DNA from: a virus
DNA: 48,536 nt
Reading direction: 5' to 3' (one strand)
IMG/VR virus record: IMGVR_UViG_3300009285_000015
Coordinates: 1 to 48,536 of that record
The position numbers and the translations under genes were made by a program. How positions within the stretch are numbered: position 1 is the stretch's first letter; each line of letters opens with the position of its first letter. Of this stretch, positions 1 to 48,536 are shown piece by piece. The notes beneath the pieces were generated by a model. That model saw only the letters and a list, made by a program, of their open reading frames with translations. It had not been told where the DNA came from and did not search any database.

Positions 1-77
1 TTCCAATCCATGCTGTTCTCCTATCGTCCGACAGTGAAGGTCTTAAAAACTTGAAATGTTCTCTCAGCGCCTTCTGC
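1..77. repeat. Terminal direct repeat, left copy (identical to 48460..48536)
   Basis: Read directly: bases 1-77 (ttccaatccatgctg...cgccttctgc) recur exactly as the last 77 bases. The start codon of the 48006..48470 ORF lies inside the repeat, and gene order is continuous across the junction. Confidence 0.95.
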
Positions 78-350
78 TCCACCTGATACAACCCTTAATC
101 CATTGAATGCGGGGTCAGTAATTGTTACTGCATTACCAGCGCCAATTGTTACATCTGTCCCGCCTGAAGTTAAGTCCGTATAGGTAGTGCCACCATCAAC
201 AGAGACTTCAATCCCAATAGTCCCACTGAGTGCAGCAGGAGCAGTAATAGTAATCGTCTTAGCATCATCTAAATAGGCTGTCAATGCACTAGATGTAGTC
301 CCACCATTATCAATGACAAGGTTTCCAAGATTCGCAAAGTGTGTGCTCAT
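21..350 (-). CDS. Hypothetical virion-module protein, Gly/Thr/Ala-rich (109 aa)
   Basis: Intact ORF in the minus-strand structural operon. AAGGA lies 4 nt upstream of the ATG at 350. No recognisable catalytic motif. Confidence 0.5.
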   Translation of the reverse strand: MSTHFANLGNLVIDNGGTTSSALTAYLDDAKTITITAPAALSGTIGIEVSVDGGTTYTDLTSGGTDVTIGAGNAVTITDPAFNGLRVVSGGAEGAERTFQVFKTFTVGR

Positions 351-368
351 GGCATCCTTTTAGAAAGA

Positions 369-387
369 CTGGGGGGGAAGCCCCCAG
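369..387 (-). terminator. GC hairpin between the beta-helix gene and the next gene (terminator/attenuator candidate)
   Basis: ctggggg-ggaag-cccccag is a perfect 7-bp stem with a 5-nt loop. On the minus strand it is followed by tctttct. Confidence 0.35.
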
Positions 388-405
388 CCAATCTATTCAT
401 TCCTC

Positions 406-1323
406 TTATGCTGGAACTGCGATGCTCCAACCAGCTAGAGTCAAGTTTGACCCCAATTGAATCCCGGTTGGAATCACGATAGTTCCAATAGCATACGTTG
501 TACTAGCAAATTCATTGCCCGACATATTACCGCTAGATGTCCCAACAATGTTAATAAAGTCTGTTGGGATAGTCACACCACCACCAAAATAGTTACCCCG
601 AATGATGAGGTTTCGTACACCCACAGCATCGTCACCAGGCCCACCAACATAAGTGCTAGTATCACCAGATGCACCAGTTCCAATATCTACCGTAGTCTGC
701 TCTAGGAATTCATTATCAAGAATTCGCACACCTGAGAGAAATGATGTAATCCCAGCATGCATGATAATGCCCCTAGTAGTGTCAATAATTCGACACCCAA
801 TCACTGAATGGTTATTCCCACCAACAAGTAAAACTCCGCACGCAGGTTCCGTAGTACCATCCGATGAGAAGGAGCAGTTCTTGAAATATGAACCAGGGGA
901 CTCAGATGTTTCATTCCCAACCTTCACACAAGCTCGCGTGGTTGAGGCAGAGAAGAATTCCATGTTGTAAGCCGAAATACTCCGTCCCTCAAACACGGTT
1001 GCGCCCTGCACGATGACATGATCGGGATAGCCATACGGAACAGCCCCTAGGAGTGTCAACCCAACCTTGTTAACGGCTAGGTCTTCCACGTATGTTCCCC
1101 GCTGAATGACGATAACATCCCCTCTGCCAGCCACAGCTTCATCAATAGCAGCTTGGATTGTATTGAAGGGATTTTTGGGGGTCCTACCTTGACGAGAAGG
1201 CCCAGGTGAGCCCTGAAACTCTCCAGGGTTAGTTATGTTAGAAACATAGAATACAACACCGAAGCCATTACTAACTGTTCCTGTAAATCCAGGAGCAATT
1301 ACAACATCACTAAATTTAGGCAT
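406..1323 (-). CDS. Right-handed parallel beta-helix repeat protein (possible tailspike/polysaccharide depolymerase), 305 aa
   Basis: The translation shows short periodic segments rich in G/N/I/V (NCSFSS.., GCRIIDTTRGIIMHAG.., RILDNEF.., IIRGNYF..), as in pectate-lyase-fold proteins. Confidence 0.5.
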   Translation of the reverse strand: MPKFSDVVIAPGFTGTVSNGFGVVFYVSNITNPGEFQGSPGPSRQGRTPKNPFNTIQAAIDEAVAGRGDVIVIQRGTYVEDLAVNKVGLTLLGAVPYGYPDHVIVQGATVFEGRSISAYNMEFFSASTTRACVKVGNETSESPGSYFKNCSFSSDGTTEPACGVLLVGGNNHSVIGCRIIDTTRGIIMHAGITSFLSGVRILDNEFLEQTTVDIGTGASGDTSTYVGGPGDDAVGVRNLIIRGNYFGGGVTIPTDFINIVGTSSGNMSGNEFASTTYAIGTIVIPTGIQLGSNLTLAGWSIAVPA

Positions 1324-1397
1324 ATCAACCTTTCGGCTCCCACAATCTTAGTGAAAGGTAACTAAGAAAGCTTAATGAGCCTATTATTATTTATATT

Positions 1398-1425
1398 AAG
1401 GGGTGGGCTTTTACCCCCACCCCTT
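1398..1425 (-). terminator. Strong intrinsic terminator downstream of the capsid gene
   Basis: aaggggtggg / cccacccctt is a perfect 10-bp GC-rich stem (loop 1408-1415) starting 28 nt after the stop of 1453..2364. T/A-rich tracts follow on both strands. Confidence 0.7.
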
Positions 1426-1452
1426 TTGGTTAACTACCAAGCACGTTAACTA

Positions 1453-2364
1453 CTAAGCTCCCGGACTTCCATACACTCCACGGAATTCAGACCAGCCCCT
1501 GATCCAACGGGACCGAATCTTGACTTTCATGCTGGAACTTTCAAAGTCCCAATCGTGCATGGTGTTAGGCTTTTCCCGCCAATAGCTTCTAACAAAATGC
1601 CTGCTAGGCTCCGCAAGAAGGAACCAAGCATCTGCATCCGTAAGATATGGCCAAGACACAACCCGCAAACCATCATCGCGGAAGGCGTTAATGGAACGAT
1701 CCGCAGTATCTGGCTTGTCAGGAGACTGAATTAGCTCTTTTGCAAGCCAACTATTCTCCATAGCAACAAGCAGAATCTTTGGACGCCAATGCAGCAATTT
1801 CCCTGCATCGTCAGTCGTGTCAGCGATGTCATTGACGGCATCGCGGATAGACGAAACGCTAAGGTCCGCAGCCGTTGTCAACTCATTCTGCTCAGTCCCA
1901 CCACCGATAAGGGGATGGTTCGTAGCCATGAGTGCAACACCGTCTGGTGAACCTGTAGTACTAGTAAACGCATTGTTGTATACAGAAGCATGATCTACAT
2001 TATAAGCATAAGTCATGCTCTGACCAAGCGCACGGGCAGCATCACTGACAACCTCTTCTTGCTCATCGTCCAGTGCCTCTTTGGAAGCTCTGAACGCGAG
2101 TTCATAAGAGTCAGCAGTGTATGTCTTGTCATACCCCTGGGCCAGATCATCGTAAACAACATTTGCACCCTCAGACTTAACCGGCACTGAGCCAAAAGAG
2201 GCAACAGTGGTCGTCCGCACAAAGGGCTTATTCCCCATGTCACGAACGTCAAAGATAGACGACACAATGCCGTCTTCAATGTCGATTTCGTCAAAGAGCA
2301 CCTGCTCAAGGAATGCAAGCCTTGATAGGTAAAGATCAGGAAGAGTAGACCTAAGAGTTGCCAT
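1453..2364 (-). CDS. Putative major capsid protein (303 aa)
   Basis: Size and position fit: it lies downstream of the portal and scaffold-like genes and is followed by the strongest terminator hairpin in the window. No motif-level confirmation is possible by eye. Confidence 0.55.
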   Translation of the reverse strand: MATLRSTLPDLYLSRLAFLEQVLFDEIDIEDGIVSSIFDVRDMGNKPFVRTTTVASFGSVPVKSEGANVVYDDLAQGYDKTYTADSYELAFRASKEALDDEQEEVVSDAARALGQSMTYAYNVDHASVYNNAFTSTTGSPDGVALMATNHPLIGGGTEQNELTTAADLSVSSIRDAVNDIADTTDDAGKLLHWRPKILLVAMENSWLAKELIQSPDKPDTADRSINAFRDDGLRVVSWPYLTDADAWFLLAEPSRHFVRSYWREKPNTMHDWDFESSSMKVKIRSRWIRGWSEFRGVYGSPGA

Positions 2365-2379
2365 ATATCATGTCTCCCC

Positions 2380-2913
2380 TTAGATACCCGCCACTTCAAA
2401 CCCACCATAGAGGTGTTCATTCAAACGAATGACCCACTTCCTAGGGGAGCCAGCAGCGGCAGCATAACTCTGAGCTTCGATTGGATGAAGGTTCATGACT
2501 TTAACAGCTAGTCCTGCCGTGGTTGCGGCACTGGAGCTATCAATCTCATGAAGACTACGGAGCGTAGTCGTATCACCAGTAGTCACCACTAGGTCAGCAT
2601 TCAGTCCACGAGAAGCAGCAGTCATAGCAGTCGTATCACTATCATCCTGCATCGTGTAAAGCTGGTCCGGGTGATCGTACACAAGAACTGCATCATCAGC
2701 TACACTGGTAATAGTCCAGCCCACAGCCACACCGACTATGGTAGCGGAACTAGCCGCACTGACCGCAAGAGCACCATCGGCCTCTTGGATCAACACGTCA
2801 CCAGCATAGAACGCAGCAGCAGCCGCGTCTTTACTGTATGGAGCAATTCTGAGCACTTGGTCATACGGCAATGCGCCGAATGGAGCATCAACGGCTGCTC
2901 TAAGCCAAGGCAT
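2380..2913 (-). CDS. Hypothetical head-module protein (possible decoration/accessory), 177 aa
   Basis: Ala/Val/Thr-rich ORF immediately upstream of the capsid gene. The call rests on position only. Confidence 0.4.
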   Translation of the reverse strand: MPWLRAAVDAPFGALPYDQVLRIAPYSKDAAAAAFYAGDVLIQEADGALAVSAASSATIVGVAVGWTITSVADDAVLVYDHPDQLYTMQDDSDTTAMTAASRGLNADLVVTTGDTTTLRSLHEIDSSSAATTAGLAVKVMNLHPIEAQSYAAAAGSPRKWVIRLNEHLYGGFEVAGI

Positions 2914-2926
2914 GTAGTAGAATCTC

Positions 2927-3568
2927 CTATATATCTTCTTTCATGCTTGACCCCTCACCTTGAGTATGAGTAGGATGATGCCCCTCAATTCTAACATGTC
3001 GCCCGAATTTGCCTTGAGATGCAGCCTCTTTCAAAACCTGCATGCGCTCAACACTGGACATTTTCTGTCTTTCAACACGCTGAGCTTTGATACGACTTCT
3101 CGATTCAACCCAGCTTTTAAACATCCAAGCGAGGATGTCGCCACCCTGGCCACCTCTGCGTACGTTATTTTCAGGACTAATCATCTGTCTCACGATGACT
3201 TTCACTCTTGAATCGCTTGCCATCACTGGTTGCCAATCTCTCCAGCCAAGTTGATCAATCAATCTAGGATTAATCCACCGTAGCTCCCAGTTATCTGGAA
3301 CAGTGACAAAGCGCCTTGCATCCGTGTCATGCTTACCATAGTTTGGCAGCACTTCCCACGGAGGAGGTGGTTCTGTCATGTCGATAGTGACACCAGTATC
3401 CGGCTCTTTCCAAGTAGTGATCTTTTCATCTAGTAAAGATGAGTCAAACACTTTGGTTGGAATGGTCCCCAGTTCTTCTGCTACTGGGGCGTTTTTAAGT
3501 TCCTCCACAATTGAGCTTCCGAGGCGAGGGATTCCTCTAGGCATGTTATTTATTACCTTCCTGTTCAC
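2927..3568 (-). CDS. Hypothetical head-module protein (213 aa)
   Basis: Intact ORF tightly packed in the operon. No motif recognised. Confidence 0.45.
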   Translation of the reverse strand: MNRKVINNMPRGIPRLGSSIVEELKNAPVAEELGTIPTKVFDSSLLDEKITTWKEPDTGVTIDMTEPPPPWEVLPNYGKHDTDARRFVTVPDNWELRWINPRLIDQLGWRDWQPVMASDSRVKVIVRQMISPENNVRRGGQGGDILAWMFKSWVESRSRIKAQRVERQKMSSVERMQVLKEAASQGKFGRHVRIEGHHPTHTQGEGSSMKEDI

Positions 3569-4352
3569 GAATAATGATCATAGCAGCCGGGTCCAGGCCA
3601 CTCCTTCCAGCAGCTTGCCTGTCCTCAAAGCCTTTCTTTGCTTTCTTAATGAAAGCAATGGGGTCCTTAGCGCCCATACGCTTTGCTAAGTCAAGTTCTT
3701 TTTGAGTAATTACGATGTCCCCCGGTTTAGCAGGAATACGTCGTACAGTTGAACCCTCTATAGCCGAAGCAGGCGCATTTTGTGCAACTGGCAACGGCTT
3801 AGGTGGGCTAACTAACTCATGATTCTCAACAATAGCAGTCTTAATGGCTTCAAGATCAAGTGCATTTTCGCTTGGCCACTGTCCTAATCCACGAAGGACT
3901 GACTTAGTTCTAAGGGCCGCTTGCGTAAGCGGGTTAGAAGGATCAGTCAACTGTGGGTATCGAGCATAGATTACGCGAAGCTGGTCAGCAATAGCTCGTT
4001 GTATACGGTCTGCTGCCATTGCTCGCTGAGTCATACGATTAGTAAGCTCTAGCTGAGCTTGGGCATCCCCCATTGCAGCGAGTCTCGCAATATCTTCATC
4101 TGATTGAGATGGAGCCTGCTCAACTTGCTGTGTTTGGGGCTTATTCGCAAATGCGAGTTCACCAAGCATCTGCTCAATTCGGCTGAACTTGCGGTCCATT
4201 TCAGCCTTCAGATTTTCTACTGGCCGCTCACCAGTTGGAGGAATTACATCAGTTTTAACGGGCTGAAGTACCGATTCCTCTTTTGGCTCTTCCAATATAA
4301 CTGTTGGCGAGTCAGTTATCACGCCTTCTACTACTTCTTCATGAGTTGGCAT
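3546..4352 (-). CDS. Putative scaffolding protein (268 aa)
   Basis: Acidic, Gln/Ala/Glu-rich, helix-prone sequence located between the portal and capsid genes. Confidence 0.4.
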   Translation of the reverse strand: MPTHEEVVEGVITDSPTVILEEPKEESVLQPVKTDVIPPTGERPVENLKAEMDRKFSRIEQMLGELAFANKPQTQQVEQAPSQSDEDIARLAAMGDAQAQLELTNRMTQRAMAADRIQRAIADQLRVIYARYPQLTDPSNPLTQAALRTKSVLRGLGQWPSENALDLEAIKTAIVENHELVSPPKPLPVAQNAPASAIEGSTVRRIPAKPGDIVITQKELDLAKRMGAKDPIAFIKKAKKGFEDRQAAGRSGLDPAAMIIIREQEGNK

Positions 4353-4394
4353 TTTGTCCTTTGGCTATTTACGCAGCCACCCGAAGAGGTTTAG

Positions 4395-4661
4395 TTAAAA
4401 TTTCCCCGCAGTTGTGACAGTAGAACCAGACTTGAATCCACCTACTTTAGTAGACTCTTCCTGTCTCTTGGCTCCAATATCACCACTAGGAGACTGGCTT
4501 GCGCCAGCAGGCATCTTACTCTTTGAATGTTTACCGTGTTTCATAGTTGCAAATTCCTCCAGTTGTTTTTCACTCATTCCAGTTTGGGTCTTTTTACCAG
4601 TACGTTTTCTACCAAGTTCTGCACCAAAAAATCTACGTTGCTTTTCGCTAACTGCGGGCAT
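4395..4661 (-). CDS. Small basic protein, DUF3008-like N-terminus (88 aa)
   Basis: The N-terminal SEKQRRFFGAELGRKR motif resembles the conserved start of DUF3008-type phage/bacterial proteins. This is recalled from memory and not searched. Confidence 0.45.
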   Translation of the reverse strand: MPAVSEKQRRFFGAELGRKRTGKKTQTGMSEKQLEEFATMKHGKHSKSKMPAGASQSPSGDIGAKRQEESTKVGGFKSGSTVTTAGKF

Positions 4662-4896
4662 ACCGTCCCCTACTCTCTGTTTCTTCTACAATGGATTTAG
4701 GCAAGAGAAGGACATCTTTCGTACCAAAGTAAACACCTTGCCAATAGCGAGTATCCATCTCTGAATGCAAGACCCTATTAGTTTTGTCTTCAAGCATGGC
4801 TTCAATATGTTTCTTAAGTACTTGCCAGTAAGCAGTGCTTAAGAACTCTTGCATGACTTGGGCATCATGAATCCACTCTGCCTGTGTTTGATCCAT
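4648..4896 (-). CDS. Hypothetical protein (82 aa)
   Basis: ORF directly downstream of the portal gene; its start overlaps the portal stop. Confidence 0.45.
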   Translation of the reverse strand: MDQTQAEWIHDAQVMQEFLSTAYWQVLKKHIEAMLEDKTNRVLHSEMDTRYWQGVYFGTKDVLLLPKSIVEETESRGRYARS

Positions 4897-7208
4897 TACA
4901 TCATCCCTGGTGCGCCCATATTAGCGCCAGGAGAGGGAGTCTGCGGAGCCTGTTGGCCAGTCTGTGCATTCATAGCTTGTGGGCCAATTTGTGAGCCTTG
5001 GCTTGGCTTCCCTCCACCCTTTGCCATTAGTTGTTGAGCCATAGATTGCATTTGCGCTAGCCTTAAAGTCTTTGAGACGTGTTGCTGGAGTTTAGCAATG
5101 CCAACAGGACCAAGTGTTTGAAGAACTACTGTATTCTCCAGTTGAGCCATATGCAACTCTAAGTGTTGTAGAGCATTCTCTAGAATAGTTGGCTCCCTAT
5201 CTCCACCATCAACGAAGATTTGTAGTTCTTGTTCAGGAGTATAAACAATCTCTTCATCTCGAATAGGCTCTAAGATAAGGTCTGGATCACTCTCACCATA
5301 ACTACGGTAAAACTCCCTAAGTAGTCTGTGCAGGCCCTTTGTGCCAATGGCCCCAATTTGTAATAGAATGGGACTAAGAGCAGTAGTAAGTTTGACTGTA
5401 GCATCTTCCCGCATCACTTGACGATTGAGGGTTTCAGCAGTAGCGGTTAACTTTAAATCAAAATTCCCAAGCAGTTCACTACGATCTGTGAGTGTAATTA
5501 ACTCAGGAATTCTCCCAGTGACACGGAATTCTCTTCCGGGGGATAAATATTGAGCATCCAATGCAAGAATATGGCTGAACACTTTCTCCCACATAGATTG
5601 GAAGGCTCGCATTGCTGTGCGGAATCTTAATCCGGCCTCACTAAGTAGAGCCGAAGTCCCACTAGCAGTCCTAGTAGCACCAACCCGATTGGGCTGCCTA
5701 CCAAGAACAATGTCAGGAAGTCCAGTAAGCCGCTCAAAATATTGGTAAAGAAGAGCCTCTTCAGCCTGTCCAAATTGTGTTCCCCCCTGCCAGTTCATCA
5801 TTAAGATGTCACGAGAGGGGTCATCAATTGGAACTCCCTCGCCAGGACGGAGCTTATAGCCAACTGGACTATGAGTAGAACTGGCCCTATAAAAGTAACC
5901 AGGATTGTTTTGAATAGTTCCAGCATCTACCCGCTGATTATGAATTGTATTAATTTCTTCTTGGATACCTCTAACTATCTCTGCAAAGCTGACCCCGTAG
6001 AATCTCCCCGGAATAGGCAAGTATCGTCCCACGACGAAGGGTCTAAGTCCATGGGCAAAGACATTATCCAAATAGTCCCATCCAAGGAGCTTGTCTGGCA
6101 ATGTGGGACAGGACCACGTAATGATTTCTTCTTCAAATCCATCTTCATCTATATCCCAACGTCTGTAGTCTTCAATGATTTCATATTGAATAGTCTTAAC
6201 ATCTGTTTCTCCATCGGGGGCTACTCCTTCAATACTAGCTCTGTTATCTTCTACTCCTACTTGATCATCTGCTATATTCTTTCCAACCCCTTTGACTACA
6301 TTGATTAGCTCTTCTACTCTGTCTTGATAGAAACGGTTTTCTTGTACCTTTCTACGAAGATCATTTTCATATAACCACAATCTTTGAGAACAGAAAGGCA
6401 TTCTTTGAACATCATCCCCAGCATTGACAGGAACCAAGAAGTCTTCAGCAGTGATTAATTCAACCCTTGGGCCATCATATACTAATTCATCTTTTTCTAT
6501 TAATGCTAAGGTTTCTTTATCAGTATATTTAAACTTAGCTTTAACCTTCCGCTCAGTGGAGCCAGATTTAAGCGTGCCTTCCCATACATTAGTTGTAGTT
6601 TGCTCAAAGTCTTCTGGAAGGCTAGGACCAAAGAGAGTCCTCAGCATAATGCTTGAATCTGTCGCAGTAGGAAATCTGCGGAGGGCTTTTACCTTTCGTC
6701 TATCAGTACGCCATAGAATTTTAATAACCACAGTGCCGGGGATAAGGAAGCGATGAGCCGATTCACTAATTAATGAATCAAGATCAAGTTCGTTCTGAAT
6801 TTGCCAGTTTATAAAGAGTTCTACAACATCTCTCTTTTTATCATCTAAGGCTTCAGTAGGTTTGGCAATGAGAACTGGATCACCACCTAGAATGGTTTCA
6901 GTTAATCTAGGTTTGAGTGTTTCAACTCCCAGCATAGTGAGAGGAACATGGAAGTTAGAACATCCTGGCCAAGGGAAGTCTTTTCTTGGCAGTCTACCAT
7001 GATATAGATTATCCCATTCTATAAGACGAGTTTCCCAGTCCATGCGGTCAAGAAGTGCTGCTCTATAGTCAGAATGAATCATTCTAACCAAGTCTTCTTC
7101 ATCCCGCTCATCGAGACGTGGAATTAATTCATCTAATAGCTCATCCGCCTCTGTCTCAGGAGGAGCTTCTACTGGCTGGATTTCTTCAACTACTTCTTGT
7201 GCGTCCAT
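4896..7208 (-). CDS. Putative portal protein (770 aa)
   Basis: Large ORF immediately downstream of the terminase nuclease ORF. It has an acidic N-terminus and a Gln/Gly/Pro-rich C-terminal tail. Size and synteny are typical of a podovirus portal. Confidence 0.6.
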   Translation of the reverse strand: MDAQEVVEEIQPVEAPPETEADELLDELIPRLDERDEEDLVRMIHSDYRAALLDRMDWETRLIEWDNLYHGRLPRKDFPWPGCSNFHVPLTMLGVETLKPRLTETILGGDPVLIAKPTEALDDKKRDVVELFINWQIQNELDLDSLISESAHRFLIPGTVVIKILWRTDRRKVKALRRFPTATDSSIMLRTLFGPSLPEDFEQTTTNVWEGTLKSGSTERKVKAKFKYTDKETLALIEKDELVYDGPRVELITAEDFLVPVNAGDDVQRMPFCSQRLWLYENDLRRKVQENRFYQDRVEELINVVKGVGKNIADDQVGVEDNRASIEGVAPDGETDVKTIQYEIIEDYRRWDIDEDGFEEEIITWSCPTLPDKLLGWDYLDNVFAHGLRPFVVGRYLPIPGRFYGVSFAEIVRGIQEEINTIHNQRVDAGTIQNNPGYFYRASSTHSPVGYKLRPGEGVPIDDPSRDILMMNWQGGTQFGQAEEALLYQYFERLTGLPDIVLGRQPNRVGATRTASGTSALLSEAGLRFRTAMRAFQSMWEKVFSHILALDAQYLSPGREFRVTGRIPELITLTDRSELLGNFDLKLTATAETLNRQVMREDATVKLTTALSPILLQIGAIGTKGLHRLLREFYRSYGESDPDLILEPIRDEEIVYTPEQELQIFVDGGDREPTILENALQHLELHMAQLENTVVLQTLGPVGIAKLQQHVSKTLRLAQMQSMAQQLMAKGGGKPSQGSQIGPQAMNAQTGQQAPQTPSPGANMGAPGMM

Positions 7209-8108
7209 TTAGTCTCTGACGGTCCCATAGCCCATGTAATTAACTGAAGGTTGCATAAGTTGAGCAGCATTGAAGTGAATCCTACTTAATCCTAATTTAG
7301 AATGTAACCCAATTACAAGATAGCGCAATGAAGCCATAATATCAGCCCAAGGATGTGTATCATCATCAGGCTCTTCTTTAATACGGCCATCTCTAGTCTC
7401 AGGGAAGATATAACGACCTAGGAAGGCTTGGGTCAAAGTGGGGCAAGTGGACTCATCCACCCTAAGACCCGGCGTGCCATCAGCACGCATGGAGAGGAGT
7501 CTGTGCACTAAAGTCCTTCCATCCTTCCTAGACCATCCATATTCATAATTAGCATTTATACCTAATCCAGACAATACTTCAGTGTCTCTCTTTTCGTTCT
7601 TCTCAGATTCTAGAGATTTAACTTGTTGCCCCGCTGGATCACAATAATCTTCATATCCCGCTGCATGAAGAGGATACCAGTCTTCACAGAGTTTAATTAC
7701 TCGTTGGGCAAAGTCATTAGTAATTTGGTTTCTTCCTACAAGTTCTTTAATTATACAGAGTCTACCTTCTTTATCTATTTGAGCGAAGAGGCAAGCTGGA
7801 GCATGGTAGCCAAAGTCCCAACTTCTGTAGATTACTTTGTGTCTGTTGAATGGAATTAGTTGAGTATGATATATTTGGCTGAATTGGGGGAAGACCCGGC
7901 TGCCTTTTCCTACAAAAAAGTTAATGTTATATTCACGCTCGAAATCATTTGGGTCGGGGAATTGAGTCTTTTGCACGTCCACCCATTTTTGTGCTCGTTC
8001 CCTTTTTAACAGATCAGAGTTATCTGGGTCAAGGTCCGGGTTAGCCGTAAAATGCAGTCTAACAGCAGTAAACCCCATTGCGTTTTGTGATACACTAAAC
8101 CCTTTCAT
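7209..8108 (-). CDS. terL: Large terminase, C-terminal RNase-H-like nuclease domain encoded as a separate ORF (299 aa)
   Basis: Acidic-residue motifs match terminase nuclease domains: YRSWDFGY, EDYCDPAGQQ, and DDDTHPWADIMASLRYLV. The N-terminus (VRLHFTANPD, FEREYN) matches the region just after the ATPase domain in intact TerL. Confidence 0.7.
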   Translation of the reverse strand: MKGFSVSQNAMGFTAVRLHFTANPDLDPDNSDLLKRERAQKWVDVQKTQFPDPNDFEREYNINFFVGKGSRVFPQFSQIYHTQLIPFNRHKVIYRSWDFGYHAPACLFAQIDKEGRLCIIKELVGRNQITNDFAQRVIKLCEDWYPLHAAGYEDYCDPAGQQVKSLESEKNEKRDTEVLSGLGINANYEYGWSRKDGRTLVHRLLSMRADGTPGLRVDESTCPTLTQAFLGRYIFPETRDGRIKEEPDDDTHPWADIMASLRYLVIGLHSKLGLSRIHFNAAQLMQPSVNYMGYGTVRD

Positions 8109-8815
8109 TAAGGAATAATTATCCTACTCTTATCCTCTTCTGCTTTCTTTATCATATTATAAGCTCTAGCATATTGAGAATGAAGCATATTCATACTAAT
8201 TCCTTGAATCATATGGTCAGCGGGGATTCCAAAGTCACAGTAAATATCAAAGCCTGCTTTCTGTGCTCTGGAACAGAATGCAACGTCATCACTCATTACT
8301 TGGCAGCCCCAAGCATTGTATGTTACATTGAAGGGAGCTTTCATATCTGGATGCTCTAAGACTGTCCGTTGAATAGCTATACAACCCGTTGCTACAGCAT
8401 CACACACAACGAGGGCAGGGTTCCCGTAATACTCAAAAGGCTTCTCAAATGGAATGTAAACTTTCCGTTCCTTCTCAAATGTGAATATTCCGGGGAAGGG
8501 CAAATTAATCTCTGGTCTGCTGATAAAGTAAGGTGCCCCTACGATAGGCTCATTGTGGTTAAGAATGTTTAATAGGTTCTTATGGGGGACAACCTCTTCA
8601 TCTATCAGGATGAGATAATCATACTTTGCTGGGTGCTCAAGAAAGGTTCTTACTATAGCATTTCGTACATCACTGATACTTAACTTACTAGCAACGTATT
8701 GAATAGGAGGTAATGTAGGGCTAGCATCACGAATAGCTTGGAGTCTAGTTACTGTATTAGAGTCTATTAAGCCTTTAGTAGGAACTGCCAGCAAGACTTT
8801 ATTTAGTTCTAGCAT
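8108..8815 (-). CDS. GT-A-fold glycosyltransferase-like protein (235 aa from the ATG at 8815; the track start 8824 is a non-ATG alternative)
   Basis: YLILIDEEVV is a DxD-like acidic motif, and MSDDVAFCSRAQKAGFDIYCD...ADH resembles the ED..FC..A...G motif of family-2-like glycosyltransferases. Confidence 0.5.
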   Translation of the reverse strand: MLELNKVLLAVPTKGLIDSNTVTRLQAIRDASPTLPPIQYVASKLSISDVRNAIVRTFLEHPAKYDYLILIDEEVVPHKNLLNILNHNEPIVGAPYFISRPEINLPFPGIFTFEKERKVYIPFEKPFEYYGNPALVVCDAVATGCIAIQRTVLEHPDMKAPFNVTYNAWGCQVMSDDVAFCSRAQKAGFDIYCDFGIPADHMIQGISMNMLHSQYARAYNMIKKAEEDKSRIIIP

Positions 8816-8939
8816 GGTCCTCAAGATGCTTTATAAACATTTGTCTCAACTCGTGGAGGTCGTTAAAGATTATCTTTAACACAAATAAGAGATTGACGCC
8901 ACTAAGCATCACCCCGGCTAGGGAAAGATAGAATTCCAT
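8799..8939 (-). CDS. 46-aa hydrophobic (single-TM-like) peptide
   Basis: Translated by hand as MEFYLSLAGVMLSGVNLLFVLKIIFNDLHELRQMFIKHLEDHARTK. The ATG is 2 nt after the protease stop, and the ORF ends overlapping the glycosyltransferase start. It is below the ORF-track cutoff. Confidence 0.35.
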   Translation of the reverse strand: MEFYLSLAGVMLSGVNLLFVLKIIFNDLHELRQMFIKHLEDHARTK

Positions 8940-8941
8940 GA

Positions 8942-9646
8942 TTATTTAAGGTTTGGAATCAAGTGAATGGGCAAGAAGATGGCCATAGAGGATTGCCCTC
9001 CAGGACCAGCAGCTAAAATCCCCACAATGGTTTTCTGCTTAGTAGAAATGACAACTGACCCCGAGTTTCCTCCGGCACTATAAATGTTCGCTCCATAATA
9101 ATGGTTCCAAGCTAGGGAAGACAAACTAACGTCCTTAGAGCCAACTATTCCCTGTACAGCTAGGAAGTCCACACCAAAGGGAACCCCCACCATAACAAGG
9201 TCCTCGCCTATGATTAGCTTTTCGGAATCTCCAATAGGTAATGTGGCTTTAGAGCCCATTTCTGCTGTAAGAATAGCCCAATCGTGTCCACTATAGTCAT
9301 CAAGATCAGTACTGGTAGCTGACTTTCCGCTTCGTAAGGCAAGTCCAGATTTAAGCAGGGTTGCTTTGTAAAATGTCCTATGATCTTGGGTTACTAAGAA
9401 GTCAGTGCGCTTGAGTTCACTCCCTAGAAAGCAGTGTCCCGCTGTTAGGAGAAGAGTACGACTTGCATTGCTATCAAAGGCACCTGAAGAGCATACCGCA
9501 CTCATTCCACCCACTGAGCGTACATATATGGCCCAAGAGGCTTTCCGAACAGTTTGGAATAGGTCCTCATAGCCTGCAAAAGCTGTTCCACTTGAGAAGC
9601 CAAGAAGAGTACTTATTAAAAGAATGCTTCTAATGAGTAATTTCAC
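8942..9646 (-). CDS. Secreted chymotrypsin-fold (S1) serine protease (234 aa)
   Basis: It has an N-terminal signal peptide (MKLLIRSILLISTLLGFSSGTAFA|G). A His motif LTAGHCF, an Asp in HDWAIL and a Ser motif GGNSGSVV occur in the canonical H-D-S order. Confidence 0.7.
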   Translation of the reverse strand: MKLLIRSILLISTLLGFSSGTAFAGYEDLFQTVRKASWAIYVRSVGGMSAVCSSGAFDSNASRTLLLTAGHCFLGSELKRTDFLVTQDHRTFYKATLLKSGLALRSGKSATSTDLDDYSGHDWAILTAEMGSKATLPIGDSEKLIIGEDLVMVGVPFGVDFLAVQGIVGSKDVSLSSLAWNHYYGANIYSAGGNSGSVVISTKQKTIVGILAAGPGGQSSMAIFLPIHLIPNLK

Positions 9647-9649
9647 AAA

Positions 9650-10381
9650 CTATCCTTCATCAAATGATATTAAGTTGTGCCCATGATACAAAAGAGCAAA
9701 GGTGTTACTTGGTCCGTTTGGTGTACTTACTGCAATGAATTTAGTTGCCTTTTGAATTAAGGGTGCCACAGCTTGATAAACACCTTTTGCTTCTTCTTGA
9801 TATGCGAATTCATCTTCCACTATGAGGCTGGCTGTTTTACCACGTACTTGGTTAGCCCCACCTGCTACTGCTTCAATCATGCTCCCATTTGGATAGCCTA
9901 AGACACCAGCAGTTTCTTTAAGTGGTTGCCTGAGCCAGCTTGGAAGATTTCTTTCTATGAATTGCATTCTCCCGAAGTAACCTGTATCTTTATCTCCACC
10001 TGCCATACAAACCATCTTATGGGCATCTTCTGCCTTTTGTGTCTGCCAAACTATATACTTGTTAGAATGAAACCTAGCAAACCATACACAGTAAGTACAG
10101 AGTGCCCAGCTCACGAACATTTGTCTAGACTTGGCTATAGCAACTCGCTGGTTTGTAGAGATTACTTCCCATAACTCTTTGAGATATTCTAATTGAGGAT
10201 AAGACTTAACACTATCTTGATCAGCTTCATCCCTGGTCTTTACAAACTGTGTGAAGAACCAGCCATCTTTTGCACACCGCTTTAGTGCTTCTTCTCTAAG
10301 AGCATGAACTAGTCTAGCTGCTTCCTCTTTATTTTCCAGGAGTTTGTCTAGATTGGCTGGTTGATTCATAGTTTGATCCAA
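9650..10381 (-). CDS. terL: Large terminase, N-terminal ATPase domain encoded as a separate ORF (243 aa)
   Basis: P-loop region AKSRQMFVS is deviant, with no canonical GK[ST]. VRGKTASLIVEDEFAY provides the Arg plus Walker B DE. VSTPNG is the TerL coupling motif. The ORF stops shortly after this motif, where intact TerL continues into the nuclease domain. Confidence 0.7.
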   Translation of the reverse strand: MDQTMNQPANLDKLLENKEEAARLVHALREEALKRCAKDGWFFTQFVKTRDEADQDSVKSYPQLEYLKELWEVISTNQRVAIAKSRQMFVSWALCTYCVWFARFHSNKYIVWQTQKAEDAHKMVCMAGGDKDTGYFGRMQFIERNLPSWLRQPLKETAGVLGYPNGSMIEAVAGGANQVRGKTASLIVEDEFAYQEEAKGVYQAVAPLIQKATKFIAVSTPNGPSNTFALLYHGHNLISFDEG

Positions 10382-10985
10382 TTAGAGCTTTAACAAGTGC
10401 CTTAGCTTCTTCACTTAGATCACCACTTACAGTATGTTCTACTTGGGCACTTACTTTTAGATTCTCCCCACTGGAAGAGCTTGCTACTTTCTCTAGTGCT
10501 GCTAATCCTCTAGTTATATAGTCAAAGGACTTAGCGTCTGTCTTCTCTTTAGAGACAGTATTTAGCCAATCATAGACTTCTGCATTGACTTGTTGGATGC
10601 TAGCTAGACTGTGAATACGGATAACTTCTCTTACTTTAGTTGCAAACTCTCTTACTTCTGGTCTATTGAGAATTCCTCTGACAGCATAATCACTTAAGTC
10701 AAGGATTTTTACTATTTTTTCCCTGGAGATACCTAGTGCATACATGGCTGCTGCACTATTAGCATCCATGGCCCCAGGAATTTTCTTCCTTCTTCTTGGG
10801 GCTTTATTGTTAGTTCCAGGTGGGTTACCCCCACGTTTATTTTGTTTCTCTCCATGCGTCCTTCTAGTTATGAAAGGAGCCCCTTTATAATGTGGAGGGC
10901 ATTCTCCTTCATAAGTAGGGGTCAAGGAATAACCTTCTAGCTTAAGGAGAGGAGCACCTATTTCACTTTTTTCTATTTCTGTCAT
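10329..10985 (-). CDS. Putative small terminase / DNA-recognition subunit (218 aa)
   Basis: It is the first large gene of the packaging arm, directly upstream of TerL. It has a basic region (RRRKK) and a helix-turn-helix-like segment, GISREKIVKILDLSDYAVRGILN. Confidence 0.4.
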   Translation of the reverse strand: MTEIEKSEIGAPLLKLEGYSLTPTYEGECPPHYKGAPFITRRTHGEKQNKRGGNPPGTNNKAPRRRKKIPGAMDANSAAAMYALGISREKIVKILDLSDYAVRGILNRPEVREFATKVREVIRIHSLASIQQVNAEVYDWLNTVSKEKTDAKSFDYITRGLAALEKVASSSSGENLKVSAQVEHTVSGDLSEEAKALVKALIGSNYESTSQSRQTPGK

Positions 10986-10987
10986 GC

Positions 10988-11167
10988 TTAAGAGTACTTA
11001 ATCCAAGGCACCCAATAAGGATAACTGGGTGTATAAGGGTATTGGGGAGTTAGGTCTCTACCACAAGTAGGGCATCTATGACAAGTAGGACAAACATAGG
11101 GGATAGAAGTGTAGTTAAGAGTAGTCCTATCAGTAGTTGTATCACTGGGGGATGTACTATCTGGCAT
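10988..11167 (-). CDS. 59-aa Cys-rich zinc-ribbon-like protein
   Basis: Hand translation gives MPDSTSPSDTTTDRTTLNYTSIPYVCPTCHRCPTCGRDLTPQYPYTPSYPYWVPWIKYS. AAAGGA lies 5 nt upstream of the ATG, and the stop is 2 nt before the TerS-like start. Below the ORF-track cutoff. Confidence 0.45.
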   Translation of the reverse strand: MPDSTSPSDTTTDRTTLNYTSIPYVCPTCHRCPTCGRDLTPQYPYTPSYPYWVPWIKYS

Positions 11168-11200
11168 AAATTCCTTTAATTAACATATTTAATAGAGGTT

Positions 11201-11250
11201 TAGTTAGACTTCTCAGCTTTCAAGGCTTTATATGAGAGTTAGTCTAACTA
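11201..11250. promoter_or_regulatory. Long inverted repeat at the head of the leftward operon
   Basis: tagttagact (11201-11210) and agtctaacta (11241-11250) form a perfect 10-bp inverted repeat, extended by tctca/tgaga with a small bulge. Confidence 0.5.
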
Positions 11251-11401
11251 TTGCTACAATTTGTAGTATATTCGTAGCATGGATATATCAATCTGTAGTC
11301 ACCTCACTTGTTAAATAACCGGCTCTATGACAAATTGGCAGACTTTCTTCTTTCATATTATTCCCTGTATTTCCGTTCTCCTATTATATAGGAATATAGA
11401 A

Positions 11402-11500
11402 AATGGAAACACTGTTATATTTCAAGTAGTTCCGTGAAACAGTCCCCCTAGAAGAATTGTTAGAATTCCTTAATGAATCTAGATAGTTTCAAGTGTTTCC
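11402..11500. promoter_or_regulatory. GGAAACAC...GTGTTTCC element, copy 1 (shared with 18227..18332)
   Basis: aatggaaacac (11402-11412) and atttcaagta (11419-11428) are identical to blocks at 18227 and 18243. The inverted arm gtgtttcc at 11493-11500 lies 80 nt downstream of the left arm. Confidence 0.5.
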
Positions 11501-11674
11501 TTAGTTTTGTTAAAATTGACTTTCTCTTGAAATAGCATTTCTCCTTACTGCTATTGAGGTTAGCTCGCATAAATAGAGAAGTCAATGGCACTAGGTACTT
11601 AGAGAGCTAGTTAAGGAATTCAATTAGTTATGCTGAATCCTCTTTAAAGCCCCTTTTCTTACTGAAATCCCTAC

Positions 11675-11698
11675 TAGCATTGCTATATAGCAATGCTA
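11675..11698. promoter_or_regulatory. 24-bp perfect palindrome (operator candidate)
   Basis: tagcattgctatatagcaatgcta is its own reverse complement over 24 bp. It lies in the divergent control region. Confidence 0.55.
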
Positions 11699-11800
11699 TC
11701 TTGGGGTGTAGCTTGGAATGCTAGTGCGGAGAATATTCATAGTAAACTCCGCATTGATGCTTGGAAGGCAGAAAGGGAAACCTCGCACAGGGAAAATTAT

Positions 11801-11853
11801 GGAATTTTTTCAAACATTTTCCCTCTTTGAAAGAAATTGGGGAATTTTTTCAA
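11801..11853. repeat. 13-bp direct repeat GGAATTTTTTCAA x2, 40 bp apart
   Basis: Identical 13-mers at 11801-11813 and 11841-11853. Confidence 0.6.
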
Positions 11854-12054
11854 TCCTTGGGACTCCTCTCATTAATAACAGTACTATGACTGTTTATCCT
11901 CGTAATTGACATAGATACTATATAACGTGGTATCTCTTCTCTGGCCCCTTGGCTATACCTGGCCCTGTGGGGGGGCTTGGCTCCCTGGTCTGACCATTGG
12001 ACCAACTGACCACTAGACTCAGCATATGTTGAGTGTTCCTCCCCTGGCATGCAT

Positions 12055-12165
12055 CTTGCAAGGGCTCGCACAAGTCAATTTAGGGCAGCTGGCATGAGAA
12101 ATGCTGCTTGCAAGTAACATACCAAGGGCTTAGATAATAAATGGTATGGATTATGCATTTGCAAG
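12055..12165. repeat. Three phased (C/T)TTGCAAG palindromic sites (iteron/operator candidates)
   Basis: cttgcaag at 12055-12062 and 12107-12114, and tttgcaag at 12158-12165. Each is preceded by atgc. Spacing is 52 and 51 bp. Confidence 0.5.
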
Positions 12166-12389
12166 AGTTGTGCCAAAGAGACAGTGAGACATAATTGCCC
12201 CAGTGGGACATGAACGGGTGAGGCATGAATGCCCCAATGCAGATTGACACGTCAATCATTTCAATACTTTGCCATATTGCCTGGGATTGTCTCATTTATA
12301 AGAAATCTAATGATTTCGCATAGTTAGGGGGTTTGGCATAGCGTCTGCATATTCTCAAAGGTGGTATCCCACAAGGAAGGAAAGGTGAC

Positions 12390-12464
12390 ATGATGATATG
12401 TCATGTTTGCGGCCTCACAACGATGGAGCCGATCTGCCAGGCTCCAAAGCCTGAGAGCACATGA
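12390..12464 (+). CDS. 24-aa micro-ORF a (MMICHVCGLTTMEPICQAPKPEST)
   Basis: AAGGAAGGAAAGGTG purine run sits just upstream of the ATG. Its TGA overlaps the ATG of micro-ORF b (ATGA). It is paralogous to b, with mostly synonymous differences. It contains the hairpin tggagcc...ggctcca (12424-12446). Confidence 0.35.
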   Translation: MMICHVCGLTTMEPICQAPKPEST

Positions 12465-12619
12465 CAAAACAACAGGCGATCAAAATTCTACTCTGTCGTG
12501 TACGCGGTCTGACAACCTGGAGTTTCCCGGGTGGCTCATTCGGTGATTCTTATCCACTAGACTCGCGTGGACATGAACTGGAGCTGATCTGTCAGGCTCC
12601 ACCAGTCAAAGCCCGTTAA
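12461..12619 (+). CDS. 52-aa micro-ORF b (MTKQQAIKILLCRVRGLTTW...ELELICQAPPVKAR)
   Basis: It shares C-x-V-x-GLTT and ICQAP blocks with micro-ORF a. A second copy of the hairpin lies at 12579-12601. The stop sits inside a further hairpin, cccgt...acggg (12612-12630). Confidence 0.35.
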   Translation: MTKQQAIKILLCRVRGLTTWSFPGGSFGDSYPLDSRGHELELICQAPPVKAR

Positions 12620-12694
12620 AGTTTCACGGGTAGTACTCTTTGACAACTGAATAGGTTAGGGGTTAGGCCAAGGGGACAGGAAAGGCACTGTCAA

Positions 12695-13324
12695 ATGGCC
12701 AAGAACAATCGTTACAAGGCTGCCATCGGCACATTCAAGGCTGAGGTTGGCCAAGCCTCCGCCATCCCTGTTGAGCGCATGGCAAGTGAATTGCAAGGCG
12801 CAATCGAGCGAGCCGAATCGCTTGCTCCTGGTAGTGACCACGCCAGAGTCGAGGCTTTGGACATTGCCAGCAAGTTTATCACGGCGGGGTACGGGCGTCG
12901 GAAGGTTGAAGTGTACATGGGGCGCAAGCCTGCTACTCTCCAAAGGTACTTCACCGTGGCTCGTGCCTATGTCAAGCAGACGGTTCCCATCCCTGAGGGG
13001 TGGGAGAACTGGCGGAATGTATGGGAGGCCCACTCGCTCCGCGAGCTTGCCCAGATCGTCAAGGTCAAGCGAGCTGCACCGACACTAGACGATCTACTCC
13101 GGAGAGGCTACATTCGGGCAATCCGGGCCGTCCGCACTTCCGAGTATGTGTATGATGGCTTGGCTGAACAGTGGCATTCCACTAACCTACGGGAAGTGTT
13201 CGGAAACTTCATCAAGACGGGCGACGTAATGGAGCATGCACTATTCGTGGGTGATCCTGTTACAGATGAACAGACTCTCAAGATGCTGGGTGCAATGTTT
13301 CTTCTCGACGAAGAAAACAACTAG
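12695..13324 (+). CDS. Hypothetical early protein, GC-rich gene (209 aa)
   Basis: It is the first large ORF of the rightward arm, with GGAAAGG upstream of the ATG. Hand counts of 60-nt lines give about 62-65% G+C, versus about 42% at 14101-14160. Confidence 0.6.
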   Translation: MAKNNRYKAAIGTFKAEVGQASAIPVERMASELQGAIERAESLAPGSDHARVEALDIASKFITAGYGRRKVEVYMGRKPATLQRYFTVARAYVKQTVPIPEGWENWRNVWEAHSLRELAQIVKVKRAAPTLDDLLRRGYIRAIRAVRTSEYVYDGLAEQWHSTNLREVFGNFIKTGDVMEHALFVGDPVTDEQTLKMLGAMFLLDEENN

Positions 13325-13479
13325 AGTCTCAAGCCTACCCCAACCTAAGCGGGAACAATGGGTCAATGTCAATATGGCATTGGCCTTTTGTTTTGCAACT
13401 CCTGTACCAAAGTTTAGTGGTATGATGGCCTGGTGGTCGGACCACAGATACCACGGTATCAAAGGGAGAGTAAAAGGTG

Positions 13480-13659
13480 ATGAAGCATACATGGTATGGT
13501 TGTCCGGGGCGGTTAGCAAAGTCGCAATTATTTTTGCTACTGTTACTTGGCAAGCCCACCGAAAATGAAAAGTGTTCTTTTTGTTCTGACCTTAGCGAAG
13601 TCGTGTTAGGTGCGTGGTGGACTATTCTATATGGGGGTTCATCACGGATAGACAATTAA
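13480..13659 (+). CDS. 59-aa small protein (WYGCPG...CSFC), possible divergent relative of the CGH family
   Basis: AAAGGTG is upstream of the ATG at 13480, and the TAA abuts the ATG of the next gene (taaatg). Weak. Confidence 0.3.
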   Translation: MKHTWYGCPGRLAKSQLFLLLLLGKPTENEKCSFCSDLSEVVLGAWWTILYGGSSRIDN

Positions 13660-14049
13660 ATGAGCAAAAATGATAAGGAAAGCGAGAAAATGAACCCATA
13701 TGTTACCACACTCTCTCCAGATCACCAATATGATCTTCTCGCGGCAGTCCGGGGGCCAGACTGTCCCAATACTATCCACAACTGTACCTGTGAAACCCTC
13801 AAAAGCATTGTAACAGCGCGCGTCCGAGCAATTCTCTTCTCTTACGTGGGCGGGGCAGCAATAAATGATGAGCCCCTTACGGAAACTGACCTTTTGGCCG
13901 TTGCTAGGATAACCAAGAAAGTTGAGATTCATGCTGTCCATTATGTGCAACATCTGAGCGCCGCTGTCTGGGCTTCACAGGGGCATCGAATTTGGGGAGG
14001 TAGGGGACATGCACTTAGTATCACTCTCTTTGTACGGGATGTCCAATGA
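13660..14049 (+). CDS. Hypothetical protein (129 aa)
   Basis: Intact ORF whose stop overlaps the next start (ATGA at 14046). Confidence 0.5.
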   Translation: MSKNDKESEKMNPYVTTLSPDHQYDLLAAVRGPDCPNTIHNCTCETLKSIVTARVRAILFSYVGGAAINDEPLTETDLLAVARITKKVEIHAVHYVQHLSAAVWASQGHRIWGGRGHALSITLFVRDVQ

Positions 14050-14471
14050 ATGCCTACAATGACCCAGTAGGCTGGGCTAAAAAAGTCTCTGGCCGCACTT
14101 TTCAGCTAAAGGATTATTACTTTGCTATTCAGAGAATCAGAGGACTGGGGCGACGAGAAATACCAAACAATGGTGAAATAAGGCCAACCCTACTTGCATT
14201 CCAATTCCACCAAGCATTATTATTCAATGCAGAGAAGAATGAGCCCTTATTGAGACAATTGCATGCTGTCTTTTATGGCTGGGTTCAAATAGATAATTTC
14301 CAAGTACCAATTTTTTGCAAAGCAATTGGTTGGCCGCCTGAGTGGTCAAAGGCGCTTGCTAGCTGGCCGAACATGCGGCGGCATATCTTAGTTTCACTAG
14401 CTGCTGAAGATAGAAGACAAATACTAAGAACGCTCCGTTCATGCGTCTACGACAATTGGAGTCGGTGCTAA
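14046..14471 (+). CDS. Hypothetical protein (141 aa)
   Basis: Intact ORF. The following gene starts immediately after its stop (TAAATG). Confidence 0.5.
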   Translation: MNAYNDPVGWAKKVSGRTFQLKDYYFAIQRIRGLGRREIPNNGEIRPTLLAFQFHQALLFNAEKNEPLLRQLHAVFYGWVQIDNFQVPIFCKAIGWPPEWSKALASWPNMRRHILVSLAAEDRRQILRTLRSCVYDNWSRC

Positions 14472-14663
14472 ATGCGATTAACCTGGAGGCCTGTTATAAC
14501 AGGATATAGGGGGAATAACTCAAAATGTCAAGCTAAACCGAGTTGTCCTAATAGTGCTGCACAGGTCATAAATGGACAATCCGTGTGCATTGCTTGTGCA
14601 ATCACTGGCATGCTAGCATTGTTAGGACACAAAAAACAAAAGGGGAGGTTAAATGATGTGTAA
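14472..14663 (+). CDS. Small Cys-rich protein (63 aa; C..C...CIAC)
   Basis: Translationally coupled ORF with four or more Cys residues and a hydrophobic C-terminal half. Confidence 0.4.
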   Translation: MRLTWRPVITGYRGNNSKCQAKPSCPNSAAQVINGQSVCIACAITGMLALLGHKKQKGRLNDV

Positions 14664-14832
14664 TCTGAAATCTCCCTGTACTCCCCCCCTCCGCATTTAT
14701 CATCAAACAGGGGGGCATACGGTTCTAGCTTGTATGAATGGACATCACTTCATTCTAGGAGAGCCCCCACCACCACCTATTAAATCGGGAAGCTCGCATA
14801 AGGGAAAAAGTTGGCGTAAGTTTATTAAATGA
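14653..14832 (+). CDS. 59-aa small protein (..VLACMNGHHF..), possible degenerate CGH-family relative
   Basis: GGGGAGG lies 5 nt upstream of the ATG. Hand translation gives MMCNLKSPCTPPLRIYHQTGGHTVLACMNGHHFILGEPPPPPIKSGSSHKGKSWRKFIK. Confidence 0.35.
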   Translation: MMCNLKSPCTPPLRIYHQTGGHTVLACMNGHHFILGEPPPPPIKSGSSHKGKSWRKFIK

Positions 14833-14871
14833 TTGTAGGCAATGCCTCTAAACCCATGAGGTAAATGAAAA

Positions 14872-15924
14872 GTGGCTGAAAAGAAAAAAGAAGCTACAAA
14901 TAACAATCTCCCACCAGAGCAACGCCTAGCTTGGATTCTTGATAAAGCAATCGCGGACCCAAATATGGGCATTGTTACTTTCATTGGTCCTACGCAGCAA
15001 GGGAAGACACATTTCATTCGGGAATATTTAAAAGAGCATGGGCTTGAAATCATCATGCTCAACCCACAGAATGATCTTCCTGAAGATATTGGCGGCTGGC
15101 CTATGAGAAAAGGAGGAATTCTCTCATTTACCCAGCCTAGTGCTATTCCAGGTAGATTGTTAGAGAATCTGGATTCTAAATGGGCATTGTATATTGATGA
15201 AGGGGATAAAGCAAGAGATGATACTTTATCTTGCTTGTTAACCCTTCTCAATCCCGATGAGCGTAGATTGCGGGAGACGGTTATTCCTTTGCATGTTCCA
15301 ATTATCATGAGTATGAATGAGCGTTCTACCTTACCAGAGCCATTTGTAGCTAGATGTTTGTTTATTGTTTTTCCACAGGAAGATATGTCTGTAACAACAC
15401 GACCTGATCTACTTGTAATAAAACACTTTGCTGAAGAATTATGCCCACCCCCCAAAGTTTCATTCCCTGCAAGACCAGATACACCAGGAAGTTTGCATAA
15501 GTTAGTTAGGTGGATGAAGTTACCAGAGTTTTGGAAAGATGAGGGAATAAGGTGGGCAATTGTTCGTGGATTGTTTAGTGAAAAAGGAGCAACTGTAGTC
15601 ATGTCTCGCCTTATGGACGTTGTGCCTAAGCACTGTAAAGAATGGGCTGAAGTGGTGAAATCAAGTGATTTGAATGAGAACATTATTGAAATCTTGAGTG
15701 CAGCGAATTATCAGGAAGCTGTAGACGTGTTGACTGTCTTAGCAAAGAGAGCAAATGAGGACCCAACCGGTGAATTGGATAAAATGTTTACTGCTTTCTT
15801 AAACACACCTAAAGCTTTGTATGGGGTTAAACGGCCTGCCCATTTGGATATTGGAAAAGCTGCTTTGAAAGAAGTCCTTGGAAAAATAAAGAGTGAAGAT
15901 GCAGTTACAGAGAAGAAAAAGTAA
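14872..15924 (+). CDS. MoxR/AAA_5-like AAA+ ATPase (350 aa, GTG start)
   Basis: Walker A is GPTQQGKT and Walker B is ALYIDEGDKA. It is paired with a downstream vWA protein, as in MoxR-vWA/CobS-CobT-like systems. Confidence 0.65.
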   Translation: MAEKKKEATNNNLPPEQRLAWILDKAIADPNMGIVTFIGPTQQGKTHFIREYLKEHGLEIIMLNPQNDLPEDIGGWPMRKGGILSFTQPSAIPGRLLENLDSKWALYIDEGDKARDDTLSCLLTLLNPDERRLRETVIPLHVPIIMSMNERSTLPEPFVARCLFIVFPQEDMSVTTRPDLLVIKHFAEELCPPPKVSFPARPDTPGSLHKLVRWMKLPEFWKDEGIRWAIVRGLFSEKGATVVMSRLMDVVPKHCKEWAEVVKSSDLNENIIEILSAANYQEAVDVLTVLAKRANEDPTGELDKMFTAFLNTPKALYGVKRPAHLDIGKAALKEVLGKIKSEDAVTEKKK

Positions 15925-16109
15925 TGTTGCCCCATAGAAAACTTATTGTTAAGGGGTGTGGCCATCTTTGTTTGAAAACGGCAAATATTGCCCTAACTAC
16001 TAATCGTATTTACCAGTCCACGGCAAAATGCGCTTTATGTGATCCTAGTATACGTGGACTTTGTGCTGTTTGCCAGGAGGGAACTAGTGACAAATCGACT
16101 GCCATCTGA
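15924..16109 (+). CDS. CGH miniprotein family member, long form (61 aa)
   Basis: MLPHRKLIVKGCGHLCLK...CALC...CAVC. The ATG overlaps the upstream stop (TAATG). Confidence 0.6.
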   Translation: MLPHRKLIVKGCGHLCLKTANIALTTNRIYQSTAKCALCDPSIRGLCAVCQEGTSDKSTAI

Positions 16110-17163
16110 AGTACCGCCAGCGGTTGCTACTTTCCTTAACCTGTGTGATGAAATAATAGACGCAAAATTGCCAATGGGGCGACTTGGTACTAGTTTAGTA
16201 AAGGGAAAGCTGACGTTATATTTAGGTGATAGTTATTTACAGTCTGATGAAGAACAAAAGATAGATGACTTAAAGCACGAAACTGGACATTTTGTGCTTC
16301 AGCATTTACCTAGGTGCGGCGAGAGAGATAAAATTCGGTTCAATTTAGTATGTGACGCATCATTAGCATATCAAGGAATAAACATAACTTTACCAACTGA
16401 TGTAACGTTTGATAAGCTGCCGTGTAAACACGGCGGAACTGTTCCACCTTCTGCACCTGAAGTAGCGTATGATCTACTAGCTGAGAATCCCAGTGGAGAG
16501 AGTTGTGGCTCTTTAATCATTTCCTTTTGTGATGACACACCAGAGAGTAAAGCTAAGTTAGCAATAATTGGAGCAATCATTAAAGCAAAGCATCCTGATT
16601 TTCTACAGTTTAATGGTGCTGGAAATGAAGCTGGAACTGGTAGAAGCATTCCTGAAATTCCGCCCCAACCTCCTTGGATACGTAGTGTACTTGATTATTT
16701 ATTGAAGACTACTCGTTCTTTAGACAGGCGCCGTTCTTGGAGAAGAGAACACCGAGCACTTCCCGATTTACTTCCGGGGCGTTCTAGAAGCTATGATATT
16801 GCTTGTAGGATACTGTACGATGCTTCAGGATCAATTAGTCAAGAGTTATCTGCACAATTCCTTGGAGCTATAGCAAATACACCTGAATTAGCGGGCTCTG
16901 ATGTGGTAGTGTTTGATACAAAGATTAGTAAACCTATACCCGTAAATAACATAAAGGCTATATGTGACAAAGTAGAAGAAATGGGGGGTGGTACTGCTAT
17001 CAAGAAAGCAGGTATGAAGGGGCGGCTACTTACTGTCCCAATTGTGTGGCTAACTGATTGCGAGAGTGGAGACGGATTTCCTCCACCACACGATACTGTA
17101 GAAATATGGTGCGTAAGTGGCTCAGCTAATCACCCTCATGGAATAAGGGTGCAAGTTGATTAA
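16087..17163 (+). CDS. vWA-domain protein with N-terminal HExxH metallopeptidase-like region (DUF2201-like)
   Basis: HETGHFVLQH is the HExxH motif, and the MIDAS-like DASGSIS is followed by VVVFD. I chose the GTG start at 16087 because AGGAGGG sits 6 nt upstream; the ORF-track start 16039 is also possible. Confidence 0.65.
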   Translation: MTNRLPSEVPPAVATFLNLCDEIIDAKLPMGRLGTSLVKGKLTLYLGDSYLQSDEEQKIDDLKHETGHFVLQHLPRCGERDKIRFNLVCDASLAYQGINITLPTDVTFDKLPCKHGGTVPPSAPEVAYDLLAENPSGESCGSLIISFCDDTPESKAKLAIIGAIIKAKHPDFLQFNGAGNEAGTGRSIPEIPPQPPWIRSVLDYLLKTTRSLDRRRSWRREHRALPDLLPGRSRSYDIACRILYDASGSISQELSAQFLGAIANTPELAGSDVVVFDTKISKPIPVNNIKAICDKVEEMGGGTAIKKAGMKGRLLTVPIVWLTDCESGDGFPPPHDTVEIWCVSGSANHPHGIRVQVD

Positions 17164-17329
17164 GGTTATAGAGAAGAGCGACAGTAAAATTCCCTTTTTA
17201 TGCATTAGTGCAGACATTTTGACCGGCATGCATTTGCATTTAAGTCCTTGTGGACACATTTATGATAGAGGGGACGGTGGTATTCAGGCAAGGCATAACC
17301 TCTGTATAGAGTGTTATGAAAACAAATGA
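17156..17329 (+). CDS. CGH miniprotein family member (57 aa, TTG start inferred)
   Basis: ..KIPFLCISADILTGMHLHLSPCGHIYDRGDGGIQARHNLCIECYENK. The frame is open from 17147, and the TTG at 17156 overlaps the upstream stop region. Not in the ORF track. Confidence 0.55.
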   Translation: MIKVIEKSDSKIPFLCISADILTGMHLHLSPCGHIYDRGDGGIQARHNLCIECYENK

Positions 17330-17532
17330 TTGTAATAGAACAGCCTCCTTTTGATCCTTGGTTCTGTATACTTGTTCATAATCGGATTCATTTACATCTT
17401 TGTGCAATATGTGGATGCATTAACGATACTTTGGGGGAATTAGATCAATTTAATTGTGGAGAATGCATTGACAAAGGACGAATTAGTAGAAATAGTAATT
17501 CCACTACGCCAAGTTTACCTACCAAAACTTGA
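17326..17532 (+). CDS. Divergent CGH-family relative (CGC variant; 68 aa, 3' end uncertain)
   Basis: MIVIEQPPFDPWFCILVHNRIHLHLCAICGCIND...NCGEC. IHLHLCAICGC parallels MHLHLSPCGH of the preceding gene. The tail overlaps the sigma gene by 77 nt. Confidence 0.45.
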   Translation: MIVIEQPPFDPWFCILVHNRIHLHLCAICGCINDTLGELDQFNCGECIDKGRISRNSNSTTPSLPTKT

Positions 17533-17977
17533 AAGATTCTTTGGATATGAAGCTGAAGATATATTTGCCAATGCTGTTGCATCAACACTTGCAAGGGCAA
17601 GTATATTCCAATCTAGTCCACATGTTCAAATATTCTTTGCTAAAAATATCAGCGGAAGAATAAAGAGTGAGTTTAGACGGAATACACGAAAGGGAAAATT
17701 AACAGATGCTTTATCTTCAGATGCTTTATCTTCAGAGCGGCTCCTTGTTACTGACATTAGTGGGCGTTATGATCTTAGGCAAGCCTTAAATCTTGCATTG
17801 GACGCACTTACTCCACCCATGAAGATGGCAGTTTGGCGTGTTCATGCATTAGGTGAAACACAAAGAATAGTTGCTAAGAGCTTGAAGCTAACCAGGGATA
17901 AGTTAAGAGTAAGATTAAAGGTTGCATTGCTTACATTAAGGGAGCACCCAGCATTAAGCCCGTGGAAACGTAGGTGA
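17456..17977 (+). CDS. Sigma-70-family (ECF-like) sigma factor (173 aa, GTG start)
   Basis: Region-2-like FFGYEAEDIFANAV and a region-4 helix-turn-helix (MKMAVWRVHALGETQRIVAKSLKLTRDKLRVRLKVALLTLRE). Confidence 0.6.
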   Translation: MENALTKDELVEIVIPLRQVYLPKLERFFGYEAEDIFANAVASTLARASIFQSSPHVQIFFAKNISGRIKSEFRRNTRKGKLTDALSSDALSSERLLVTDISGRYDLRQALNLALDALTPPMKMAVWRVHALGETQRIVAKSLKLTRDKLRVRLKVALLTLREHPALSPWKRR

Positions 17978-18135
17978 TGCTGCTACCAGCCCTTGCTTGC
18001 GGGACTAGGAGCCCCAGGACGGGCTTGCTAAGGGGTATGCCCTCTCTATCCCTGCCCCCTCCCCAAGAATCGGCTTGTAAGGGGCTCTAGGGAGGTTTTG
18101 AGTGTGCCCAAGGGAGTTGAGAGGGGAGGCCGGGG

Positions 18136-18170
18136 CAAGGAGTGTCAAGGAGGCACACAAGGAGTGTCAA
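18136..18170. promoter_or_regulatory. 13-bp direct repeat CAAGGAGTGTCAA x2 with 22-bp period
   Basis: Identical 13-mers at 18136-18148 and 18158-18170, followed by atactatat, which also occurs at 11916-11924. Confidence 0.5.
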
Positions 18171-18226
18171 CGCGCATACTATATGTAGTTTGGTTGTTTC
18201 ACGCGAGGGGCAAATATTGAAGAATC

Positions 18227-18332
18227 AATGGAAACACCCTAAATTTCAAGTACTTGCCGGGCAAATTCAAGTGATTTCAGCAATTCTTGCTTCGAGATTG
18301 CTCAATATTTCTAGTACGTTATGGGTGTTTCC
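18227..18332. promoter_or_regulatory. GGAAACAC...GTGTTTCC element, copy 2
   Basis: aatggaaacac at 18227-18237 and atttcaagta at 18243-18252. The 10-bp inverted arms are ggaaacaccc (18230-18239) and gggtgtttcc (18323-18332), separated by 83 nt. An internal palindrome ttgcc-g-ggcaa lies at 18254-18264. Confidence 0.5.
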
Positions 18333-18380
18333 AATTTTCCTCTCCCTTATAGTATATAGTAAACTGGAAACAGACTTGGA

Positions 18381-18548
18381 ATGAGGCATAACTTTCTCGT
18401 AACAACAGGAAAGGGAGAAACCGCAGGAAGTGCTGTATTTTGGGAGACTGCCCATGTAGCTATCTGGCAATGTGGGCACCTTTGGTTGCATGATTTTACA
18501 ACTGCCCATAATGCGTGTAAGGGATGTCAAGAATGTTTCTTAGTGTAA
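18381..18548 (+). CDS. CGH miniprotein family member (55 aa)
   Basis: MRHNFLVTTGKGETAGSAVFWETAHVAIWQCGHLWLHDFTTAHNACKGCQECFLV. It converges on and overlaps the helicase 3' end by 9 nt. Not in the ORF track. Confidence 0.6.
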   Translation: MRHNFLVTTGKGETAGSAVFWETAHVAIWQCGHLWLHDFTTAHNACKGCQECFLV

Positions 18549-19424
18549 AGTATGCTTACAAGGATTAGAAGATAAAACTTGATAATACAGCTTTCTAGAA
18601 ATACCAAACTTATCCCTAGCAATAGGGGCAATTTGATTATGGCTCAATTCAGGAAACTCTTTACAGAGAGAAAGAATATTAGCTTTAATGTTTTTCAATT
18701 CTGCAAGTTTGGGGAAAGACCAAAAACCAGATTCTTCTCTAACTGCTTCAATCGTAGTATCTTCATCAAACCTTGGAACAATGCGGAGCTTGTTTTTATA
18801 AAGAAACCAGACAGCATCCGCTTTTCCTACCATGTAACTACTCCCTCTCCCATACGTCATGGGATCGGGGTTAGGTACATCAGGAGGGATTTTGCGAGAA
18901 TGGTGAATCACCAAAAGAGAGCATTTAGGGAATGTTGATAACAAACCATCTCCAACTAGCTTCATGGTTGTGCTATCATTCTCGTCAACAGCATGCACTT
19001 CTCTCAGTACATCAAGGATTATTAATTCTGCTTGGGATTGTTCTACATAACTTCTTAAAATGTTACGGTCACTCTCTAAGAGAATATTATATCTTCCCCA
19101 GTTATCAGGATGTACAAAGAATACAGGGCCACTTAAATCTTCCCCACATTCCTTCAACGAGCGAGTTACAATGCGCCAGACTCTAGGTCGAGCATCTAAT
19201 TGTAAATATAAAGAAACAATTGGTTTATCTATCTCATGGCCAAGGATAGGCTTTGCTTGTGCCGCATCCCTGGCCAATTGGAGAGCCAAAAATGATTTCC
19301 CTTCCTTTGGTGGTCCTATTAACAGGATTAATCCTTCTCGTGGTATTAGGTTTGGTATAAGCCAATCGGGTTCTTTGACTGGCAATTCTGAGTATTCATT
19401 GAGGGTTACTAGTTGACTCACCAT
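18540..19424 (-). CDS. RecA-fold replicative helicase-like ATPase (RepA/DnaB C-terminal/AAA_25-like), 294 aa
   Basis: Walker A is GPPKEGKS, Walker B is LIILDVLREVH, and LLVIHHSRK is also present. A strong AAGGAG lies 4 nt upstream of the ATG. It is the only minus-strand gene inside the rightward arm. Confidence 0.7.
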   Translation of the reverse strand: MVSQLVTLNEYSELPVKEPDWLIPNLIPREGLILLIGPPKEGKSFLALQLARDAAQAKPILGHEIDKPIVSLYLQLDARPRVWRIVTRSLKECGEDLSGPVFFVHPDNWGRYNILLESDRNILRSYVEQSQAELIILDVLREVHAVDENDSTTMKLVGDGLLSTFPKCSLLVIHHSRKIPPDVPNPDPMTYGRGSSYMVGKADAVWFLYKNKLRIVPRFDEDTTIEAVREESGFWSFPKLAELKNIKANILSLCKEFPELSHNQIAPIARDKFGISRKLYYQVLSSNPCKHTLH

Positions 19425-19592
19425 ATCTCCTTAACCGAAATACAAAAAGGCTGCCTTGTTATCAAAGCAGATGCAATTCCACCTTCTGGGCCTAACGCCT
19501 GTGGTCATTTTTGTGCTCAAATTCATGTTGCTGGATGCTGCGAATGTGGAGATACAATTCACCCCTGTTTTATTTGTCAAATTGGCAAGTAA
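19413..19592 (+). CDS. CGH miniprotein family member, long form (59 aa if the TTG start is used; possibly decaying)
   Basis: ..KGCLVIKADAIPPSGPNACGHFCAQIHVAGCCECGDTIHPCFICQIGK. There is no in-frame ATG, and the only start candidate (TTG at 19413) overlaps the divergent helicase start by 12 nt. Confidence 0.4.
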   Translation: MTHHISLTEIQKGCLVIKADAIPPSGPNACGHFCAQIHVAGCCECGDTIHPCFICQIGK

Positions 19593-19632
19593 CAAGTGTC
19601 ACTACTTAATAACCGAACAGACCAACTTTTGC

Positions 19633-19655
19633 CCGCCCTTTTTGGGCTTGGGCGG
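19633..19655 (+). terminator. Weak hairpin followed by U-rich tract and a TATAAT box
   Basis: ccgccc-(11 nt)-gggcgg is followed by ttattatataatg. The next ORF's ATG is at 19666. Confidence 0.3.
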
Positions 19656-19665
19656 TTATTATATA

Positions 19666-19932
19666 ATGAGAAGTGGAATGAAGTGTCATTCTGTCAATGA
19701 GAGGCATGTTACCTGCTTTGATTTTGGGGATTTCAACCTCAGTCTCTGTGCTTGTGGGCACTTTTGTTTTTTCATGTCCAGTACTTGCTGTGAATGCAAT
19801 CCTTCAACTACACAACAGGATTTACGTCATTGTCTAATACACAAGTCTTTAGCCCCTCTCAAACAGCAGGCTATCTCTTCTGTCCAATGTATCGTTGGCT
19901 CAGACAAGAAGGTTGGAGAGAGAGAAAAGTAA
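19666..19932 (+). CDS. CGH miniprotein family member with extended tail (88 aa)
   Basis: MRSGMKCHSVNERHVTCFDFGDFNLSLCACGHFCFFMSSTCCEC... The frame stays open to 19932, overlapping the nuclease gene by 139 nt. Confidence 0.45.
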   Translation: MRSGMKCHSVNERHVTCFDFGDFNLSLCACGHFCFFMSSTCCECNPSTTQQDLRHCLIHKSLAPLKQQAISSVQCIVGSDKKVGEREK

Positions 19933-20693
19933 ATGCACGAGACATTGGGGCCGCACTTGGGAGAAGTTTCGCAGCAGGTATTGCTAATTATAATGTTGCG
20001 TGCAGGGATCATGCATCAACCGGAAGTGGAACAAAGGTTGCTGAAGCTGTGTCCGCAGGGCTTTCTGAATTGGACACCACAATTAAGGAAATGGTTAGCA
20101 CTAGAAATGCTGGAGATCAAGAAGCAATATATGCTGCACTCCCTGGGCGGCTTGAACGTGCACTTTCCAAAAGCATAGAATATGACCCAATTCCTCCCAC
20201 ATGGGAAAAAAGGGACGTGGAATTTGTCCTGCCCGACTCAGGGAATAGCCGTATTGACTTGGGGTGCTGGGATGGGCAAAGTCCGGTCGTGGTGGATTAT
20301 AAACTCAAACTCAGACTGGATTCACGATATAGGATGGCTGAAGTTAAAAGGCTCCAAAGAAATTGGCAAATGTTGCATTATACCTTTTTCTACGGACAGT
20401 ATTTAAAGAAACCAGTGAATCGATATATAGTTCTATTAACTGTGTTAGAGCCAAAATTTGAAATCCTCCCAATTGACTTAACTACTAGGTGGGTTACTGA
20501 AGAAGAGTTAGCCCAGTGGCATGCATTTGCTAAACAGGTTTGGGCAGATATGGCTGCTGAAGATAGCGGAGAGAGATTAACTAGAGGTAAGACTGAGTGC
20601 GAAAATAGGTTTGGACCTTGTGAAATGGTAAGGATGTGCTGGGATTACCATTATGATAATAGCCTTGCCCCGCATGATTATATTAAAATATGA
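19794..20693 (+). CDS. PD-(D/E)xK exonuclease with Cas4-like Cys cluster (299 aa)
   Basis: An N-terminal Cys (YLFCPMYRW), a D...DYK core (IDLGCWDG...VVVDYKLK) and three C-terminal Cys (CENRFGPCEMVRMC) fit a Cas4/RecB-family 4Fe-4S nuclease. Confidence 0.6.
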   Translation: MQSFNYTTGFTSLSNTQVFSPSQTAGYLFCPMYRWLRQEGWRERKVNARDIGAALGRSFAAGIANYNVACRDHASTGSGTKVAEAVSAGLSELDTTIKEMVSTRNAGDQEAIYAALPGRLERALSKSIEYDPIPPTWEKRDVEFVLPDSGNSRIDLGCWDGQSPVVVDYKLKLRLDSRYRMAEVKRLQRNWQMLHYTFFYGQYLKKPVNRYIVLLTVLEPKFEILPIDLTTRWVTEEELAQWHAFAKQVWADMAAEDSGERLTRGKTECENRFGPCEMVRMCWDYHYDNSLAPHDYIKI

Positions 20694-20827
20694 TTGAGCC
20701 AAAAACGCTAGGCTGGCTAGCAGGAATTATTGAGGGAGAAGGCTCTATTCACGTACTCGATAGATTAGGTAAATCGTTAGGGGTTTCAGTTGGGATGAAT
20801 AGTAAGTATGTGAAATATGTTAATTGA
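20690..20827 (+). pseudogene. Truncated LAGLIDADG homing-endonuclease remnant (45 codons)
   Basis: MIEPKTLGWLAGIIEGEGSIHVLDRLGKSLGVSVGMNSKYVKYVN* carries a clear LAGLIDADG-type motif (LAGIIEGEGS). It stops after 45 aa, whereas intact enzymes are roughly 150-250 aa. Confidence 0.6.
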
Positions 20828-20990
20828 GGATTTAGTAACGGGCACATTTTGGGTAACTACAACTAGTTCAGGGGTGTATGTAGCTAAAAGCAGAAAATCT
20901 CCTCCACCTTTAATGCTTTATAAAAAGTGTGGCCATATCAGTACAAAGAAGACTTTAGTTTTACCTTGTGAGTGTAAAGAAGAAAAATGA
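20817..20990 (+). CDS. CGH miniprotein family member (57 aa)
   Basis: MLIEDLVTGTFWVTTTSSGVYVAKSRKSPPPLMLYKKCGHISTKKTLVLPCECKEEK. The stop overlaps the next ATG (ATGA). Not in the ORF track. Confidence 0.6.
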   Translation: MLIEDLVTGTFWVTTTSSGVYVAKSRKSPPPLMLYKKCGHISTKKTLVLPCECKEEK

Positions 20991-21169
20991 TTTATGTATT
21001 GGGTGGCAATGAGTGGGGAGCGTATTTCAGTTCTGGTGCAATAAATGAGGCAGACCCCAACTGTAAAGGCATGATTGTAGTTTTACATTGTGGGCATATA
21101 ATTGATAGGCAGGCTGAGTTTCCTGAACACTGTAAGGAGTGCCCTAAACATTATAATGAGAGTCCATAA
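20987..21169 (+). CDS. CGH miniprotein family member (60 aa)
   Basis: ...NCKGMIVVLHCGHIIDRQAEFPEHCKECPKHYNESP. It is coupled to both neighbours. Confidence 0.65.
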   Translation: MIYVLGGNEWGAYFSSGAINEADPNCKGMIVVLHCGHIIDRQAEFPEHCKECPKHYNESP

Positions 21170-21333
21170 TGATCAATCTTGAAGCTGGAACATGGGGAGA
21201 TACTCATGTATGCATTGTTATTTACGATAACATATATCACATTTTGACCCACATTGAACTTTACCCGTGTGGACATTTGATTCAAGGAGACGGCTCTAAG
21301 GGATTTTGTAATTGTAAGAATGGGGCAAAATGA
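21169..21333 (+). CDS. CGH miniprotein family member (54 aa)
   Basis: MINLEAGTWGDTHVCIVIYDNIYHILTHIELYPCGHLIQGDGSKGFCNCKNGAK. It has TAATG and ATGA junctions. Not in the ORF track. Confidence 0.65.
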   Translation: MINLEAGTWGDTHVCIVIYDNIYHILTHIELYPCGHLIQGDGSKGFCNCKNGAK

Positions 21334-22067
21334 GAAAAAAACTTGACCTTAATTTACGTTCAATGGACAAATTTACTATGCTAGTCCATGGAAGTTACTC
21401 AACTGGAAAAACCCACCTTATTGGTGACATGCTCCGTCATGAAAGTAAGGTGGGGCCAACCCTCTTTATTAACATAAAAGGGGAAGACGGTTCCCTTTCC
21501 ATTGCTGATATGGAGCTGGGGGAGACTGGTGAGACTGTAGAGAATCTTAAAGATTGGAAAGAGTTAATTACTGAATATAAAGGAAAGAACTTAAGGGGGC
21601 TTGGGCTTGATTCCATGAAAGCCCTCTGTCGTATAGTCATGGAGGGAAAGATCAGTGTTGATAGACCACCTGAAAAGACTGAATATGGCTTGATTCATTG
21701 GTTCATGGAGTCTCTTACTAAAGAGCTAAGAACACTTGCGCCGGTTGTGCTCTGTGTCTGCCCATCAGACAAGAGCATAAATCAGATAGATGGGAGAACA
21801 TATATAACTCCCGATCTACCCGGAAGGGAGGCGGCGGGGAGTGCGGGTTGGTTTGATGCAGTGGGGTACTTACGGGCAGAAACTATTTCAGCGATCCGGG
21901 TGGATAGAACCATAACTTTTGCTCCTAATCCTGGGATAGTAACCCGAGTACGCTTACCAAGACCTATAACACAAGATATTCTTATTCCCAATGGAGGTGG
22001 GGGATGGCAGACAATAATGGATATCTTTCAGAAGAAGCTAAATGAGGCGAGTGAAGCTAAACACTAA
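21330..22067 (+). CDS. Sak4-like/AAA_24 RecA-fold ATPase (245 aa)
   Basis: Walker A is HGSYSTGKTH and the Walker-B-like segment is LRGLGLDSM. It sits in the recombination/replication module. Confidence 0.5.
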   Translation: MRKKLDLNLRSMDKFTMLVHGSYSTGKTHLIGDMLRHESKVGPTLFINIKGEDGSLSIADMELGETGETVENLKDWKELITEYKGKNLRGLGLDSMKALCRIVMEGKISVDRPPEKTEYGLIHWFMESLTKELRTLAPVVLCVCPSDKSINQIDGRTYITPDLPGREAAGSAGWFDAVGYLRAETISAIRVDRTITFAPNPGIVTRVRLPRPITQDILIPNGGGGWQTIMDIFQKKLNEASEAKH

Positions 22068-22084
22068 AGGATTGAAGGAAGGAG

Positions 22085-22324
22085 ATGGTTATTAACGAAA
22101 CTATTTATGAGTTGACAGAAACGAATGATTTACAAGTTAAACTAGAAAGGAAAAGAAAAGTGGCTAGCAAAAAGAACAACGATCCTTTCAGGATGTTTGA
22201 TAATCTCCTTGATGCTCTTCAACAGGAGTATGACTCCAAGCAGATTGGCCCCTCGTTTGAGGATGCTTTGAACAAGTTGGAGGATGCATTCTCAGTTGTA
22301 GTGGACTATGTAGCCAAAGATTAA
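22085..22324 (+). CDS. Hypothetical acidic protein (79 aa)
   Basis: Intact ORF with AAGGAAGGAG upstream of the ATG. Confidence 0.5.
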   Translation: MVINETIYELTETNDLQVKLERKRKVASKKNNDPFRMFDNLLDALQQEYDSKQIGPSFEDALNKLEDAFSVVVDYVAKD

Positions 22325-22511
22325 CCCAAGAATCACGAGGGCGGAGTACGCTTCCAGGTTCCATCCTGGCGGGGTGCCCCGTCAGTCAAGCCGGAGAGCC
22401 ATTGGGGTACATCAAAACCCGCGAATGGCCTTGCTGACGCTAAGCGTGGCATGAAAGTGCTCCGGCACCTTTACTCTATATCATAATGCAAGGATTTAAT
22501 TACCTAAAAAC
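22325..22511 (+). other. GC-rich structured non-coding spacer (candidate ncRNA/terminator cluster)
   Basis: About 190 nt without an ORF. It holds nested stems: ccagg-ttccat-cctgg; ggcgggg..ccccgtc; gtcag...ctgac enclosing gccatt...aatggc; and aaagtgc-tccg-gcac(c)ttt. Confidence 0.35.
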
Positions 22512-22529
22512 TTGGGAGGAAATGTCATC

Positions 22530-23063
22530 TTGAGAGAGTTAGAAATTTCTGAAATCATGAACGAAGTAGCAGAAAGTGGCCTCAAAGGTGAAGCCACTAT
22601 TGTTAGAACTGTGCCTACTGGTAAGTATGCTTTGCGTTCTCAGGGCGGAAAAGCCTACGTTGATGATACTGAAGTACCCTATCTTAACGTGAATGTGATC
22701 TTTGAGCAGGACGGAGCGAGGCGGGGGAGTGGCTTTCTTAAGGCTACTTGGAAGAAGGAGCGGACTACTACTGGTAAGTTGACTAGGAGGGCATCCCTTT
22801 ATGGTCAATTGCTGAAGGCATTAGATTTACCTGAAGATACACCTGTTCCTAAAGTGCTAGATGCTATTCAAGCTACTGTGTTAGGGGCGTATGTTACCGA
22901 AGGGCTGAAGAGTCCTGATGGTTTGTTTGTTGGCATTGGTGCTGAACATAGGGATAGAGAAGGTACTCCCCAACAAGTTACTAAGGAAGAGGCACAATCG
23001 TTAATCGCTGCTGGGTGGACTCCATTTAATAGCATTGTGAATGTGTTTAAGTTAAAGGGCTAG
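22530..23063 (+). CDS. Hypothetical protein (possible ssDNA-binding role by position only), about 177 aa
   Basis: Intact ORF. The start is uncertain: TTG at 22512 or 22530, or ATG at 22557, with GGGAGG at 22514-22519. No motif recognised. Confidence 0.45.
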   Translation: MRELEISEIMNEVAESGLKGEATIVRTVPTGKYALRSQGGKAYVDDTEVPYLNVNVIFEQDGARRGSGFLKATWKKERTTTGKLTRRASLYGQLLKALDLPEDTPVPKVLDAIQATVLGAYVTEGLKSPDGLFVGIGAEHRDREGTPQQVTKEEAQSLIAAGWTPFNSIVNVFKLKG

Positions 23064-23266
23064 TGTACACAGAGAAATTGAGTGTTTTTGGTGTTTCTGT
23101 GAAAAGTAAGTTTGATACATATACTCTTGGAGCAGCCTTAGTCTTAACTAATAGATTGAGCAATGAACCAAGGTATTGGGAACTTTGGCGAAATTGTGGA
23201 CATTTGAATTTTTATCAAAAAGGTGGGGAAAATCGCTGTGACTGTGATAAATTCAATGCTTCCTAA
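23063..23266 (+). CDS. CGH miniprotein family member (67 aa, GTG start overlapping the upstream TAG)
   Basis: ...EPRYWELWRNCGHLNFYQKGGENRCDCDKFNAS. Confidence 0.6.
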   Translation: MYTEKLSVFGVSVKSKFDTYTLGAALVLTNRLSNEPRYWELWRNCGHLNFYQKGGENRCDCDKFNAS

Positions 23267-23699
23267 ACCTGAAGCCTGCCGTCCATGCCCAATGGCGGGG
23301 GATATGCTTGGGTTCTGCCCTGATGATGAACCAGTGAATGCAGCAAAAGTGTTTGTCTTAGGGCAGAACCCAGGATCAGATGAAGAGAGCAAAGGGACAG
23401 CATTCATTGGTAAGACTGGGGATATGCTTATCAATGAATTCTTTCCTCGTGGGGGATTGATTAGAGGGGAAAATGCTATTTGTGGGAATGCCATTAAGTG
23501 CAGGTGGGTTAAAGATGGGAAAAGAGTTAATGAATTACCCCCCGCTGCAATACTCAATACTGCATTAGAGCACTGTGTTAAGGCACATCTACGTATTCCG
23601 AAGGATATTACATTGGTAGTTGCTTGTGGAGCCTTGGCATGGAAAGCGGTTGGTGGAGAAGGAAAGATAACGGATTGGAGGGGTTTTTTAAAGCCATGA
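23256..23699 (+). CDS. Uracil-DNA-glycosylase-superfamily (family 4-like) protein (147 aa from the ATG at 23256)
   Basis: VFVLGQNPGSDEESKGTAFIGKTGDMLINEF matches the GE.PG..E...G.PF.G..G..L motif of family-4 UDGs. N-terminal CRPC is present. Its position upstream of a family-A polymerase is common in phages. Confidence 0.55.
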   Translation: MLPKPEACRPCPMAGDMLGFCPDDEPVNAAKVFVLGQNPGSDEESKGTAFIGKTGDMLINEFFPRGGLIRGENAICGNAIKCRWVKDGKRVNELPPAAILNTALEHCVKAHLRIPKDITLVVACGALAWKAVGGEGKITDWRGFLKP

Positions 23700-23863
23700 T
23701 GTGGGTAATGCTTCTTCAGAATTATTTTTGTATTGCTGATACTGGTATTAAATGTGTTAAAAAGCACCCACCCGCTTGGCTTTTCCCCTGTGGTCACATA
23801 TGCACCGACACTACATTACCTAGTAATAATTGTCATCCGAATTGTGTTGAGAAGGAAAAATGA
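23696..23863 (+). CDS. CGH miniprotein family member (55 aa)
   Basis: MMWVMLLQNYFCIADTGIKCVKKHPPAWLFPCGHICTDTTLPSNNCHPNCVEKEK. Both junctions are ATGA overlaps. Confidence 0.65.
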   Translation: MMWVMLLQNYFCIADTGIKCVKKHPPAWLFPCGHICTDTTLPSNNCHPNCVEKEK

Positions 23864-24033
23864 GGGTACACCTAGATGTGTCAGAAGATATAGTAGCTAC
23901 TATTTGTGCAACTGGGGCTTGTGCGCGTTTTTCCCCCCATGTTTGGCTAAGGCGTTGTGGGCATCTTTATCTTGTTACAATGAATAATGTACGTGAACAA
24001 GCAGGGGAGTGCTCTTGCAATGGAAACAAATGA
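23860..24033 (+). CDS. CGH miniprotein family member (57 aa)
   Basis: MRVHLDVSEDIVATICATGACARFSPHVWLRRCGHLYLVTMNNVREQAGECSCNGNK. Not in the ORF track; the track shows a different-frame shadow at 23733..23987. Confidence 0.6.
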   Translation: MRVHLDVSEDIVATICATGACARFSPHVWLRRCGHLYLVTMNNVREQAGECSCNGNK

Positions 24034-24223
24034 TCTCCTTGATGAAATCACAATGAGAGAACCCATTGAACAGCAAGTAGTCAAAGCATTCTGTTCAACT
24101 TGTGCTTCCTTGCTCGGCAGTTTCTATGTATCTAAAGAGCAACCAATAGAAGGAGCACAAATGCGGGCCGAGCGATTAGCTAGTGGGCATAAACATTCTA
24201 CAGTTAAGTTGACTTATGATTGA
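24020..24223 (+). CDS. Small Cys/His protein (67 aa; CSTC...GHKH)
   Basis: METNDLLDEITMREPIEQQVVKAFCSTCASLLG...LASGHKHSTVKLTYD. The ATG at 24020 overlaps the end of the previous gene. Confidence 0.45.
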   Translation: METNDLLDEITMREPIEQQVVKAFCSTCASLLGSFYVSKEQPIEGAQMRAERLASGHKHSTVKLTYD

Positions 24224-24236
24224 GCATAAATGAACC

Positions 24237-24401
24237 ATGATTGAGACGGCTGATTATCATAACCAGTATTTCTTTGTAGGAGTTAGTGGAACAGGGAGAA
24301 GTATCAACAAGGCTTGGCTATTTCCATGCGGTCACATGGAAAATACGGAGCTATATGAAGAGAGAGAGTATTCTTGTTTTCGTAAGTGTACAGAAAAATG
24401 A
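24237..24401 (+). CDS. CGH miniprotein family member (54 aa)
   Basis: MIETADYHNQYFFVGVSGTGRSINKAWLFPCGHMENTELYEEREYSCFRKCTEK. Its stop overlaps the next ATG (ATGA). Not in the ORF track. Confidence 0.65.
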   Translation: MIETADYHNQYFFVGVSGTGRSINKAWLFPCGHMENTELYEEREYSCFRKCTEK

Positions 24402-24583
24402 AAACTCCCATTCAAGTCCACAGATTCAAGCAGCGGGATAATACCGATGTAGGACCTATTTTCTCCCTTGGGCGATTCCTAGAACCACCAGGATATGTTT
24501 GGCTTTACCGGTGTGGTCACATAATGCCTTATCCAAGTGGAACAAGAAGTGCACCTGACCAGTGTCCATGCCTGAAATATTAG
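24398..24583 (+). CDS. CGH miniprotein family member (61 aa)
   Basis: MKTPIQVHRFKQRDNTDVGPIFSLGRFLEPPGYVWLYRCGHIMPYPSGTRSAPDQCPCLKY. Confidence 0.65.
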   Translation: MKTPIQVHRFKQRDNTDVGPIFSLGRFLEPPGYVWLYRCGHIMPYPSGTRSAPDQCPCLKY

Positions 24584-26565
24584 CAGTCCTGCATCCAGCG
24601 GACTTGTTTAGGGACCCAAGCATGCGTCTCCCTTCTCACAGAGATTGGGCTAAAGTACAGCCTATCTTAAAGAGAGAATGGCCTTTACCTGTTCCTAGTA
24701 GATTGATTATAACACCGGAGAATATTAGTGACATACACGGTGAACAATTTGAGAAGCTTTTACTCCAAGCTCAGAATGCTAACTGGATAGCCATAGATAC
24801 TGAATATGACCAAGAGACACGATTTCTCACGCTCATTGGAGTTGGGTTTAGAGTTAATGGAAAAGTCTCCGGGTTTCAAGTCTCCTGCTCTAGACTTCCA
24901 AGATGGGCAAGAGGAACCCTTGAGGGCATTATTAAGTCTTTGGTCATGGACGTTCCATGTGTATGTCAAAACTCCATAGGGGCTGAATTACCTGTTCTTA
25001 AACAGAATTTGTTTATTGAATACAAAGATTATAAACAAATTGAAGATACAATGCTAGCTCATGCTGTTCTATGGAGTGATTGGGCACATGATCTTGAATT
25101 CTTAGCATCTCTTTATAGTCCTTATAATAAAATGAAACATCTTAAGGGAATAGACTTTTTCTTGTATAACTGGGGGGATGTAATAGATACAATAGCAGTA
25201 TGGGAAGGTTTGTTAACAGAGTTTAAGCAAGACCTCTTAAGTGAAGCTATATACAGAGAGCAATCTCTTAAATTAATCCCCTTAGTATTAGAAGCACATG
25301 AGCGGGGCATTAAGGTAAATAAGGCTGCTGTGGAACCCCTTGCGAAAGAGTTACTACATAGAAAAGAGAAAGCATTAATACTAGCTCAAGCAGCCTGCGG
25401 TTATCCTATTAATATAGGCAGTAATAAACAACTAGCTAAATATTGTTATGAAGAGAGGAAGTATCCAATTCCAAAGGAACGAGGAAAAGAGAAGACTACT
25501 GTAAAAGGAGATGCTATTGCAGAGTTACGTAAATATGTAGGACCGGAGCCAAACTTAGAGGGAGAAGAAAGAGATGGCTTGGACTTTGAGGAAGTTGAAA
25601 GACGAATCCAAGGAGGCGCAGACCCTGTACTTGAAGCAAGGGTTATCTACGCCAATGCGTTACAGGAATATTCACATTATATTGCCCCTTGCTACAAAGA
25701 GACAGTCTTGGTTGATAGAATCTTCCCCGAATTCAAGTTACACACTCAGTCAACAGGAAGATGGTCTACAACTGGTGTTCCCATGGCACAACTTCCCAAA
25801 CACCTCCGTTCAATTGTCTGTGCTGACGAAGGCTTCCGGCAAGTGGAGTATGACTGGAGTCAAATAGAATTAAGATTGCTTGCTGTTCTAGCACAAGATG
25901 AACCATTACTTACTGCTTTTAACAAAGAGTGGGATGTTCATACCTTAACAGCATGTGAACTATTTGGGCTCCCATATCCCCCTAACAGAGTAGACCCACA
26001 CAACAGTGAAGAGTGTAAGGTATGGCGGTCCCTGATCCAATGGGGGGGTACGGGGGATACAAGGCGCACATTTGCTAAGCAATTTGTGTATAGATTGAAT
26101 TATGGAGGATCAGCTAAAGAGGCCATTACTATTCCAGGGGCTAAGATGCTTGGCTTGAATGCTGCTAAGCTATCAATGGTGGCTAATAGATACTTAGCTG
26201 CCCATCCTGGTCTCTCTAAATGGCGTTCTGCAATGGCTATGAGTGTGCAAGGAAAGTTTCCTACAGTCCGTACATTCATGGGGAGGAAACGTATCCTATT
26301 AACTAATGGACCTAAGAAGATAAGGGAAGCGTATGATACTCCTATGCAAGCTGGAGTTAGTGATATAGCTAATATAACTGCTATTACTATATATAAGGAG
26401 TTACCTTGGTTACAATTTCTCTTTCAATTACATGATGGCTGGAGATGGCAATGTCCTACTGTATTGTTGGATGAAACTATGCCACAGTTAAAGAAAATAG
26501 TAGAAAGAGAGTGGAATGTAAATGGTGTGGTTACTAAATTTCCAGCTACTTTTACAGTGCTATGA
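24568..26565 (+). CDS. Family-A (T7/Pol I-like) DNA polymerase with 3'-5' exonuclease domain
   Basis: Exo I is WIAIDTEYD, motif A is EYDWSQIELRLLA, motif B is RRTFAKQFVYRLNYGGS, and motif C is FQLHDGW. The ATG at 24568 is preferred; the GTG at 24562 is an alternative. Confidence 0.9.
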   Translation: MPEILAVLHPADLFRDPSMRLPSHRDWAKVQPILKREWPLPVPSRLIITPENISDIHGEQFEKLLLQAQNANWIAIDTEYDQETRFLTLIGVGFRVNGKVSGFQVSCSRLPRWARGTLEGIIKSLVMDVPCVCQNSIGAELPVLKQNLFIEYKDYKQIEDTMLAHAVLWSDWAHDLEFLASLYSPYNKMKHLKGIDFFLYNWGDVIDTIAVWEGLLTEFKQDLLSEAIYREQSLKLIPLVLEAHERGIKVNKAAVEPLAKELLHRKEKALILAQAACGYPINIGSNKQLAKYCYEERKYPIPKERGKEKTTVKGDAIAELRKYVGPEPNLEGEERDGLDFEEVERRIQGGADPVLEARVIYANALQEYSHYIAPCYKETVLVDRIFPEFKLHTQSTGRWSTTGVPMAQLPKHLRSIVCADEGFRQVEYDWSQIELRLLAVLAQDEPLLTAFNKEWDVHTLTACELFGLPYPPNRVDPHNSEECKVWRSLIQWGGTGDTRRTFAKQFVYRLNYGGSAKEAITIPGAKMLGLNAAKLSMVANRYLAAHPGLSKWRSAMAMSVQGKFPTVRTFMGRKRILLTNGPKKIREAYDTPMQAGVSDIANITAITIYKELPWLQFLFQLHDGWRWQCPTVLLDETMPQLKKIVEREWNVNGVVTKFPATFTVL

Positions 26566-26711
26566 TTGATATAAAACAACACCTAGATAGTTCTGATAAA
26601 GTGTGGGTTACAGTCTGCGGACATATGTGTTATAGACACATCAATTATATCTGTTGTGACTGTAGCAAGGAGCTTCCCTGCTTAGCATGCAAATCTGGAT
26701 TAGATAAATGA
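26562..26711 (+). CDS. CGH miniprotein family member, long form (49 aa)
   Basis: MIDIKQHLDSSDKVWVTVCGHMCYRHINYICCDCSKELPCLACKSGLDK. Both junctions are ATGA overlaps. Not in the ORF track. Confidence 0.65.
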   Translation: MIDIKQHLDSSDKVWVTVCGHMCYRHINYICCDCSKELPCLACKSGLDK

Positions 26712-26914
26712 CAACTTCAATATATCCATCAATACCCGATGGCGGAGTCTATTGCTCTACAGGAATAGTAGCCGAATCTCCATGGTTTGCATCTTGTGAA
26801 CATTTTTGTCATTGGTCGCCAATTGAATGTTGTGTATGTGCAGGAAGAGACGGTTGGGGGTGCACCATTTGTAAAGCCAAAAAGGAGAAGTCAATTAAAC
26901 ATGCCACAAATTGA
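26708..26914 (+). CDS. Divergent CGH-family relative (CEH variant, long form; 68 aa)
   Basis: ...SPWFASCEHFCHWSPIECCVCAGRDGWGCTICKAKKEK.. has the same Cys spacing as 26562 and 19413. Confidence 0.55.
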   Translation: MTTSIYPSIPDGGVYCSTGIVAESPWFASCEHFCHWSPIECCVCAGRDGWGCTICKAKKEKSIKHATN

Positions 26915-27485
26915 AGCCCAAAAATACTTAAACTTTGTTGAGAAATCTAATTCCTTATTCATATTTGATACAGAAAGCCAAGGAATGGAGGGGGACTATG
27001 GAAGGGTATATGCAGTTAGTATTAAGCCATTTAACAAGCCCGTCAGCACCCTTCTCATTGGTAAGAATGCTTGTGATAAAGGAATAGTTATTGAGGCAAA
27101 AAGGATTTTAGAGCAAGCAGACATGTGGTGCAGCTTCTATGGAAAGGGACATGACATTCCACTATTAAATACTAGACTAATAAGATGGGGCCAACCACCA
27201 ATTGAGCCACGTCCTCATATAGACATGTATTTCCAATTGAAATATAAACTCAAGACTGGGAGAAAGAGCCAAGCACATTTACTTGAGTTCTTACAGGATA
27301 CTATGATTACACTAGGTATTAACCCGGAACATAAAATGTCAGTGAGCCCTAATGTGTGGAGTGATCTTTGGTCTGAGTATGCCAAGAACATTAAGATTCT
27401 AGAAGAGCGGTGTGCTTCTGATGTAGTAGGGCTAGAGGCACTCTACCGTACCTGTCGGCATCTCATAAGAGATATAAAATCATGA
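26901..27485 (+). CDS. RNase-H-fold 3'-5' exonuclease (YprB/PolB-exo-like), 194 aa
   Basis: LFIFDTESQG is the DxE Exo I motif, and YGKGHDIPLLNTRL resembles the G..FD.P.L motif. AAAGGAG lies upstream of the ATG at 26901; the track start 26787 is less likely. Confidence 0.5.
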   Translation: MPQIEAQKYLNFVEKSNSLFIFDTESQGMEGDYGRVYAVSIKPFNKPVSTLLIGKNACDKGIVIEAKRILEQADMWCSFYGKGHDIPLLNTRLIRWGQPPIEPRPHIDMYFQLKYKLKTGRKSQAHLLEFLQDTMITLGINPEHKMSVSPNVWSDLWSEYAKNIKILEERCASDVVGLEALYRTCRHLIRDIKS

Positions 27486-27634
27486 TAACAATTCTTGAGC
27501 GAAACTTTGTTGGATTTGGTATTTACTCTGGTGTTATAAGTACCGATCCTTATATTATACGGTGGCTCTTACCTTGTGGTCACATGCTTAGTGATTGGAA
27601 GAGAGACTGTAGATGTGATAATGATAAACAGTGA
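27482..27634 (+). CDS. CGH miniprotein family member (50 aa)
   Basis: MITILERNFVGFGIYSGVISTDPYIIRWLLPCGHMLSDWKRDCRCDNDKQ. The ATGA overlap joins it to the exonuclease stop. Not in the ORF track. Confidence 0.65.
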   Translation: MITILERNFVGFGIYSGVISTDPYIIRWLLPCGHMLSDWKRDCRCDNDKQ

Positions 27635-27767
27635 CCCACCGAAACCATTTGGGACATGTTTTTGGAAAGCAGACGAAAATTTATATGTTTGGCTCTTGCC
27701 ATGTGGACATTTCTGTAAAGGGACGGTTAAAGTTTGCTTGTGTCCAATAAAAAAGAGGGAAGAATAA
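27621..27767 (+). CDS. CGH miniprotein family member (48 aa)
   Basis: MINSDPPKPFGTCFWKADENLYVWLLPCGHFCKGTVKVCLCPIKKREE. The start is ATG 27621 or GTG 27615. The next gene starts directly after its TAA. Confidence 0.65.
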   Translation: MINSDPPKPFGTCFWKADENLYVWLLPCGHFCKGTVKVCLCPIKKREE

Positions 27768-27992
27768 ATGGAAAAGAGTAAGTCAAGGAAAGTAAATGGT
27801 TATGTAAAGGCAGTTTTGAAAAGGGATAAACTAGCTCGAAAGCTAGCAGAAGCACAATCTGAGGTAACAATTAGAGAGGCTGCATTGAAGGGGGGGCAAT
27901 TAGCTGAAGCATTAAGGATGTTGGGGACTGCTATGGATAATGAAGAGTTCTTTGCTAGTCCAATAGATGAGGAGGAAGGCGGAGAGAGTTGA
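27768..27992 (+). CDS. Hypothetical helical/charged protein (74 aa)
   Basis: Intact, tightly coupled ORF. Confidence 0.45.
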   Translation: MEKSKSRKVNGYVKAVLKRDKLARKLAEAQSEVTIREAALKGGQLAEALRMLGTAMDNEEFFASPIDEEEGGES

Positions 27993-28486
27993 TTACCATT
28001 TACTTAGCCGGTGCAATTAGAGATGGCAGATTAGATGATATAGAGTGGAGGGAGAAAGCTATTTCTGAATTGGCTGGTAAGGCTGTCTTTCTTAACCCCC
28101 TTAGTAGGAAGCACTTTGACGCAAAGAATAGTATCTGGACTTTAGCAGGAAGGAAAGTAACCGCGCATTCTATAGTTAAATATGACCTTAATGCAGTCAA
28201 GAGAGCAGATGTTGTTCTGGCAAACTTAACTTCTCTTAGTGAACACTATCCTTCCATTGGTACATTGATTGAGTTAGGGGCAGCAGCTTCAGGGGGAAAG
28301 CTAATTTATCTTATCTTGGACAAGAATTTCGCTGGTCATGAGAATGCTGTCTTTACTTTACATCCATTCTTACAGGAGCTAGCTACAGAAATATTTGAGT
28401 CAGTTGATGAAGCTATTGAGTTCTTGAAGAGATTTCTTCCTGCACTGGACGGAACACAGCCAAGGTTTGGAGAGTTTTATGCCTAA
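27989..28486 (+). CDS. Nucleoside 2-deoxyribosyltransferase-like protein (165 aa)
   Basis: N-terminal IYLAGAIRDG and SIGTLIELGAAASGGKLIYLI match the Rossmann-like start and catalytic-Glu segment of the NDT/Rcl superfamily. Confidence 0.55.
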   Translation: MITIYLAGAIRDGRLDDIEWREKAISELAGKAVFLNPLSRKHFDAKNSIWTLAGRKVTAHSIVKYDLNAVKRADVVLANLTSLSEHYPSIGTLIELGAAASGGKLIYLILDKNFAGHENAVFTLHPFLQELATEIFESVDEAIEFLKRFLPALDGTQPRFGEFYA

Positions 28487-28853
28487 CTCTGCTTGGTTGG
28501 AAGGTTATCAAAATGCGTCTATTTCTCAAGGCATCATTCCACAAGGCGAGAAATATGATAATGATAAATTAAGACTTGACTTACTTCCATTTGATGCCTT
28601 GCTAGAAGTGGGAAAAGTATACTCGCTGGGTAGTGTCAAGTATACTGATCGTAACTGGGAGAAGGGCATTAACTATATGCGAATAGTAGGTGCCCTTCTA
28701 AGGCATCTTTTCTCTTGGATATGTGGAGAAGAAAGAGCCCAAGATGATGAGCAAAGGCATCTAGCTAGTGTAGTTTGGTGTGGACTTGCTCTATTGACTT
28801 ATGAATTACGTGGAATGAAAGAGTTTGATGATAGAAATATCTCGTTTAAATGA
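28479..28853 (+). CDS. DUF5664 / dATP-dGTP diphosphohydrolase N-terminal-like domain protein (124 aa)
   Basis: KYDNDKLRLDLLPFDALLEVGKVYSLGSVKYTDRNWEKG...ALLRHLFSW...HLASVVWCGLALL matches, from memory, the widespread phage KyD.GK.r.dLlp...l..va.vl.fG..KY...NW domain. Confidence 0.6.
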   Translation: MPNSAWLEGYQNASISQGIIPQGEKYDNDKLRLDLLPFDALLEVGKVYSLGSVKYTDRNWEKGINYMRIVGALLRHLFSWICGEERAQDDEQRHLASVVWCGLALLTYELRGMKEFDDRNISFK

Positions 28854-29040
28854 TGGTAAAGAACCCAAAGTATTTACTTTATGGCATGCCGGTGGGTACA
28901 CTTCACTCCATAATTGCGGACACCTCGATAAGTGGTGGGTTATAGACCGGGGCTGTTGTTTATGCCGAGGGTATGGTAAGTTAGTAGGCAATAACCAATG
29001 TGAAGACTGTGAGATTTGCCAGTATAGGAAAGAAGAATGA
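28828..29040 (+). CDS. CGH miniprotein family member, long form (70 aa)
   Basis: MIEISRLNDGKEPKVFTLWHAGGYTSLHNCGHLDKWWVIDRGCCLCRGYGKLVGNNQCEDCEICQYRKEE. It is a tandem paralogue of the next gene. Confidence 0.65.
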   Translation: MIEISRLNDGKEPKVFTLWHAGGYTSLHNCGHLDKWWVIDRGCCLCRGYGKLVGNNQCEDCEICQYRKEE

Positions 29041-29240
29041 TTAAAGAAGTATCTATGGGAAACAGTAGAGAACCAAAGTTCTTTCAATTCAATGCAACTC
29101 ATCAAATTGCTGGAACTAGTTATTTCACCCTTCATTCTTGTGGTCATTTAGATCGGTGCTGGATTATTACTGGTGACTGCTGTGTTTGTAGAAGGAAATC
29201 TTGGGGAGATTGCCCAGTATATGCCGTTGCAAATCCTTAA
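29037..29240 (+). CDS. CGH miniprotein family member (67 aa)
   Basis: MIKEVSMGNSREPKFFQFNATHQIAGTSYFTLHSCGHLDRCWIITGDCCVCRRKSWGDCPVYAVANP. ATGA junction. Confidence 0.65.
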   Translation: MIKEVSMGNSREPKFFQFNATHQIAGTSYFTLHSCGHLDRCWIITGDCCVCRRKSWGDCPVYAVANP

Positions 29241-29454
29241 GAAATTTACTCCTTCTAAGAATCTAGTGAAGTGGTACACAATAGCATGGCCATGTGAATG
29301 GCTTGGCTGTTCTAATACTGCTAAACTGTTAGTGCATGATAGAAAGAATATATTGCCTGATTATAGAATGTGCGGGAACCATGCGCATGAAATGAGGGAG
29401 GAATGTGATAGATTTACTCTTTGGCATCTTTCGTATAGAGATAAGGGAGATTAA
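29221..29454 (+). CDS. Small zinc-finger-like protein (77 aa; WPCEWLGC...MCGNHAH)
   Basis: The C-x4-C...C-x2-H arrangement resembles treble-clef fingers found next to HNH/AP2-type phage proteins. Start choice is ATG 29221. Confidence 0.45.
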   Translation: MPLQILKKFTPSKNLVKWYTIAWPCEWLGCSNTAKLLVHDRKNILPDYRMCGNHAHEMREECDRFTLWHLSYRDKGD

Positions 29455-29584
29455 GAACAAATTAATATGTTTTCTCTTCGGTCATATCGAGCAAACAAGA
29501 TTTGAAATAATCAACTGGGGGAACCACTTTAATCACCAGTTGGGGAACTATGTTGATTGTGCTCGCTGTGGTAAGAGACTATGA
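29405..29584 (+). CDS. DUF1660-like miniprotein (59 aa, GTG start)
   Basis: MIDLLFGIFRIEIREIKNKLICFLFGHIEQTRFEIINWGNHFNHQLGNYVDCARCGKRL. The C-x3-GH...C-x-R-C-G pattern is typical of small prophage proteins (from memory). GAGGGAGG is upstream. It overlaps the previous ORF by 50 nt. Confidence 0.35.
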   Translation: MIDLLFGIFRIEIREIKNKLICFLFGHIEQTRFEIINWGNHFNHQLGNYVDCARCGKRL

Positions 29585-29733
29585 TTGATCCCAAACCTTT
29601 AACCTGTCTAGAGTGTAGAGAAAGAGGGGAAGATTCTATAGTGACAGAAGAATGGAAGCATGCTGGAGTTGAGTCTTATTTAACTGTTGAATGTACTGTA
29701 TGTGGATGGAAAAGTAGATATGGCCCAATATGA
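29581..29733 (+). CDS. 50-aa CxxC...CxxC zinc-ribbon protein
   Basis: MIDPKPLTCLECRERGEDSIVTEEWKHAGVESYLTVECTVCGWKSRYGPI. Both junctions are ATGA overlaps. Not in the ORF track. Confidence 0.55.
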   Translation: MIDPKPLTCLECRERGEDSIVTEEWKHAGVESYLTVECTVCGWKSRYGPI

Positions 29734-29954
29734 AAGCTATTCTTGAATTTAATCTTCCAGATGAATCTCCTGAGCATCAAGCAGCCCTTCATGGAACAGC
29801 ATATTCTGCTCTCATATCTGAGGTACTTGAATATATTCGGAGTGAATTGAAGTATAAAGAACTAACTAAAGATAGATCAGATGCTCTTGACGAATTAAGA
29901 ACTAAGATTTATGAATATATAGAAGAGTATGGTGTACAGGAGATATTAAGATGA
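29730..29954 (+). CDS. Hypothetical acidic helical protein (74 aa)
   Basis: Intact coupled ORF. Confidence 0.5.
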   Translation: MKAILEFNLPDESPEHQAALHGTAYSALISEVLEYIRSELKYKELTKDRSDALDELRTKIYEYIEEYGVQEILR

Positions 29955-29970
29955 AACCGGGGAAAAATAA

Positions 29971-30360
29971 ATGACTACCATTGAACGTCCATATCTATAT
30001 ATCAAACCTCCAGACATGGAAGAAGCCGGTCGCTATCTATTAATAGCAGCGAGACCGGCTTTTGGTACTACTATTGGAACACCAGTTATGGTTAAATTAG
30101 ATTATATTAAACACTTTGGAATGGGAGAATCTGCTTGGATTGAAGGATATACAGAGTTAAATAATGAACTTGAGAAAGTAATTGAATTCCCCGCTATGTG
30201 TCCTTATTTGTTGATTCCCGCGCATAGAACACAATTACTTAGTGCAGAAGAAGCAGCAAGTAAGGATAAAGAGTTATCTAAGAAGATAGAGAGTGTACTG
30301 AAAGATCAAGCTGAGAGAGAAGAGGCAGGAGGAGAGAAGGCCATTGGGGTGTATCTATGA
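29971..30360 (+). CDS. Hypothetical protein (129 aa)
   Basis: Intact ORF with GGGGAAAAA upstream. Its stop overlaps the next start. Confidence 0.5.
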   Translation: MTTIERPYLYIKPPDMEEAGRYLLIAARPAFGTTIGTPVMVKLDYIKHFGMGESAWIEGYTELNNELEKVIEFPAMCPYLLIPAHRTQLLSAEEAASKDKELSKKIESVLKDQAEREEAGGEKAIGVYL

Positions 30361-30665
30361 AAGTAAAGAAATTACTCACAATAGATATTCTTGGTTATCA
30401 ATTTAATATTGTTGAAGATGGAGAGATAGTAAGGCGGGGTAAAGAGGGTGAGTGTGATATGGAGAAAGAATTAATTACAATTAACCCCAATCAATCGAGG
30501 CGGGGTATAGCTGATACTCTCTTACATGAGATACTACATGTTATCAATGGGACTGGGCTTGATGCGGAGAATCAGTTGAACGAAATGCAAGTTACTTATT
30601 TTGGGACTGTCTTGGCTGAAGTGCTTAGGAGGAATCCTCAATTACAAAAGATATTGACAGAGTAA
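30357..30665 (+). CDS. Small HExxH-motif protein (putative metallopeptidase-like), 102 aa
   Basis: It carries LLHEILHVINGTG. The call rests on this motif only. Confidence 0.35.
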   Translation: MKVKKLLTIDILGYQFNIVEDGEIVRRGKEGECDMEKELITINPNQSRRGIADTLLHEILHVINGTGLDAENQLNEMQVTYFGTVLAEVLRRNPQLQKILTE

Positions 30666-30838
30666 TGATAGAGGTTTTTCCACCCAAAGCGTATCCCCAT
30701 ACTTGTCTTTTTAGGCGCGGGGTGAAGCATACTCATTTATACCCATGTGGTCATATTACAGCAGATACACAAAAAATCCTGTGTCAAGAGTGTACTAATC
30801 TTGAAGATCAAGTAGCTCCTTCATTAGTGCACCCCTAA
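30665..30838 (+). CDS. CGH miniprotein family member (57 aa), last gene of the rightward arm
   Basis: MIEVFPPKAYPHTCLFRRGVKHTHLYPCGHITADTQKILCQECTNLEDQVAPSLVHP. TAATG junction. It overlaps the convergent 1135-aa gene by 44 nt. Not in the ORF track. Confidence 0.6.
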   Translation: MIEVFPPKAYPHTCLFRRGVKHTHLYPCGHITADTQKILCQECTNLEDQVAPSLVHP

Positions 30839-33800
30839 GCTCTCTAGGGGTTTTCTTAATTCTCCTCTCTTCCTGTGGCACAGCAGCAGAGAGAAGAGCC
30901 GATCTAATAGATGCAGGGGATATTCTAGCTGAAATCCCATATTTCTTCTCAAATGCTTTTAATAAATCAAGTGCTTCTTTCTGTTTTCCTATAGCCATAA
31001 AGCGGGCTGCATTTCTTACAGTCTTATTTCTAGCTTCTATAATATCTACTTGTTCCCCACCTAGTTCACTCCTTGCTGCTCTCTCTGGAGACTGGAACCC
31101 TATTGCAGTCCTTAAGGGACCATATTCACTAGTTCCTTTCTCCAATAATCTTTCTTTCCCGGTAAATGGCTCTTTAGAGAATGCTTGCTTTAACGTAGCT
31201 GCTTCCCGTACTTCCCCCGGTGTTTGAGCTTCTGCATAAGCTCTTCTTAATCTATTTGCCATGACACCGCCAGGGAAGAAACGGGTAATACGTGTAGCTA
31301 ACTGTTCGGCAGTCATTGGCTCCCCAAAGCCAGGTCCTATACTATAATTTTTCCCCCAAGGAGCATCTGGAGAATTCTTATTTGCAAGATAACTACCTAC
31401 ACTGATACTATCCATCACATTTGCTAGGGCTGGTCCTGGAAGGAAGAAGAAAAGGGAGCGTAAATCTTCAACTGGAAGGACGCCCATTCCTAGTTGTCCT
31501 GCCAAATACATTCCCATAGAGGGGAAAAAGCCAGTTACTCTTAGTGTTTCCTCATTATCAGTGAAGAACTTGGAGATACTTTTGTCTAGTCCAAGTGTGG
31601 CGGCATCACTGCCAACTAGAGCAATGGTTGATCCAAAGAATTTACTCATCCTTTTAAATGGGATTCCCTGCATTTTCCTTAAATCTGCAATATCATCTAC
31701 TAGTAAGTTCTTCATAAAGAGCATTTGGTTGACCGGATAAGTCTTGAATTGACTTAATAGTTGCCCCGCTCCTTGCTCTCTGAATGTAGCAGGAAGTCCC
31801 TCTTTTCCAAATCTATATTGAGTTTCACTAGTTAATTTACGAGCATATGTTAATGCATCTTCTCCAATTAGTCCTCGCTTGGCTGCATCTCTTAGTCCAG
31901 TGAAAAAGGCATGTTGCCGCACCATAGTTTCAGACTTACTAAACATGAAACCTGCTTTTTGAAGCAGCCGAGCAGAAAGCTCAGTAAAGGGAGTTTGGGT
32001 TAAAGCGTCAATGTCAGCTTTTGCTAACTCTCCTACGATACCTTGTTGTTTAGCCATTAACCTCTTTGCAGGATCAAGCATGTCATTGAACGCTCCAAGC
32101 CATGATCCTACACTTGATTTGGCAAATGTATTTAGTGACTGAGTTAAGTTAAGCATAGCACTTAATGGGTTAAGGGCGAGTGTGCGAAGGAATTGCCACT
32201 TCTTCATTTCTGCTACTACCATTTCAGTGTTTGCCCCAAATGCACCTCCCCTAACTCCAGTTGGTACGCCAAGGAATTGATTAATCCATTTAGCATTATA
32301 TTGAAGAACTTCGCTATTATCTGGAAGGTTGGGGAGCTGGTTCTTTAGTTTGGACAGTGCACCTACTACTTGTTCTCCCGTGTATGGATTGATTCCTCCA
32401 CTTAGAGCTAACCGCCTACCAAACCCTCTAGCATAAGCAAGCATCGGTGCCATGCCTAAGTCAGTTGCAGCTAACTCAGTGGTGCGTTCTTTCATGAAGA
32501 AGGGGGTATAGTTTTTGGGAAGACTGCTTTCTACCCGGAGAGGAACATACAAGTTTCCCTCTACCAATTCAATCATCCCCCTAATGGGAATGTCTCTACC
32601 CCCCATGGTTACATATGCAGAGTCTACAGCTACAGTTTTCCGAAGACGAGTAAAATAGTCAAGAACTCTTTTCTCTTCGGGAATGCCTAGAAGGGCAAAT
32701 GCTTTATCATAGAGAACTCGTGCATTAGCAGCAACGGATTGTTCAGTGCCTGTTAAGGTAACTTTTTGTCCATCTAAGAATGCATTTACTTTCTCAATAC
32801 TACTGTGTTTCTTAGTGAGGGGTTTATAGATAGTATTGACATTCTCAACAAACCACCCCTCGAATGCTTTTGCATAATCTGCTGCTTCTTCTAGGGTATT
32901 TGCAATGGGTCCCATGCCAGGTATATTCCTAGCAAGGTCCCGTGGGTTTACTCCAAATATGCGTGGGGTTAATTGTTCTAGGCGTGTCTTGGCCTTGAAG
33001 ATAGTAAGATTAATACCGTCACCATCAAGGGCATCTACTGCATCTCTTAGTCCACTTGGGAGGCTATTTTTAGCTCTAGCACCTAGTTTAGCTGCTTCAC
33101 TTATTTGAATAGGTAATGCATCTGTTTCAATGATACCTGCTACTTTACCTGTTTTAGTAACAGCTTGATAACCACCTGCCTCTTTAATTAATGCTCCACC
33201 TAAGCCAGCTAGGACAGGCTTACTTCTGCCAATTCCTAAAAGAACCCCCGCTGTAGCCCCCCCTATGCCTGCTCCTATGAGTGCATTCCTCATCCTGTCC
33301 TCAGGAGATTCAGCAGTCAAACCACCAATTGCACCACCTACTGCTGCACCTGCTCCAATTGGGAGGAGTCCTGCACCAGTTTTACCTTTTTGCCCCCATA
33401 GCTGTCTGAATGCTTCAGCAGCCCCCTGTTCCCTACCCCATAGCTTCTCAAAGGCAGCATTAGCACTGCCAACTAGCTTAATACCTACATTGGGATATCT
33501 TTCCATCCTCCAATCAGGTCTAGCTAGGTTAAGTTCTAACTGTTCAGCTTCTAGTGACCCCTTTTGCATAGACAGTTGGAGTTCCCTAGAAGTTTGGGGC
33601 TTTGTTAATCCCTCAATTTTACCTAAAGCTGCTTTAGCTCTAAGTGCTCCTTCTTCAAAAGAGGGAGCTTTTGCTCCTATTCCACTTATGCCAGGGAGCG
33701 TTAATTGTCCACTTGCCTCAGCCATTGGAGCAGAAATGCTCATTTCCCCTGTAGTGGCCGGAATAGCCCCTTTTCCTGCCCTCAGTGACTTTAGTGCCCC

Positions 33801-34202
33801 TAGACCCTTAGCACCAAGGAATAGGTCCACTCCTAGCCTTGTTAGGCCCCCTAGAGACCCACTTCCAGTTATATCCTCAACAGTACTTCCAGCGAGGGCT
33901 CCGGGGATGCCTAGGACCCTTAAAGGAATATCTACTACCTTTCCAAGCTGGCTCCCAGTCAGTCCCTCTACCAAACCAGGCCCTTCAAAGCCAATTCTCT
34001 CTTTAAGTGTCCTTCCCGCCTTCTTTTCAGGCTCTATATTAAACTGTTTCTTTAATGACTCCTGTGCTACTGAAGATAGACTAGTATAATAAGTATCTTT
34101 GCTTAGGACTCTCTCAAAATACATCTGACGGGCAGTCCTCTGCTCATCAGGAGAGAGCTTTTGGTACTCAGGATCATTAAGGAGTTTAAGTGGGTTAAAC
34201 AT
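30795..34202 (-). CDS. Very large virion protein (internal core/ejection protein or tape-measure-like), 1135 aa
   Basis: It is the largest ORF and the last gene of the structural arm, following three other low-complexity virion-type proteins, as T7 gp16 does. Gly/Ala-rich TM-like segments are present. No SD precedes the ATG; the leader is AT-rich. Confidence 0.45.
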   Translation of the reverse strand: MFNPLKLLNDPEYQKLSPDEQRTARQMYFERVLSKDTYYTSLSSVAQESLKKQFNIEPEKKAGRTLKERIGFEGPGLVEGLTGSQLGKVVDIPLRVLGIPGALAGSTVEDITGSGSLGGLTRLGVDLFLGAKGLGALKSLRAGKGAIPATTGEMSISAPMAEASGQLTLPGISGIGAKAPSFEEGALRAKAALGKIEGLTKPQTSRELQLSMQKGSLEAEQLELNLARPDWRMERYPNVGIKLVGSANAAFEKLWGREQGAAEAFRQLWGQKGKTGAGLLPIGAGAAVGGAIGGLTAESPEDRMRNALIGAGIGGATAGVLLGIGRSKPVLAGLGGALIKEAGGYQAVTKTGKVAGIIETDALPIQISEAAKLGARAKNSLPSGLRDAVDALDGDGINLTIFKAKTRLEQLTPRIFGVNPRDLARNIPGMGPIANTLEEAADYAKAFEGWFVENVNTIYKPLTKKHSSIEKVNAFLDGQKVTLTGTEQSVAANARVLYDKAFALLGIPEEKRVLDYFTRLRKTVAVDSAYVTMGGRDIPIRGMIELVEGNLYVPLRVESSLPKNYTPFFMKERTTELAATDLGMAPMLAYARGFGRRLALSGGINPYTGEQVVGALSKLKNQLPNLPDNSEVLQYNAKWINQFLGVPTGVRGGAFGANTEMVVAEMKKWQFLRTLALNPLSAMLNLTQSLNTFAKSSVGSWLGAFNDMLDPAKRLMAKQQGIVGELAKADIDALTQTPFTELSARLLQKAGFMFSKSETMVRQHAFFTGLRDAAKRGLIGEDALTYARKLTSETQYRFGKEGLPATFREQGAGQLLSQFKTYPVNQMLFMKNLLVDDIADLRKMQGIPFKRMSKFFGSTIALVGSDAATLGLDKSISKFFTDNEETLRVTGFFPSMGMYLAGQLGMGVLPVEDLRSLFFFLPGPALANVMDSISVGSYLANKNSPDAPWGKNYSIGPGFGEPMTAEQLATRITRFFPGGVMANRLRRAYAEAQTPGEVREAATLKQAFSKEPFTGKERLLEKGTSEYGPLRTAIGFQSPERAARSELGGEQVDIIEARNKTVRNAARFMAIGKQKEALDLLKAFEKKYGISARISPASIRSALLSAAVPQEERRIKKTPRELRGALMKELLDLQD

Positions 34203-34224
34203 TATATATACTATATATATAGAG

Positions 34225-34258
34225 AATGCATTCTGTCAATGCATTGTGTGAATGCATT
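34225..34258. promoter_or_regulatory. Three copies of the 8-bp palindrome AATGCATT at 13-bp spacing, next to an alternating TA tract
   Basis: aatgcatt at 34225-34232, 34238-34245 and 34251-34258. The tract tatatatactatatatata lies at 34204-34222, directly upstream (on the minus strand) of the ATG at 34202. Confidence 0.55.
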
Positions 34259-35621
34259 AGAGACCACTTATGCCGCTTAATCCAGGCATAATCAATTCAG
34301 GTCTATAACCACGCATCTTTTCCCTTAACTTAGCTGCTGGGGAACCTGGCCTGAGATAGTCTCCTTCATCAAGTAGCTCTTCAATTATTTTACCTGGTTG
34401 CTTTGGAGGTACAGGTTTCTTTCCTTCAGCCTTCTTTCTAGCAGCCTCAATTGCATCTCGAACAGCCTTCTCTTGTGTAGGAGCCTCTTTGGCTTCTCTC
34501 TCAGCAGCCAGACTAGCATCGTTAATAGTCTTTATTAACAATGCCTTTGCAGTCTCCAATGCTAGTGCATTAGCCTGTGGATCATCTCGCATAATAACAA
34601 TAGAACTAGCTAAACTTTTAACCCTCGCACTTAAGGCATCAAACTCTTCTCTAGATGCTTTACGAACATTTAATTGTTTCTCTTGAGTTTTTAACTCAAA
34701 GAGAAGGTCTGCTGCTCTACCGGACTTTATTTTACCTTCCCTTTCAAGCTCCTCCATTTTCCTTATATCTTGGTAAATCTTATCTTGCTTAGCTAAGGGT
34801 GTTCCAGTATTCTCAAACATATAACTCTGCAAAAGAGCAGTCTCTCTATTAAATGCTCTATTAGCTTTAATAAACAAACTAGGATCAGTTCCCCCCTGTG
34901 CTATAGCCAAATTAGATTTAGCTTGCTCAGTGAGAGTAGCATTCTCAGCCCGCTTTCTAGCTTCTGTTGCAAGTACCAAGTCAGGATTATCAAGCTTATG
35001 AATAGATCGTAATAGTATAGGATTAGTCTGTGCAAGCTTTACATAATGGGGAGCTAATTGACCAATTTCAGGATCATTCGGCTTAGAAAGTGCCCAAGCA
35101 GCCAAGAAAGGTTGATCCTTGAGAAGCCTTTCTCTCTCAGGTCCCTTTACAGCAATACTCTCAATCTGCTCAGGAGTCCAATTACTAATACTTAAAGCAT
35201 TCTGTTCTTTGAGAGATTGGCGGATAAGTTCTATATTCCCTTGGGCTAACCCAGTATTCAACATATTCGTAGCTTGTATAGCTTTAAACTCTAACTGGCG
35301 TTGCTTCTCAGTTCTCTCATGTCTCTCCTTTTCCTCTTTCCTTTGTGTCTCCAGTGAAGCTTCTCTCCGTAAAGATAAAGAAAGATTTGCTTGGCTCAAC
35401 GCCTGAGTGAATGCAGTCTTTCTCTGCTCCATAGCTTGCTCAAGCACAGGATTAGCTCTTCCCTGTGTTCCAGCAGCAAAGCCAGATAACACTGTCCCAA
35501 GTTGGGATAGTGGGTTATTTGGAATAGTAGGTTGAGTAGATAACTCTTGCAACCTCTGGAGGATACTAGTCAACCCCTCATCAGAGCTAAGTATTTCTGG
35601 ACTGAGCATAGAGAGTGGCAT
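34257..35621 (-). CDS. Coiled-coil-rich virion/internal protein (454 aa)
   Basis: Long Glu/Lys/Gln/Ala-rich helical sequence. Its start overlaps the upstream stop. Confidence 0.45.
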   Translation of the reverse strand: MPLSMLSPEILSSDEGLTSILQRLQELSTQPTIPNNPLSQLGTVLSGFAAGTQGRANPVLEQAMEQRKTAFTQALSQANLSLSLRREASLETQRKEEKERHERTEKQRQLEFKAIQATNMLNTGLAQGNIELIRQSLKEQNALSISNWTPEQIESIAVKGPERERLLKDQPFLAAWALSKPNDPEIGQLAPHYVKLAQTNPILLRSIHKLDNPDLVLATEARKRAENATLTEQAKSNLAIAQGGTDPSLFIKANRAFNRETALLQSYMFENTGTPLAKQDKIYQDIRKMEELEREGKIKSGRAADLLFELKTQEKQLNVRKASREEFDALSARVKSLASSIVIMRDDPQANALALETAKALLIKTINDASLAAEREAKEAPTQEKAVRDAIEAARKKAEGKKPVPPKQPGKIIEELLDEGDYLRPGSPAAKLREKMRGYRPELIMPGLSGISGL

Positions 35622-37237
35622 TAATATAACCTATTTGGAGTACCGCTGAGAGCACCATAACCAGCCATTGCACCACCAATCCCGCCAAGGAGACTAGCTG
35701 TAGGAGCAAAAGCATTTAATAAACTGAAAGGTTGATTCTGTGTAGTAGTACTCCCTGCTCCGGCTTGTGCAGTACCAGATAGACCTGACAATCCACTTAA
35801 AGGAGCAGAAATTGCACGAAGGAAATCTAATTGATTTGTAATTCCTTGCTGACCGAACCCCCCAAGGGCTTGAAGGATATTTTGATTCAAATTAGAAAGG
35901 TTTAATCCCCCACCTAAGGCCACACTCATTGGAACAGTATACCCAGCGGCAGCATTCTGAACACCTTGATTTGCTCCTAACTGTTGCTGGAAGAGTTGAT
36001 TGGCTAAATTTCCTCCCTGCATGGGAAGAGATTGAGCCAAACCCAATTCTGCTTGTGCTTGCAGTCCTCCTAAAGCTCCTTGTTGACGCATGCCCTCTGC
36101 CCACATAGGAGCTAGAATAGTCCCAGGAGTTCCTTCTCTAAACACTTCATTCCCACCCGCAAACCCCTGCTGACGAGACCTTTCGAGTGCTTGCTGAAGA
36201 GATTGATCGAGGTATCTATTAATATCTTGTCGTCCAGGTTCAAAGGCTGCTGCAACCTGTGCCCGTAACATTGGGGAAAGTGCTGGAAGATTCCCCATTG
36301 CCATACCTTGAGCTTGCATACCAAGTGGCCCAGCAGCGGGGTTTTTAACTCCAAGAGCACCCAATGCCCCTAAGTCAAGCATTGACCCCTGTGCTTGTCC
36401 ATATCCCTGAACCTGCCCAGCTAATTGATTGAGAAGTGGATTTCCTCCAGGTGTACCGGGAGTTCCAGGTGTTCCTGTAGTTCTAAGATAGTCTTCTAGA
36501 GAGAGTTGCTGTCCTCCATAAGTGTTGTTAACATTTTTAGCATAAGCATTAGCCCATTCAGGCGTCTGTTGAGTTCCTGGTGTCCCAAGAGTACCCGGTT
36601 GCTGGGCAAGGAATGGATTCATGCCTTGTTGGCCAAGAAGTCCTTGCAAACTTGCCATACTCGCGCCCTGTTGATAAGGAGCCATGCCTTGTAATTGCCC
36701 AGCCAACCCTCCCCCTTGTCCACCAAATCCAAACTGTTGAGCGCCCTGGAATCCTTGAAGAGCAGCTTGCCCTGCTTGTCCAGCTAAAGGAGACTGACTG
36801 GGTTGAGTAATCTGTTTAGTAGTAGTTCCCCCACCTGTCATTCCTTGGATGAGTCCAGCAAGTCCTAAGAGTGAGGGGAGAGCAACGGCACCTCCTGCCA
36901 ACCATGGAGAAAGTGCTGATTGCTGTTGAGGAGACATTCGGGCAATTTGAAGCTGAAGAAGCTGGCGCTGTAACTCTTCCGTGGTAGGAGAAGAAGTTGG
37001 ACCTGTAAATGGCTGTTCCCCCCCCTGCCATGCCAAACCAGCATCTCGCTGTTGAGCAATCCATGCATCTGAGAGTTGGGGGTCAGCATAGATTTGACTA
37101 AGAGAGTATGTTTCTCCAGTTTGGTTGTCTAAAAAGAATTGGTCCCCACCGGAAAATGCACCAGCACCTAAGCTTGGGTCATAGCCCCAATCACTATATG
37201 TGCCCCAATCTTCTGGATCAATATCATATTCAGCCAT
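35621..37237 (-). CDS. Gly/Gln/Ala/Pro-rich low-complexity virion protein (538 aa)
   Basis: Contains GTPGTPGTPGG and repeated QG/GQ/AG runs. It lies in the internal-protein block. Confidence 0.45.
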   Translation of the reverse strand: MAEYDIDPEDWGTYSDWGYDPSLGAGAFSGGDQFFLDNQTGETYSLSQIYADPQLSDAWIAQQRDAGLAWQGGEQPFTGPTSSPTTEELQRQLLQLQIARMSPQQQSALSPWLAGGAVALPSLLGLAGLIQGMTGGGTTTKQITQPSQSPLAGQAGQAALQGFQGAQQFGFGGQGGGLAGQLQGMAPYQQGASMASLQGLLGQQGMNPFLAQQPGTLGTPGTQQTPEWANAYAKNVNNTYGGQQLSLEDYLRTTGTPGTPGTPGGNPLLNQLAGQVQGYGQAQGSMLDLGALGALGVKNPAAGPLGMQAQGMAMGNLPALSPMLRAQVAAAFEPGRQDINRYLDQSLQQALERSRQQGFAGGNEVFREGTPGTILAPMWAEGMRQQGALGGLQAQAELGLAQSLPMQGGNLANQLFQQQLGANQGVQNAAAGYTVPMSVALGGGLNLSNLNQNILQALGGFGQQGITNQLDFLRAISAPLSGLSGLSGTAQAGAGSTTTQNQPFSLLNAFAPTASLLGGIGGAMAGYGALSGTPNRLY

Positions 37238-37246
37238 ATTTAGTCC

Positions 37247-38587
37247 TTATAACTGTGGAAGATACTTCGCTGCATATTGCCACGTCCCAGGAATCTCTTC
37301 GGGGGGTTGATTAAATGCTGCATTTCCAGCAACCATTCGTTCAGCAGTAGCACGATCAATTAACTCTCCAGGTGGACGGAAAGCAAGATTAAGTGTTTGG
37401 TGTCCTACATTACCGCCCATCAATCCTCGAATAGCGTCTTCTCTAGAATAGCTGGGACCACCTGCTGGAGCATATTGTTGATTGAGTTGCGAGATTGCTT
37501 GAAGATAATCATTAGCTCGTTGCTGAGGTTGGTATGCTTGAGGTGTAGGTTGGAATAAACCAGCAGTATCCAATCCAGGACTCAACCCAGCTAACTGTCT
37601 ACGATACCAATCTGTCAAGAGATAATTATCTATAGCAGCCCCACTCTCTCCTGACTGAATCTGTATATTCCCAATAAACTGTCTAAGAGCTTGCGGGTCT
37701 CCTTGTGCAGCTTGTTGAACTAACTGAGCATATAAAGGATTCGTAGGAGTAGATTGTACTCCACCTTTACCACCTGAGAGTGTAGTCCCACCAGGACCGG
37801 GAAGATAAAATTGAAGCTCTCCGTGTGGAGAAAGGTTAGGTCCAGCTAGTGCCATTCCTAACAGTTGATTAGGATCAGTTGCCCCCTTAATGCCCCCCTG
37901 TAATGCATTAGCTCCCTGCATACCCCTAAATTGGCTTATTTGTGATGCCAAATTATCTGCACTGGAGAATTGATTACCCCGACCAAAGGGAAGCTTCGTC
38001 TGGCCAAACATTCCTTCACCAAGTCCAAAGTTGGTGAGCAATTCTACAATCTTTGCTGGAAGGGTTACTGCCGCAAACATGGGATTTACATAGGGGAGCA
38101 TACTCATTGCTGCATCAACTGCCATACGATCCCCTGCTTGATTCCCTTGAGAAAGTCCATAACCCATTCCCGCTAAGCTCGCCGCAGCACCAAGAGCACT
38201 TCCACCCATTGAAAGCGCACCGCCCATTGCTGCATCCGCCACTGGATAAGCAGCCCCAGCAGCACTACTTAACTGGCCAACTCCTGAAGTTATTCCTAAT
38301 GCACCAGGAACTGTTTGTCCACGGGAGAGTCCATAAATACCTTGTCCAAGGGAAGCTGCTCCACCTAATGCTTGTGCTCCTGTACCCAATGAACGATTCC
38401 CTGCAAGCCCTGCTCCAATTTGTGTGAACCTCGCACCAAGTTTACTGGCAGTAAGCCCTGTACTTATATTAGATGGTCCCTTTGGCATTGCAGAAGTCTG
38501 CCCACTTGTAGCTCCACTAAGTGCAGGCGTGAATCTGCCTGTGGGCGGTGCTGTGGGAGATTGAACTGGAGTAAATCTATTTGGCAT
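37247..38587 (-). CDS. Gly/Ala/Gln-rich low-complexity virion protein (446 aa)
   Basis: Long G/A/S/Q-rich N-terminal half. It lies in the internal-protein block. Confidence 0.45.
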   Translation of the reverse strand: MPNRFTPVQSPTAPPTGRFTPALSGATSGQTSAMPKGPSNISTGLTASKLGARFTQIGAGLAGNRSLGTGAQALGGAASLGQGIYGLSRGQTVPGALGITSGVGQLSSAAGAAYPVADAAMGGALSMGGSALGAAASLAGMGYGLSQGNQAGDRMAVDAAMSMLPYVNPMFAAVTLPAKIVELLTNFGLGEGMFGQTKLPFGRGNQFSSADNLASQISQFRGMQGANALQGGIKGATDPNQLLGMALAGPNLSPHGELQFYLPGPGGTTLSGGKGGVQSTPTNPLYAQLVQQAAQGDPQALRQFIGNIQIQSGESGAAIDNYLLTDWYRRQLAGLSPGLDTAGLFQPTPQAYQPQQRANDYLQAISQLNQQYAPAGGPSYSREDAIRGLMGGNVGHQTLNLAFRPPGELIDRATAERMVAGNAAFNQPPEEIPGTWQYAAKYLPQL

Positions 38588-38667
38588 TATTTAAGTAGCA
38601 CAGCAACTATAACTGTTAGAATAAGTAATCCAATATATAAGGTAGTAAACCAAGCCTCTAATTTCAT
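38587..38667 (-). CDS. 26-aa hydrophobic peptide (MKLEAWFTTLYIGLLILTVIVAVLLK)
   Basis: Its ATG overlaps the upstream TGA (ATGA) and its TAA overlaps the downstream ATG (TAATG). It fills an otherwise empty 76-nt gap. Confidence 0.3.
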   Translation of the reverse strand: MKLEAWFTTLYIGLLILTVIVAVLLK

Positions 38668-39131
38668 ACAGGCCACGTAGGTTCATAAGTTGCAAGGCCA
38701 TCCACTAACTGTATCATTGCAAGCTCCGTTTCTACAGTAACAGGAAGATCACGAAGGGCTTGCCGTTTCCCCCGTAAAACCATTACTTCAGCAGGCGTCC
38801 CAGTATCTTGGGCTCGTGCCATTTGTCCATCCGATATAGCAAGTCGTTTATCTCGTTCGGTTCTAATCTCACTCATTCGCTGTTCACGTGCCAGCGGGAG
38901 ATCAACAACCGGGGGGGTAGTCCCTACTTGCCGCCAGCAATTACGGAAGCGCCGGGAGGTGGGAATGTTGATCACGTCACAGATTTTTACATTAATCGCG
39001 TCGGCTGGAACAGCTTTGACCTGAACCGCAGCCAGTGCCTCTTGCTCGGTCGGGAACTGCGCGACAAACTCTGGTGCGGGGCAGACGACACTTACCCCAC
39101 CATCCGGTCTGGTGTAGACGATCCTTTTCAT
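38664..39131 (-). CDS. Putative tail-fibre assembly/chaperone-like protein (155 aa)
   Basis: It lies immediately downstream of a fibre-like gene. RTERDKRLAISDGQM...LRGKRQALRDLP resembles tail assembly chaperone segments (from memory). It is GC-rich like the 3' end of the fibre gene. Confidence 0.35.
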   Translation of the reverse strand: MKRIVYTRPDGGVSVVCPAPEFVAQFPTEQEALAAVQVKAVPADAINVKICDVINIPTSRRFRNCWRQVGTTPPVVDLPLAREQRMSEIRTERDKRLAISDGQMARAQDTGTPAEVMVLRGKRQALRDLPVTVETELAMIQLVDGLATYEPTWPV

Positions 39132-40142
39132 TTATTGATCTCCAAAGCCCACGAGGTAATAGTGAGTCGGATCGGCTAGCGCACCGGCATCGTCTCTGCA
39201 GAAGACCGAGAACGACCCCGCTGTCTGCGTGGCGGAATCCATATAGATGATGCGAGCGCCACCGCCCCCCATAGCGACGACGACATAGGCCGTAGAAGAG
39301 AAATCTGTGGCGATGACAACATCCAGGTCTCCAACCCCAGCATCCCCGATGCTGGCGATGTTGTAAGACGAAGTGATTGTGCCATCCGCTGCGGCTTGCA
39401 GCCAGAACTTGGCGACGCCGGGGTGATACTGCGTACGCCCAGGAGTAGCCGCAACTGTGTTAGAAGTAGCTGTCTCCATTTCTGCTTGTGTAGCAGCCCC
39501 AACAAACGTGCTATCAGCATCAGGTAATGTATAAGTCCTATCAACAGTATTTGCATGAGTAAATAGAGCAGCAAAGCCTGCTCCCGACGTGGAAGAAAAC
39601 CGATACTTTTCATCTAAAGCAGCACCAGCAGCACGGAGAAGAATACTTAAGTAAGTATCCTCTGATCCTGCACCAATGTCAGTTGCAGCAAATTCAACCT
39701 GACCAAAGCTTGAGGGGTTTTCATCACCAGATTCAGCACTGAAGAGTAATCCAACACCAATGCCCGCAGCAGGAGCACCACTTGTAGTAGAGCGTATCTC
39801 ACCAGCTACATCTACACTATTAGTACGTGCATCCTCTGGAGCAGCATTCAGTAAGAAAGTAGCACCAAAGCTTGCTGCTCTAATGCCTCCTACAGCAACA
39901 TCAACAGTATCAGCAGTACTAGAATATATACCTGTATTAGTATCTCCAGTAAATGATACAGAAGGCGCAGATACAGCCCCAAGTGAGAGCCCAGTTAATA
40001 GGTTCCCCCCTGCTGCCATATTCCCTGTCCATGGAGAAACTAATGAAAGAGCACTTCCGTAAATCTGGTCAAACTCTCCTTCAATATCACTCTCTGTGAG
40101 AGTTGTTCCAGTATCAAATTGGTATAATCTTGTTAATGCCAA
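39132..40142 (-). CDS. Tail-fibre-like protein (336 aa)
   Basis: Gly/Ala/Thr/Ser-rich beta-type sequence. The N-terminal part is AT-rich like the backbone and the C-terminal part is GC-rich. Confidence 0.45.
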   Translation of the reverse strand: MALTRLYQFDTGTTLTESDIEGEFDQIYGSALSLVSPWTGNMAAGGNLLTGLSLGAVSAPSVSFTGDTNTGIYSSTADTVDVAVGGIRAASFGATFLLNAAPEDARTNSVDVAGEIRSTTSGAPAAGIGVGLLFSAESGDENPSSFGQVEFAATDIGAGSEDTYLSILLRAAGAALDEKYRFSSTSGAGFAALFTHANTVDRTYTLPDADSTFVGAATQAEMETATSNTVAATPGRTQYHPGVAKFWLQAAADGTITSSYNIASIGDAGVGDLDVVIATDFSSTAYVVVAMGGGGARIIYMDSATQTAGSFSVFCRDDAGALADPTHYYLVGFGDQ

Positions 40143-41726
40143 TTATGTAACCTCAAAGGAGAGAGATTCCCCAGGTTGATAGACAATAGCATATCCATAA
40201 AGCTCAAAATCTTGATTCACACCGCTTTGTGTCCACTGCGCATAAATGCTTCTACCCAGCTCTCCTATAGGAGTCGGAACAATCGTGGTGGCATTAGAAG
40301 CACCAATTAATGAAGTTCCAATAACGAATGTAGAACCAATCAAATCTCCGCTGCCCGCTAATAGGGAAACTGTATCTGATTGGATTCTAGTATCTACACC
40401 AATTTGAAGTGCAGCAGTATAATTTCCCATTGGCTTTACAATAGACACAATCCCCATAAATGATTTCTCATGTAACTCAGTTGCAGAATCACTCAAGCGA
40501 AGATGAGTTGGAGTTCGCACTCTTGCTGCATACCCTGTGTCAGCATTATCGTCAGCTAAAGTTGTTTGATCTCCTGACCTTAAGAAGCCATCATATGCTC
40601 CAAAATAAAGTCTAGGTTTCCCAGTTGATGGGGTTTTCAAAATAGCCACAGTTGATGGACCGAAGCCACCGAGTGTCCATGTAGCCCAAAATCCAGTTGC
40701 ATAGTTATAACAAAAAACTTGATTGTTACTAGAATTACTCCCAGTAGAGAATGTCCAACCAACGATGTTTCTATCTGGATGATAGAATCCTACAGCATAC
40801 GGGAGACGAGATTGATTGAGCGCCCTAAATTGATTCTGGATTGGATAGGATAAGAATGCTGCTTCAGTGTCTCCATATTTCTGTGTAGCACTTAAGGAAT
40901 GGATTCCAACATTGGAAACCCAATAAATGTCATTAGGTGTAGTAACAATCCCCCCATTCCCCTGACAAGGTAAACCAGTAAGAATCTTATCTTTTGTGAA
41001 AGTGGCCATTGTTGTACCAGAGATAGTGTGAATGCTTCCTTTATGTGGTCCTTTGAAGAAATAAAGCCTTTTAAAGAAGGGCTCTGATACTCCTATCAAC
41101 CTATCCCCATCATCTTCATCAAAGATAAAATTACCCGAATCTGCTCCACTCCAAGTTGTCACTCCTCCTGCTGCTGAATATGTACATTGTGAGGGCGTGG
41201 CTGGAATACCAATACCAAAGAGTCTCCGCAAATGATAAACAGATGCTGAGAAGTTTGGGGGAGTTCCAGCTAAAGCTTGAAACGTCGTTTGGTCCCAAGA
41301 GCGAGGAGCTTGATTTGCATTATTGGAGAAGATAGCCAGCCCTTCAGCAATAGTAATATCCGTTAAGGCAGTATTACTTCCAAACCCCGTTCCAAGTAAC
41401 TCATCCCATATTCCATCTCCATCATCTTTAACAATCTTATCAGCAACACAGGCCACAAACTTCTGTGTTGGAGATAAAGAGGCCCCGTGTCTCCAATAGT
41501 CAGCTACAGAAGTAAATACATCTGTCGCACCAGTTGTAGCAGCATTATACCTTGCAGTGCCTAATCTCTTCCTTAACGACACACGGGGAGTCTGCCCTGG
41601 AGCAAAGTGGAGAACGTATTCAATATTCTCTGCAATAGTAAGCCCCCCCGGAGCTACGAATGTGGCAGCTGCTTGAGTATCAAGCCCAGCAGTAAAGGGA
41701 TGAACAATGAATGCTTCAGGAGGCAT
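40143..41726 (-). CDS. Putative tail tubular/nozzle-type protein (527 aa)
   Basis: Position and size only, analogous to podovirus gp12-like proteins. Confidence 0.3.
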   Translation of the reverse strand: MPPEAFIVHPFTAGLDTQAAATFVAPGGLTIAENIEYVLHFAPGQTPRVSLRKRLGTARYNAATTGATDVFTSVADYWRHGASLSPTQKFVACVADKIVKDDGDGIWDELLGTGFGSNTALTDITIAEGLAIFSNNANQAPRSWDQTTFQALAGTPPNFSASVYHLRRLFGIGIPATPSQCTYSAAGGVTTWSGADSGNFIFDEDDGDRLIGVSEPFFKRLYFFKGPHKGSIHTISGTTMATFTKDKILTGLPCQGNGGIVTTPNDIYWVSNVGIHSLSATQKYGDTEAAFLSYPIQNQFRALNQSRLPYAVGFYHPDRNIVGWTFSTGSNSSNNQVFCYNYATGFWATWTLGGFGPSTVAILKTPSTGKPRLYFGAYDGFLRSGDQTTLADDNADTGYAARVRTPTHLRLSDSATELHEKSFMGIVSIVKPMGNYTAALQIGVDTRIQSDTVSLLAGSGDLIGSTFVIGTSLIGASNATTIVPTPIGELGRSIYAQWTQSGVNQDFELYGYAIVYQPGESLSFEVT

Positions 41727-41917
41727 TAGACACTAGCCCAAGCGCCACCTTGATATACTTGAACTGTGGCAGTGGTTGAATTATATAGTATCATGCCATT
41801 AACTGCTGTTAAATTATCTCGCTCAGTCGTAGTAAATGAAGGAAGAAGTACTAGTCCTATTTCATCTACATCTTGAGAGATTGGACTTTTGTGAAGCATA
41901 CCTACTGTTGGCATCAA
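41726..41917 (-). CDS. Hypothetical small virion-module protein (63 aa)
   Basis: Intact ORF with overlapping junctions on both sides. Confidence 0.4.
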   Translation of the reverse strand: MMPTVGMLHKSPISQDVDEIGLVLLPSFTTTERDNLTAVNGMILYNSTTATVQVYQGGAWASV

Positions 41918-42880
41918 TTACCACTCAGCAGGAAATCTATCAAAACTGGAGCCAAGATCAACCTGGGAAAGATTCCTTCTAGCATCCTTTGTATAAAACC
42001 TTCTATAAGAATCCTCAGGTTGAATAGTAGGCCGTCCTTCTTGCTCTCTCTGGACAGCTACCATCAGATTAAGCATGTCTGCAAACTTGGCTCCGTAATA
42101 ATTACCCCGCTCCACATCATTAAGCATGAGTGGAAAGCCATTAGCTAATGAGCCATATATAAGTACCTGTACATAATCATCTGGAATTAATGGCCTAGTT
42201 GTGCCACTCAATTCTGTATTCAATACTTGCTTATAATGAATCTCTAAGTGATAATCTTTATCAGGATAAGGATGGAAGATAATCCTTCTAGCAGTAGTAG
42301 GGTCCCCAGTGGTAGCAAAATCGTATACTGCATAAGCTTGGGGCTTATTCACTCTAGTATCATAGTTCTTGAGGTCAAGCATTCTTTCATAGCCTATGTC
42401 ATCTAGAGGCCAAGAATACCCAAAGCGCTTAACATGGATAAGAGTACCCAAATCAGTAGGGAGACTATAACTATCTTGATAAACATTGTAACTAGCAGTG
42501 GCATTAGTATCACCAGTATACACAGAATCTAACGTAGCAGCAGTGGCCCCAGCAGTATGAGCAGAAATGCGATAAGCAGCATTGCTATCGGCATTACCAG
42601 TAACCAAAAGGATTCTTCCAACTGTACTCGGAGTCGGTGCAGAACTGAATGTAATGTCTGTGCTTGCATTCGTAACACTCACAGTTCCCGTATTAATATC
42701 ATCGGAAGTGGTTAATGTACTTCTCTTTACACACCACCACCAATTATACTTCATATAAATGTCCCGATAGGTATCATTAATAATTGCTGCTACGCGAGTT
42801 GCTTGATCCGTATTCGTAGTTGGTATACGAAGGCGGTTCATAACACGAGTCTGTATATCTGTGAAATTTAAAGTAGCCAT
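41918..42880 (-). CDS. Putative adaptor/tail tubular A-type protein (320 aa)
   Basis: Position only. Confidence 0.3.
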   Translation of the reverse strand: MATLNFTDIQTRVMNRLRIPTTNTDQATRVAAIINDTYRDIYMKYNWWWCVKRSTLTTSDDINTGTVSVTNASTDITFSSAPTPSTVGRILLVTGNADSNAAYRISAHTAGATAATLDSVYTGDTNATASYNVYQDSYSLPTDLGTLIHVKRFGYSWPLDDIGYERMLDLKNYDTRVNKPQAYAVYDFATTGDPTTARRIIFHPYPDKDYHLEIHYKQVLNTELSGTTRPLIPDDYVQVLIYGSLANGFPLMLNDVERGNYYGAKFADMLNLMVAVQREQEGRPTIQPEDSYRRFYTKDARRNLSQVDLGSSFDRFPAEW

Positions 42881-42881
42881 A

Positions 42882-43070
42882 TTAATCTAAATCTTTATAA
42901 TGAGCCCAAGCACTCACGAGATGAAAAATAACTCCAAGGATCAACATACCCCCAATGAATCCATGATAAATGACTGCAAATCCAGGAGCGACTGGATGCG
43001 GGTCTCTCATAACTAAGCATCCTTTAACTCTATATGAGGAGAGTCTTTCCATTTCCAGTTCCCTCCCCAC
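42882..43070 (-). CDS. Small membrane protein (62 aa), lysis-cassette associated
   Basis: Hydrophobic stretch FAVIYHGFIGGMLILGVIFHLVSAW. It overlaps the endolysin 3' end. Confidence 0.4.
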   Translation of the reverse strand: MGRELEMERLSSYRVKGCLVMRDPHPVAPGFAVIYHGFIGGMLILGVIFHLVSAWAHYKDLD

Positions 43071-43399
43071 ACTAGTCCATGCTTCACAGCCAACTCACCA
43101 ACTGGTTTATACTCTTCAATATTCCAAGAAATCTTCCCGCCTATAACAACAGCAAAGTCAATAGCACGGGAAGGATAATAATTATGGTTGCTTACCTCAG
43201 TTACTCCATCACAGTTAGTAACTATATCTCCAGGCTTTGTTCTTCCTTGGGCAAATAATGCTTGCTGCTCTCCTTCGCTTCTATATGTACAGGTAATAAT
43301 TAACCCCTTACCTGGATTTTGCCCATTGTATTCATCAAGTATTCTTAACCAAGCAGATTGTAGCTCAGAATCTGCATCACCTAGAAATTTACTGGGCAT
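43013..43399 (-). CDS. Peptidase M15-family (L-alanyl-D-glutamate/D-Ala-D-Ala peptidase-like) endolysin (128 aa)
   Basis: EGEQQALFAQGRT, SNHNYYPSRAIDFAV (His...Asp) and GGNWKWKDSPHIEL (D..H) are zinc-ligand motifs of VanY/M15-type phage endolysins. Confidence 0.75.
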   Translation of the reverse strand: MPSKFLGDADSELQSAWLRILDEYNGQNPGKGLIITCTYRSEGEQQALFAQGRTKPGDIVTNCDGVTEVSNHNYYPSRAIDFAVVIGGKISWNIEEYKPVGELAVKHGLVWGGNWKWKDSPHIELKDA

Positions 43400-43586
43400 G
43401 CCCAGGGCCTACCCAAAAGAATCCTAGGTGTCTCCCCATAAATGCTGCATACCCCACAGGGTGATAAGCATGCCACACTCTATATCGCCAAGGAAGAGTT
43501 CTTGGTCTGCTGACCCATCCTACTCCAATGTCATAGTGTGGGGATTGAAACCGCAATAACCACTTATGACCTAGGAATTCTCTCAT
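43389..43586 (-). CDS. Hypothetical Trp/His-rich small protein (65 aa)
   Basis: Intact coupled ORF in the lysis cassette. Confidence 0.35.
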   Translation of the reverse strand: MREFLGHKWLLRFQSPHYDIGVGWVSRPRTLPWRYRVWHAYHPVGYAAFMGRHLGFFWVGPGHAQ

Positions 43587-43855
43587 GGTCTTGTGAATGT
43601 TTCATCCTCTCTTGGTCCGCGTTCCCAGTACCGACCGGTTAGTCCCAATGGTTCAAATAACCATTCGTACAAGAGAAATTCCCCTAGTGTGATTAATCCT
43701 GCCCAAGCAAAGGTCCATTTAACTCCAAGTATACTTAATACTATGAATGCTGGAACATAGCTTTCTAAAATTCTAGTTATAGAATGCCGTCGTCTTACAG
43801 GATCAAGCCATGCATCTACTATACGCTGTGGAGTCTCTAGAATAGCTTTCAGCAT
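43583..43855 (-). CDS. Membrane protein, holin/antiholin candidate (90 aa)
   Basis: Two hydrophobic segments (YVPAFIVLSILGV; AWAGLITLGEFLLYEWLF). Confidence 0.4.
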   Translation of the reverse strand: MLKAILETPQRIVDAWLDPVRRRHSITRILESYVPAFIVLSILGVKWTFAWAGLITLGEFLLYEWLFEPLGLTGRYWERGPREDETFTRP

Positions 43856-44347
43856 TTATTTAATGAGACAATCCTTAGCTGCTGATGCTGGATTCTTCCC
43901 ACCAACAATAGCTAAAGTAGTACAATTCTCTTCCTGAGCACTAATGAGCATGTTAAGCCAAGCTTGTTGTACTTCACTCAGTCCAAGAAATGCAGGCCGT
44001 GTAAGCATAACTCTTACAGGAGCAACAGGGAGTGGTGGTTTAGCTAACATAGCACAACCACTGAGAAGAACTGTCAGTAGAATTATACCAGTTCCTTTCT
44101 CCCACCATCCCTTAGAACCACGCTCAGGAGTTTTAGCTCGTTCAGTATCCAAAGCTCCCTTACCTTCTAGAACTCCCTTTTGAGCTTCCACTGTAGCTTC
44201 TAGCACAGCCTTTTCATCCCTCAATCGTTGATCTCTAGCAGCATCCCAGCGGAGCATAAGCTTTTCTCCGTATTTCTCAAAGAGCCCTTGAGCAGCTTCT
44301 ATGAGTTTTGGTAAGGCTCCCAAGAGAGCAGCTAGAATAGCTCCCAT
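43856..44347 (-). CDS. Spanin-like membrane protein with internal lipobox (163 aa)
   Basis: It has a hydrophobic N-terminus (MGAILAALLGAL), a charged helical middle, then KGTGIILLTVLLSGC, which looks like a lipoprotein signal peptide plus lipobox. A C-terminal region with two Cys follows. Confidence 0.4.
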   Translation of the reverse strand: MGAILAALLGALPKLIEAAQGLFEKYGEKLMLRWDAARDQRLRDEKAVLEATVEAQKGVLEGKGALDTERAKTPERGSKGWWEKGTGIILLTVLLSGCAMLAKPPLPVAPVRVMLTRPAFLGLSEVQQAWLNMLISAQEENCTTLAIVGGKNPASAAKDCLIK

Positions 44348-44535
44348 TACTTAGGCAGCTCAGTAGACTTCTTCTGACCCAGTGGTGACTTAGCAAGTGC
44401 AGTCACGATTGCAAGAACTGCTAGCAATAGTGAAGACATAACTGGGTTATTTGTGACTACACTCTGAACATCAGGAACAGCCGCAGTTAGTGCAGCCAAA
44501 AGGGCAGCTAGAATAGTTGGAATCCATTTTGCCAT
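44347..44535 (-). CDS. Holin candidate (62 aa, two TM segments, charged C-tail)
   Basis: IPTILAALLAALTAAV and SSLLLAVLAIVTAL precede KSPLGQKKSTELPK. Confidence 0.5.
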   Translation of the reverse strand: MAKWIPTILAALLAALTAAVPDVQSVVTNNPVMSSLLLAVLAIVTALAKSPLGQKKSTELPK

Positions 44536-44671
44536 TATATTATCCTTATTTAATTATAGAATGATTCTTGTTTCAATAACGAGATTTGGACGTATAAGCT
44601 TCCCAGTAAGTACTTCTGGTTCAACTTCTCCTGCATCATTCGTCCAAGCCCAAAACACAAGACGCAACATA

Positions 44672-46258
44672 TTACGGCCCGGCTGGGTCTACTTCAGAGA
44701 TAGGATTCCCCGCAGCAGTTGTAACCGCACCCGTCCACGAAGCAGTTGCATCGTCCTCTTTATATGCTGTCAAAGTTCCTGCTGCAATAGCTACACGGTT
44801 CCTAAGTGCTCGCAATGCTTGACGTGGCGTTCGCACTGTCGTTGAGCCACTATCCGTGCCAGTGCTCATATCACGGTCAAGAATAGCATCCGCAATTTCA
44901 TTTGCAGCGTCGGCTGCAAGTTCACTAGCTCCAATAGCATCAGCAGCAATTCCTGCCGCAGTAATAGCACCTGCTGCTACAGCCCCTACGCTTGCATCCA
45001 TTCGTCCAGCCACTAGTGCAGCCGGAATCCGTCCATCAAGCGTCGTACCCGTATCTGTAAGAATAGAGTCCGTGGTGGCAGGCAAATTTGCTGCATCCAG
45101 TTCAGCTAGACGGGCTTCAGTACAAACAGTTGCTAGTGCAAACCCTGTGGCTGTAATCCAAGTGGCATCTCCACGATCTCTTACAGCCTCTAGAGAATCA
45201 GTGGTTTGATCATAAGTAAAACTGCCAGCAGTCTTAGTTAACAATTCATGGAACACACTTCCAACAGTAGGCGGAGCCAGCCCATCAATATCGCTATCAG
45301 CATTTACCAGTTCATCAAGCCGTTGTGCCACCAGTGCGTCATCCACTTCACTTTGCACTTCAGCGTCCCAAGCAGCATTCCACGGAATTGCTGTTAATGA
45401 AGTACCAGTTCCAGCACCCAGTGCATCATCTACTTCACTCTCTACTTCCGCATCCCAAGCTGCGTTCCAAGGAATACCAGTTAAGCCAGCACCAGCAATG
45501 CCAATATCATCAGTTTGTGCCTCAATTGCAATAATGTCTGCTGCAATGGTAGCACCAGCGGCACCGGTTACTACTGCTCCATAAATAGTATTACTATCAG
45601 CAACGGGATCGCCAATTGCTTGACCAAATGTACCAAGCGTTTGATGCCCAGTAGCATCTTCATCCCATACACCATCGGCAATCTCAGCTACAGCATCCGC
45701 TGCGAGGGCATCAGCATCAATGGCGTTCGTAGCAATACTAGTAGCCGTAATCCCACCAGCAGCAACCGATCCAACTGCACCGCTGACACTGGCTACCACT
45801 TGGTCTACATCAATATTCGTTGCGCTAAGATTCTGTGCTGTAGTAGGACTGCCAATGTTGGCCCAATCTATTCCAGCTTCTCCGGCTGCTGTAACGTCGA
45901 GTGTCCGTCCTGCTGTGGTTGGTCGTATGGCAGAGCGGGCTTCAATACTAAATTCTGCAACAACATACCCAACAACGGAGATACCATCAACTGTTCCAGT
46001 TGTAATAACGAGTTGATAATTGGTGGCCGTAGCATATCCATTAGCACCCGTTGCTACCACGCGGATGTTATGCATGCCCGTGCGAGAATCAAAGCCAACG
46101 GTAAGTGTAATGCCCGCTGTCAATTCTGTGGTACTATTATCCGGATATGCCGAAATGACTGGGGTTCCTGCTAATGTTACCGGCAGGCCAGTACTATCAA
46201 TCGTTGTAAACTTGGTATCGAATGTCGATCCAAGAGCAAAATCCCCAATGTATGCCAT
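44672..46258 (-). CDS. Tail fibre / receptor-binding protein with internal repeats (528 aa)
   Basis: Ala/Thr/Gly/Asp-rich sequence with a tandem 29-aa repeat (IPWNAAWDAEV.SEVDDAL) and a dispersed repeat (A.DA..EIAD). Confidence 0.6.
   Translation of the reverse strand: MAYIGDFALGSTFDTKFTTIDSTGLPVTLAGTPVISAYPDNSTTELTAGITLTVGFDSRTGMHNIRVVATGANGYATATNYQLVITTGTVDGISVVGYVVAEFSIEARSAIRPTTAGRTLDVTAAGEAGIDWANIGSPTTAQNLSATNIDVDQVVASVSGAVGSVAAGGITATSIATNAIDADALAADAVAEIADGVWDEDATGHQTLGTFGQAIGDPVADSNTIYGAVVTGAAGATIAADIIAIEAQTDDIGIAGAGLTGIPWNAAWDAEVESEVDDALGAGTGTSLTAIPWNAAWDAEVQSEVDDALVAQRLDELVNADSDIDGLAPPTVGSVFHELLTKTAGSFTYDQTTDSLEAVRDRGDATWITATGFALATVCTEARLAELDAANLPATTDSILTDTGTTLDGRIPAALVAGRMDASVGAVAAGAITAAGIAADAIGASELAADAANEIADAILDRDMSTGTDSGSTTVRTPRQALRALRNRVAIAAGTLTAYKEDDATASWTGAVTTAAGNPISEVDPAGP
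45336..45484 (-). repeat. Tandem 87-nt (29-codon) repeat inside the fibre gene
   Basis: 45336-45397 and 45423-45484 encode LT(A/G)IPWNAAWDAEV(Q/E)SEVDDAL. The copies differ mainly at synonymous positions. Confidence 0.8.
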
Positions 46259-46394
46259 TAAGAAACTATAGCTCCGCTACGAGAACCTGCAACCCCTGTG
46301 CATCCTGTACCAGTCGATTGCTCGTCCAGGAGTAATTTGTCCCCCGTTTCCATCAAACAAACATCTCCAGTTTCTAGGAGAAGGTTACTCATTG

Positions 46395-46991
46395 TTAAGC
46401 TGTCCGCTTCCACATATAAACAACGATATAAGGCTGGACGTTGGCGTGCGCGCCACCGCCACCCGCGTTCTGGTTCACCGCCGTCGCATTCTGGTTGACA
46501 GCGGTGGCGTTTTCCGTATTCACAGTCGTGTCAACCGTGGACGTGGTATCGTTGGTGCGTGCAATCCGTGTGGTAGCGCTCCCCGTCGTGCCGCTTCGCT
46601 CTCTCAGTGTCTGATGGAGGTGGGCGTTCTGCGTGTGTGTATGCGCGTCTTGGATATGTGTATGCGCTGGAATCTCCGCCGTTGCGAGCGTGACCGTTTT
46701 CGCCCCGCCCGTTTCCTCCACGACATCAAAATCAGCATCACCACTGTCCAATCCAACAAGTACTCTTCCCGCAGCGAATGCAGACCAAGTTCCAAACCCT
46801 AACAATGTAGCTGGGTCTGTACTAACAACAGCAGTAAATACACTGCCAATTGGCCACGCAAGAGCCAAGACAGTTGTTAGAGTAACTTTCTTTGTTACTG
46901 GGGTCCCACTGGGATCATCTACAGATGCCAACAAATCTTCACCAGCAGGTGCTGCATTGGCTGTTAGAGCACTAATTTTTGTGTCAGCCAT
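46395..46991 (-). CDS. Phage tail-collar-domain fibre protein (198 aa)
   Basis: N-terminal MADTKISALT...PVTKKVTL is fibre-like. EIPAHTHIQDAHTHTQNAHLH and GGGGAHANVQPYIVVYMWKRT match the tail-collar domain pattern (lP.H.H ... N.QPy). Confidence 0.7.
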   Translation of the reverse strand: MADTKISALTANAAPAGEDLLASVDDPSGTPVTKKVTLTTVLALAWPIGSVFTAVVSTDPATLLGFGTWSAFAAGRVLVGLDSGDADFDVVEETGGAKTVTLATAEIPAHTHIQDAHTHTQNAHLHQTLRERSGTTGSATTRIARTNDTTSTVDTTVNTENATAVNQNATAVNQNAGGGGAHANVQPYIVVYMWKRTA

Positions 46992-47983
46992 TAGCTAATA
47001 ACAAAGCCTCCTGCAATGCGCGAACGGAATCCACCCCCAGGCGCCGCCACGTCATCAGCCTGCCAATTGTCCAGTTGCCTTCCGGCTCCACCACTGTCCG
47101 CAAACATCCCCGAAACGCCGGTCGTCAGTGCCGTATTAGTCACCGTCCCCTGTGAGACATCATTCTTGTAAACCGTAAGGGTCGAGCCCGATACGGCCAG
47201 CTTCATCACATCGGTTGAGATGAACGTAATGTTCGTCGTCAAGAGGAGAGTAAATGCGTCATTGACGATTTTCTGAATGCTGTTGGTCCCCGAGATATTG
47301 AGGCTCCACAGGTACATATCTAATTGAGTCGCCGTTCGAACACGCACTGCTGGCCCCTTTGTGCTGCTCGCGGTGCTGCCCGAGGTGAGTTGAGTATAGT
47401 GATCAGTGGAAAACGCATCGGCATTCCAGTATGCAGCACAATCCTCTCCTCCAGTTACGGCGTCAACGGCATTACTGACTATTTTCAGCCCGGCGAAGGC
47501 TCCTGGCGCGGTCGTCCAGTTCCCTGCCAATGGGTTTTCATCGGCCCGGTTAAAGTTATCGGTGGCTGGGAGGGCACCGACCGCGCCATGACGCCAGCGC
47601 ATGAGAAGCCCGCCAAGGTAAATTTCCATCAAGCCACGATGATTAACTTGAAGGGGCTTCCAGCGTGTCCCATCAGTCCGGGCGTGGAATGTAAGGAGTT
47701 CCGCCACGACCTCCTTAAATTGCGTCTGCCCAAGCGTCAGGTTTAGAAGATTTTGAAGGCGATTCTGAACGACCAGCCCCAACGTCTCATCGAGATCGTC
47801 GGCCAACTGGTTCAATTGCGGATCAGTGTTATGAACTGGAAGGTGAAGTAAGCATCGTCCAGTCAGAATGGACCCATCTGGTCGGAGGTCGATAGCCGAC
47901 CATCCGGGCTGATCGCTGCCAAATGGCCGAAAGGGATCGAGTCTCGTTCCGGTCCCTATGTAAGGCGAGATGTAGTAAGGCAC
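46991..47983 (-). CDS. Putative receptor-binding/jelly-roll (lectin-like) virion protein (330 aa)
   Basis: The C-terminal half (DNFNRADENPLAGNWTT...GLKIVSNAV...YW) resembles concanavalin/LamG-like domains (from memory). It is a GC-rich gene in the fibre cluster. Confidence 0.35.
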   Translation of the reverse strand: MPYYISPYIGTGTRLDPFRPFGSDQPGWSAIDLRPDGSILTGRCLLHLPVHNTDPQLNQLADDLDETLGLVVQNRLQNLLNLTLGQTQFKEVVAELLTFHARTDGTRWKPLQVNHRGLMEIYLGGLLMRWRHGAVGALPATDNFNRADENPLAGNWTTAPGAFAGLKIVSNAVDAVTGGEDCAAYWNADAFSTDHYTQLTSGSTASSTKGPAVRVRTATQLDMYLWSLNISGTNSIQKIVNDAFTLLLTTNITFISTDVMKLAVSGSTLTVYKNDVSQGTVTNTALTTGVSGMFADSGGAGRQLDNWQADDVAAPGGGFRSRIAGGFVIS

Positions 47984-48005
47984 CTAGTTTCTATACTCCA
48001 CAGTA

Positions 48006-48470
48006 TTATAAACTTGCCACGTCTGCTTTCATTGCCGCTAACCGCGCCTCAGCTTTCTTAATCCGCTCAGCATATTTAGCTTCCAATTGCGCCATTTCAG
48101 CTTCACGAACTTTATACCGTTTGTCAGTATTTATAGTAAATTCTTGATATGCACTTTGAGCAGTTTTCAGAGCTTGCTTGGCAGTTCCAGTCTCTTCTTC
48201 AAGCTTTATCAACTCTTCAGTCATAGCCAAGTGTTTAGCTTCAAACTTTTCACGAAGCTCCTTTTCAGCCGTGACCCACCCAACCCGGCGTTCATCAATC
48301 TCCTTAACAAGCTGATCCCGCTGAGCACGGAAGGAAGTTACTTGCGTTGCAATTCCATCCCGCTCCTGTTCAGCCCGCTGAAGGAGTTCCACAGCCGCGT
48401 TGGCATCTCGATAAACTTCATACTCCTTAGCGGCCCGCTGTAACAGGACCGCAACGCCCTTCCAATCCAT
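48006..48470 (-). CDS. Coiled-coil protein (154 aa); its start codon lies in the terminal repeat
   Basis: Glu/Lys/Ala/Gln-rich heptad-like sequence. On the circular map it follows the 21..350 gene by 9 nt. Confidence 0.5.
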   Translation of the reverse strand: MDWKGVAVLLQRAAKEYEVYRDANAAVELLQRAEQERDGIATQVTSFRAQRDQLVKEIDERRVGWVTAEKELREKFEAKHLAMTEELIKLEEETGTAKQALKTAQSAYQEFTINTDKRYKVREAEMAQLEAKYAERIKKAEARLAAMKADVASL

Positions 48471-48536
48471 GCTGTTCTCCTATCGTCCGACAGTGAAGGT
48501 CTTAAAAACTTGAAATGTTCTCTCAGCGCCTTCTGC
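48460..48536. repeat. Terminal direct repeat, right copy (identical to 1..77)
   Basis: Exact 77-nt identity with the window start. Confidence 0.95.

What the first reader, a model, noticed from the sequence alone, without database searches (positions are those of the whole stretch)
7209..10381. Large terminase split into separate ATPase and nuclease ORFs by a 1.5-kb three-gene insertion
The ORF 9650..10381 carries the TerL ATPase hallmarks: P-loop region AKSRQMFVS, VRGKTASLIVEDEF Walker B and the VSTPNG coupling motif. It stops about 20 residues after that motif.

The RNase-H-like nuclease half (SWDFGY, YCDPAG, DDDTHPWAD) is a separate ORF at 7209..8108. Three same-strand genes sit between the two halves: an S1 protease, a 46-aa membrane peptide and a glycosyltransferase.

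The break falls at the natural interdomain linker, and both halves look intact. I saw no intein blocks, and the intervening ORFs have their own start codons. This looks like a two-polypeptide terminase or an unusually large insertion, not simple decay.

The P-loop also lacks the canonical GK[ST]. It resembles the deviant KS....S type discussed for lambda gpA.
Basis: partly seen in the sequence, partly recalled or inferred. Interest (0 to 1): 0.7.

Follow-up and report, generated by a model that had tools for sequence, protein, structure and literature searches.

The report
Two-gene phage large terminase
This uncultured phage, like more than half of its nearest relatives, encodes its DNA-packaging motor (large terminase) as two separate, conserved genes cut inside the ATPase domain, and the three genes lying between them here are later passengers that did not cause the split.

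Summary
The ORFs and motifs are real. ORF1 (10381..9650) is a T4-gp17-like terminase ATPase core. ORF2 (8108..7209) carries the terminase RNase-H-like nuclease.

Three parts of the interpretation need correcting.

1. The 1.5-kb insert did not split the gene. In 26 of 28 close relatives (46-61% identity) the halves are already separate ORFs. Twelve abut directly, often with an ATGA stop/start overlap. Of the 150 nearest family clusters, 84 are ATPase-only.

2. The break is not at the ATPase-nuclease linker. It maps to T4 gp17 K305|S306, the boundary between the ATPase (ASCE) core and the lid subdomain. ORF2 is therefore lid plus nuclease. Its invariant E59 aligns with T4 E351, the lid partner of the Walker-A arginine (R86 in ORF1).

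3. The junction is an insertion hotspot. It holds a glycosyltransferase-like gene, an HNH gene or unknown ORFs in relatives. The protease is specific to this phage.

Both halves are under purifying selection (dN/dS 0.05-0.30). Six independent assemblies are identical. No intron, intein or recoding signal was found. The deviant P-loop, K-S-R-Q-x-x-x-[ST], is invariant family-wide, in fused members too.

Verdict: a functional two-chain terminase. I found no description of it in the literature searched. Physical association of the two chains is untested.

The parts
10329..10985 (-). 218-aa conserved upstream neighbour; candidate small terminase (TerS). Its identity is not established.
   Evidence: tblastn homologues lie immediately upstream of ORF1 in 23 of the 29 close loci L001-L029. 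There is only a weak HTH_7 hit (0.017, below cutoff) and no NCBIfam hit. It overlaps the start of ORF1.
9650..10381 (-). TerL chain 1: N-terminal region plus the ASCE ATPase core. It holds Walker A KSRQMFVS (10132..10109, R86), Walker B and catalytic Glu LIVEDE (9826..9809) and C-motif STPNG (9727..9713). The probable true start is the ATG at 10369.
   Evidence: K84, S85, R86, Q87, D190, E191, S219 and P221 are invariant in 37 homologues; T220, N222 and G223 are at least 90% conserved. The fold matches the T4 gp17 ATPase at E about 1e-12.
8942..9646 (-). Secreted S1 (trypsin-like) serine protease; accessory cargo specific to this phage's junction.
   Evidence: Trypsin_2 at 1.3e-11 and a signal peptide. 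It is absent from all 56 related loci. 92 homologues occur in other contexts on other phage-size contigs.
8799..8939 (-). 46-aa ORF with one hydrophobic helix; reality uncertain.
   Evidence: Kyte-Doolittle 19-residue maximum is 2.15. It is not called in database assemblies. A small ORF of similar architecture follows the protease in L068 but not in L066.
8108..8824 (-). Glycosyltransferase-like gene (probable start ATG at 8815, giving 235 aa). It is a recurrent member of this clade's packaging module, with a variable position.
   Evidence: phrog_1574 at 2e-13 and GT PHROGs at 3e-8; Pfam GT2_3 at 0.013, below cutoff. Homologues lie between the halves in L005 and L012, but after ORF2 in L002, L006, L007 and L029.
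7905..8108 (-). TerL chain 2, N-terminal part (residues 1-68): the last ASCE strand or strands plus the lid subdomain. It includes invariant E59 (7934..7932), which aligns with T4 gp17 E351.
   Evidence: The fused-family profile aligns continuously to T4 gp17 95-401. The direct alignment puts the break at T4 K305|S306 and E59 at E351. The T4 lid is I314-E357 (PMC6379665 Table 1). The AF2 model has strands 4-8 and 14-18 and helices 33-48 and 53-59.
7209..7904 (-). TerL chain 2, RNase-H-like nuclease domain, with D98 (7817..7815), D157 (7640..7638) and D256 (7343..7341).
   Evidence: The SPP1 and P22 nuclease-domain constructs begin at profile positions 305 and 304, about 65 positions after the break.
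4896..7208 (-). Portal protein (SU10 type). It starts 1 nt after the ORF2 stop.
   Evidence: PF23899 at 2.4e-39 and phrog_1216 at 3.7e-44.

Best explanation
The large terminase of this phage lineage underwent gene fission and is made as two polypeptides from two cistrons of one late operon.

Chain 1 (ORF1) is the ASCE ATPase core, with Walker A, Walker B plus catalytic Glu, and the C-motif.

Chain 2 (ORF2) supplies the final core strand, the lid subdomain (including the glutamate that partners the Walker-A arginine) and the RNase-H-like nuclease.

The cut lies in a variable, insertion-tolerant loop equivalent to T4 gp17 305|306. My inference is that the chains reassemble non-covalently by fold complementation into a normal TerL protomer. 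That protomer would dock on the portal and package and cut DNA as usual, with the arginine-lid coupling working across the chain boundary.

Once the gene was two cistrons, the junction became ordinary intergenic space. Accessory genes can land there and ride on late transcription. In this genome it holds a secreted S1 protease, perhaps with a small membrane peptide, and a glycosyltransferase-like gene.

Shown here: homology and fold of both halves, the position of the break, conservation of the split, purifying selection, the secondary nature of the insert, and the absence of splicing or recoding signals.

Inferred only: physical association of the chains and packaging activity.
For: 1. Identity and fold of both halves.

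2. Collinearity with fused relatives and T4 gp17: the profile of 58 fused relatives aligns to gp17 95-401 at E = 7.6e-33. The multiple alignment puts the break at K305|S306 and ORF2 E59 at T4 E351, conserved in all 9 sequences. E59 is invariant in 40 ORF2 homologues.

3. The split is conserved. All 84 ORF1 homologues are 158-271 aa (all but one truncated entry at least 210 aa) and all 120 listed ORF2 homologues are 238-323 aa. 26 of 28 close loci are split, 12 of them abutting (overlap of 4 nt to a gap of about 1 nt). All 26 distant loci have ATPase ORFs of 160-392 aa, none full length. In the exhaustive search of 1.84 billion representatives, 84 of the best 150 are short, and 79 of the 82 that reach the end of the profile stop within 10 residues of it.

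4. The junctions use TAG, TGA and TAA, and the frame relation varies. ORF2 begins with a conserved Met-Lys-Gly.

5. dN/dS is 0.05-0.30 for both halves in split genome pairs.

6. The fission predates the insert. The tree has fused outgroups, then a clade of 21 split genomes. The protease is absent from all relatives and the GT-like gene changes position.

7. Six independent assemblies are 100% identical over the 3.5-kb region.

8. Gene spacing in the window is 3 nt, 2 nt, an overlap, and a 1-nt overlap. There is no room for terminators, and the promoter and terminator scans are at background.
Against: - No direct evidence that the two proteins bind each other or package DNA. AF2-multimer was not available.
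- The window proteins do not reach any Pfam or NCBIfam terminase model.
- From memory, not verified here: T4 gp17 domains split at residue 360 were reported not to reconstitute packaging in trans. A two-chain motor is therefore not trivially expected to work, although the cut here is at a different place.
- The nesting of the fused L003 inside the split clade has only 52-54% bootstrap support. The order of fission and fusion events is therefore not firm.
Confidence: 0.8

Rival explanations
1. The three-gene insertion itself broke an intact terL in this lineage. The two halves are a recent consequence of that event.
For: In this window the halves are 1541 nt apart with three foreign-looking genes between them. 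The protease is specific to this phage.
Against: Relatives at 46-61% identity have the same break with no insert at all, only an ATGA overlap. The break position is conserved in 79 of the 82 short family representatives that reach the end of the profile. Fused forms are the outgroups, and the split clade is old, with dS saturated between members.
Confidence: 0.04
2. The halves are rejoined into one polypeptide or mRNA. Candidate routes are a group I/II intron, protein trans-splicing by a split intein, or programmed frameshift, readthrough or stop-codon reassignment.
For: terL genes are known to be interrupted by group I introns (Jug phages, PMC12880540) and by inteins (Mic1, PMC7156551). The phiPDS1 authors raised a codon-table explanation for their split (PMC10773633).
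Against: - No Rfam family hit at E <= 1 in 6500..11500.
- The intervening DNA is densely coding.
- Relatives with no spacer still have a stop and a new start.
- All three stop codons and all frame relations occur.
- ORF1 ends and ORF2 begins within TerL-homologous sequence, with no extra residues for intein fragments compared with fused relatives.
Confidence: 0.04
3. Both proteins are functional but work separately. ORF1 alone would be the packaging ATPase, like the nuclease-less phi29 gp16, and ORF2 would be a free-standing maturation nuclease that is not part of the motor protomer.
For: phi29-type motors translocate DNA without a nuclease domain. The phi29 ATPase N-domain is among the fold hits of ORF1 (5hd9, E = 2e-3). 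The two genes can be separated by up to 1.5 kb without loss.
Against: ORF2 carries about 68 residues that belong to the ATPase domain in every fused relative and in T4: the strand at T4 306-313, and the lid with the conserved Glu. Current TerL models all need the lid to couple hydrolysis to movement (PMC5727402; PMC6379665). The two genes are always co-oriented and within about 1.5 kb, and they evolve at similar rates.
Confidence: 0.1
4. Artefact or decay: a chimeric assembly, a sequencing frameshift, or a terL pseudogene in a defective element.
For: The phiPDS1 authors considered assembly error for their split TerL.
Against: - Six independent assemblies from ENA, JGI and Logan are 100% identical.
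- The same architecture occurs in dozens of related loci.
- dN/dS is far below 1 and the catalytic residues are invariant.
- The window is a complete circular phage genome with a portal, head genes and a polymerase.
Confidence: 0.02

Closest known systems
T4 gp17-type large terminase (PDB 3cpe, 2o0h, 3ezk)
   Same: ASCE ATPase core with an S-R-Q P-loop segment, Walker B plus catalytic Glu, and a TTPNG/STPNG C-motif. It also shares the lid subdomain with its conserved Glu (T4 E351, here ORF2 E59) and an RNase-H-like nuclease whose first catalytic Asp (T4 D401) aligns with D98. The fold match has rmsd 2.5 A.
   Different: T4 gp17 is one polypeptide. Here the chain is cut at the equivalent of K305|S306. 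The P-loop lysine is at position 1 (KSRQxxx[ST]) and not in a GK[ST] motif. Sequence identity is only about 21-31%.
Lambda gpA deviant Walker A (KSA-R79-VGYS; Mitchell & Rao 2004, cited in PMC6379665)
   Same: Lysine at the first position and Ser/Thr at the eighth position of the P-loop, with no GK[ST].
   Different: The conserved arginine is at position 3, as in T4, and not at position 4. There is no sequence membership in the gpA family (no Pfam hit). The motif is family-wide and unrelated to the split.
Intron-split and intein-containing terL genes (Jug phages PMC12880540; cyanophage Mic1 PMC7156551)
   Same: terL coding sequence interrupted by other DNA. Homing endonucleases are sometimes present; an HNH/EndoVII-like ORF sits at the junction in relative L002.
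   Different: Those are restored to one polypeptide by RNA or protein splicing. Here there is no ribozyme, no intein blocks, and independent stop and start codons, and the split persists without any intervening DNA.
Parabacteroides phage phiPDS1 'two large terminase genes' (PMC10773633; MN929097)
   Same: A cultured phage annotated with two adjacent TerL CDS representing parts of one TerL.
   Different: The split is 337 aa + 148 aa with a 92-nt gap, so it is at a different position. phiPDS1 was not among the phage records matched by ORF2 or by the fused relative P0210, so it is not a close relative. The authors suspected a codon-table or assembly problem and did no comparative analysis.
Herpesvirus pUL15 terminase (two exons flanking other genes) - from general knowledge
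   Same: Terminase ATPase-nuclease coding sequence separated by unrelated genes.
   Different: The herpesvirus exons are spliced into one mRNA and protein. The intervening genes are on the opposite strand and the break position differs.
phi29 gp16 packaging ATPase
   Same: An ASCE packaging ATPase that exists without a covalently attached active nuclease (fold hit 5hd9).
   Different: phi29 has no separate lid-plus-nuclease partner gene. Here the partner is always encoded nearby and retains the catalytic residues.

Membership tests
Large terminase (TerL) of tailed phages | ASCE P-loop ATPase fold with Walker B plus catalytic Glu and a C (coupling) motif | tested here: met
   AF2 model against T4 gp17: E about 1e-12, TMq 0.68. 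LIVEDE and STPNG are conserved (D190, E191, S219 and P221 invariant; T220, N222 and G223 at least 90%).
Large terminase (TerL) of tailed phages | Canonical Walker A G/A-xxxx-GK[ST] | tested here: not met
   KSRQMFVS. Across 137 family representatives the motif is K[ST]R[QR]hhh[ST]W, with K and R in 137 of 137 and no GK. This lysine-first deviant pattern is known from lambda gpA.
Large terminase (TerL) of tailed phages | Lid subdomain following the ASCE core, with the acidic partner of the P-loop arginine | tested here: met
   Present, but on ORF2: residues about 1-68, with E59 aligned to T4 E351 (T4 lid limits from PMC6379665).
Large terminase (TerL) of tailed phages | C-terminal RNase-H-like nuclease with a conserved acidic triad | tested here: met
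   Fold hits to D6E TerL and to the P22, SPP1 and RB49 nuclease domains. D98, D157 and D256 are invariant.
Large terminase (TerL) of tailed phages | ATPase and nuclease on one polypeptide | tested here: not met
   Separate ORFs with their own stop and start codons, here and in 26 of 28 close loci and 84 of the 150 nearest clusters.
Large terminase (TerL) of tailed phages | Encoded next to the portal gene in the packaging or head module | tested here: met
   The SU10-type portal starts 1 nt after the ORF2 stop. The order is the same in relatives.
Large terminase (TerL) of tailed phages | ATP-driven DNA packaging and concatemer cleavage activity | not testable with these tools
   Needs biochemistry.
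Pfam Terminase_6N / Terminase_6C | Score above the Pfam gathering threshold | tested here: not met
   No Pfam hit at E <= 0.1 for ORF1 or ORF2. Some homologues carry a precomputed PF03237 hit.
Group I/II intron-interrupted gene | Ribozyme secondary structure in the intervening sequence, with exons that join in frame | tested here: not met
   Rfam scan at E <= 1 found nothing in 6500..11500. The split persists with zero spacer in relatives.
Intein or split-intein containing protein | Hint-domain blocks at the junction, giving extra residues relative to uninterrupted homologues | tested here: not met
   The alignment with fused relatives leaves no unaccounted residues at the ORF1 C-terminus or the ORF2 N-terminus. 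There are no Pfam Hint or intein hits.
Programmed frameshift, readthrough or stop-codon reassignment | A consistent frame relation, or a single reassigned stop codon at the junction | tested here: not met
   Junction stops are TAG, TGA and TAA. Overlaps and gaps of -4, -1, 0, +3 and +6 nt occur, as do long inserts, and the frames vary.

The most novel reading that the evidence does not exclude
A large, essentially uncultured family of tailed phages runs its packaging motor with an obligate two-chain TerL. The chains are cut between the ASCE core and the lid, so the P-loop arginine and its lid glutamate partner act across a protein-protein interface.

The fission appears to have arisen at least twice in the same loop. 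The close clade cuts at the C-terminal end of the variable linker, and the distant lineage cuts at its N-terminal end. It has been reversed at least once (L003/L004).

This architecture has not been described. It would be a natural split-protein system for testing whether covalent ATPase-lid-nuclease linkage is needed for force generation.

A further speculation, with no evidence here, is that splitting alters recognition by TerL-sensing Avs defence proteins.
Probability: 0.45. Interest if true: 0.7.

Novelty: new variant of a known kind. Interest (0 to 1): 0.55.

Why it matters
TerL motors are among the strongest molecular motors known. All current mechanisms (T4 electrostatic, Sf6 and P74-26 lid rotation, lambda arginine toggle) treat the ASCE core, lid and nuclease as one chain, with motion passing through covalent hinges. 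A naturally split TerL, conserved and under selection, shows that the core-lid connection can be non-covalent.

It also identifies a permissive loop (T4 gp17 305/306) for engineering split or tagged motors.

There are practical consequences for annotation. Pipelines that expect one terL of about 500-600 aa will mis-size or miss these genes, or flag them as broken, as happened with phiPDS1. TerL-based phylogenies and completeness checks need to concatenate the halves.

Finally, the junction is a hotspot for accessory-gene insertion inside the packaging operon.

Tried and rejected
1. Near-identical DNA search in INPHARED: no match. The phage has no cultured relative.

2. Prophage relatives in 185,579 GTDB species genomes: none.

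3. PDB sequence search with ORF2 alone: no meaningful hit. A fused-family profile and fold search were needed.

4. Rfam intron search: negative.

5. Literature:
- Six searches for a two-gene or split TerL, for the deviant Walker A and for separated T4 domains.
- They found intron, intein and phiPDS1 cases, but none with a cut at the core/lid boundary.
- The jumbo-phage review and the Mic1 paper were read and are not relevant to two-gene TerLs.
- My recollection that T4 N360 and C360 do not complement in trans could not be confirmed in PMC3074133.

6. phiPDS1 as the same phenomenon: rejected. The split position differs (337 + 148 aa).

7. The Manatee Spring INPHARED hits: fused TerLs of 494 and 486 aa, so not split.

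8. The distant split lineage (L045 ORF2) against INPHARED and PHROGs: no hits.

10. The Fitch count of split/fused changes (32 against a shuffled mean of 45) rests on a noisy NJ tree at about 25% identity. It is not a reliable event count.

11. A promoter and terminator scan of the insert was at background.

12. The reality of the 46-aa ORF could not be settled.

Full report
**Observation**

The five minus-strand ORFs are as described:
- ORF1 at 10381..9650 (243 aa; the likely real start is the ATG at 10369, because the identical database protein P0001 is 239 aa)
- an S1 protease at 9646..8942
- a 46-aa hydrophobic ORF at 8939..8799
- a glycosyltransferase-like ORF at 8824..8108
- ORF2 at 8108..7209 (299 aa)

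The portal gene follows at 7208..4896. Motif coordinates were verified:
- ORF1: KSRQMFVS (10132..10109), LIVEDE (9826..9809), STPNG (9727..9713), with the stop 20 residues later
- ORF2: D98, D157 and D256

Gene spacing is 3 nt, 2 nt, an overlap, a 1-nt TAATG overlap and 0 nt, so this is a tightly packed operon.

**Are these terminase halves?**

Yes.

ORF1:
- It hits TerL PHROGs (5e-10 and 3e-8) and T4 gp17 by sequence (1.9e-5).
- Its AlphaFold model (pLDDT 88.5) superposes on the T4 gp17 ATPase with rmsd 2.5 A, TMq 0.68 and E about 1e-12.

ORF2:
- It hits nuclease-type TerL PHROGs (1.6e-5).
- Its model (pLDDT 83) matches full-length D6E TerL (1.8e-8), the P22 and SPP1 nuclease domains, and HK97 TerL.

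Neither ORF reaches a Pfam or NCBIfam model.

**The split is not caused by the insert**

All 84 database homologues of ORF1 are 158-271 aa; all but one truncated entry are at least 210 aa. All 120 listed homologues of ORF2 are 238-323 aa. These reach down to about 46-48% identity.

I fetched 56 IMG/VR loci and mapped the window's proteins onto them. Of 28 close loci (46-61% identity):
- 26 have separate ORFs.
- 12 of those abut directly. There is an ATGA 4-nt overlap in L001, L015/16, L021/22, L026 and L029, a zero gap in L028, and about 1 nt in L006/7 and L011.
- 14 have spacers of 115-958 nt.

The spacers hold varied content:
- the GT homologue in L005 and L012
- an HNH/EndoVII-like ORF in L002
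- a 321-aa unknown ORF in L013
- small unknown ORFs elsewhere

The GT homologue sits after ORF2 in L002, L006, L007 and L029. The protease has no homologue in any of the 56 loci. The junction is therefore a variable intergenic slot, and the window simply has the largest load.

Junction stops are TAG, TGA and TAA, and the frame relation varies. That excludes readthrough, a reassigned stop codon or a programmed frameshift.

**How widespread is the split?**

An exhaustive HMM search of 1.84 billion cluster representatives with the ORF1 profile found 7,129 relatives at E <= 1e-3. Among the best 150:
- 84 are shorter than 300 aa
- 61 are 440 aa or longer
- 5 are intermediate

Of the 82 short ones that reach the end of the profile, 79 stop within 10 residues of it. 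These are genuine stops at one place, not contig-edge truncations.

The 26 distant IMG/VR loci (about 25% identity) all have ATPase ORFs of 160-392 aa, none full length. Where ORF2 is detectable it follows with an overlap or gap of -4 to +16 nt, or 142 nt in L051.

**Direction of evolution**

An NJ tree of concatenated halves was built on 531 columns with 200 bootstraps.
- The fused proteins P0210, L027 and P0208 fall as successive outgroups. P0208 is sister at 100%.
- Inside is a clade of 21 split genomes plus one fused member. That member, L003, is also seen as L004 in an independent sample.
- L003 is nested with only 52-54% support.
- Its junction carries a unique linker of about 25 aa that is absent from all others. 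That fits a secondary re-fusion by loss of the stop codon.

The distant split lineage (L033, L045) cuts in the same loop but at its N-terminal end, so the linker travels with ORF2. This points to an independent fission.

Across 137 representatives a Fitch count gives 32 state changes against 45 for shuffled states. There is phylogenetic signal, but the tree is too noisy to count events.

**Where exactly is the cut?**

A profile of 58 fused relatives (A3) aligns continuously to T4 gp17 residues 95-401 (E = 7.6e-33). On that profile:

| Feature | Profile position |
|---|---|
| Break | about 236 |
| P74-26 ATPase-domain crystal construct | reaches about 301 |
| SPP1 and P22 nuclease-domain constructs | begin at 305 and 304 |

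A direct alignment puts the break at T4 K305|S306, just before GFEPYTAIW.

Table 1 of PMC6379665 defines the T4 lid as I314-E357, with E351 as the partner of the Walker-A arginine R162. ORF2 E59 aligns with E351 in all nine aligned sequences and is invariant in 40 ORF2 homologues. ORF1 R86 is invariant.

So ORF2 is the last ASCE strand or strands, plus the lid, the linker and the nuclease. ORF1 is the rest of the ASCE core.

The AF2 model of ORF2 has two N-terminal strands (4-8, 14-18) and two helices (33-48, 53-59) before the RNase-H fold starts at residue 93. The ORF1 model ends after the C-motif strand and one helix. I infer that ORF2's first strand completes the ORF1 sheet. That is fold complementation, and it would make the pair an obligate heterodimer. 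This step is inferred, not shown.

**Function and integrity**

- dN/dS between split genome pairs is 0.05 and 0.06 (L021/L022), 0.05 and 0.12 (L023/L025), 0.12 and 0.13 (L015/L013), and 0.22 and 0.30 (L008/L011), for ORF1 and ORF2 respectively.
- The identical ORF1 protein lies on 16 contigs. The six examined come from ENA (three samples), JGI and Logan (two runs). The five compared by DNA are 100% identical to the window over the aligned region of 3.1-3.5 kb. Mis-assembly is excluded.
- Rfam finds no intron-like RNA at E <= 1.
- There is no space for intein fragments.

**The P-loop**

The motif is K-[ST]-R-[QR]-h-h-h-[ST]-W in 137 of 137 representatives, fused and split alike. The lysine is at position 1 and Ser/Thr at position 8, as in lambda gpA (KSA-R79-VGYS). 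The S-R-Q segment matches T4 (LS-R162-QLGKT).

**The passengers**

The protease has a Sec signal peptide followed by a conserved AGYE motif. It belongs to a family of 92 proteins of similar size. These occur on other phage-size contigs in unrelated positions:
- after an amidase cluster and before a fused 504-aa TerL in L066
- at the end of a tail operon in L068

It is therefore mobile accessory cargo. The 46-aa ORF remains unproven.

**Literature**

I found three kinds of interrupted terL:
- intron-split terL, with splicing verified (PMC12880540)
- intein-bearing TerL (PMC7156551)
- one cultured phage, phiPDS1, annotated with two TerL CDS that its authors suspected were an artefact (PMC10773633)

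The phiPDS1 split is 337 + 148 aa, at a different position. No paper in the searchable library describes a conserved two-cistron TerL cut at the core/lid boundary.

BFVD holds a few unnamed viral proteins of about 300 aa that resemble ORF2. Short TerL PHROGs also exist. Such genes are therefore catalogued, but as far as I can tell they have not been interpreted.

**Verdict**

This is a real, functional-looking two-chain large terminase that arose by gene fission. The three-gene block is a secondary insertion at the inter-cistronic junction. It is a new variant of a known machine and moderately interesting.

Noticed in passing
window 1..77 and 48460..48536: The first 77 nt are identical to the last 77 nt, so the window is a complete, circularly closed phage genome of about 48.46 kb. 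Other assemblies of the same phage are 48,467-48,876 bp.
   Followed up: yes
window 8108..8824; loci L002, L005, L006, L007, L012, L029: The glycosyltransferase-like gene (phrog_1574) is a recurrent member of this clade's packaging module but changes position. It lies between the TerL halves in the window, L005 and L012, and between ORF2 and the portal in L002, L006, L007 and L029. Its substrate is unknown.
   Followed up: partly
L002:3122-3597: The TerL junction in this relative holds a 168-aa ORF with an endonuclease VII/HNH-like motif (DHNH...CNxxxGH). It looks like a free-standing homing endonuclease sitting exactly at the fission point.
   Followed up: no
L013:2460-3419: A 321-aa ORF of unknown function occupies the TerL junction in this relative. 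It was not scanned against any family library.
   Followed up: no
window 8942..9646; L066:5001-5684; L068:5001-5705: A family of about 235-aa secreted S1 proteases has a conserved AGYE motif right after the signal peptide. It is widespread on phage-size contigs. In L066 it follows an Amidase_2 (endolysin-like) gene cluster, hinting at a role in lysis or envelope processing.
   Followed up: partly
window 8799..8939: The 46-aa ORF (a TM helix followed by a charged helix) is not called in database assemblies. A 55-aa ORF of similar architecture follows the protease in L068, but the 44-aa ORF in L066 is not hydrophobic. A 47-aa TM ORF also precedes the GT-like gene in L005.
   Followed up: partly
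L003:4443-6185 and L004:7926-9668: A fused 580-aa TerL occurs inside the otherwise split clade, in two independent IMG/VR contigs. Its unique linker of about 25 aa (IDGAEDGSSAATPRIVRDRVTELPPI) sits at the junction, which points to a re-fusion.
   Followed up: partly
window about 11170..12690: This is the strand-switch region between the leftward structural and packaging genes and the rightward genes. It has no ORF longer than 73 aa and the window's second-lowest GC (0.38), and the cumulative GC skew reaches its minimum next to it, near 11 kb. It is a candidate origin or divergent promoter region. A second switch and the skew maximum lie near 30-31 kb.
   Followed up: no
window 10988..11167: A 59-aa ORF with two CxxC pairs (CPTCHRCPTCGR), zinc-ribbon-like, lies immediately upstream of the putative small terminase.
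   Followed up: no
window 16039..17163: A 374-aa ORF has an HNH endonuclease C-terminal region (phrog_1314, 3e-17) in the replication arm. The family-A DNA polymerase is at 24562..26565 (phrog_17, 2e-62).
   Followed up: no
BFVD hits A0A516L2X5 (306 aa), A0A516L0P9 (324 aa), A0A6C0RS87 (298 aa, Streptomyces phage JXY1): These stand-alone viral proteins of about 300 aa are structurally similar to ORF2 (lid plus nuclease). The JXY1 protein would be a cultured-phage example of a free nuclease half if confirmed.
   Followed up: no
L057 (MN929097) 23502..25054: phiPDS1's two 'terminase large subunit' CDS are 337 and 148 aa with a 92-nt gap. That is a different cut position from the family studied here. 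Whether it is real or an artefact was not examined.
   Followed up: partly

What the first reader, a model, noticed from the sequence alone, without database searches (positions are those of the whole stretch)
15924..30838. About 19 strict (plus about 5 divergent) copies of a tiny CGH...CxC Cys/His miniprotein gene run through the whole replication module
Hand translation of the gaps between replication genes reveals one recurring minigene. Nineteen plus-strand ORFs of 48-88 codons share an invariant Cys-Gly-His after a hydrophobic/aromatic stretch, roughly [WLY]-[LFY]-x-x-C-G-H-[ILMF]. A C-x-C or C-x-x-C follows 8-21 residues later, then a short charged tail.

Strict members (start coordinate and motifs): 15924 (KGCGHLC..CALC..CAVC), 17156 (SPCGHIY..CIEC), 18381 (WQCGHLW..CKGC), 19413 (NACGHFC..CCEC..CFIC), 19666 (CACGHFC..CCEC), 20817 (KKCGHIS..CEC), 20987 (LHCGHII..CKEC), 21169 (YPCGHLI..CNC), 23063 (RNCGHLN..CDC), 23696 (FPCGHIC..CHPNC), 23860 (RRCGHLY..CSC), 24237 (FPCGHME..CFRKC), 24398 (YRCGHIM..CPC), 26562 (TVCGHMC..CCDC..CLAC), 27482 (LPCGHML..CRC), 27621 (LPCGHFC..CLC), 28828 (HNCGHLD..CCLC..CEDCEIC), 29037 (HSCGHLD..CCVC), 30665 (YPCGHIT..CQEC). 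Divergent relatives are at 17326 (CGC), 26708 (CEH), 14653, 13480 and 29221/29405.

Ten members are shorter than 60 aa and so are absent from the supplied ORF track.

Conservation is at the protein level, not the DNA level. The tripeptide is written with TGT or TGC, all four GGN codons and both CAY codons, and the flanking nucleotides differ between copies.

Two architectures exist. The short form has one C-x-H...C-x(1-2)-C set, giving four potential Zn ligands. The long form is CGH-x-C...CC-x-C...C-x-x-C.

Copies occur singly and in tandem runs (20817/20987/21169; 23696/23860; 24237/24398; 26562/26708; 27482/27621; 28828/29037). Most are coupled to neighbours by ATGA/TAATG overlaps. Together they take up roughly 3 kb of a 48-kb genome.

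The core superficially recalls the central LPCGHxFC of RING fingers and the C-x3-GH...CxRCG pattern of DUF1660-type prophage miniproteins. It matches neither fully.

I infer an expanded family of zinc-ribbon/treble-clef-like effectors (host takeover, anti-defence, or replisome accessory) or selfish minigenes.
Basis: partly seen in the sequence, partly recalled or inferred. Interest (0 to 1): 0.9.

Follow-up and report, generated by a model that had tools for sequence, protein, structure and literature searches.

The report
Expanded zinc-finger minigene family in phage
A 48-kb groundwater phage spends about 8% of its genome on some 21 fast-evolving copies of a previously undescribed 50-90-residue Cys/His (probably zinc-binding) miniprotein scattered among its DNA-replication genes; divergent and unrelated uncultured phages carry similar multi-copy sets, and what the proteins do is unknown.

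Summary
Nineteen plus-strand ORFs of 48-88 aa between 15924 and 30838 carry [VI]-W-L-x-P-C-G-H-[MLFI] followed 8-21 residues later by C-x(1-3)-C. Dinucleotide shuffles give a mean of 0.15 and a maximum of 3; the minus strand has none. 26708 (CEH) is also a member and 17326 (CGC) is borderline. The other "divergent relatives" are not supported.

These are genuine genes. dN/dS is 0.15-0.25 against a recombinant strain. Positional orthologues exist in Hainich groundwater relatives. The short (C,H,C,C) and long (eight-ligand) forms are homologous (hhalign 95%).

No Pfam, PHROG, NCBIfam or PADLOC model and no GenBank phage matches. There is only remote similarity to DUF4379 treble-clef repeats and to RING fingers. 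Membership of either was tested and not met.

The family is a hot spot of gene turnover:
- Related phages hold it in the same inter-gene slots, but with different copy numbers (17 copies in 10.5 kb).
- Amino-acid divergence is 2-4.5 times that of the neighbouring core genes.
- Unrelated contigs (GC 43-72%) also carry 3-8 copies, several beside nucleases, nucleotide-metabolism genes or a family-A polymerase.

My best reading is a set of stand-alone zinc-stabilised mini-domains used as a diversifying repertoire of binding modules. The function is inferred, not shown.

The parts
15924..16109 (+). Member, 61 aa, long-form-like (CGHLC..CALC..CAVC), unusually long 21-residue spacer; starts on the last base of the upstream ATPase-like gene
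   Evidence: (E 1.9e-11); a 97%-identical variant, P0006, occurs in another metagenome
17156..17329 (+). Member, 57 aa, short form (CGHIY..CIEC), TTG start overlapping the end of gene 16039-17163
   Evidence: (E 4.3e-10)
17326..17532 (+). Borderline member, 68 aa (C-G-C in place of C-G-H, then CGEC), ATGA overlap with 17156
   Evidence: E 0.07; E 0.1; position, MIVIE N-terminus and ligand-for-ligand H-to-C change favour membership; not proven
18381..18548 (+). Member, 55 aa, short form (CGHLW..CKGC), converges on the minus-strand helicase-like gene
   Evidence: E 7.2e-8
19413..19592 (+). Member, 59 aa, long form (CGHFC..CCEC..CFIC), TTG start
   Evidence: relative L055 has three tandem copies of this type in the same slot
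19666..19932 (+). Member, 88 aa from the ATG at 19666 (gene callers extend it upstream to 135-153 aa), long form with the last Cys replaced by His
   Evidence: (P0010); start codon uncertain
20817..20990 (+). Member, 57 aa, short form (CGHIS..CEC)
   Evidence: P0005
20987..21169 (+). Member, 60 aa, short form (CGHII..CKEC), ATGA overlap
   Evidence: positional orthologue in L055 (67% by BLAST; 61% over the global alignment)
21169..21333 (+). Member, 54 aa, short form (CGHLI..CNC), TAATG overlap; ATGA overlap with the downstream Sak4-like gene
23063..23266 (+). Member, 67 aa, short form (CGHLN..CDC), GTG start on the last base of gene 22512-23063
   Evidence: P0003 found on 16 metagenome contigs
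23696..23863 (+). Member, 55 aa, short form (CGHIC..CHPNC), ATGA overlap with UDG
   Evidence: closest paralogue is 24237
23860..24033 (+). Member, 57 aa, short form (CGHLY..CSC), ATGA overlap
   Evidence: P0021; closest paralogue is 24398
24237..24401 (+). Member, 54 aa, short form (CGHME..CFRKC)
   Evidence: dN/dS 0.25 against the L008 orthologue; orthologues in L054-L056
24398..24583 (+). Member, 61 aa, short form (CGHIM..CPC), ATGA overlap; its end overlaps the polA start
   Evidence: dN/dS 0.145 against the L008 orthologue P0015
26562..26711 (+). Member, 49 aa, long form (CGHMC..CCDC..CLAC), ATGA overlap with polA
   Evidence: orthologues after polA in L054, L055 and L057
26708..26914 (+). 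Member, 68 aa, long form with CEH in place of CGH (CEHFC..CCVC..CTIC), ATGA overlap
   Evidence: (E 6e-4); orthologues 54-57% identical, with CGH in L054 and L055 and CMH in L057
27482..27634 (+). Member, 50 aa, short form (CGHML..CRC), ATGA overlap with the exonuclease-like gene
   Evidence: P0001; orthologues in L054, L055 and L057; AF2 model m77df949e80d7
27621..27767 (+). Member, 48 aa, short form (CGHFC..CLC), overlaps 27482 by 14 nt
   Evidence: P0020; closest paralogue is 27482
28828..29040 (+). Member, 70 aa, long form (CGHLD..CCLC..CEDCEIC)
   Evidence: P0011; orthologues in L054 and L057; closest paralogue is 29037
29037..29240 (+). Member, 67 aa, long form lacking the last Cys (CGHLD..CCVC..CPVY), ATGA overlap
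   Evidence: P0031 and variant P0009
30665..30838 (+). Member, 57 aa, short form (CGHIT..CQEC), last gene of the plus-strand module; converges on the minus-strand 1135-aa gene
   Evidence: E 4.6e-16; P0002; L054 has three copies and L057 two in this slot

Best explanation
The region encodes about 21 paralogous, separately translated miniproteins of 48-88 aa belonging to a family that has not been described.

Proposed fold (inferred). Each protein folds into a small beta-meander. Its last strand ([VI]-W-L-x-P) ends in a Cys-Gly-His knuckle. A variable loop of 8-21 residues follows, and then a C-x(1-3)-C pair at the start of a short helix. The four invariant residues (Cys, His, Cys, Cys) would bind one zinc ion in a treble-clef-like arrangement. 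The long form adds four more Cys: one at His+2, one directly before the CxC, and a C-terminal C-x-x-C. These would bind a second zinc in an interleaved, cross-brace-like order.

Expression (overlaps shown, coupling inferred). The genes lie in the early/middle plus-strand replication operon. Most are set up for translational coupling to the upstream gene through ATGA or TAATG overlaps.

Evolution (shown). Only the scaffold is conserved and the surfaces are free to change. The family evolves by local duplication and loss inside fixed inter-gene slots, with fast amino-acid divergence, while staying under purifying selection.

Function (inferred). I think the proteins most likely work as a diversifying repertoire of small binding modules. 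Each would dock onto a different macromolecular target, most probably host or competitor proteins, as phage accessory or counter-defence proteins do. I think a shared enzymatic or DNA-binding role is less likely.
For: The family is real and non-random:
- 19 motif ORFs against a mean of 0.15 and a maximum of 3 in shuffles; none on the minus strand.

The genes are coding and constrained:
- dN/dS is 0.25 and 0.145 for two members against a recombinant strain, compared with 0.12 for polA.
- Seven members have positional orthologues in Hainich relatives.
- Synonymous codons vary at the CGH motif.

Scaffold and ligands:
- The only invariant columns are C, G, H, C, C, and C, H, C in a 46-sequence alignment from eight contig sources.
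- The strand before CGH is hydrophobic: position -3 is hydrophobic in 91% and position +3 in 96%.
- Short and long forms are homologous (hhalign 94.8%).
- The AF2 secondary structure puts strands before the knuckle and helices starting at the CxC/CCxC and CxxC pairs. Confidence is low.

Treble-clef affinity:
- The family profile retrieves PF14311 repeat proteins from 1.84 billion sequences.
- hhalign gives 60-75% against mostly below 3% for reversed or column-shuffled controls.
- Weak hits are to the RING clan and to a rubredoxin-like domain.
- The treble clef is defined as a knuckle plus a helix N-terminus, each giving two ligands (PMC4999995).

Diversification:
- Paralogues are 15-33% identical.
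- Minigene dN is 0.37-0.74 against 0.15-0.28 for flanking core genes in the same genome pairs.
- Copy number per slot differs between relatives.
- There is a strain polymorphism for one whole minigene.
- Neighbouring copies are more alike than chance (p about 0.015-0.04).

Against a uniform DNA binder:
- pI runs from 5.3 to 9.3 and net charge from -4 to +5.

Multi-copy is a family trait in unrelated contigs:
- L014 has 4 copies, L015 has 5 and L016 has 8.
- L052 has 3.
- L113 has 8.

Precedent for a small treble-clef zinc protein acting as a protein inhibitor: CsfB, an anti-sigma factor (PMC5890618).
Against: - No experiment or confident structure shows zinc binding or the fold. AF2 pLDDT is about 60 and the Foldseek searches were empty.
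- The target class is pure inference. Nothing in the data identifies a partner.
- The nearest detectable relatives, DUF4379-like repeats, are thought to be DNA-binding modules of homing endonucleases (PMC12350094). That favours the nucleic-acid-binding rival.
- The DUF4379 repeats used in the hhalign test were picked from the family's own hits, so that test is partly circular.
- Where dN/dS can be estimated it stays below 1 (about 0.4). Positive selection is therefore not demonstrated, only faster evolution.
- The recurring position beside replication genes, and beside polA in the unrelated L113, could mean a replication-linked role rather than a host-directed one.
- The host is unknown.
Confidence: 0.45

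Rival explanations
1. Stand-alone nucleic-acid-binding fingers. The miniproteins would be free-standing versions of the DUF4379/CapR-type modules that homing endonucleases use to grip DNA. They would bind DNA or RNA as regulators of the replication/early operon, as markers of phage DNA, or as shields of cleavage sites against competitors' endonucleases.
For: - The only family-level similarity above controls is to PF14311 repeats.
- Such repeats are proposed nuclease-associated DNA-binding modules (PMC12350094).
- The minigenes sit among nucleases, UDG and polymerase genes.
- L016 has an Endonuclease_7 gene in the same array.
Against: - pI runs from 5.3 to 9.3, with eight acidic members and net charges down to -4.
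- The N-terminal W-H-P-x-K-N part of DUF4379 is absent, and no member hits the Pfam model.
- The similarity is short, rests largely on the ligand columns, and is partly circular.
Confidence: 0.22
2. Replisome or recombination accessory subunits. Each minigene product would be a zinc-finger partner of the enzyme encoded immediately upstream, made in fixed ratio with it through translational coupling.
For: - ATGA or TAATG coupling to UDG, polA, the exonuclease-like gene and others.
- Slots after polA, the exonuclease-like gene and the MazZ-like gene keep an orthologue in the relatives that cover them (L054, L055, L057).
- The unrelated 72%-GC contig L113 again places the array next to a family-A polymerase.
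Against: - Copy number per slot varies from 1 to 4 between close relatives.
- Several copies often follow one enzyme.
- The minigenes diverge 2-4.5 times faster than their supposed partners.
- The nearest GenBank phage has the same polymerase type and module layout but no member.
Confidence: 0.13
3. Selfish minigenes. The family would spread and multiply within and between phage genomes for its own sake and be neutral or nearly so for the phage.
For: - It is present in otherwise unrelated phages that share no other detectable genes.
- Copies occupy gene boundaries.
- There is a whole-gene presence/absence polymorphism between strains.
- There is tandem amplification.
Against: - There are no terminal or flanking DNA repeats and no DNA-level similarity beyond the coding motif.
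- No nuclease, integrase or other mobility function could fit in 50 aa.
- The protein sequence is under purifying selection.
- Even the closest paralogues are saturated at synonymous sites, so amplification is old, not ongoing.
Confidence: 0.1
4. Cys-rich precursor peptides (RiPP-like) or secreted peptides, with many variable copies like prochlorosin precursors.
For: Many small, Cys-rich, hypervariable paralogues in tandem.
Against: - No modifying enzyme, transporter or leader/core architecture was found in the window among the larger module genes scanned.
- The conserved part is central, not an N-terminal leader.
- The His and the hydrophobic strand are invariant, as expected for a folded metal site.
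Confidence: 0.03

Closest known systems
PF14311 (DUF4379), 'probable treble clef zinc finger' repeats of homing-endonuclease-like and restriction-like proteins
   Same: - A hydrophobic strand runs into C-G-H (W-W-L-G-x-C-G-H-E-W in the CGH-type repeats), followed by 10-15 residues and a Cys pair.
- The family profile retrieves these proteins.
- hhalign aligns the ligand columns (60-75%, P about 3-8e-5).
- Both families occur in phages and other mobile elements near nucleases.
   Different: - The window proteins are free-standing single domains, not 4-16 repeats fused to a nuclease.
- They lack the N-terminal W-H-P-x-K-N half.
- They use C-x-C far more often than C-P-x-C.
- No member reaches E 1 or E 5 against the Pfam model.
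- The long form has a second set of four Cys that DUF4379 lacks.
RING fingers (Pfam zf-C3HC4_3 / IAP type; Prok-RING_1)
   Same: - The core '[hydrophobic strand]-P-C-G-H-[LMF]' is the same as the C3-x-H4 stretch of IAP/XIAP RINGs.
- The long form's CCxC and C-x-[IV]-C align with C5/C6 and C7/C8.
- There are eight ligands in an order compatible with a cross-brace.
- Sub-threshold hits of six long-form members fall in the RING clan.
   Different: - There is no N-terminal C-x2-C pair (C1/C2).
- The Cys after His is at +2, not at +3 or +4.
- The best E-values are 0.011-0.06 (about 13-16 bits where shown, against cut-offs of 27).
- The short form has only four ligands.
- The Foldseek searches found nothing.
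CsfB/Gin-type small zinc-binding treble-clef inhibitors (functional analogue only)
   Same: A small, single-domain, zinc-stabilised protein whose job is to bind and block another protein (PMC5890618). This is the mode of action proposed here.
   Different: - No sequence relationship was detected.
- To my knowledge CsfB uses CxxC pairs and is a single-copy cellular gene, not a 20-copy phage family (not checked here).
DUF1660-type prophage miniproteins
   Different: No member of the short or long set hits DUF1660 even at E up to 1-5.

Membership tests
RING finger (Pfam RING clan, C3HC4/C3H2C3) | Reaches the curated Pfam score for a RING-clan model | tested here: not met
   Best hits: zf-C3HC4_3 E 0.011 (3 of 22 long-form members), Prok-RING_1 0.013, zf-RING_16 0.028 (14.5 bits against a cut-off of 27.4)..
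RING finger (Pfam RING clan, C3HC4/C3H2C3) | Eight ligands including an N-terminal C-x2-C pair (C1, C2) before the C-x-H pair | tested here: not met
   No conserved Cys lies N-terminal to CGH in alignments A1, A3, A4 or A5. The invariant columns are only C, (G), H and the later Cys. The short form has four ligands in all.
RING finger (Pfam RING clan, C3HC4/C3H2C3) | Cross-braced binuclear treble-clef structure | tested here: inconclusive
   The AF2 long-form model has pLDDT 58.6, with helices starting at CCxC and CxxC. The only Foldseek hit is a RING at E 4.1 and TM 0.2, which is meaningless.
PF14311 DUF4379 treble-clef repeat | Reaches the Pfam gathering score (24.5 bits) | tested here: not met
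   No member is listed for PF14311 at E up to 1 (19 members) or up to 5 (22 long-form members). True DUF4379 proteins score 57-890 bits.
PF14311 DUF4379 treble-clef repeat | Profile-profile similarity over the knuckle-to-CxxC core | tested here: inconclusive
   hhalign probability is 60-75% (P 3e-5 to 8e-5) for the short or mixed profiles and 20% for the long form. Reversed and column-shuffled controls are mostly below 3%, with one at 33%. The repeats were chosen from the family's own hits.
PF14311 DUF4379 treble-clef repeat | N-terminal W-H-P-x-K-N segment and tandem-repeat architecture within one polypeptide | tested here: not met
   The repeats show E-W-H-P-T-K-N-G before the finger. The window proteins have an unrelated, variable N-terminus and one domain per ORF.
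DUF1660 | Pfam model match | tested here: not met
   DUF1660 is not among the hits at E up to 1-5 for any of the members scanned.
Treble-clef zinc finger (fold group; PMC4999995) | Two ligands come from a knuckle at a beta-turn and two from the N-terminus of a helix, with a loop or hairpin between them | tested here: inconclusive
   The sequence pattern fits. In the AF2 short-form model, strands end just before C32/H34 and a helix spans 45-48, starting at C45 of the C43-x-C45 pair, but mean pLDDT is 60.8. No structural match was found.
Zinc-binding protein | Stoichiometric metal binding | not testable with these tools
   Needs purified protein (ICP-MS, PAR assay, or Co(II)/Cd(II) substitution).
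Known anti-phage defence or annotated bacterial families (PADLOC, NCBIfam, PHROGs) | Significant match to any model | tested here: not met
   PHROGs best E 0.0039 for one member. NCBIfam best 0.17. PADLOC best 0.01 for one member.

The most novel reading that the evidence does not exclude
Small tailed phages of groundwater and soil bacteria would carry a previously unrecognised, rapidly diversifying repertoire of zinc-stabilised mini-binders. One minimal scaffold is copied 15-25 times per genome, and each copy is tuned to a different host-defence or competitor target. This would be a phage counterpart of the expanded RING, ankyrin and F-box families of giant viruses. It would also be a natural library of roughly 50-residue binder scaffolds. 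A sharper variant: the long forms are RING-like decoys aimed at bacterial E2/ubiquitin-like defence systems.
Probability: 0.2. Interest if true: 0.85.

Novelty: new variant of a known kind. Interest (0 to 1): 0.7.

Why it matters
Phage genomes are under tight size limits. Even so, this 48.5-kb phage gives about 8% of its DNA, and about half of the genes in its replication module, to one miniprotein family that no database describes. Most members are too short for routine annotation: 12 of 19 are under 60 aa, and several were not called in the public assemblies.

The family combines several features:
- an invariant four-ligand metal site;
- otherwise free sequence;
- turnover of copies within fixed genomic slots;
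- recurrence in unrelated phages.

Counter-defence and host-takeover repertoires show this signature. If that reading holds, the family is a new source of small protein inhibitors and of minimal zinc-binder scaffolds. It would also show that paralogue expansion, well known in giant viruses, operates in ordinary-sized phages.

If the proteins instead prove to be nucleic-acid binders or replisome partners, they would define a new accessory layer of phage family-A polymerase replication modules. Either way, 50-70-residue proteins are easy to synthesise, so the question can be tested directly.

Tried and rejected
- **GenBank phages.** Megablast of the module found nothing. tblastn of two members found nothing significant.
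- **Nearest GenBank phage.** MW202572 (Manatee Spring, polA 34% identical) has the same module layout but no member.
- **Locus search with alignments.** It is impossible because no conserved stretch is long enough.
- **Word-indexed protein searches.** They returned almost only the phage's own proteins and strain variants. The broad 46-sequence profile was too diluted.
- **Degenerate DNA pattern scans.**
  - Of 37 IMG/VR matches, only L052 is convincingly real. L047 and L030 look family-like by eye but were not significant, and L050 is doubtful.
  - Of 66 matches in the GTDB genome collection, one 8-copy array (L113) and three plausible singletons (L087, L088, L091) look real.
  - 13 short-form pattern matches in IMG/VR gave none that is convincing.
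  - Most matches were out-of-frame, low-complexity Cys-codon runs.
- **Structure.** AF2 on two alignments gave pLDDT of about 60. Foldseek against the PDB gave no usable match.
- **False positives of the profile.** These were a eukaryotic RING-repeat protein (P0007) and 'proteins' that look like translated CRISPR arrays (P0016, P0022, P0028).
- **DNA-level motif.** I considered a protein-binding site such as TGTGGTCACA and rejected it, because the synonymous positions of CGH vary freely.
- **His-Me/HNH mini-nuclease.** I rejected it because no residue other than the metal ligands is conserved.
- **Programmed frameshift fusion to upstream enzymes.** I considered it but did not test it. ATGA overlaps are ordinary coupling signals, and I did not look for slippery heptamers.
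- **Literature.** No description of such a family was found. Burroughs et al. 2011 on prokaryotic RINGs was not available.
- **tRNAs.** There are none in the window, so they give no host clue.

Full report

Yes. The ORF list for 13-31.5 kb shows every one of the 19 'strict' ORFs at the coordinates given, on the plus strand, with the motifs as written.

- A six-frame count finds the tripeptide CGH 20 times in plus-strand frames and twice in minus-strand frames.
- 19 occurrences lie in ORFs and are followed within 30 residues by C-x(1-3)-C. Seventeen are CxC or CxxC, and 23696 and 24237 have CxxxC.
- In 300 dinucleotide-preserving shuffles of the whole window, the same count in all six frames had a mean of 0.15 and a maximum of 3.
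- A profile built from the 19 finds no other significant match in the window except 26708 (E 6e-4). It finds nothing on the minus strand or in the structural-gene arms.
- All four GGN codons, both Cys codons and both His codons are used at the motif.
- The only DNA-level repeat family in 13-31 kb is the coding sequence of W-L-x-P-C-G-H in the six most similar copies. There are no flanking repeats.
- Fifteen of the 18 starts printed overlap or abut the stop of the upstream gene, mostly as ATGA or TAATG. The script stopped before 30665, which starts on the last base of the gene ending at 30665.

Small corrections:

- Twelve rather than ten strict members are under 60 aa.
- The strict set is 3,435 nt (7.1% of the window).
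- 26708 is a true member, and 17326 (C-G-C, His replaced by another possible ligand) is borderline at E 0.07-0.1.
- 14653, 13480, 29221 and 29405 score as noise. 29581, which I added to the test, is an ordinary CxxC...CxxC zinc ribbon by its sequence and also scores as noise.

**2. Are they genes?**

The window is a complete or nearly complete phage genome. It recurs at 99.9-100% identity in several groundwater metagenome assemblies, on contigs of 48.4-48.9 kb.

Two contigs (L008, L010) are mosaics. They are identical to the window up to 24221. They then carry a 178-nt insertion that encodes an extra long-form member, and then run at about 85% identity. Across that diverged stretch:

| Gene | dN/dS |
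|---|---|
| 24237 | 0.25 |
| 24398 | 0.145 |
| Start of polA | 0.12 |

These values come and show purifying selection on the protein sequences.

Four Hainich aquifer contigs (L054-L057) come from a related phage whose polymerase is 75-78% identical. They contain positional orthologues of 20987, 24237, 26562, 26708, 27482, 28828 and 30665.

**3. Anatomy of the protein.**

- Alignments of 19, 24 and 46 members keep only C, G, H and the later Cys as invariant or near-invariant columns.
- Anchored on CGH, position -3 is Leu or another hydrophobic residue in 91%. Positions -4 and -5 are mostly Trp and Val/Ile, -1 is often Pro, and +3 is Met/Leu/Phe/Ile in 96%.
- The spacer to the second ligand pair is 8-21 residues.
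- The long form adds a Cys at His+2, a Cys immediately before the CxC (giving CCxC), and a C-terminal C-x-[IV]-C. In a few members the last Cys is His, Tyr, Ser or Ala.
- A window-only short-form profile aligns to the long-form profile with 94.8% probability (P 5e-8), against 0.4% for the reversed control. The two architectures are therefore one family.
- The parsimonious ligand assignment is that C, H and the CxC shared by all members hold one zinc. The four long-form-specific Cys would hold a second zinc, in interleaved order. This is inference.
- AF2 models built on the family alignments are low-confidence (mean pLDDT 60.8 and 58.6). Their secondary structure puts beta-strands before the knuckle and short helices starting at the CxC/CCxC and CxxC pairs. 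That matches the definition of a treble clef, in which the knuckle and the helix N-terminus each give two ligands (PMC4999995).
- The Foldseek searches returned nothing usable.

**4. What is it related to?**

- No member reaches significance in Pfam, PHROGs, NCBIfam or PADLOC.
- No GenBank phage has a detectable homologue.
- A profile search of 1.84 billion representative proteins gave 28 hits. They comprised the phage's own proteins, six small long-form proteins from other metagenomes, multi-repeat PF14311 (DUF4379) proteins confirmed by Pfam, and false positives (a eukaryotic RING repeat and apparent translated CRISPR arrays).
- hhalign of the family against the CGH-type DUF4379 repeats gives 60-75% probability with the knuckle and Cys-pair columns in register. 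Controls are mostly below 3%. The repeats were selected from the family's own hits, so this is suggestive only.
- PDB and Pfam profile searches give weak hits (E 0.01-0.5) that cluster on IAP/XIAP/RCHY1-type RINGs, Prok-RING_1 and a rubredoxin-like domain. The long form's CGH, CCxC and CxIC align to RING ligands 3/4, 5/6 and 7/8.
- The family lacks the first RING ligand pair, and it lacks the N-terminal half and the repeat architecture of DUF4379. Membership of either family was tested and not met.
- I file it as a new family with a treble-clef-like, RING- and DUF4379-reminiscent metal site.

**5. Evolutionary behaviour.**

This is the most informative result. In the Hainich relatives the core genes are 66-81% identical in amino acids over aligned regions (62-81% by BLAST), and the minigenes occupy the same inter-gene slots. 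The number of copies per slot differs:

| Slot | Window | Relatives |
|---|---|---|
| Helicase to nuclease | 2 | 4 in L055 |
| SSB-like gene to UDG | 1 | 2 in L055 |
| UDG to ORF 23987 | 2 | 1 in L055 |
| ORF 23987 to polA | 2 | 3 in L008; 4 in L054/L055 |
| After polA | 2 | 3 in L054/L055; 2 in L057 |
| After gene 30357 | 1 | 3 in L054; 2 in L057 |

- L055 holds 17 members in 10.5 kb and L054 holds 14 in 9.7 kb.
- Orthologous minigenes are 33-61% identical over global alignments (35-67% by BLAST), with dN 0.37-0.74. Eight flanking core genes have dN 0.15-0.28. Where dS is not saturated, dN/dS is about 0.4 against 0.06-0.19.
- Within the window, neighbouring copies are more similar than random pairs (p = 0.015), and 6 of 21 have an immediate neighbour as their best match (p = 0.037).
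- 23696+23860 and 24237+24398 look like a duplicated two-gene unit.
- Even the closest paralogues (28828 and 29037) are saturated at synonymous sites, so the duplications are old.

**6. Distribution.**

Beyond this phage clade, members occur on contigs that share no other detectable protein with the window:

| Locus | Source | GC | Copies | Context |
|---|---|---|---|---|
| L014 | JGI metagenome | 43% | 4 long forms in 3.2 kb | none identified |
| L015 | Logan assembly | 56% | 5 in 2.35 kb | beside a PDDEXK nuclease |
| L052 | IMG/VR, 51-kb contig | 57% | 3 | near a dNMP kinase |
| L113 | contig binned with an Actinomycetes MAG | 72% | 8 tandem copies | directly upstream of a family-A DNA polymerase |

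Single copies also occur on three other soil or groundwater MAG contigs. Multi-copy arrays are thus a trait of the family. Several sit beside nucleases, nucleotide-metabolism genes or a family-A polymerase. The family is rare in IMG/VR and absent from cultured phages.

**7. Mechanism.**

Shown:
- A real, constrained, rapidly turning-over paralogue family with an invariant four-residue (or eight-residue) ligand set.
- Plus-strand, early/middle-module location.
- Overlapping start and stop codons.

Inferred:
- One zinc (short form) or two (long form) stabilise a roughly 50-residue mini-domain.
- The variable loop and sheet surfaces give each copy its own specificity.
- The products act as binding modules.

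I favour protein targets and an accessory or counter-defence role, with confidence of about 0.45 for the whole statement. My reasons:
- Charge is not uniformly basic (pI 5.3-9.3).
- Divergence and copy-number turnover far exceed those of the adjacent enzymes.
- The closest relative by polymerase with the same module layout does without the family.

Small treble-clef zinc proteins acting as protein inhibitors are known, for example CsfB (PMC5890618).

The main rival (0.22) is free-standing nucleic-acid binding. DUF4379-like repeats are thought to be DNA-binding modules of homing endonucleases (PMC12350094). Accessory subunits of the upstream enzymes (0.13), selfish minigenes (0.10) and RiPP-like precursors (0.03) follow. 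Chance is excluded.

**8. Novelty and verdict.**

The fold class is probably a known one, but the family, its two-tier ligand architecture and above all its expansion are not described in any resource or paper I could search. The expansion amounts to about 21 genes, roughly half the genes of the replication module, in a 48.5-kb phage, with parallel arrays in unrelated phages. I rate it a new variant of a known kind, with interest 0.7. The structural interpretation is plausible but unproven, and the function is open but directly testable with synthetic proteins.

Noticed in passing
window 27989-28853: A MazZ-like dATP/dGTP diphosphohydrolase (PF18909, E 3.7e-26; 28467-28853) directly follows a nucleoside 2-deoxyribosyltransferase-like gene (27989-28486). 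UDG and a family-A polymerase lie in the same module. This could indicate non-canonical nucleotide or base metabolism. No PurZ-like gene turned up among the module genes I scanned.
   Followed up: partly
window 18540-19424 (-): The RepA/AAA_25 helicase-like gene is the only minus-strand gene inside the plus-strand module. The distantly related Manatee Spring podovirus MW202572 shows the same inverted repA arrangement.
   Followed up: no
window 24221-24230; L008 11160-11337: This is a strain-level mosaic. L008 and L010 are identical to the window up to 24221. They then carry a 178-nt insertion with an extra long-form minigene, and then run at about 85% identity into polA. That implies recombination with a related phage exactly at a gene boundary.
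   Followed up: yes
L016 1078-1557: The Hainich relative carries an Endonuclease_7-family gene inserted right after UDG that the window lacks. It is a likely free-standing homing-type endonuclease inside the minigene array.
   Followed up: no
window 29581-29733 and 29405-29584: Two further small Cys-containing ORFs sit next to the family but are not members. 29581 is a classical CxxC...CxxC zinc ribbon by its sequence. 29405 has F-G-H...C-A-R-C-G. Both score as noise against the family profiles.
   Followed up: partly
database proteins P0016, P0022, P0028: These predicted 'proteins' consist of the unit FPHLYRCGHIEA repeated with variable spacers. They look like translated CRISPR arrays and are false positives for any CGH-containing profile.
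   Followed up: no
window 14745-15683 (-) and 23144-23797 (-): These long antisense ORFs (312 and 217 aa) lie opposite well-supported plus-strand genes (the ATPase-like gene; UDG and minigenes). They are probably spurious.
   Followed up: no
window 14872-17163 and 17456-17977: An ATPase-like gene (weak PHROG ATPase hit) is followed by a gene with a faint DUF2201 Pfam hit and a PHROG 'HNH endonuclease' label. A weak sigma-factor-like gene comes next. So the module may encode its own transcription factor.
   Followed up: no
window 1-48536: ARAGORN found no tRNA or tmRNA genes. The source samples are groundwater metagenomes (PRJNA292723 and others), and the relatives come from the Hainich aquifer wells. 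The host is unknown.
   Followed up: partly
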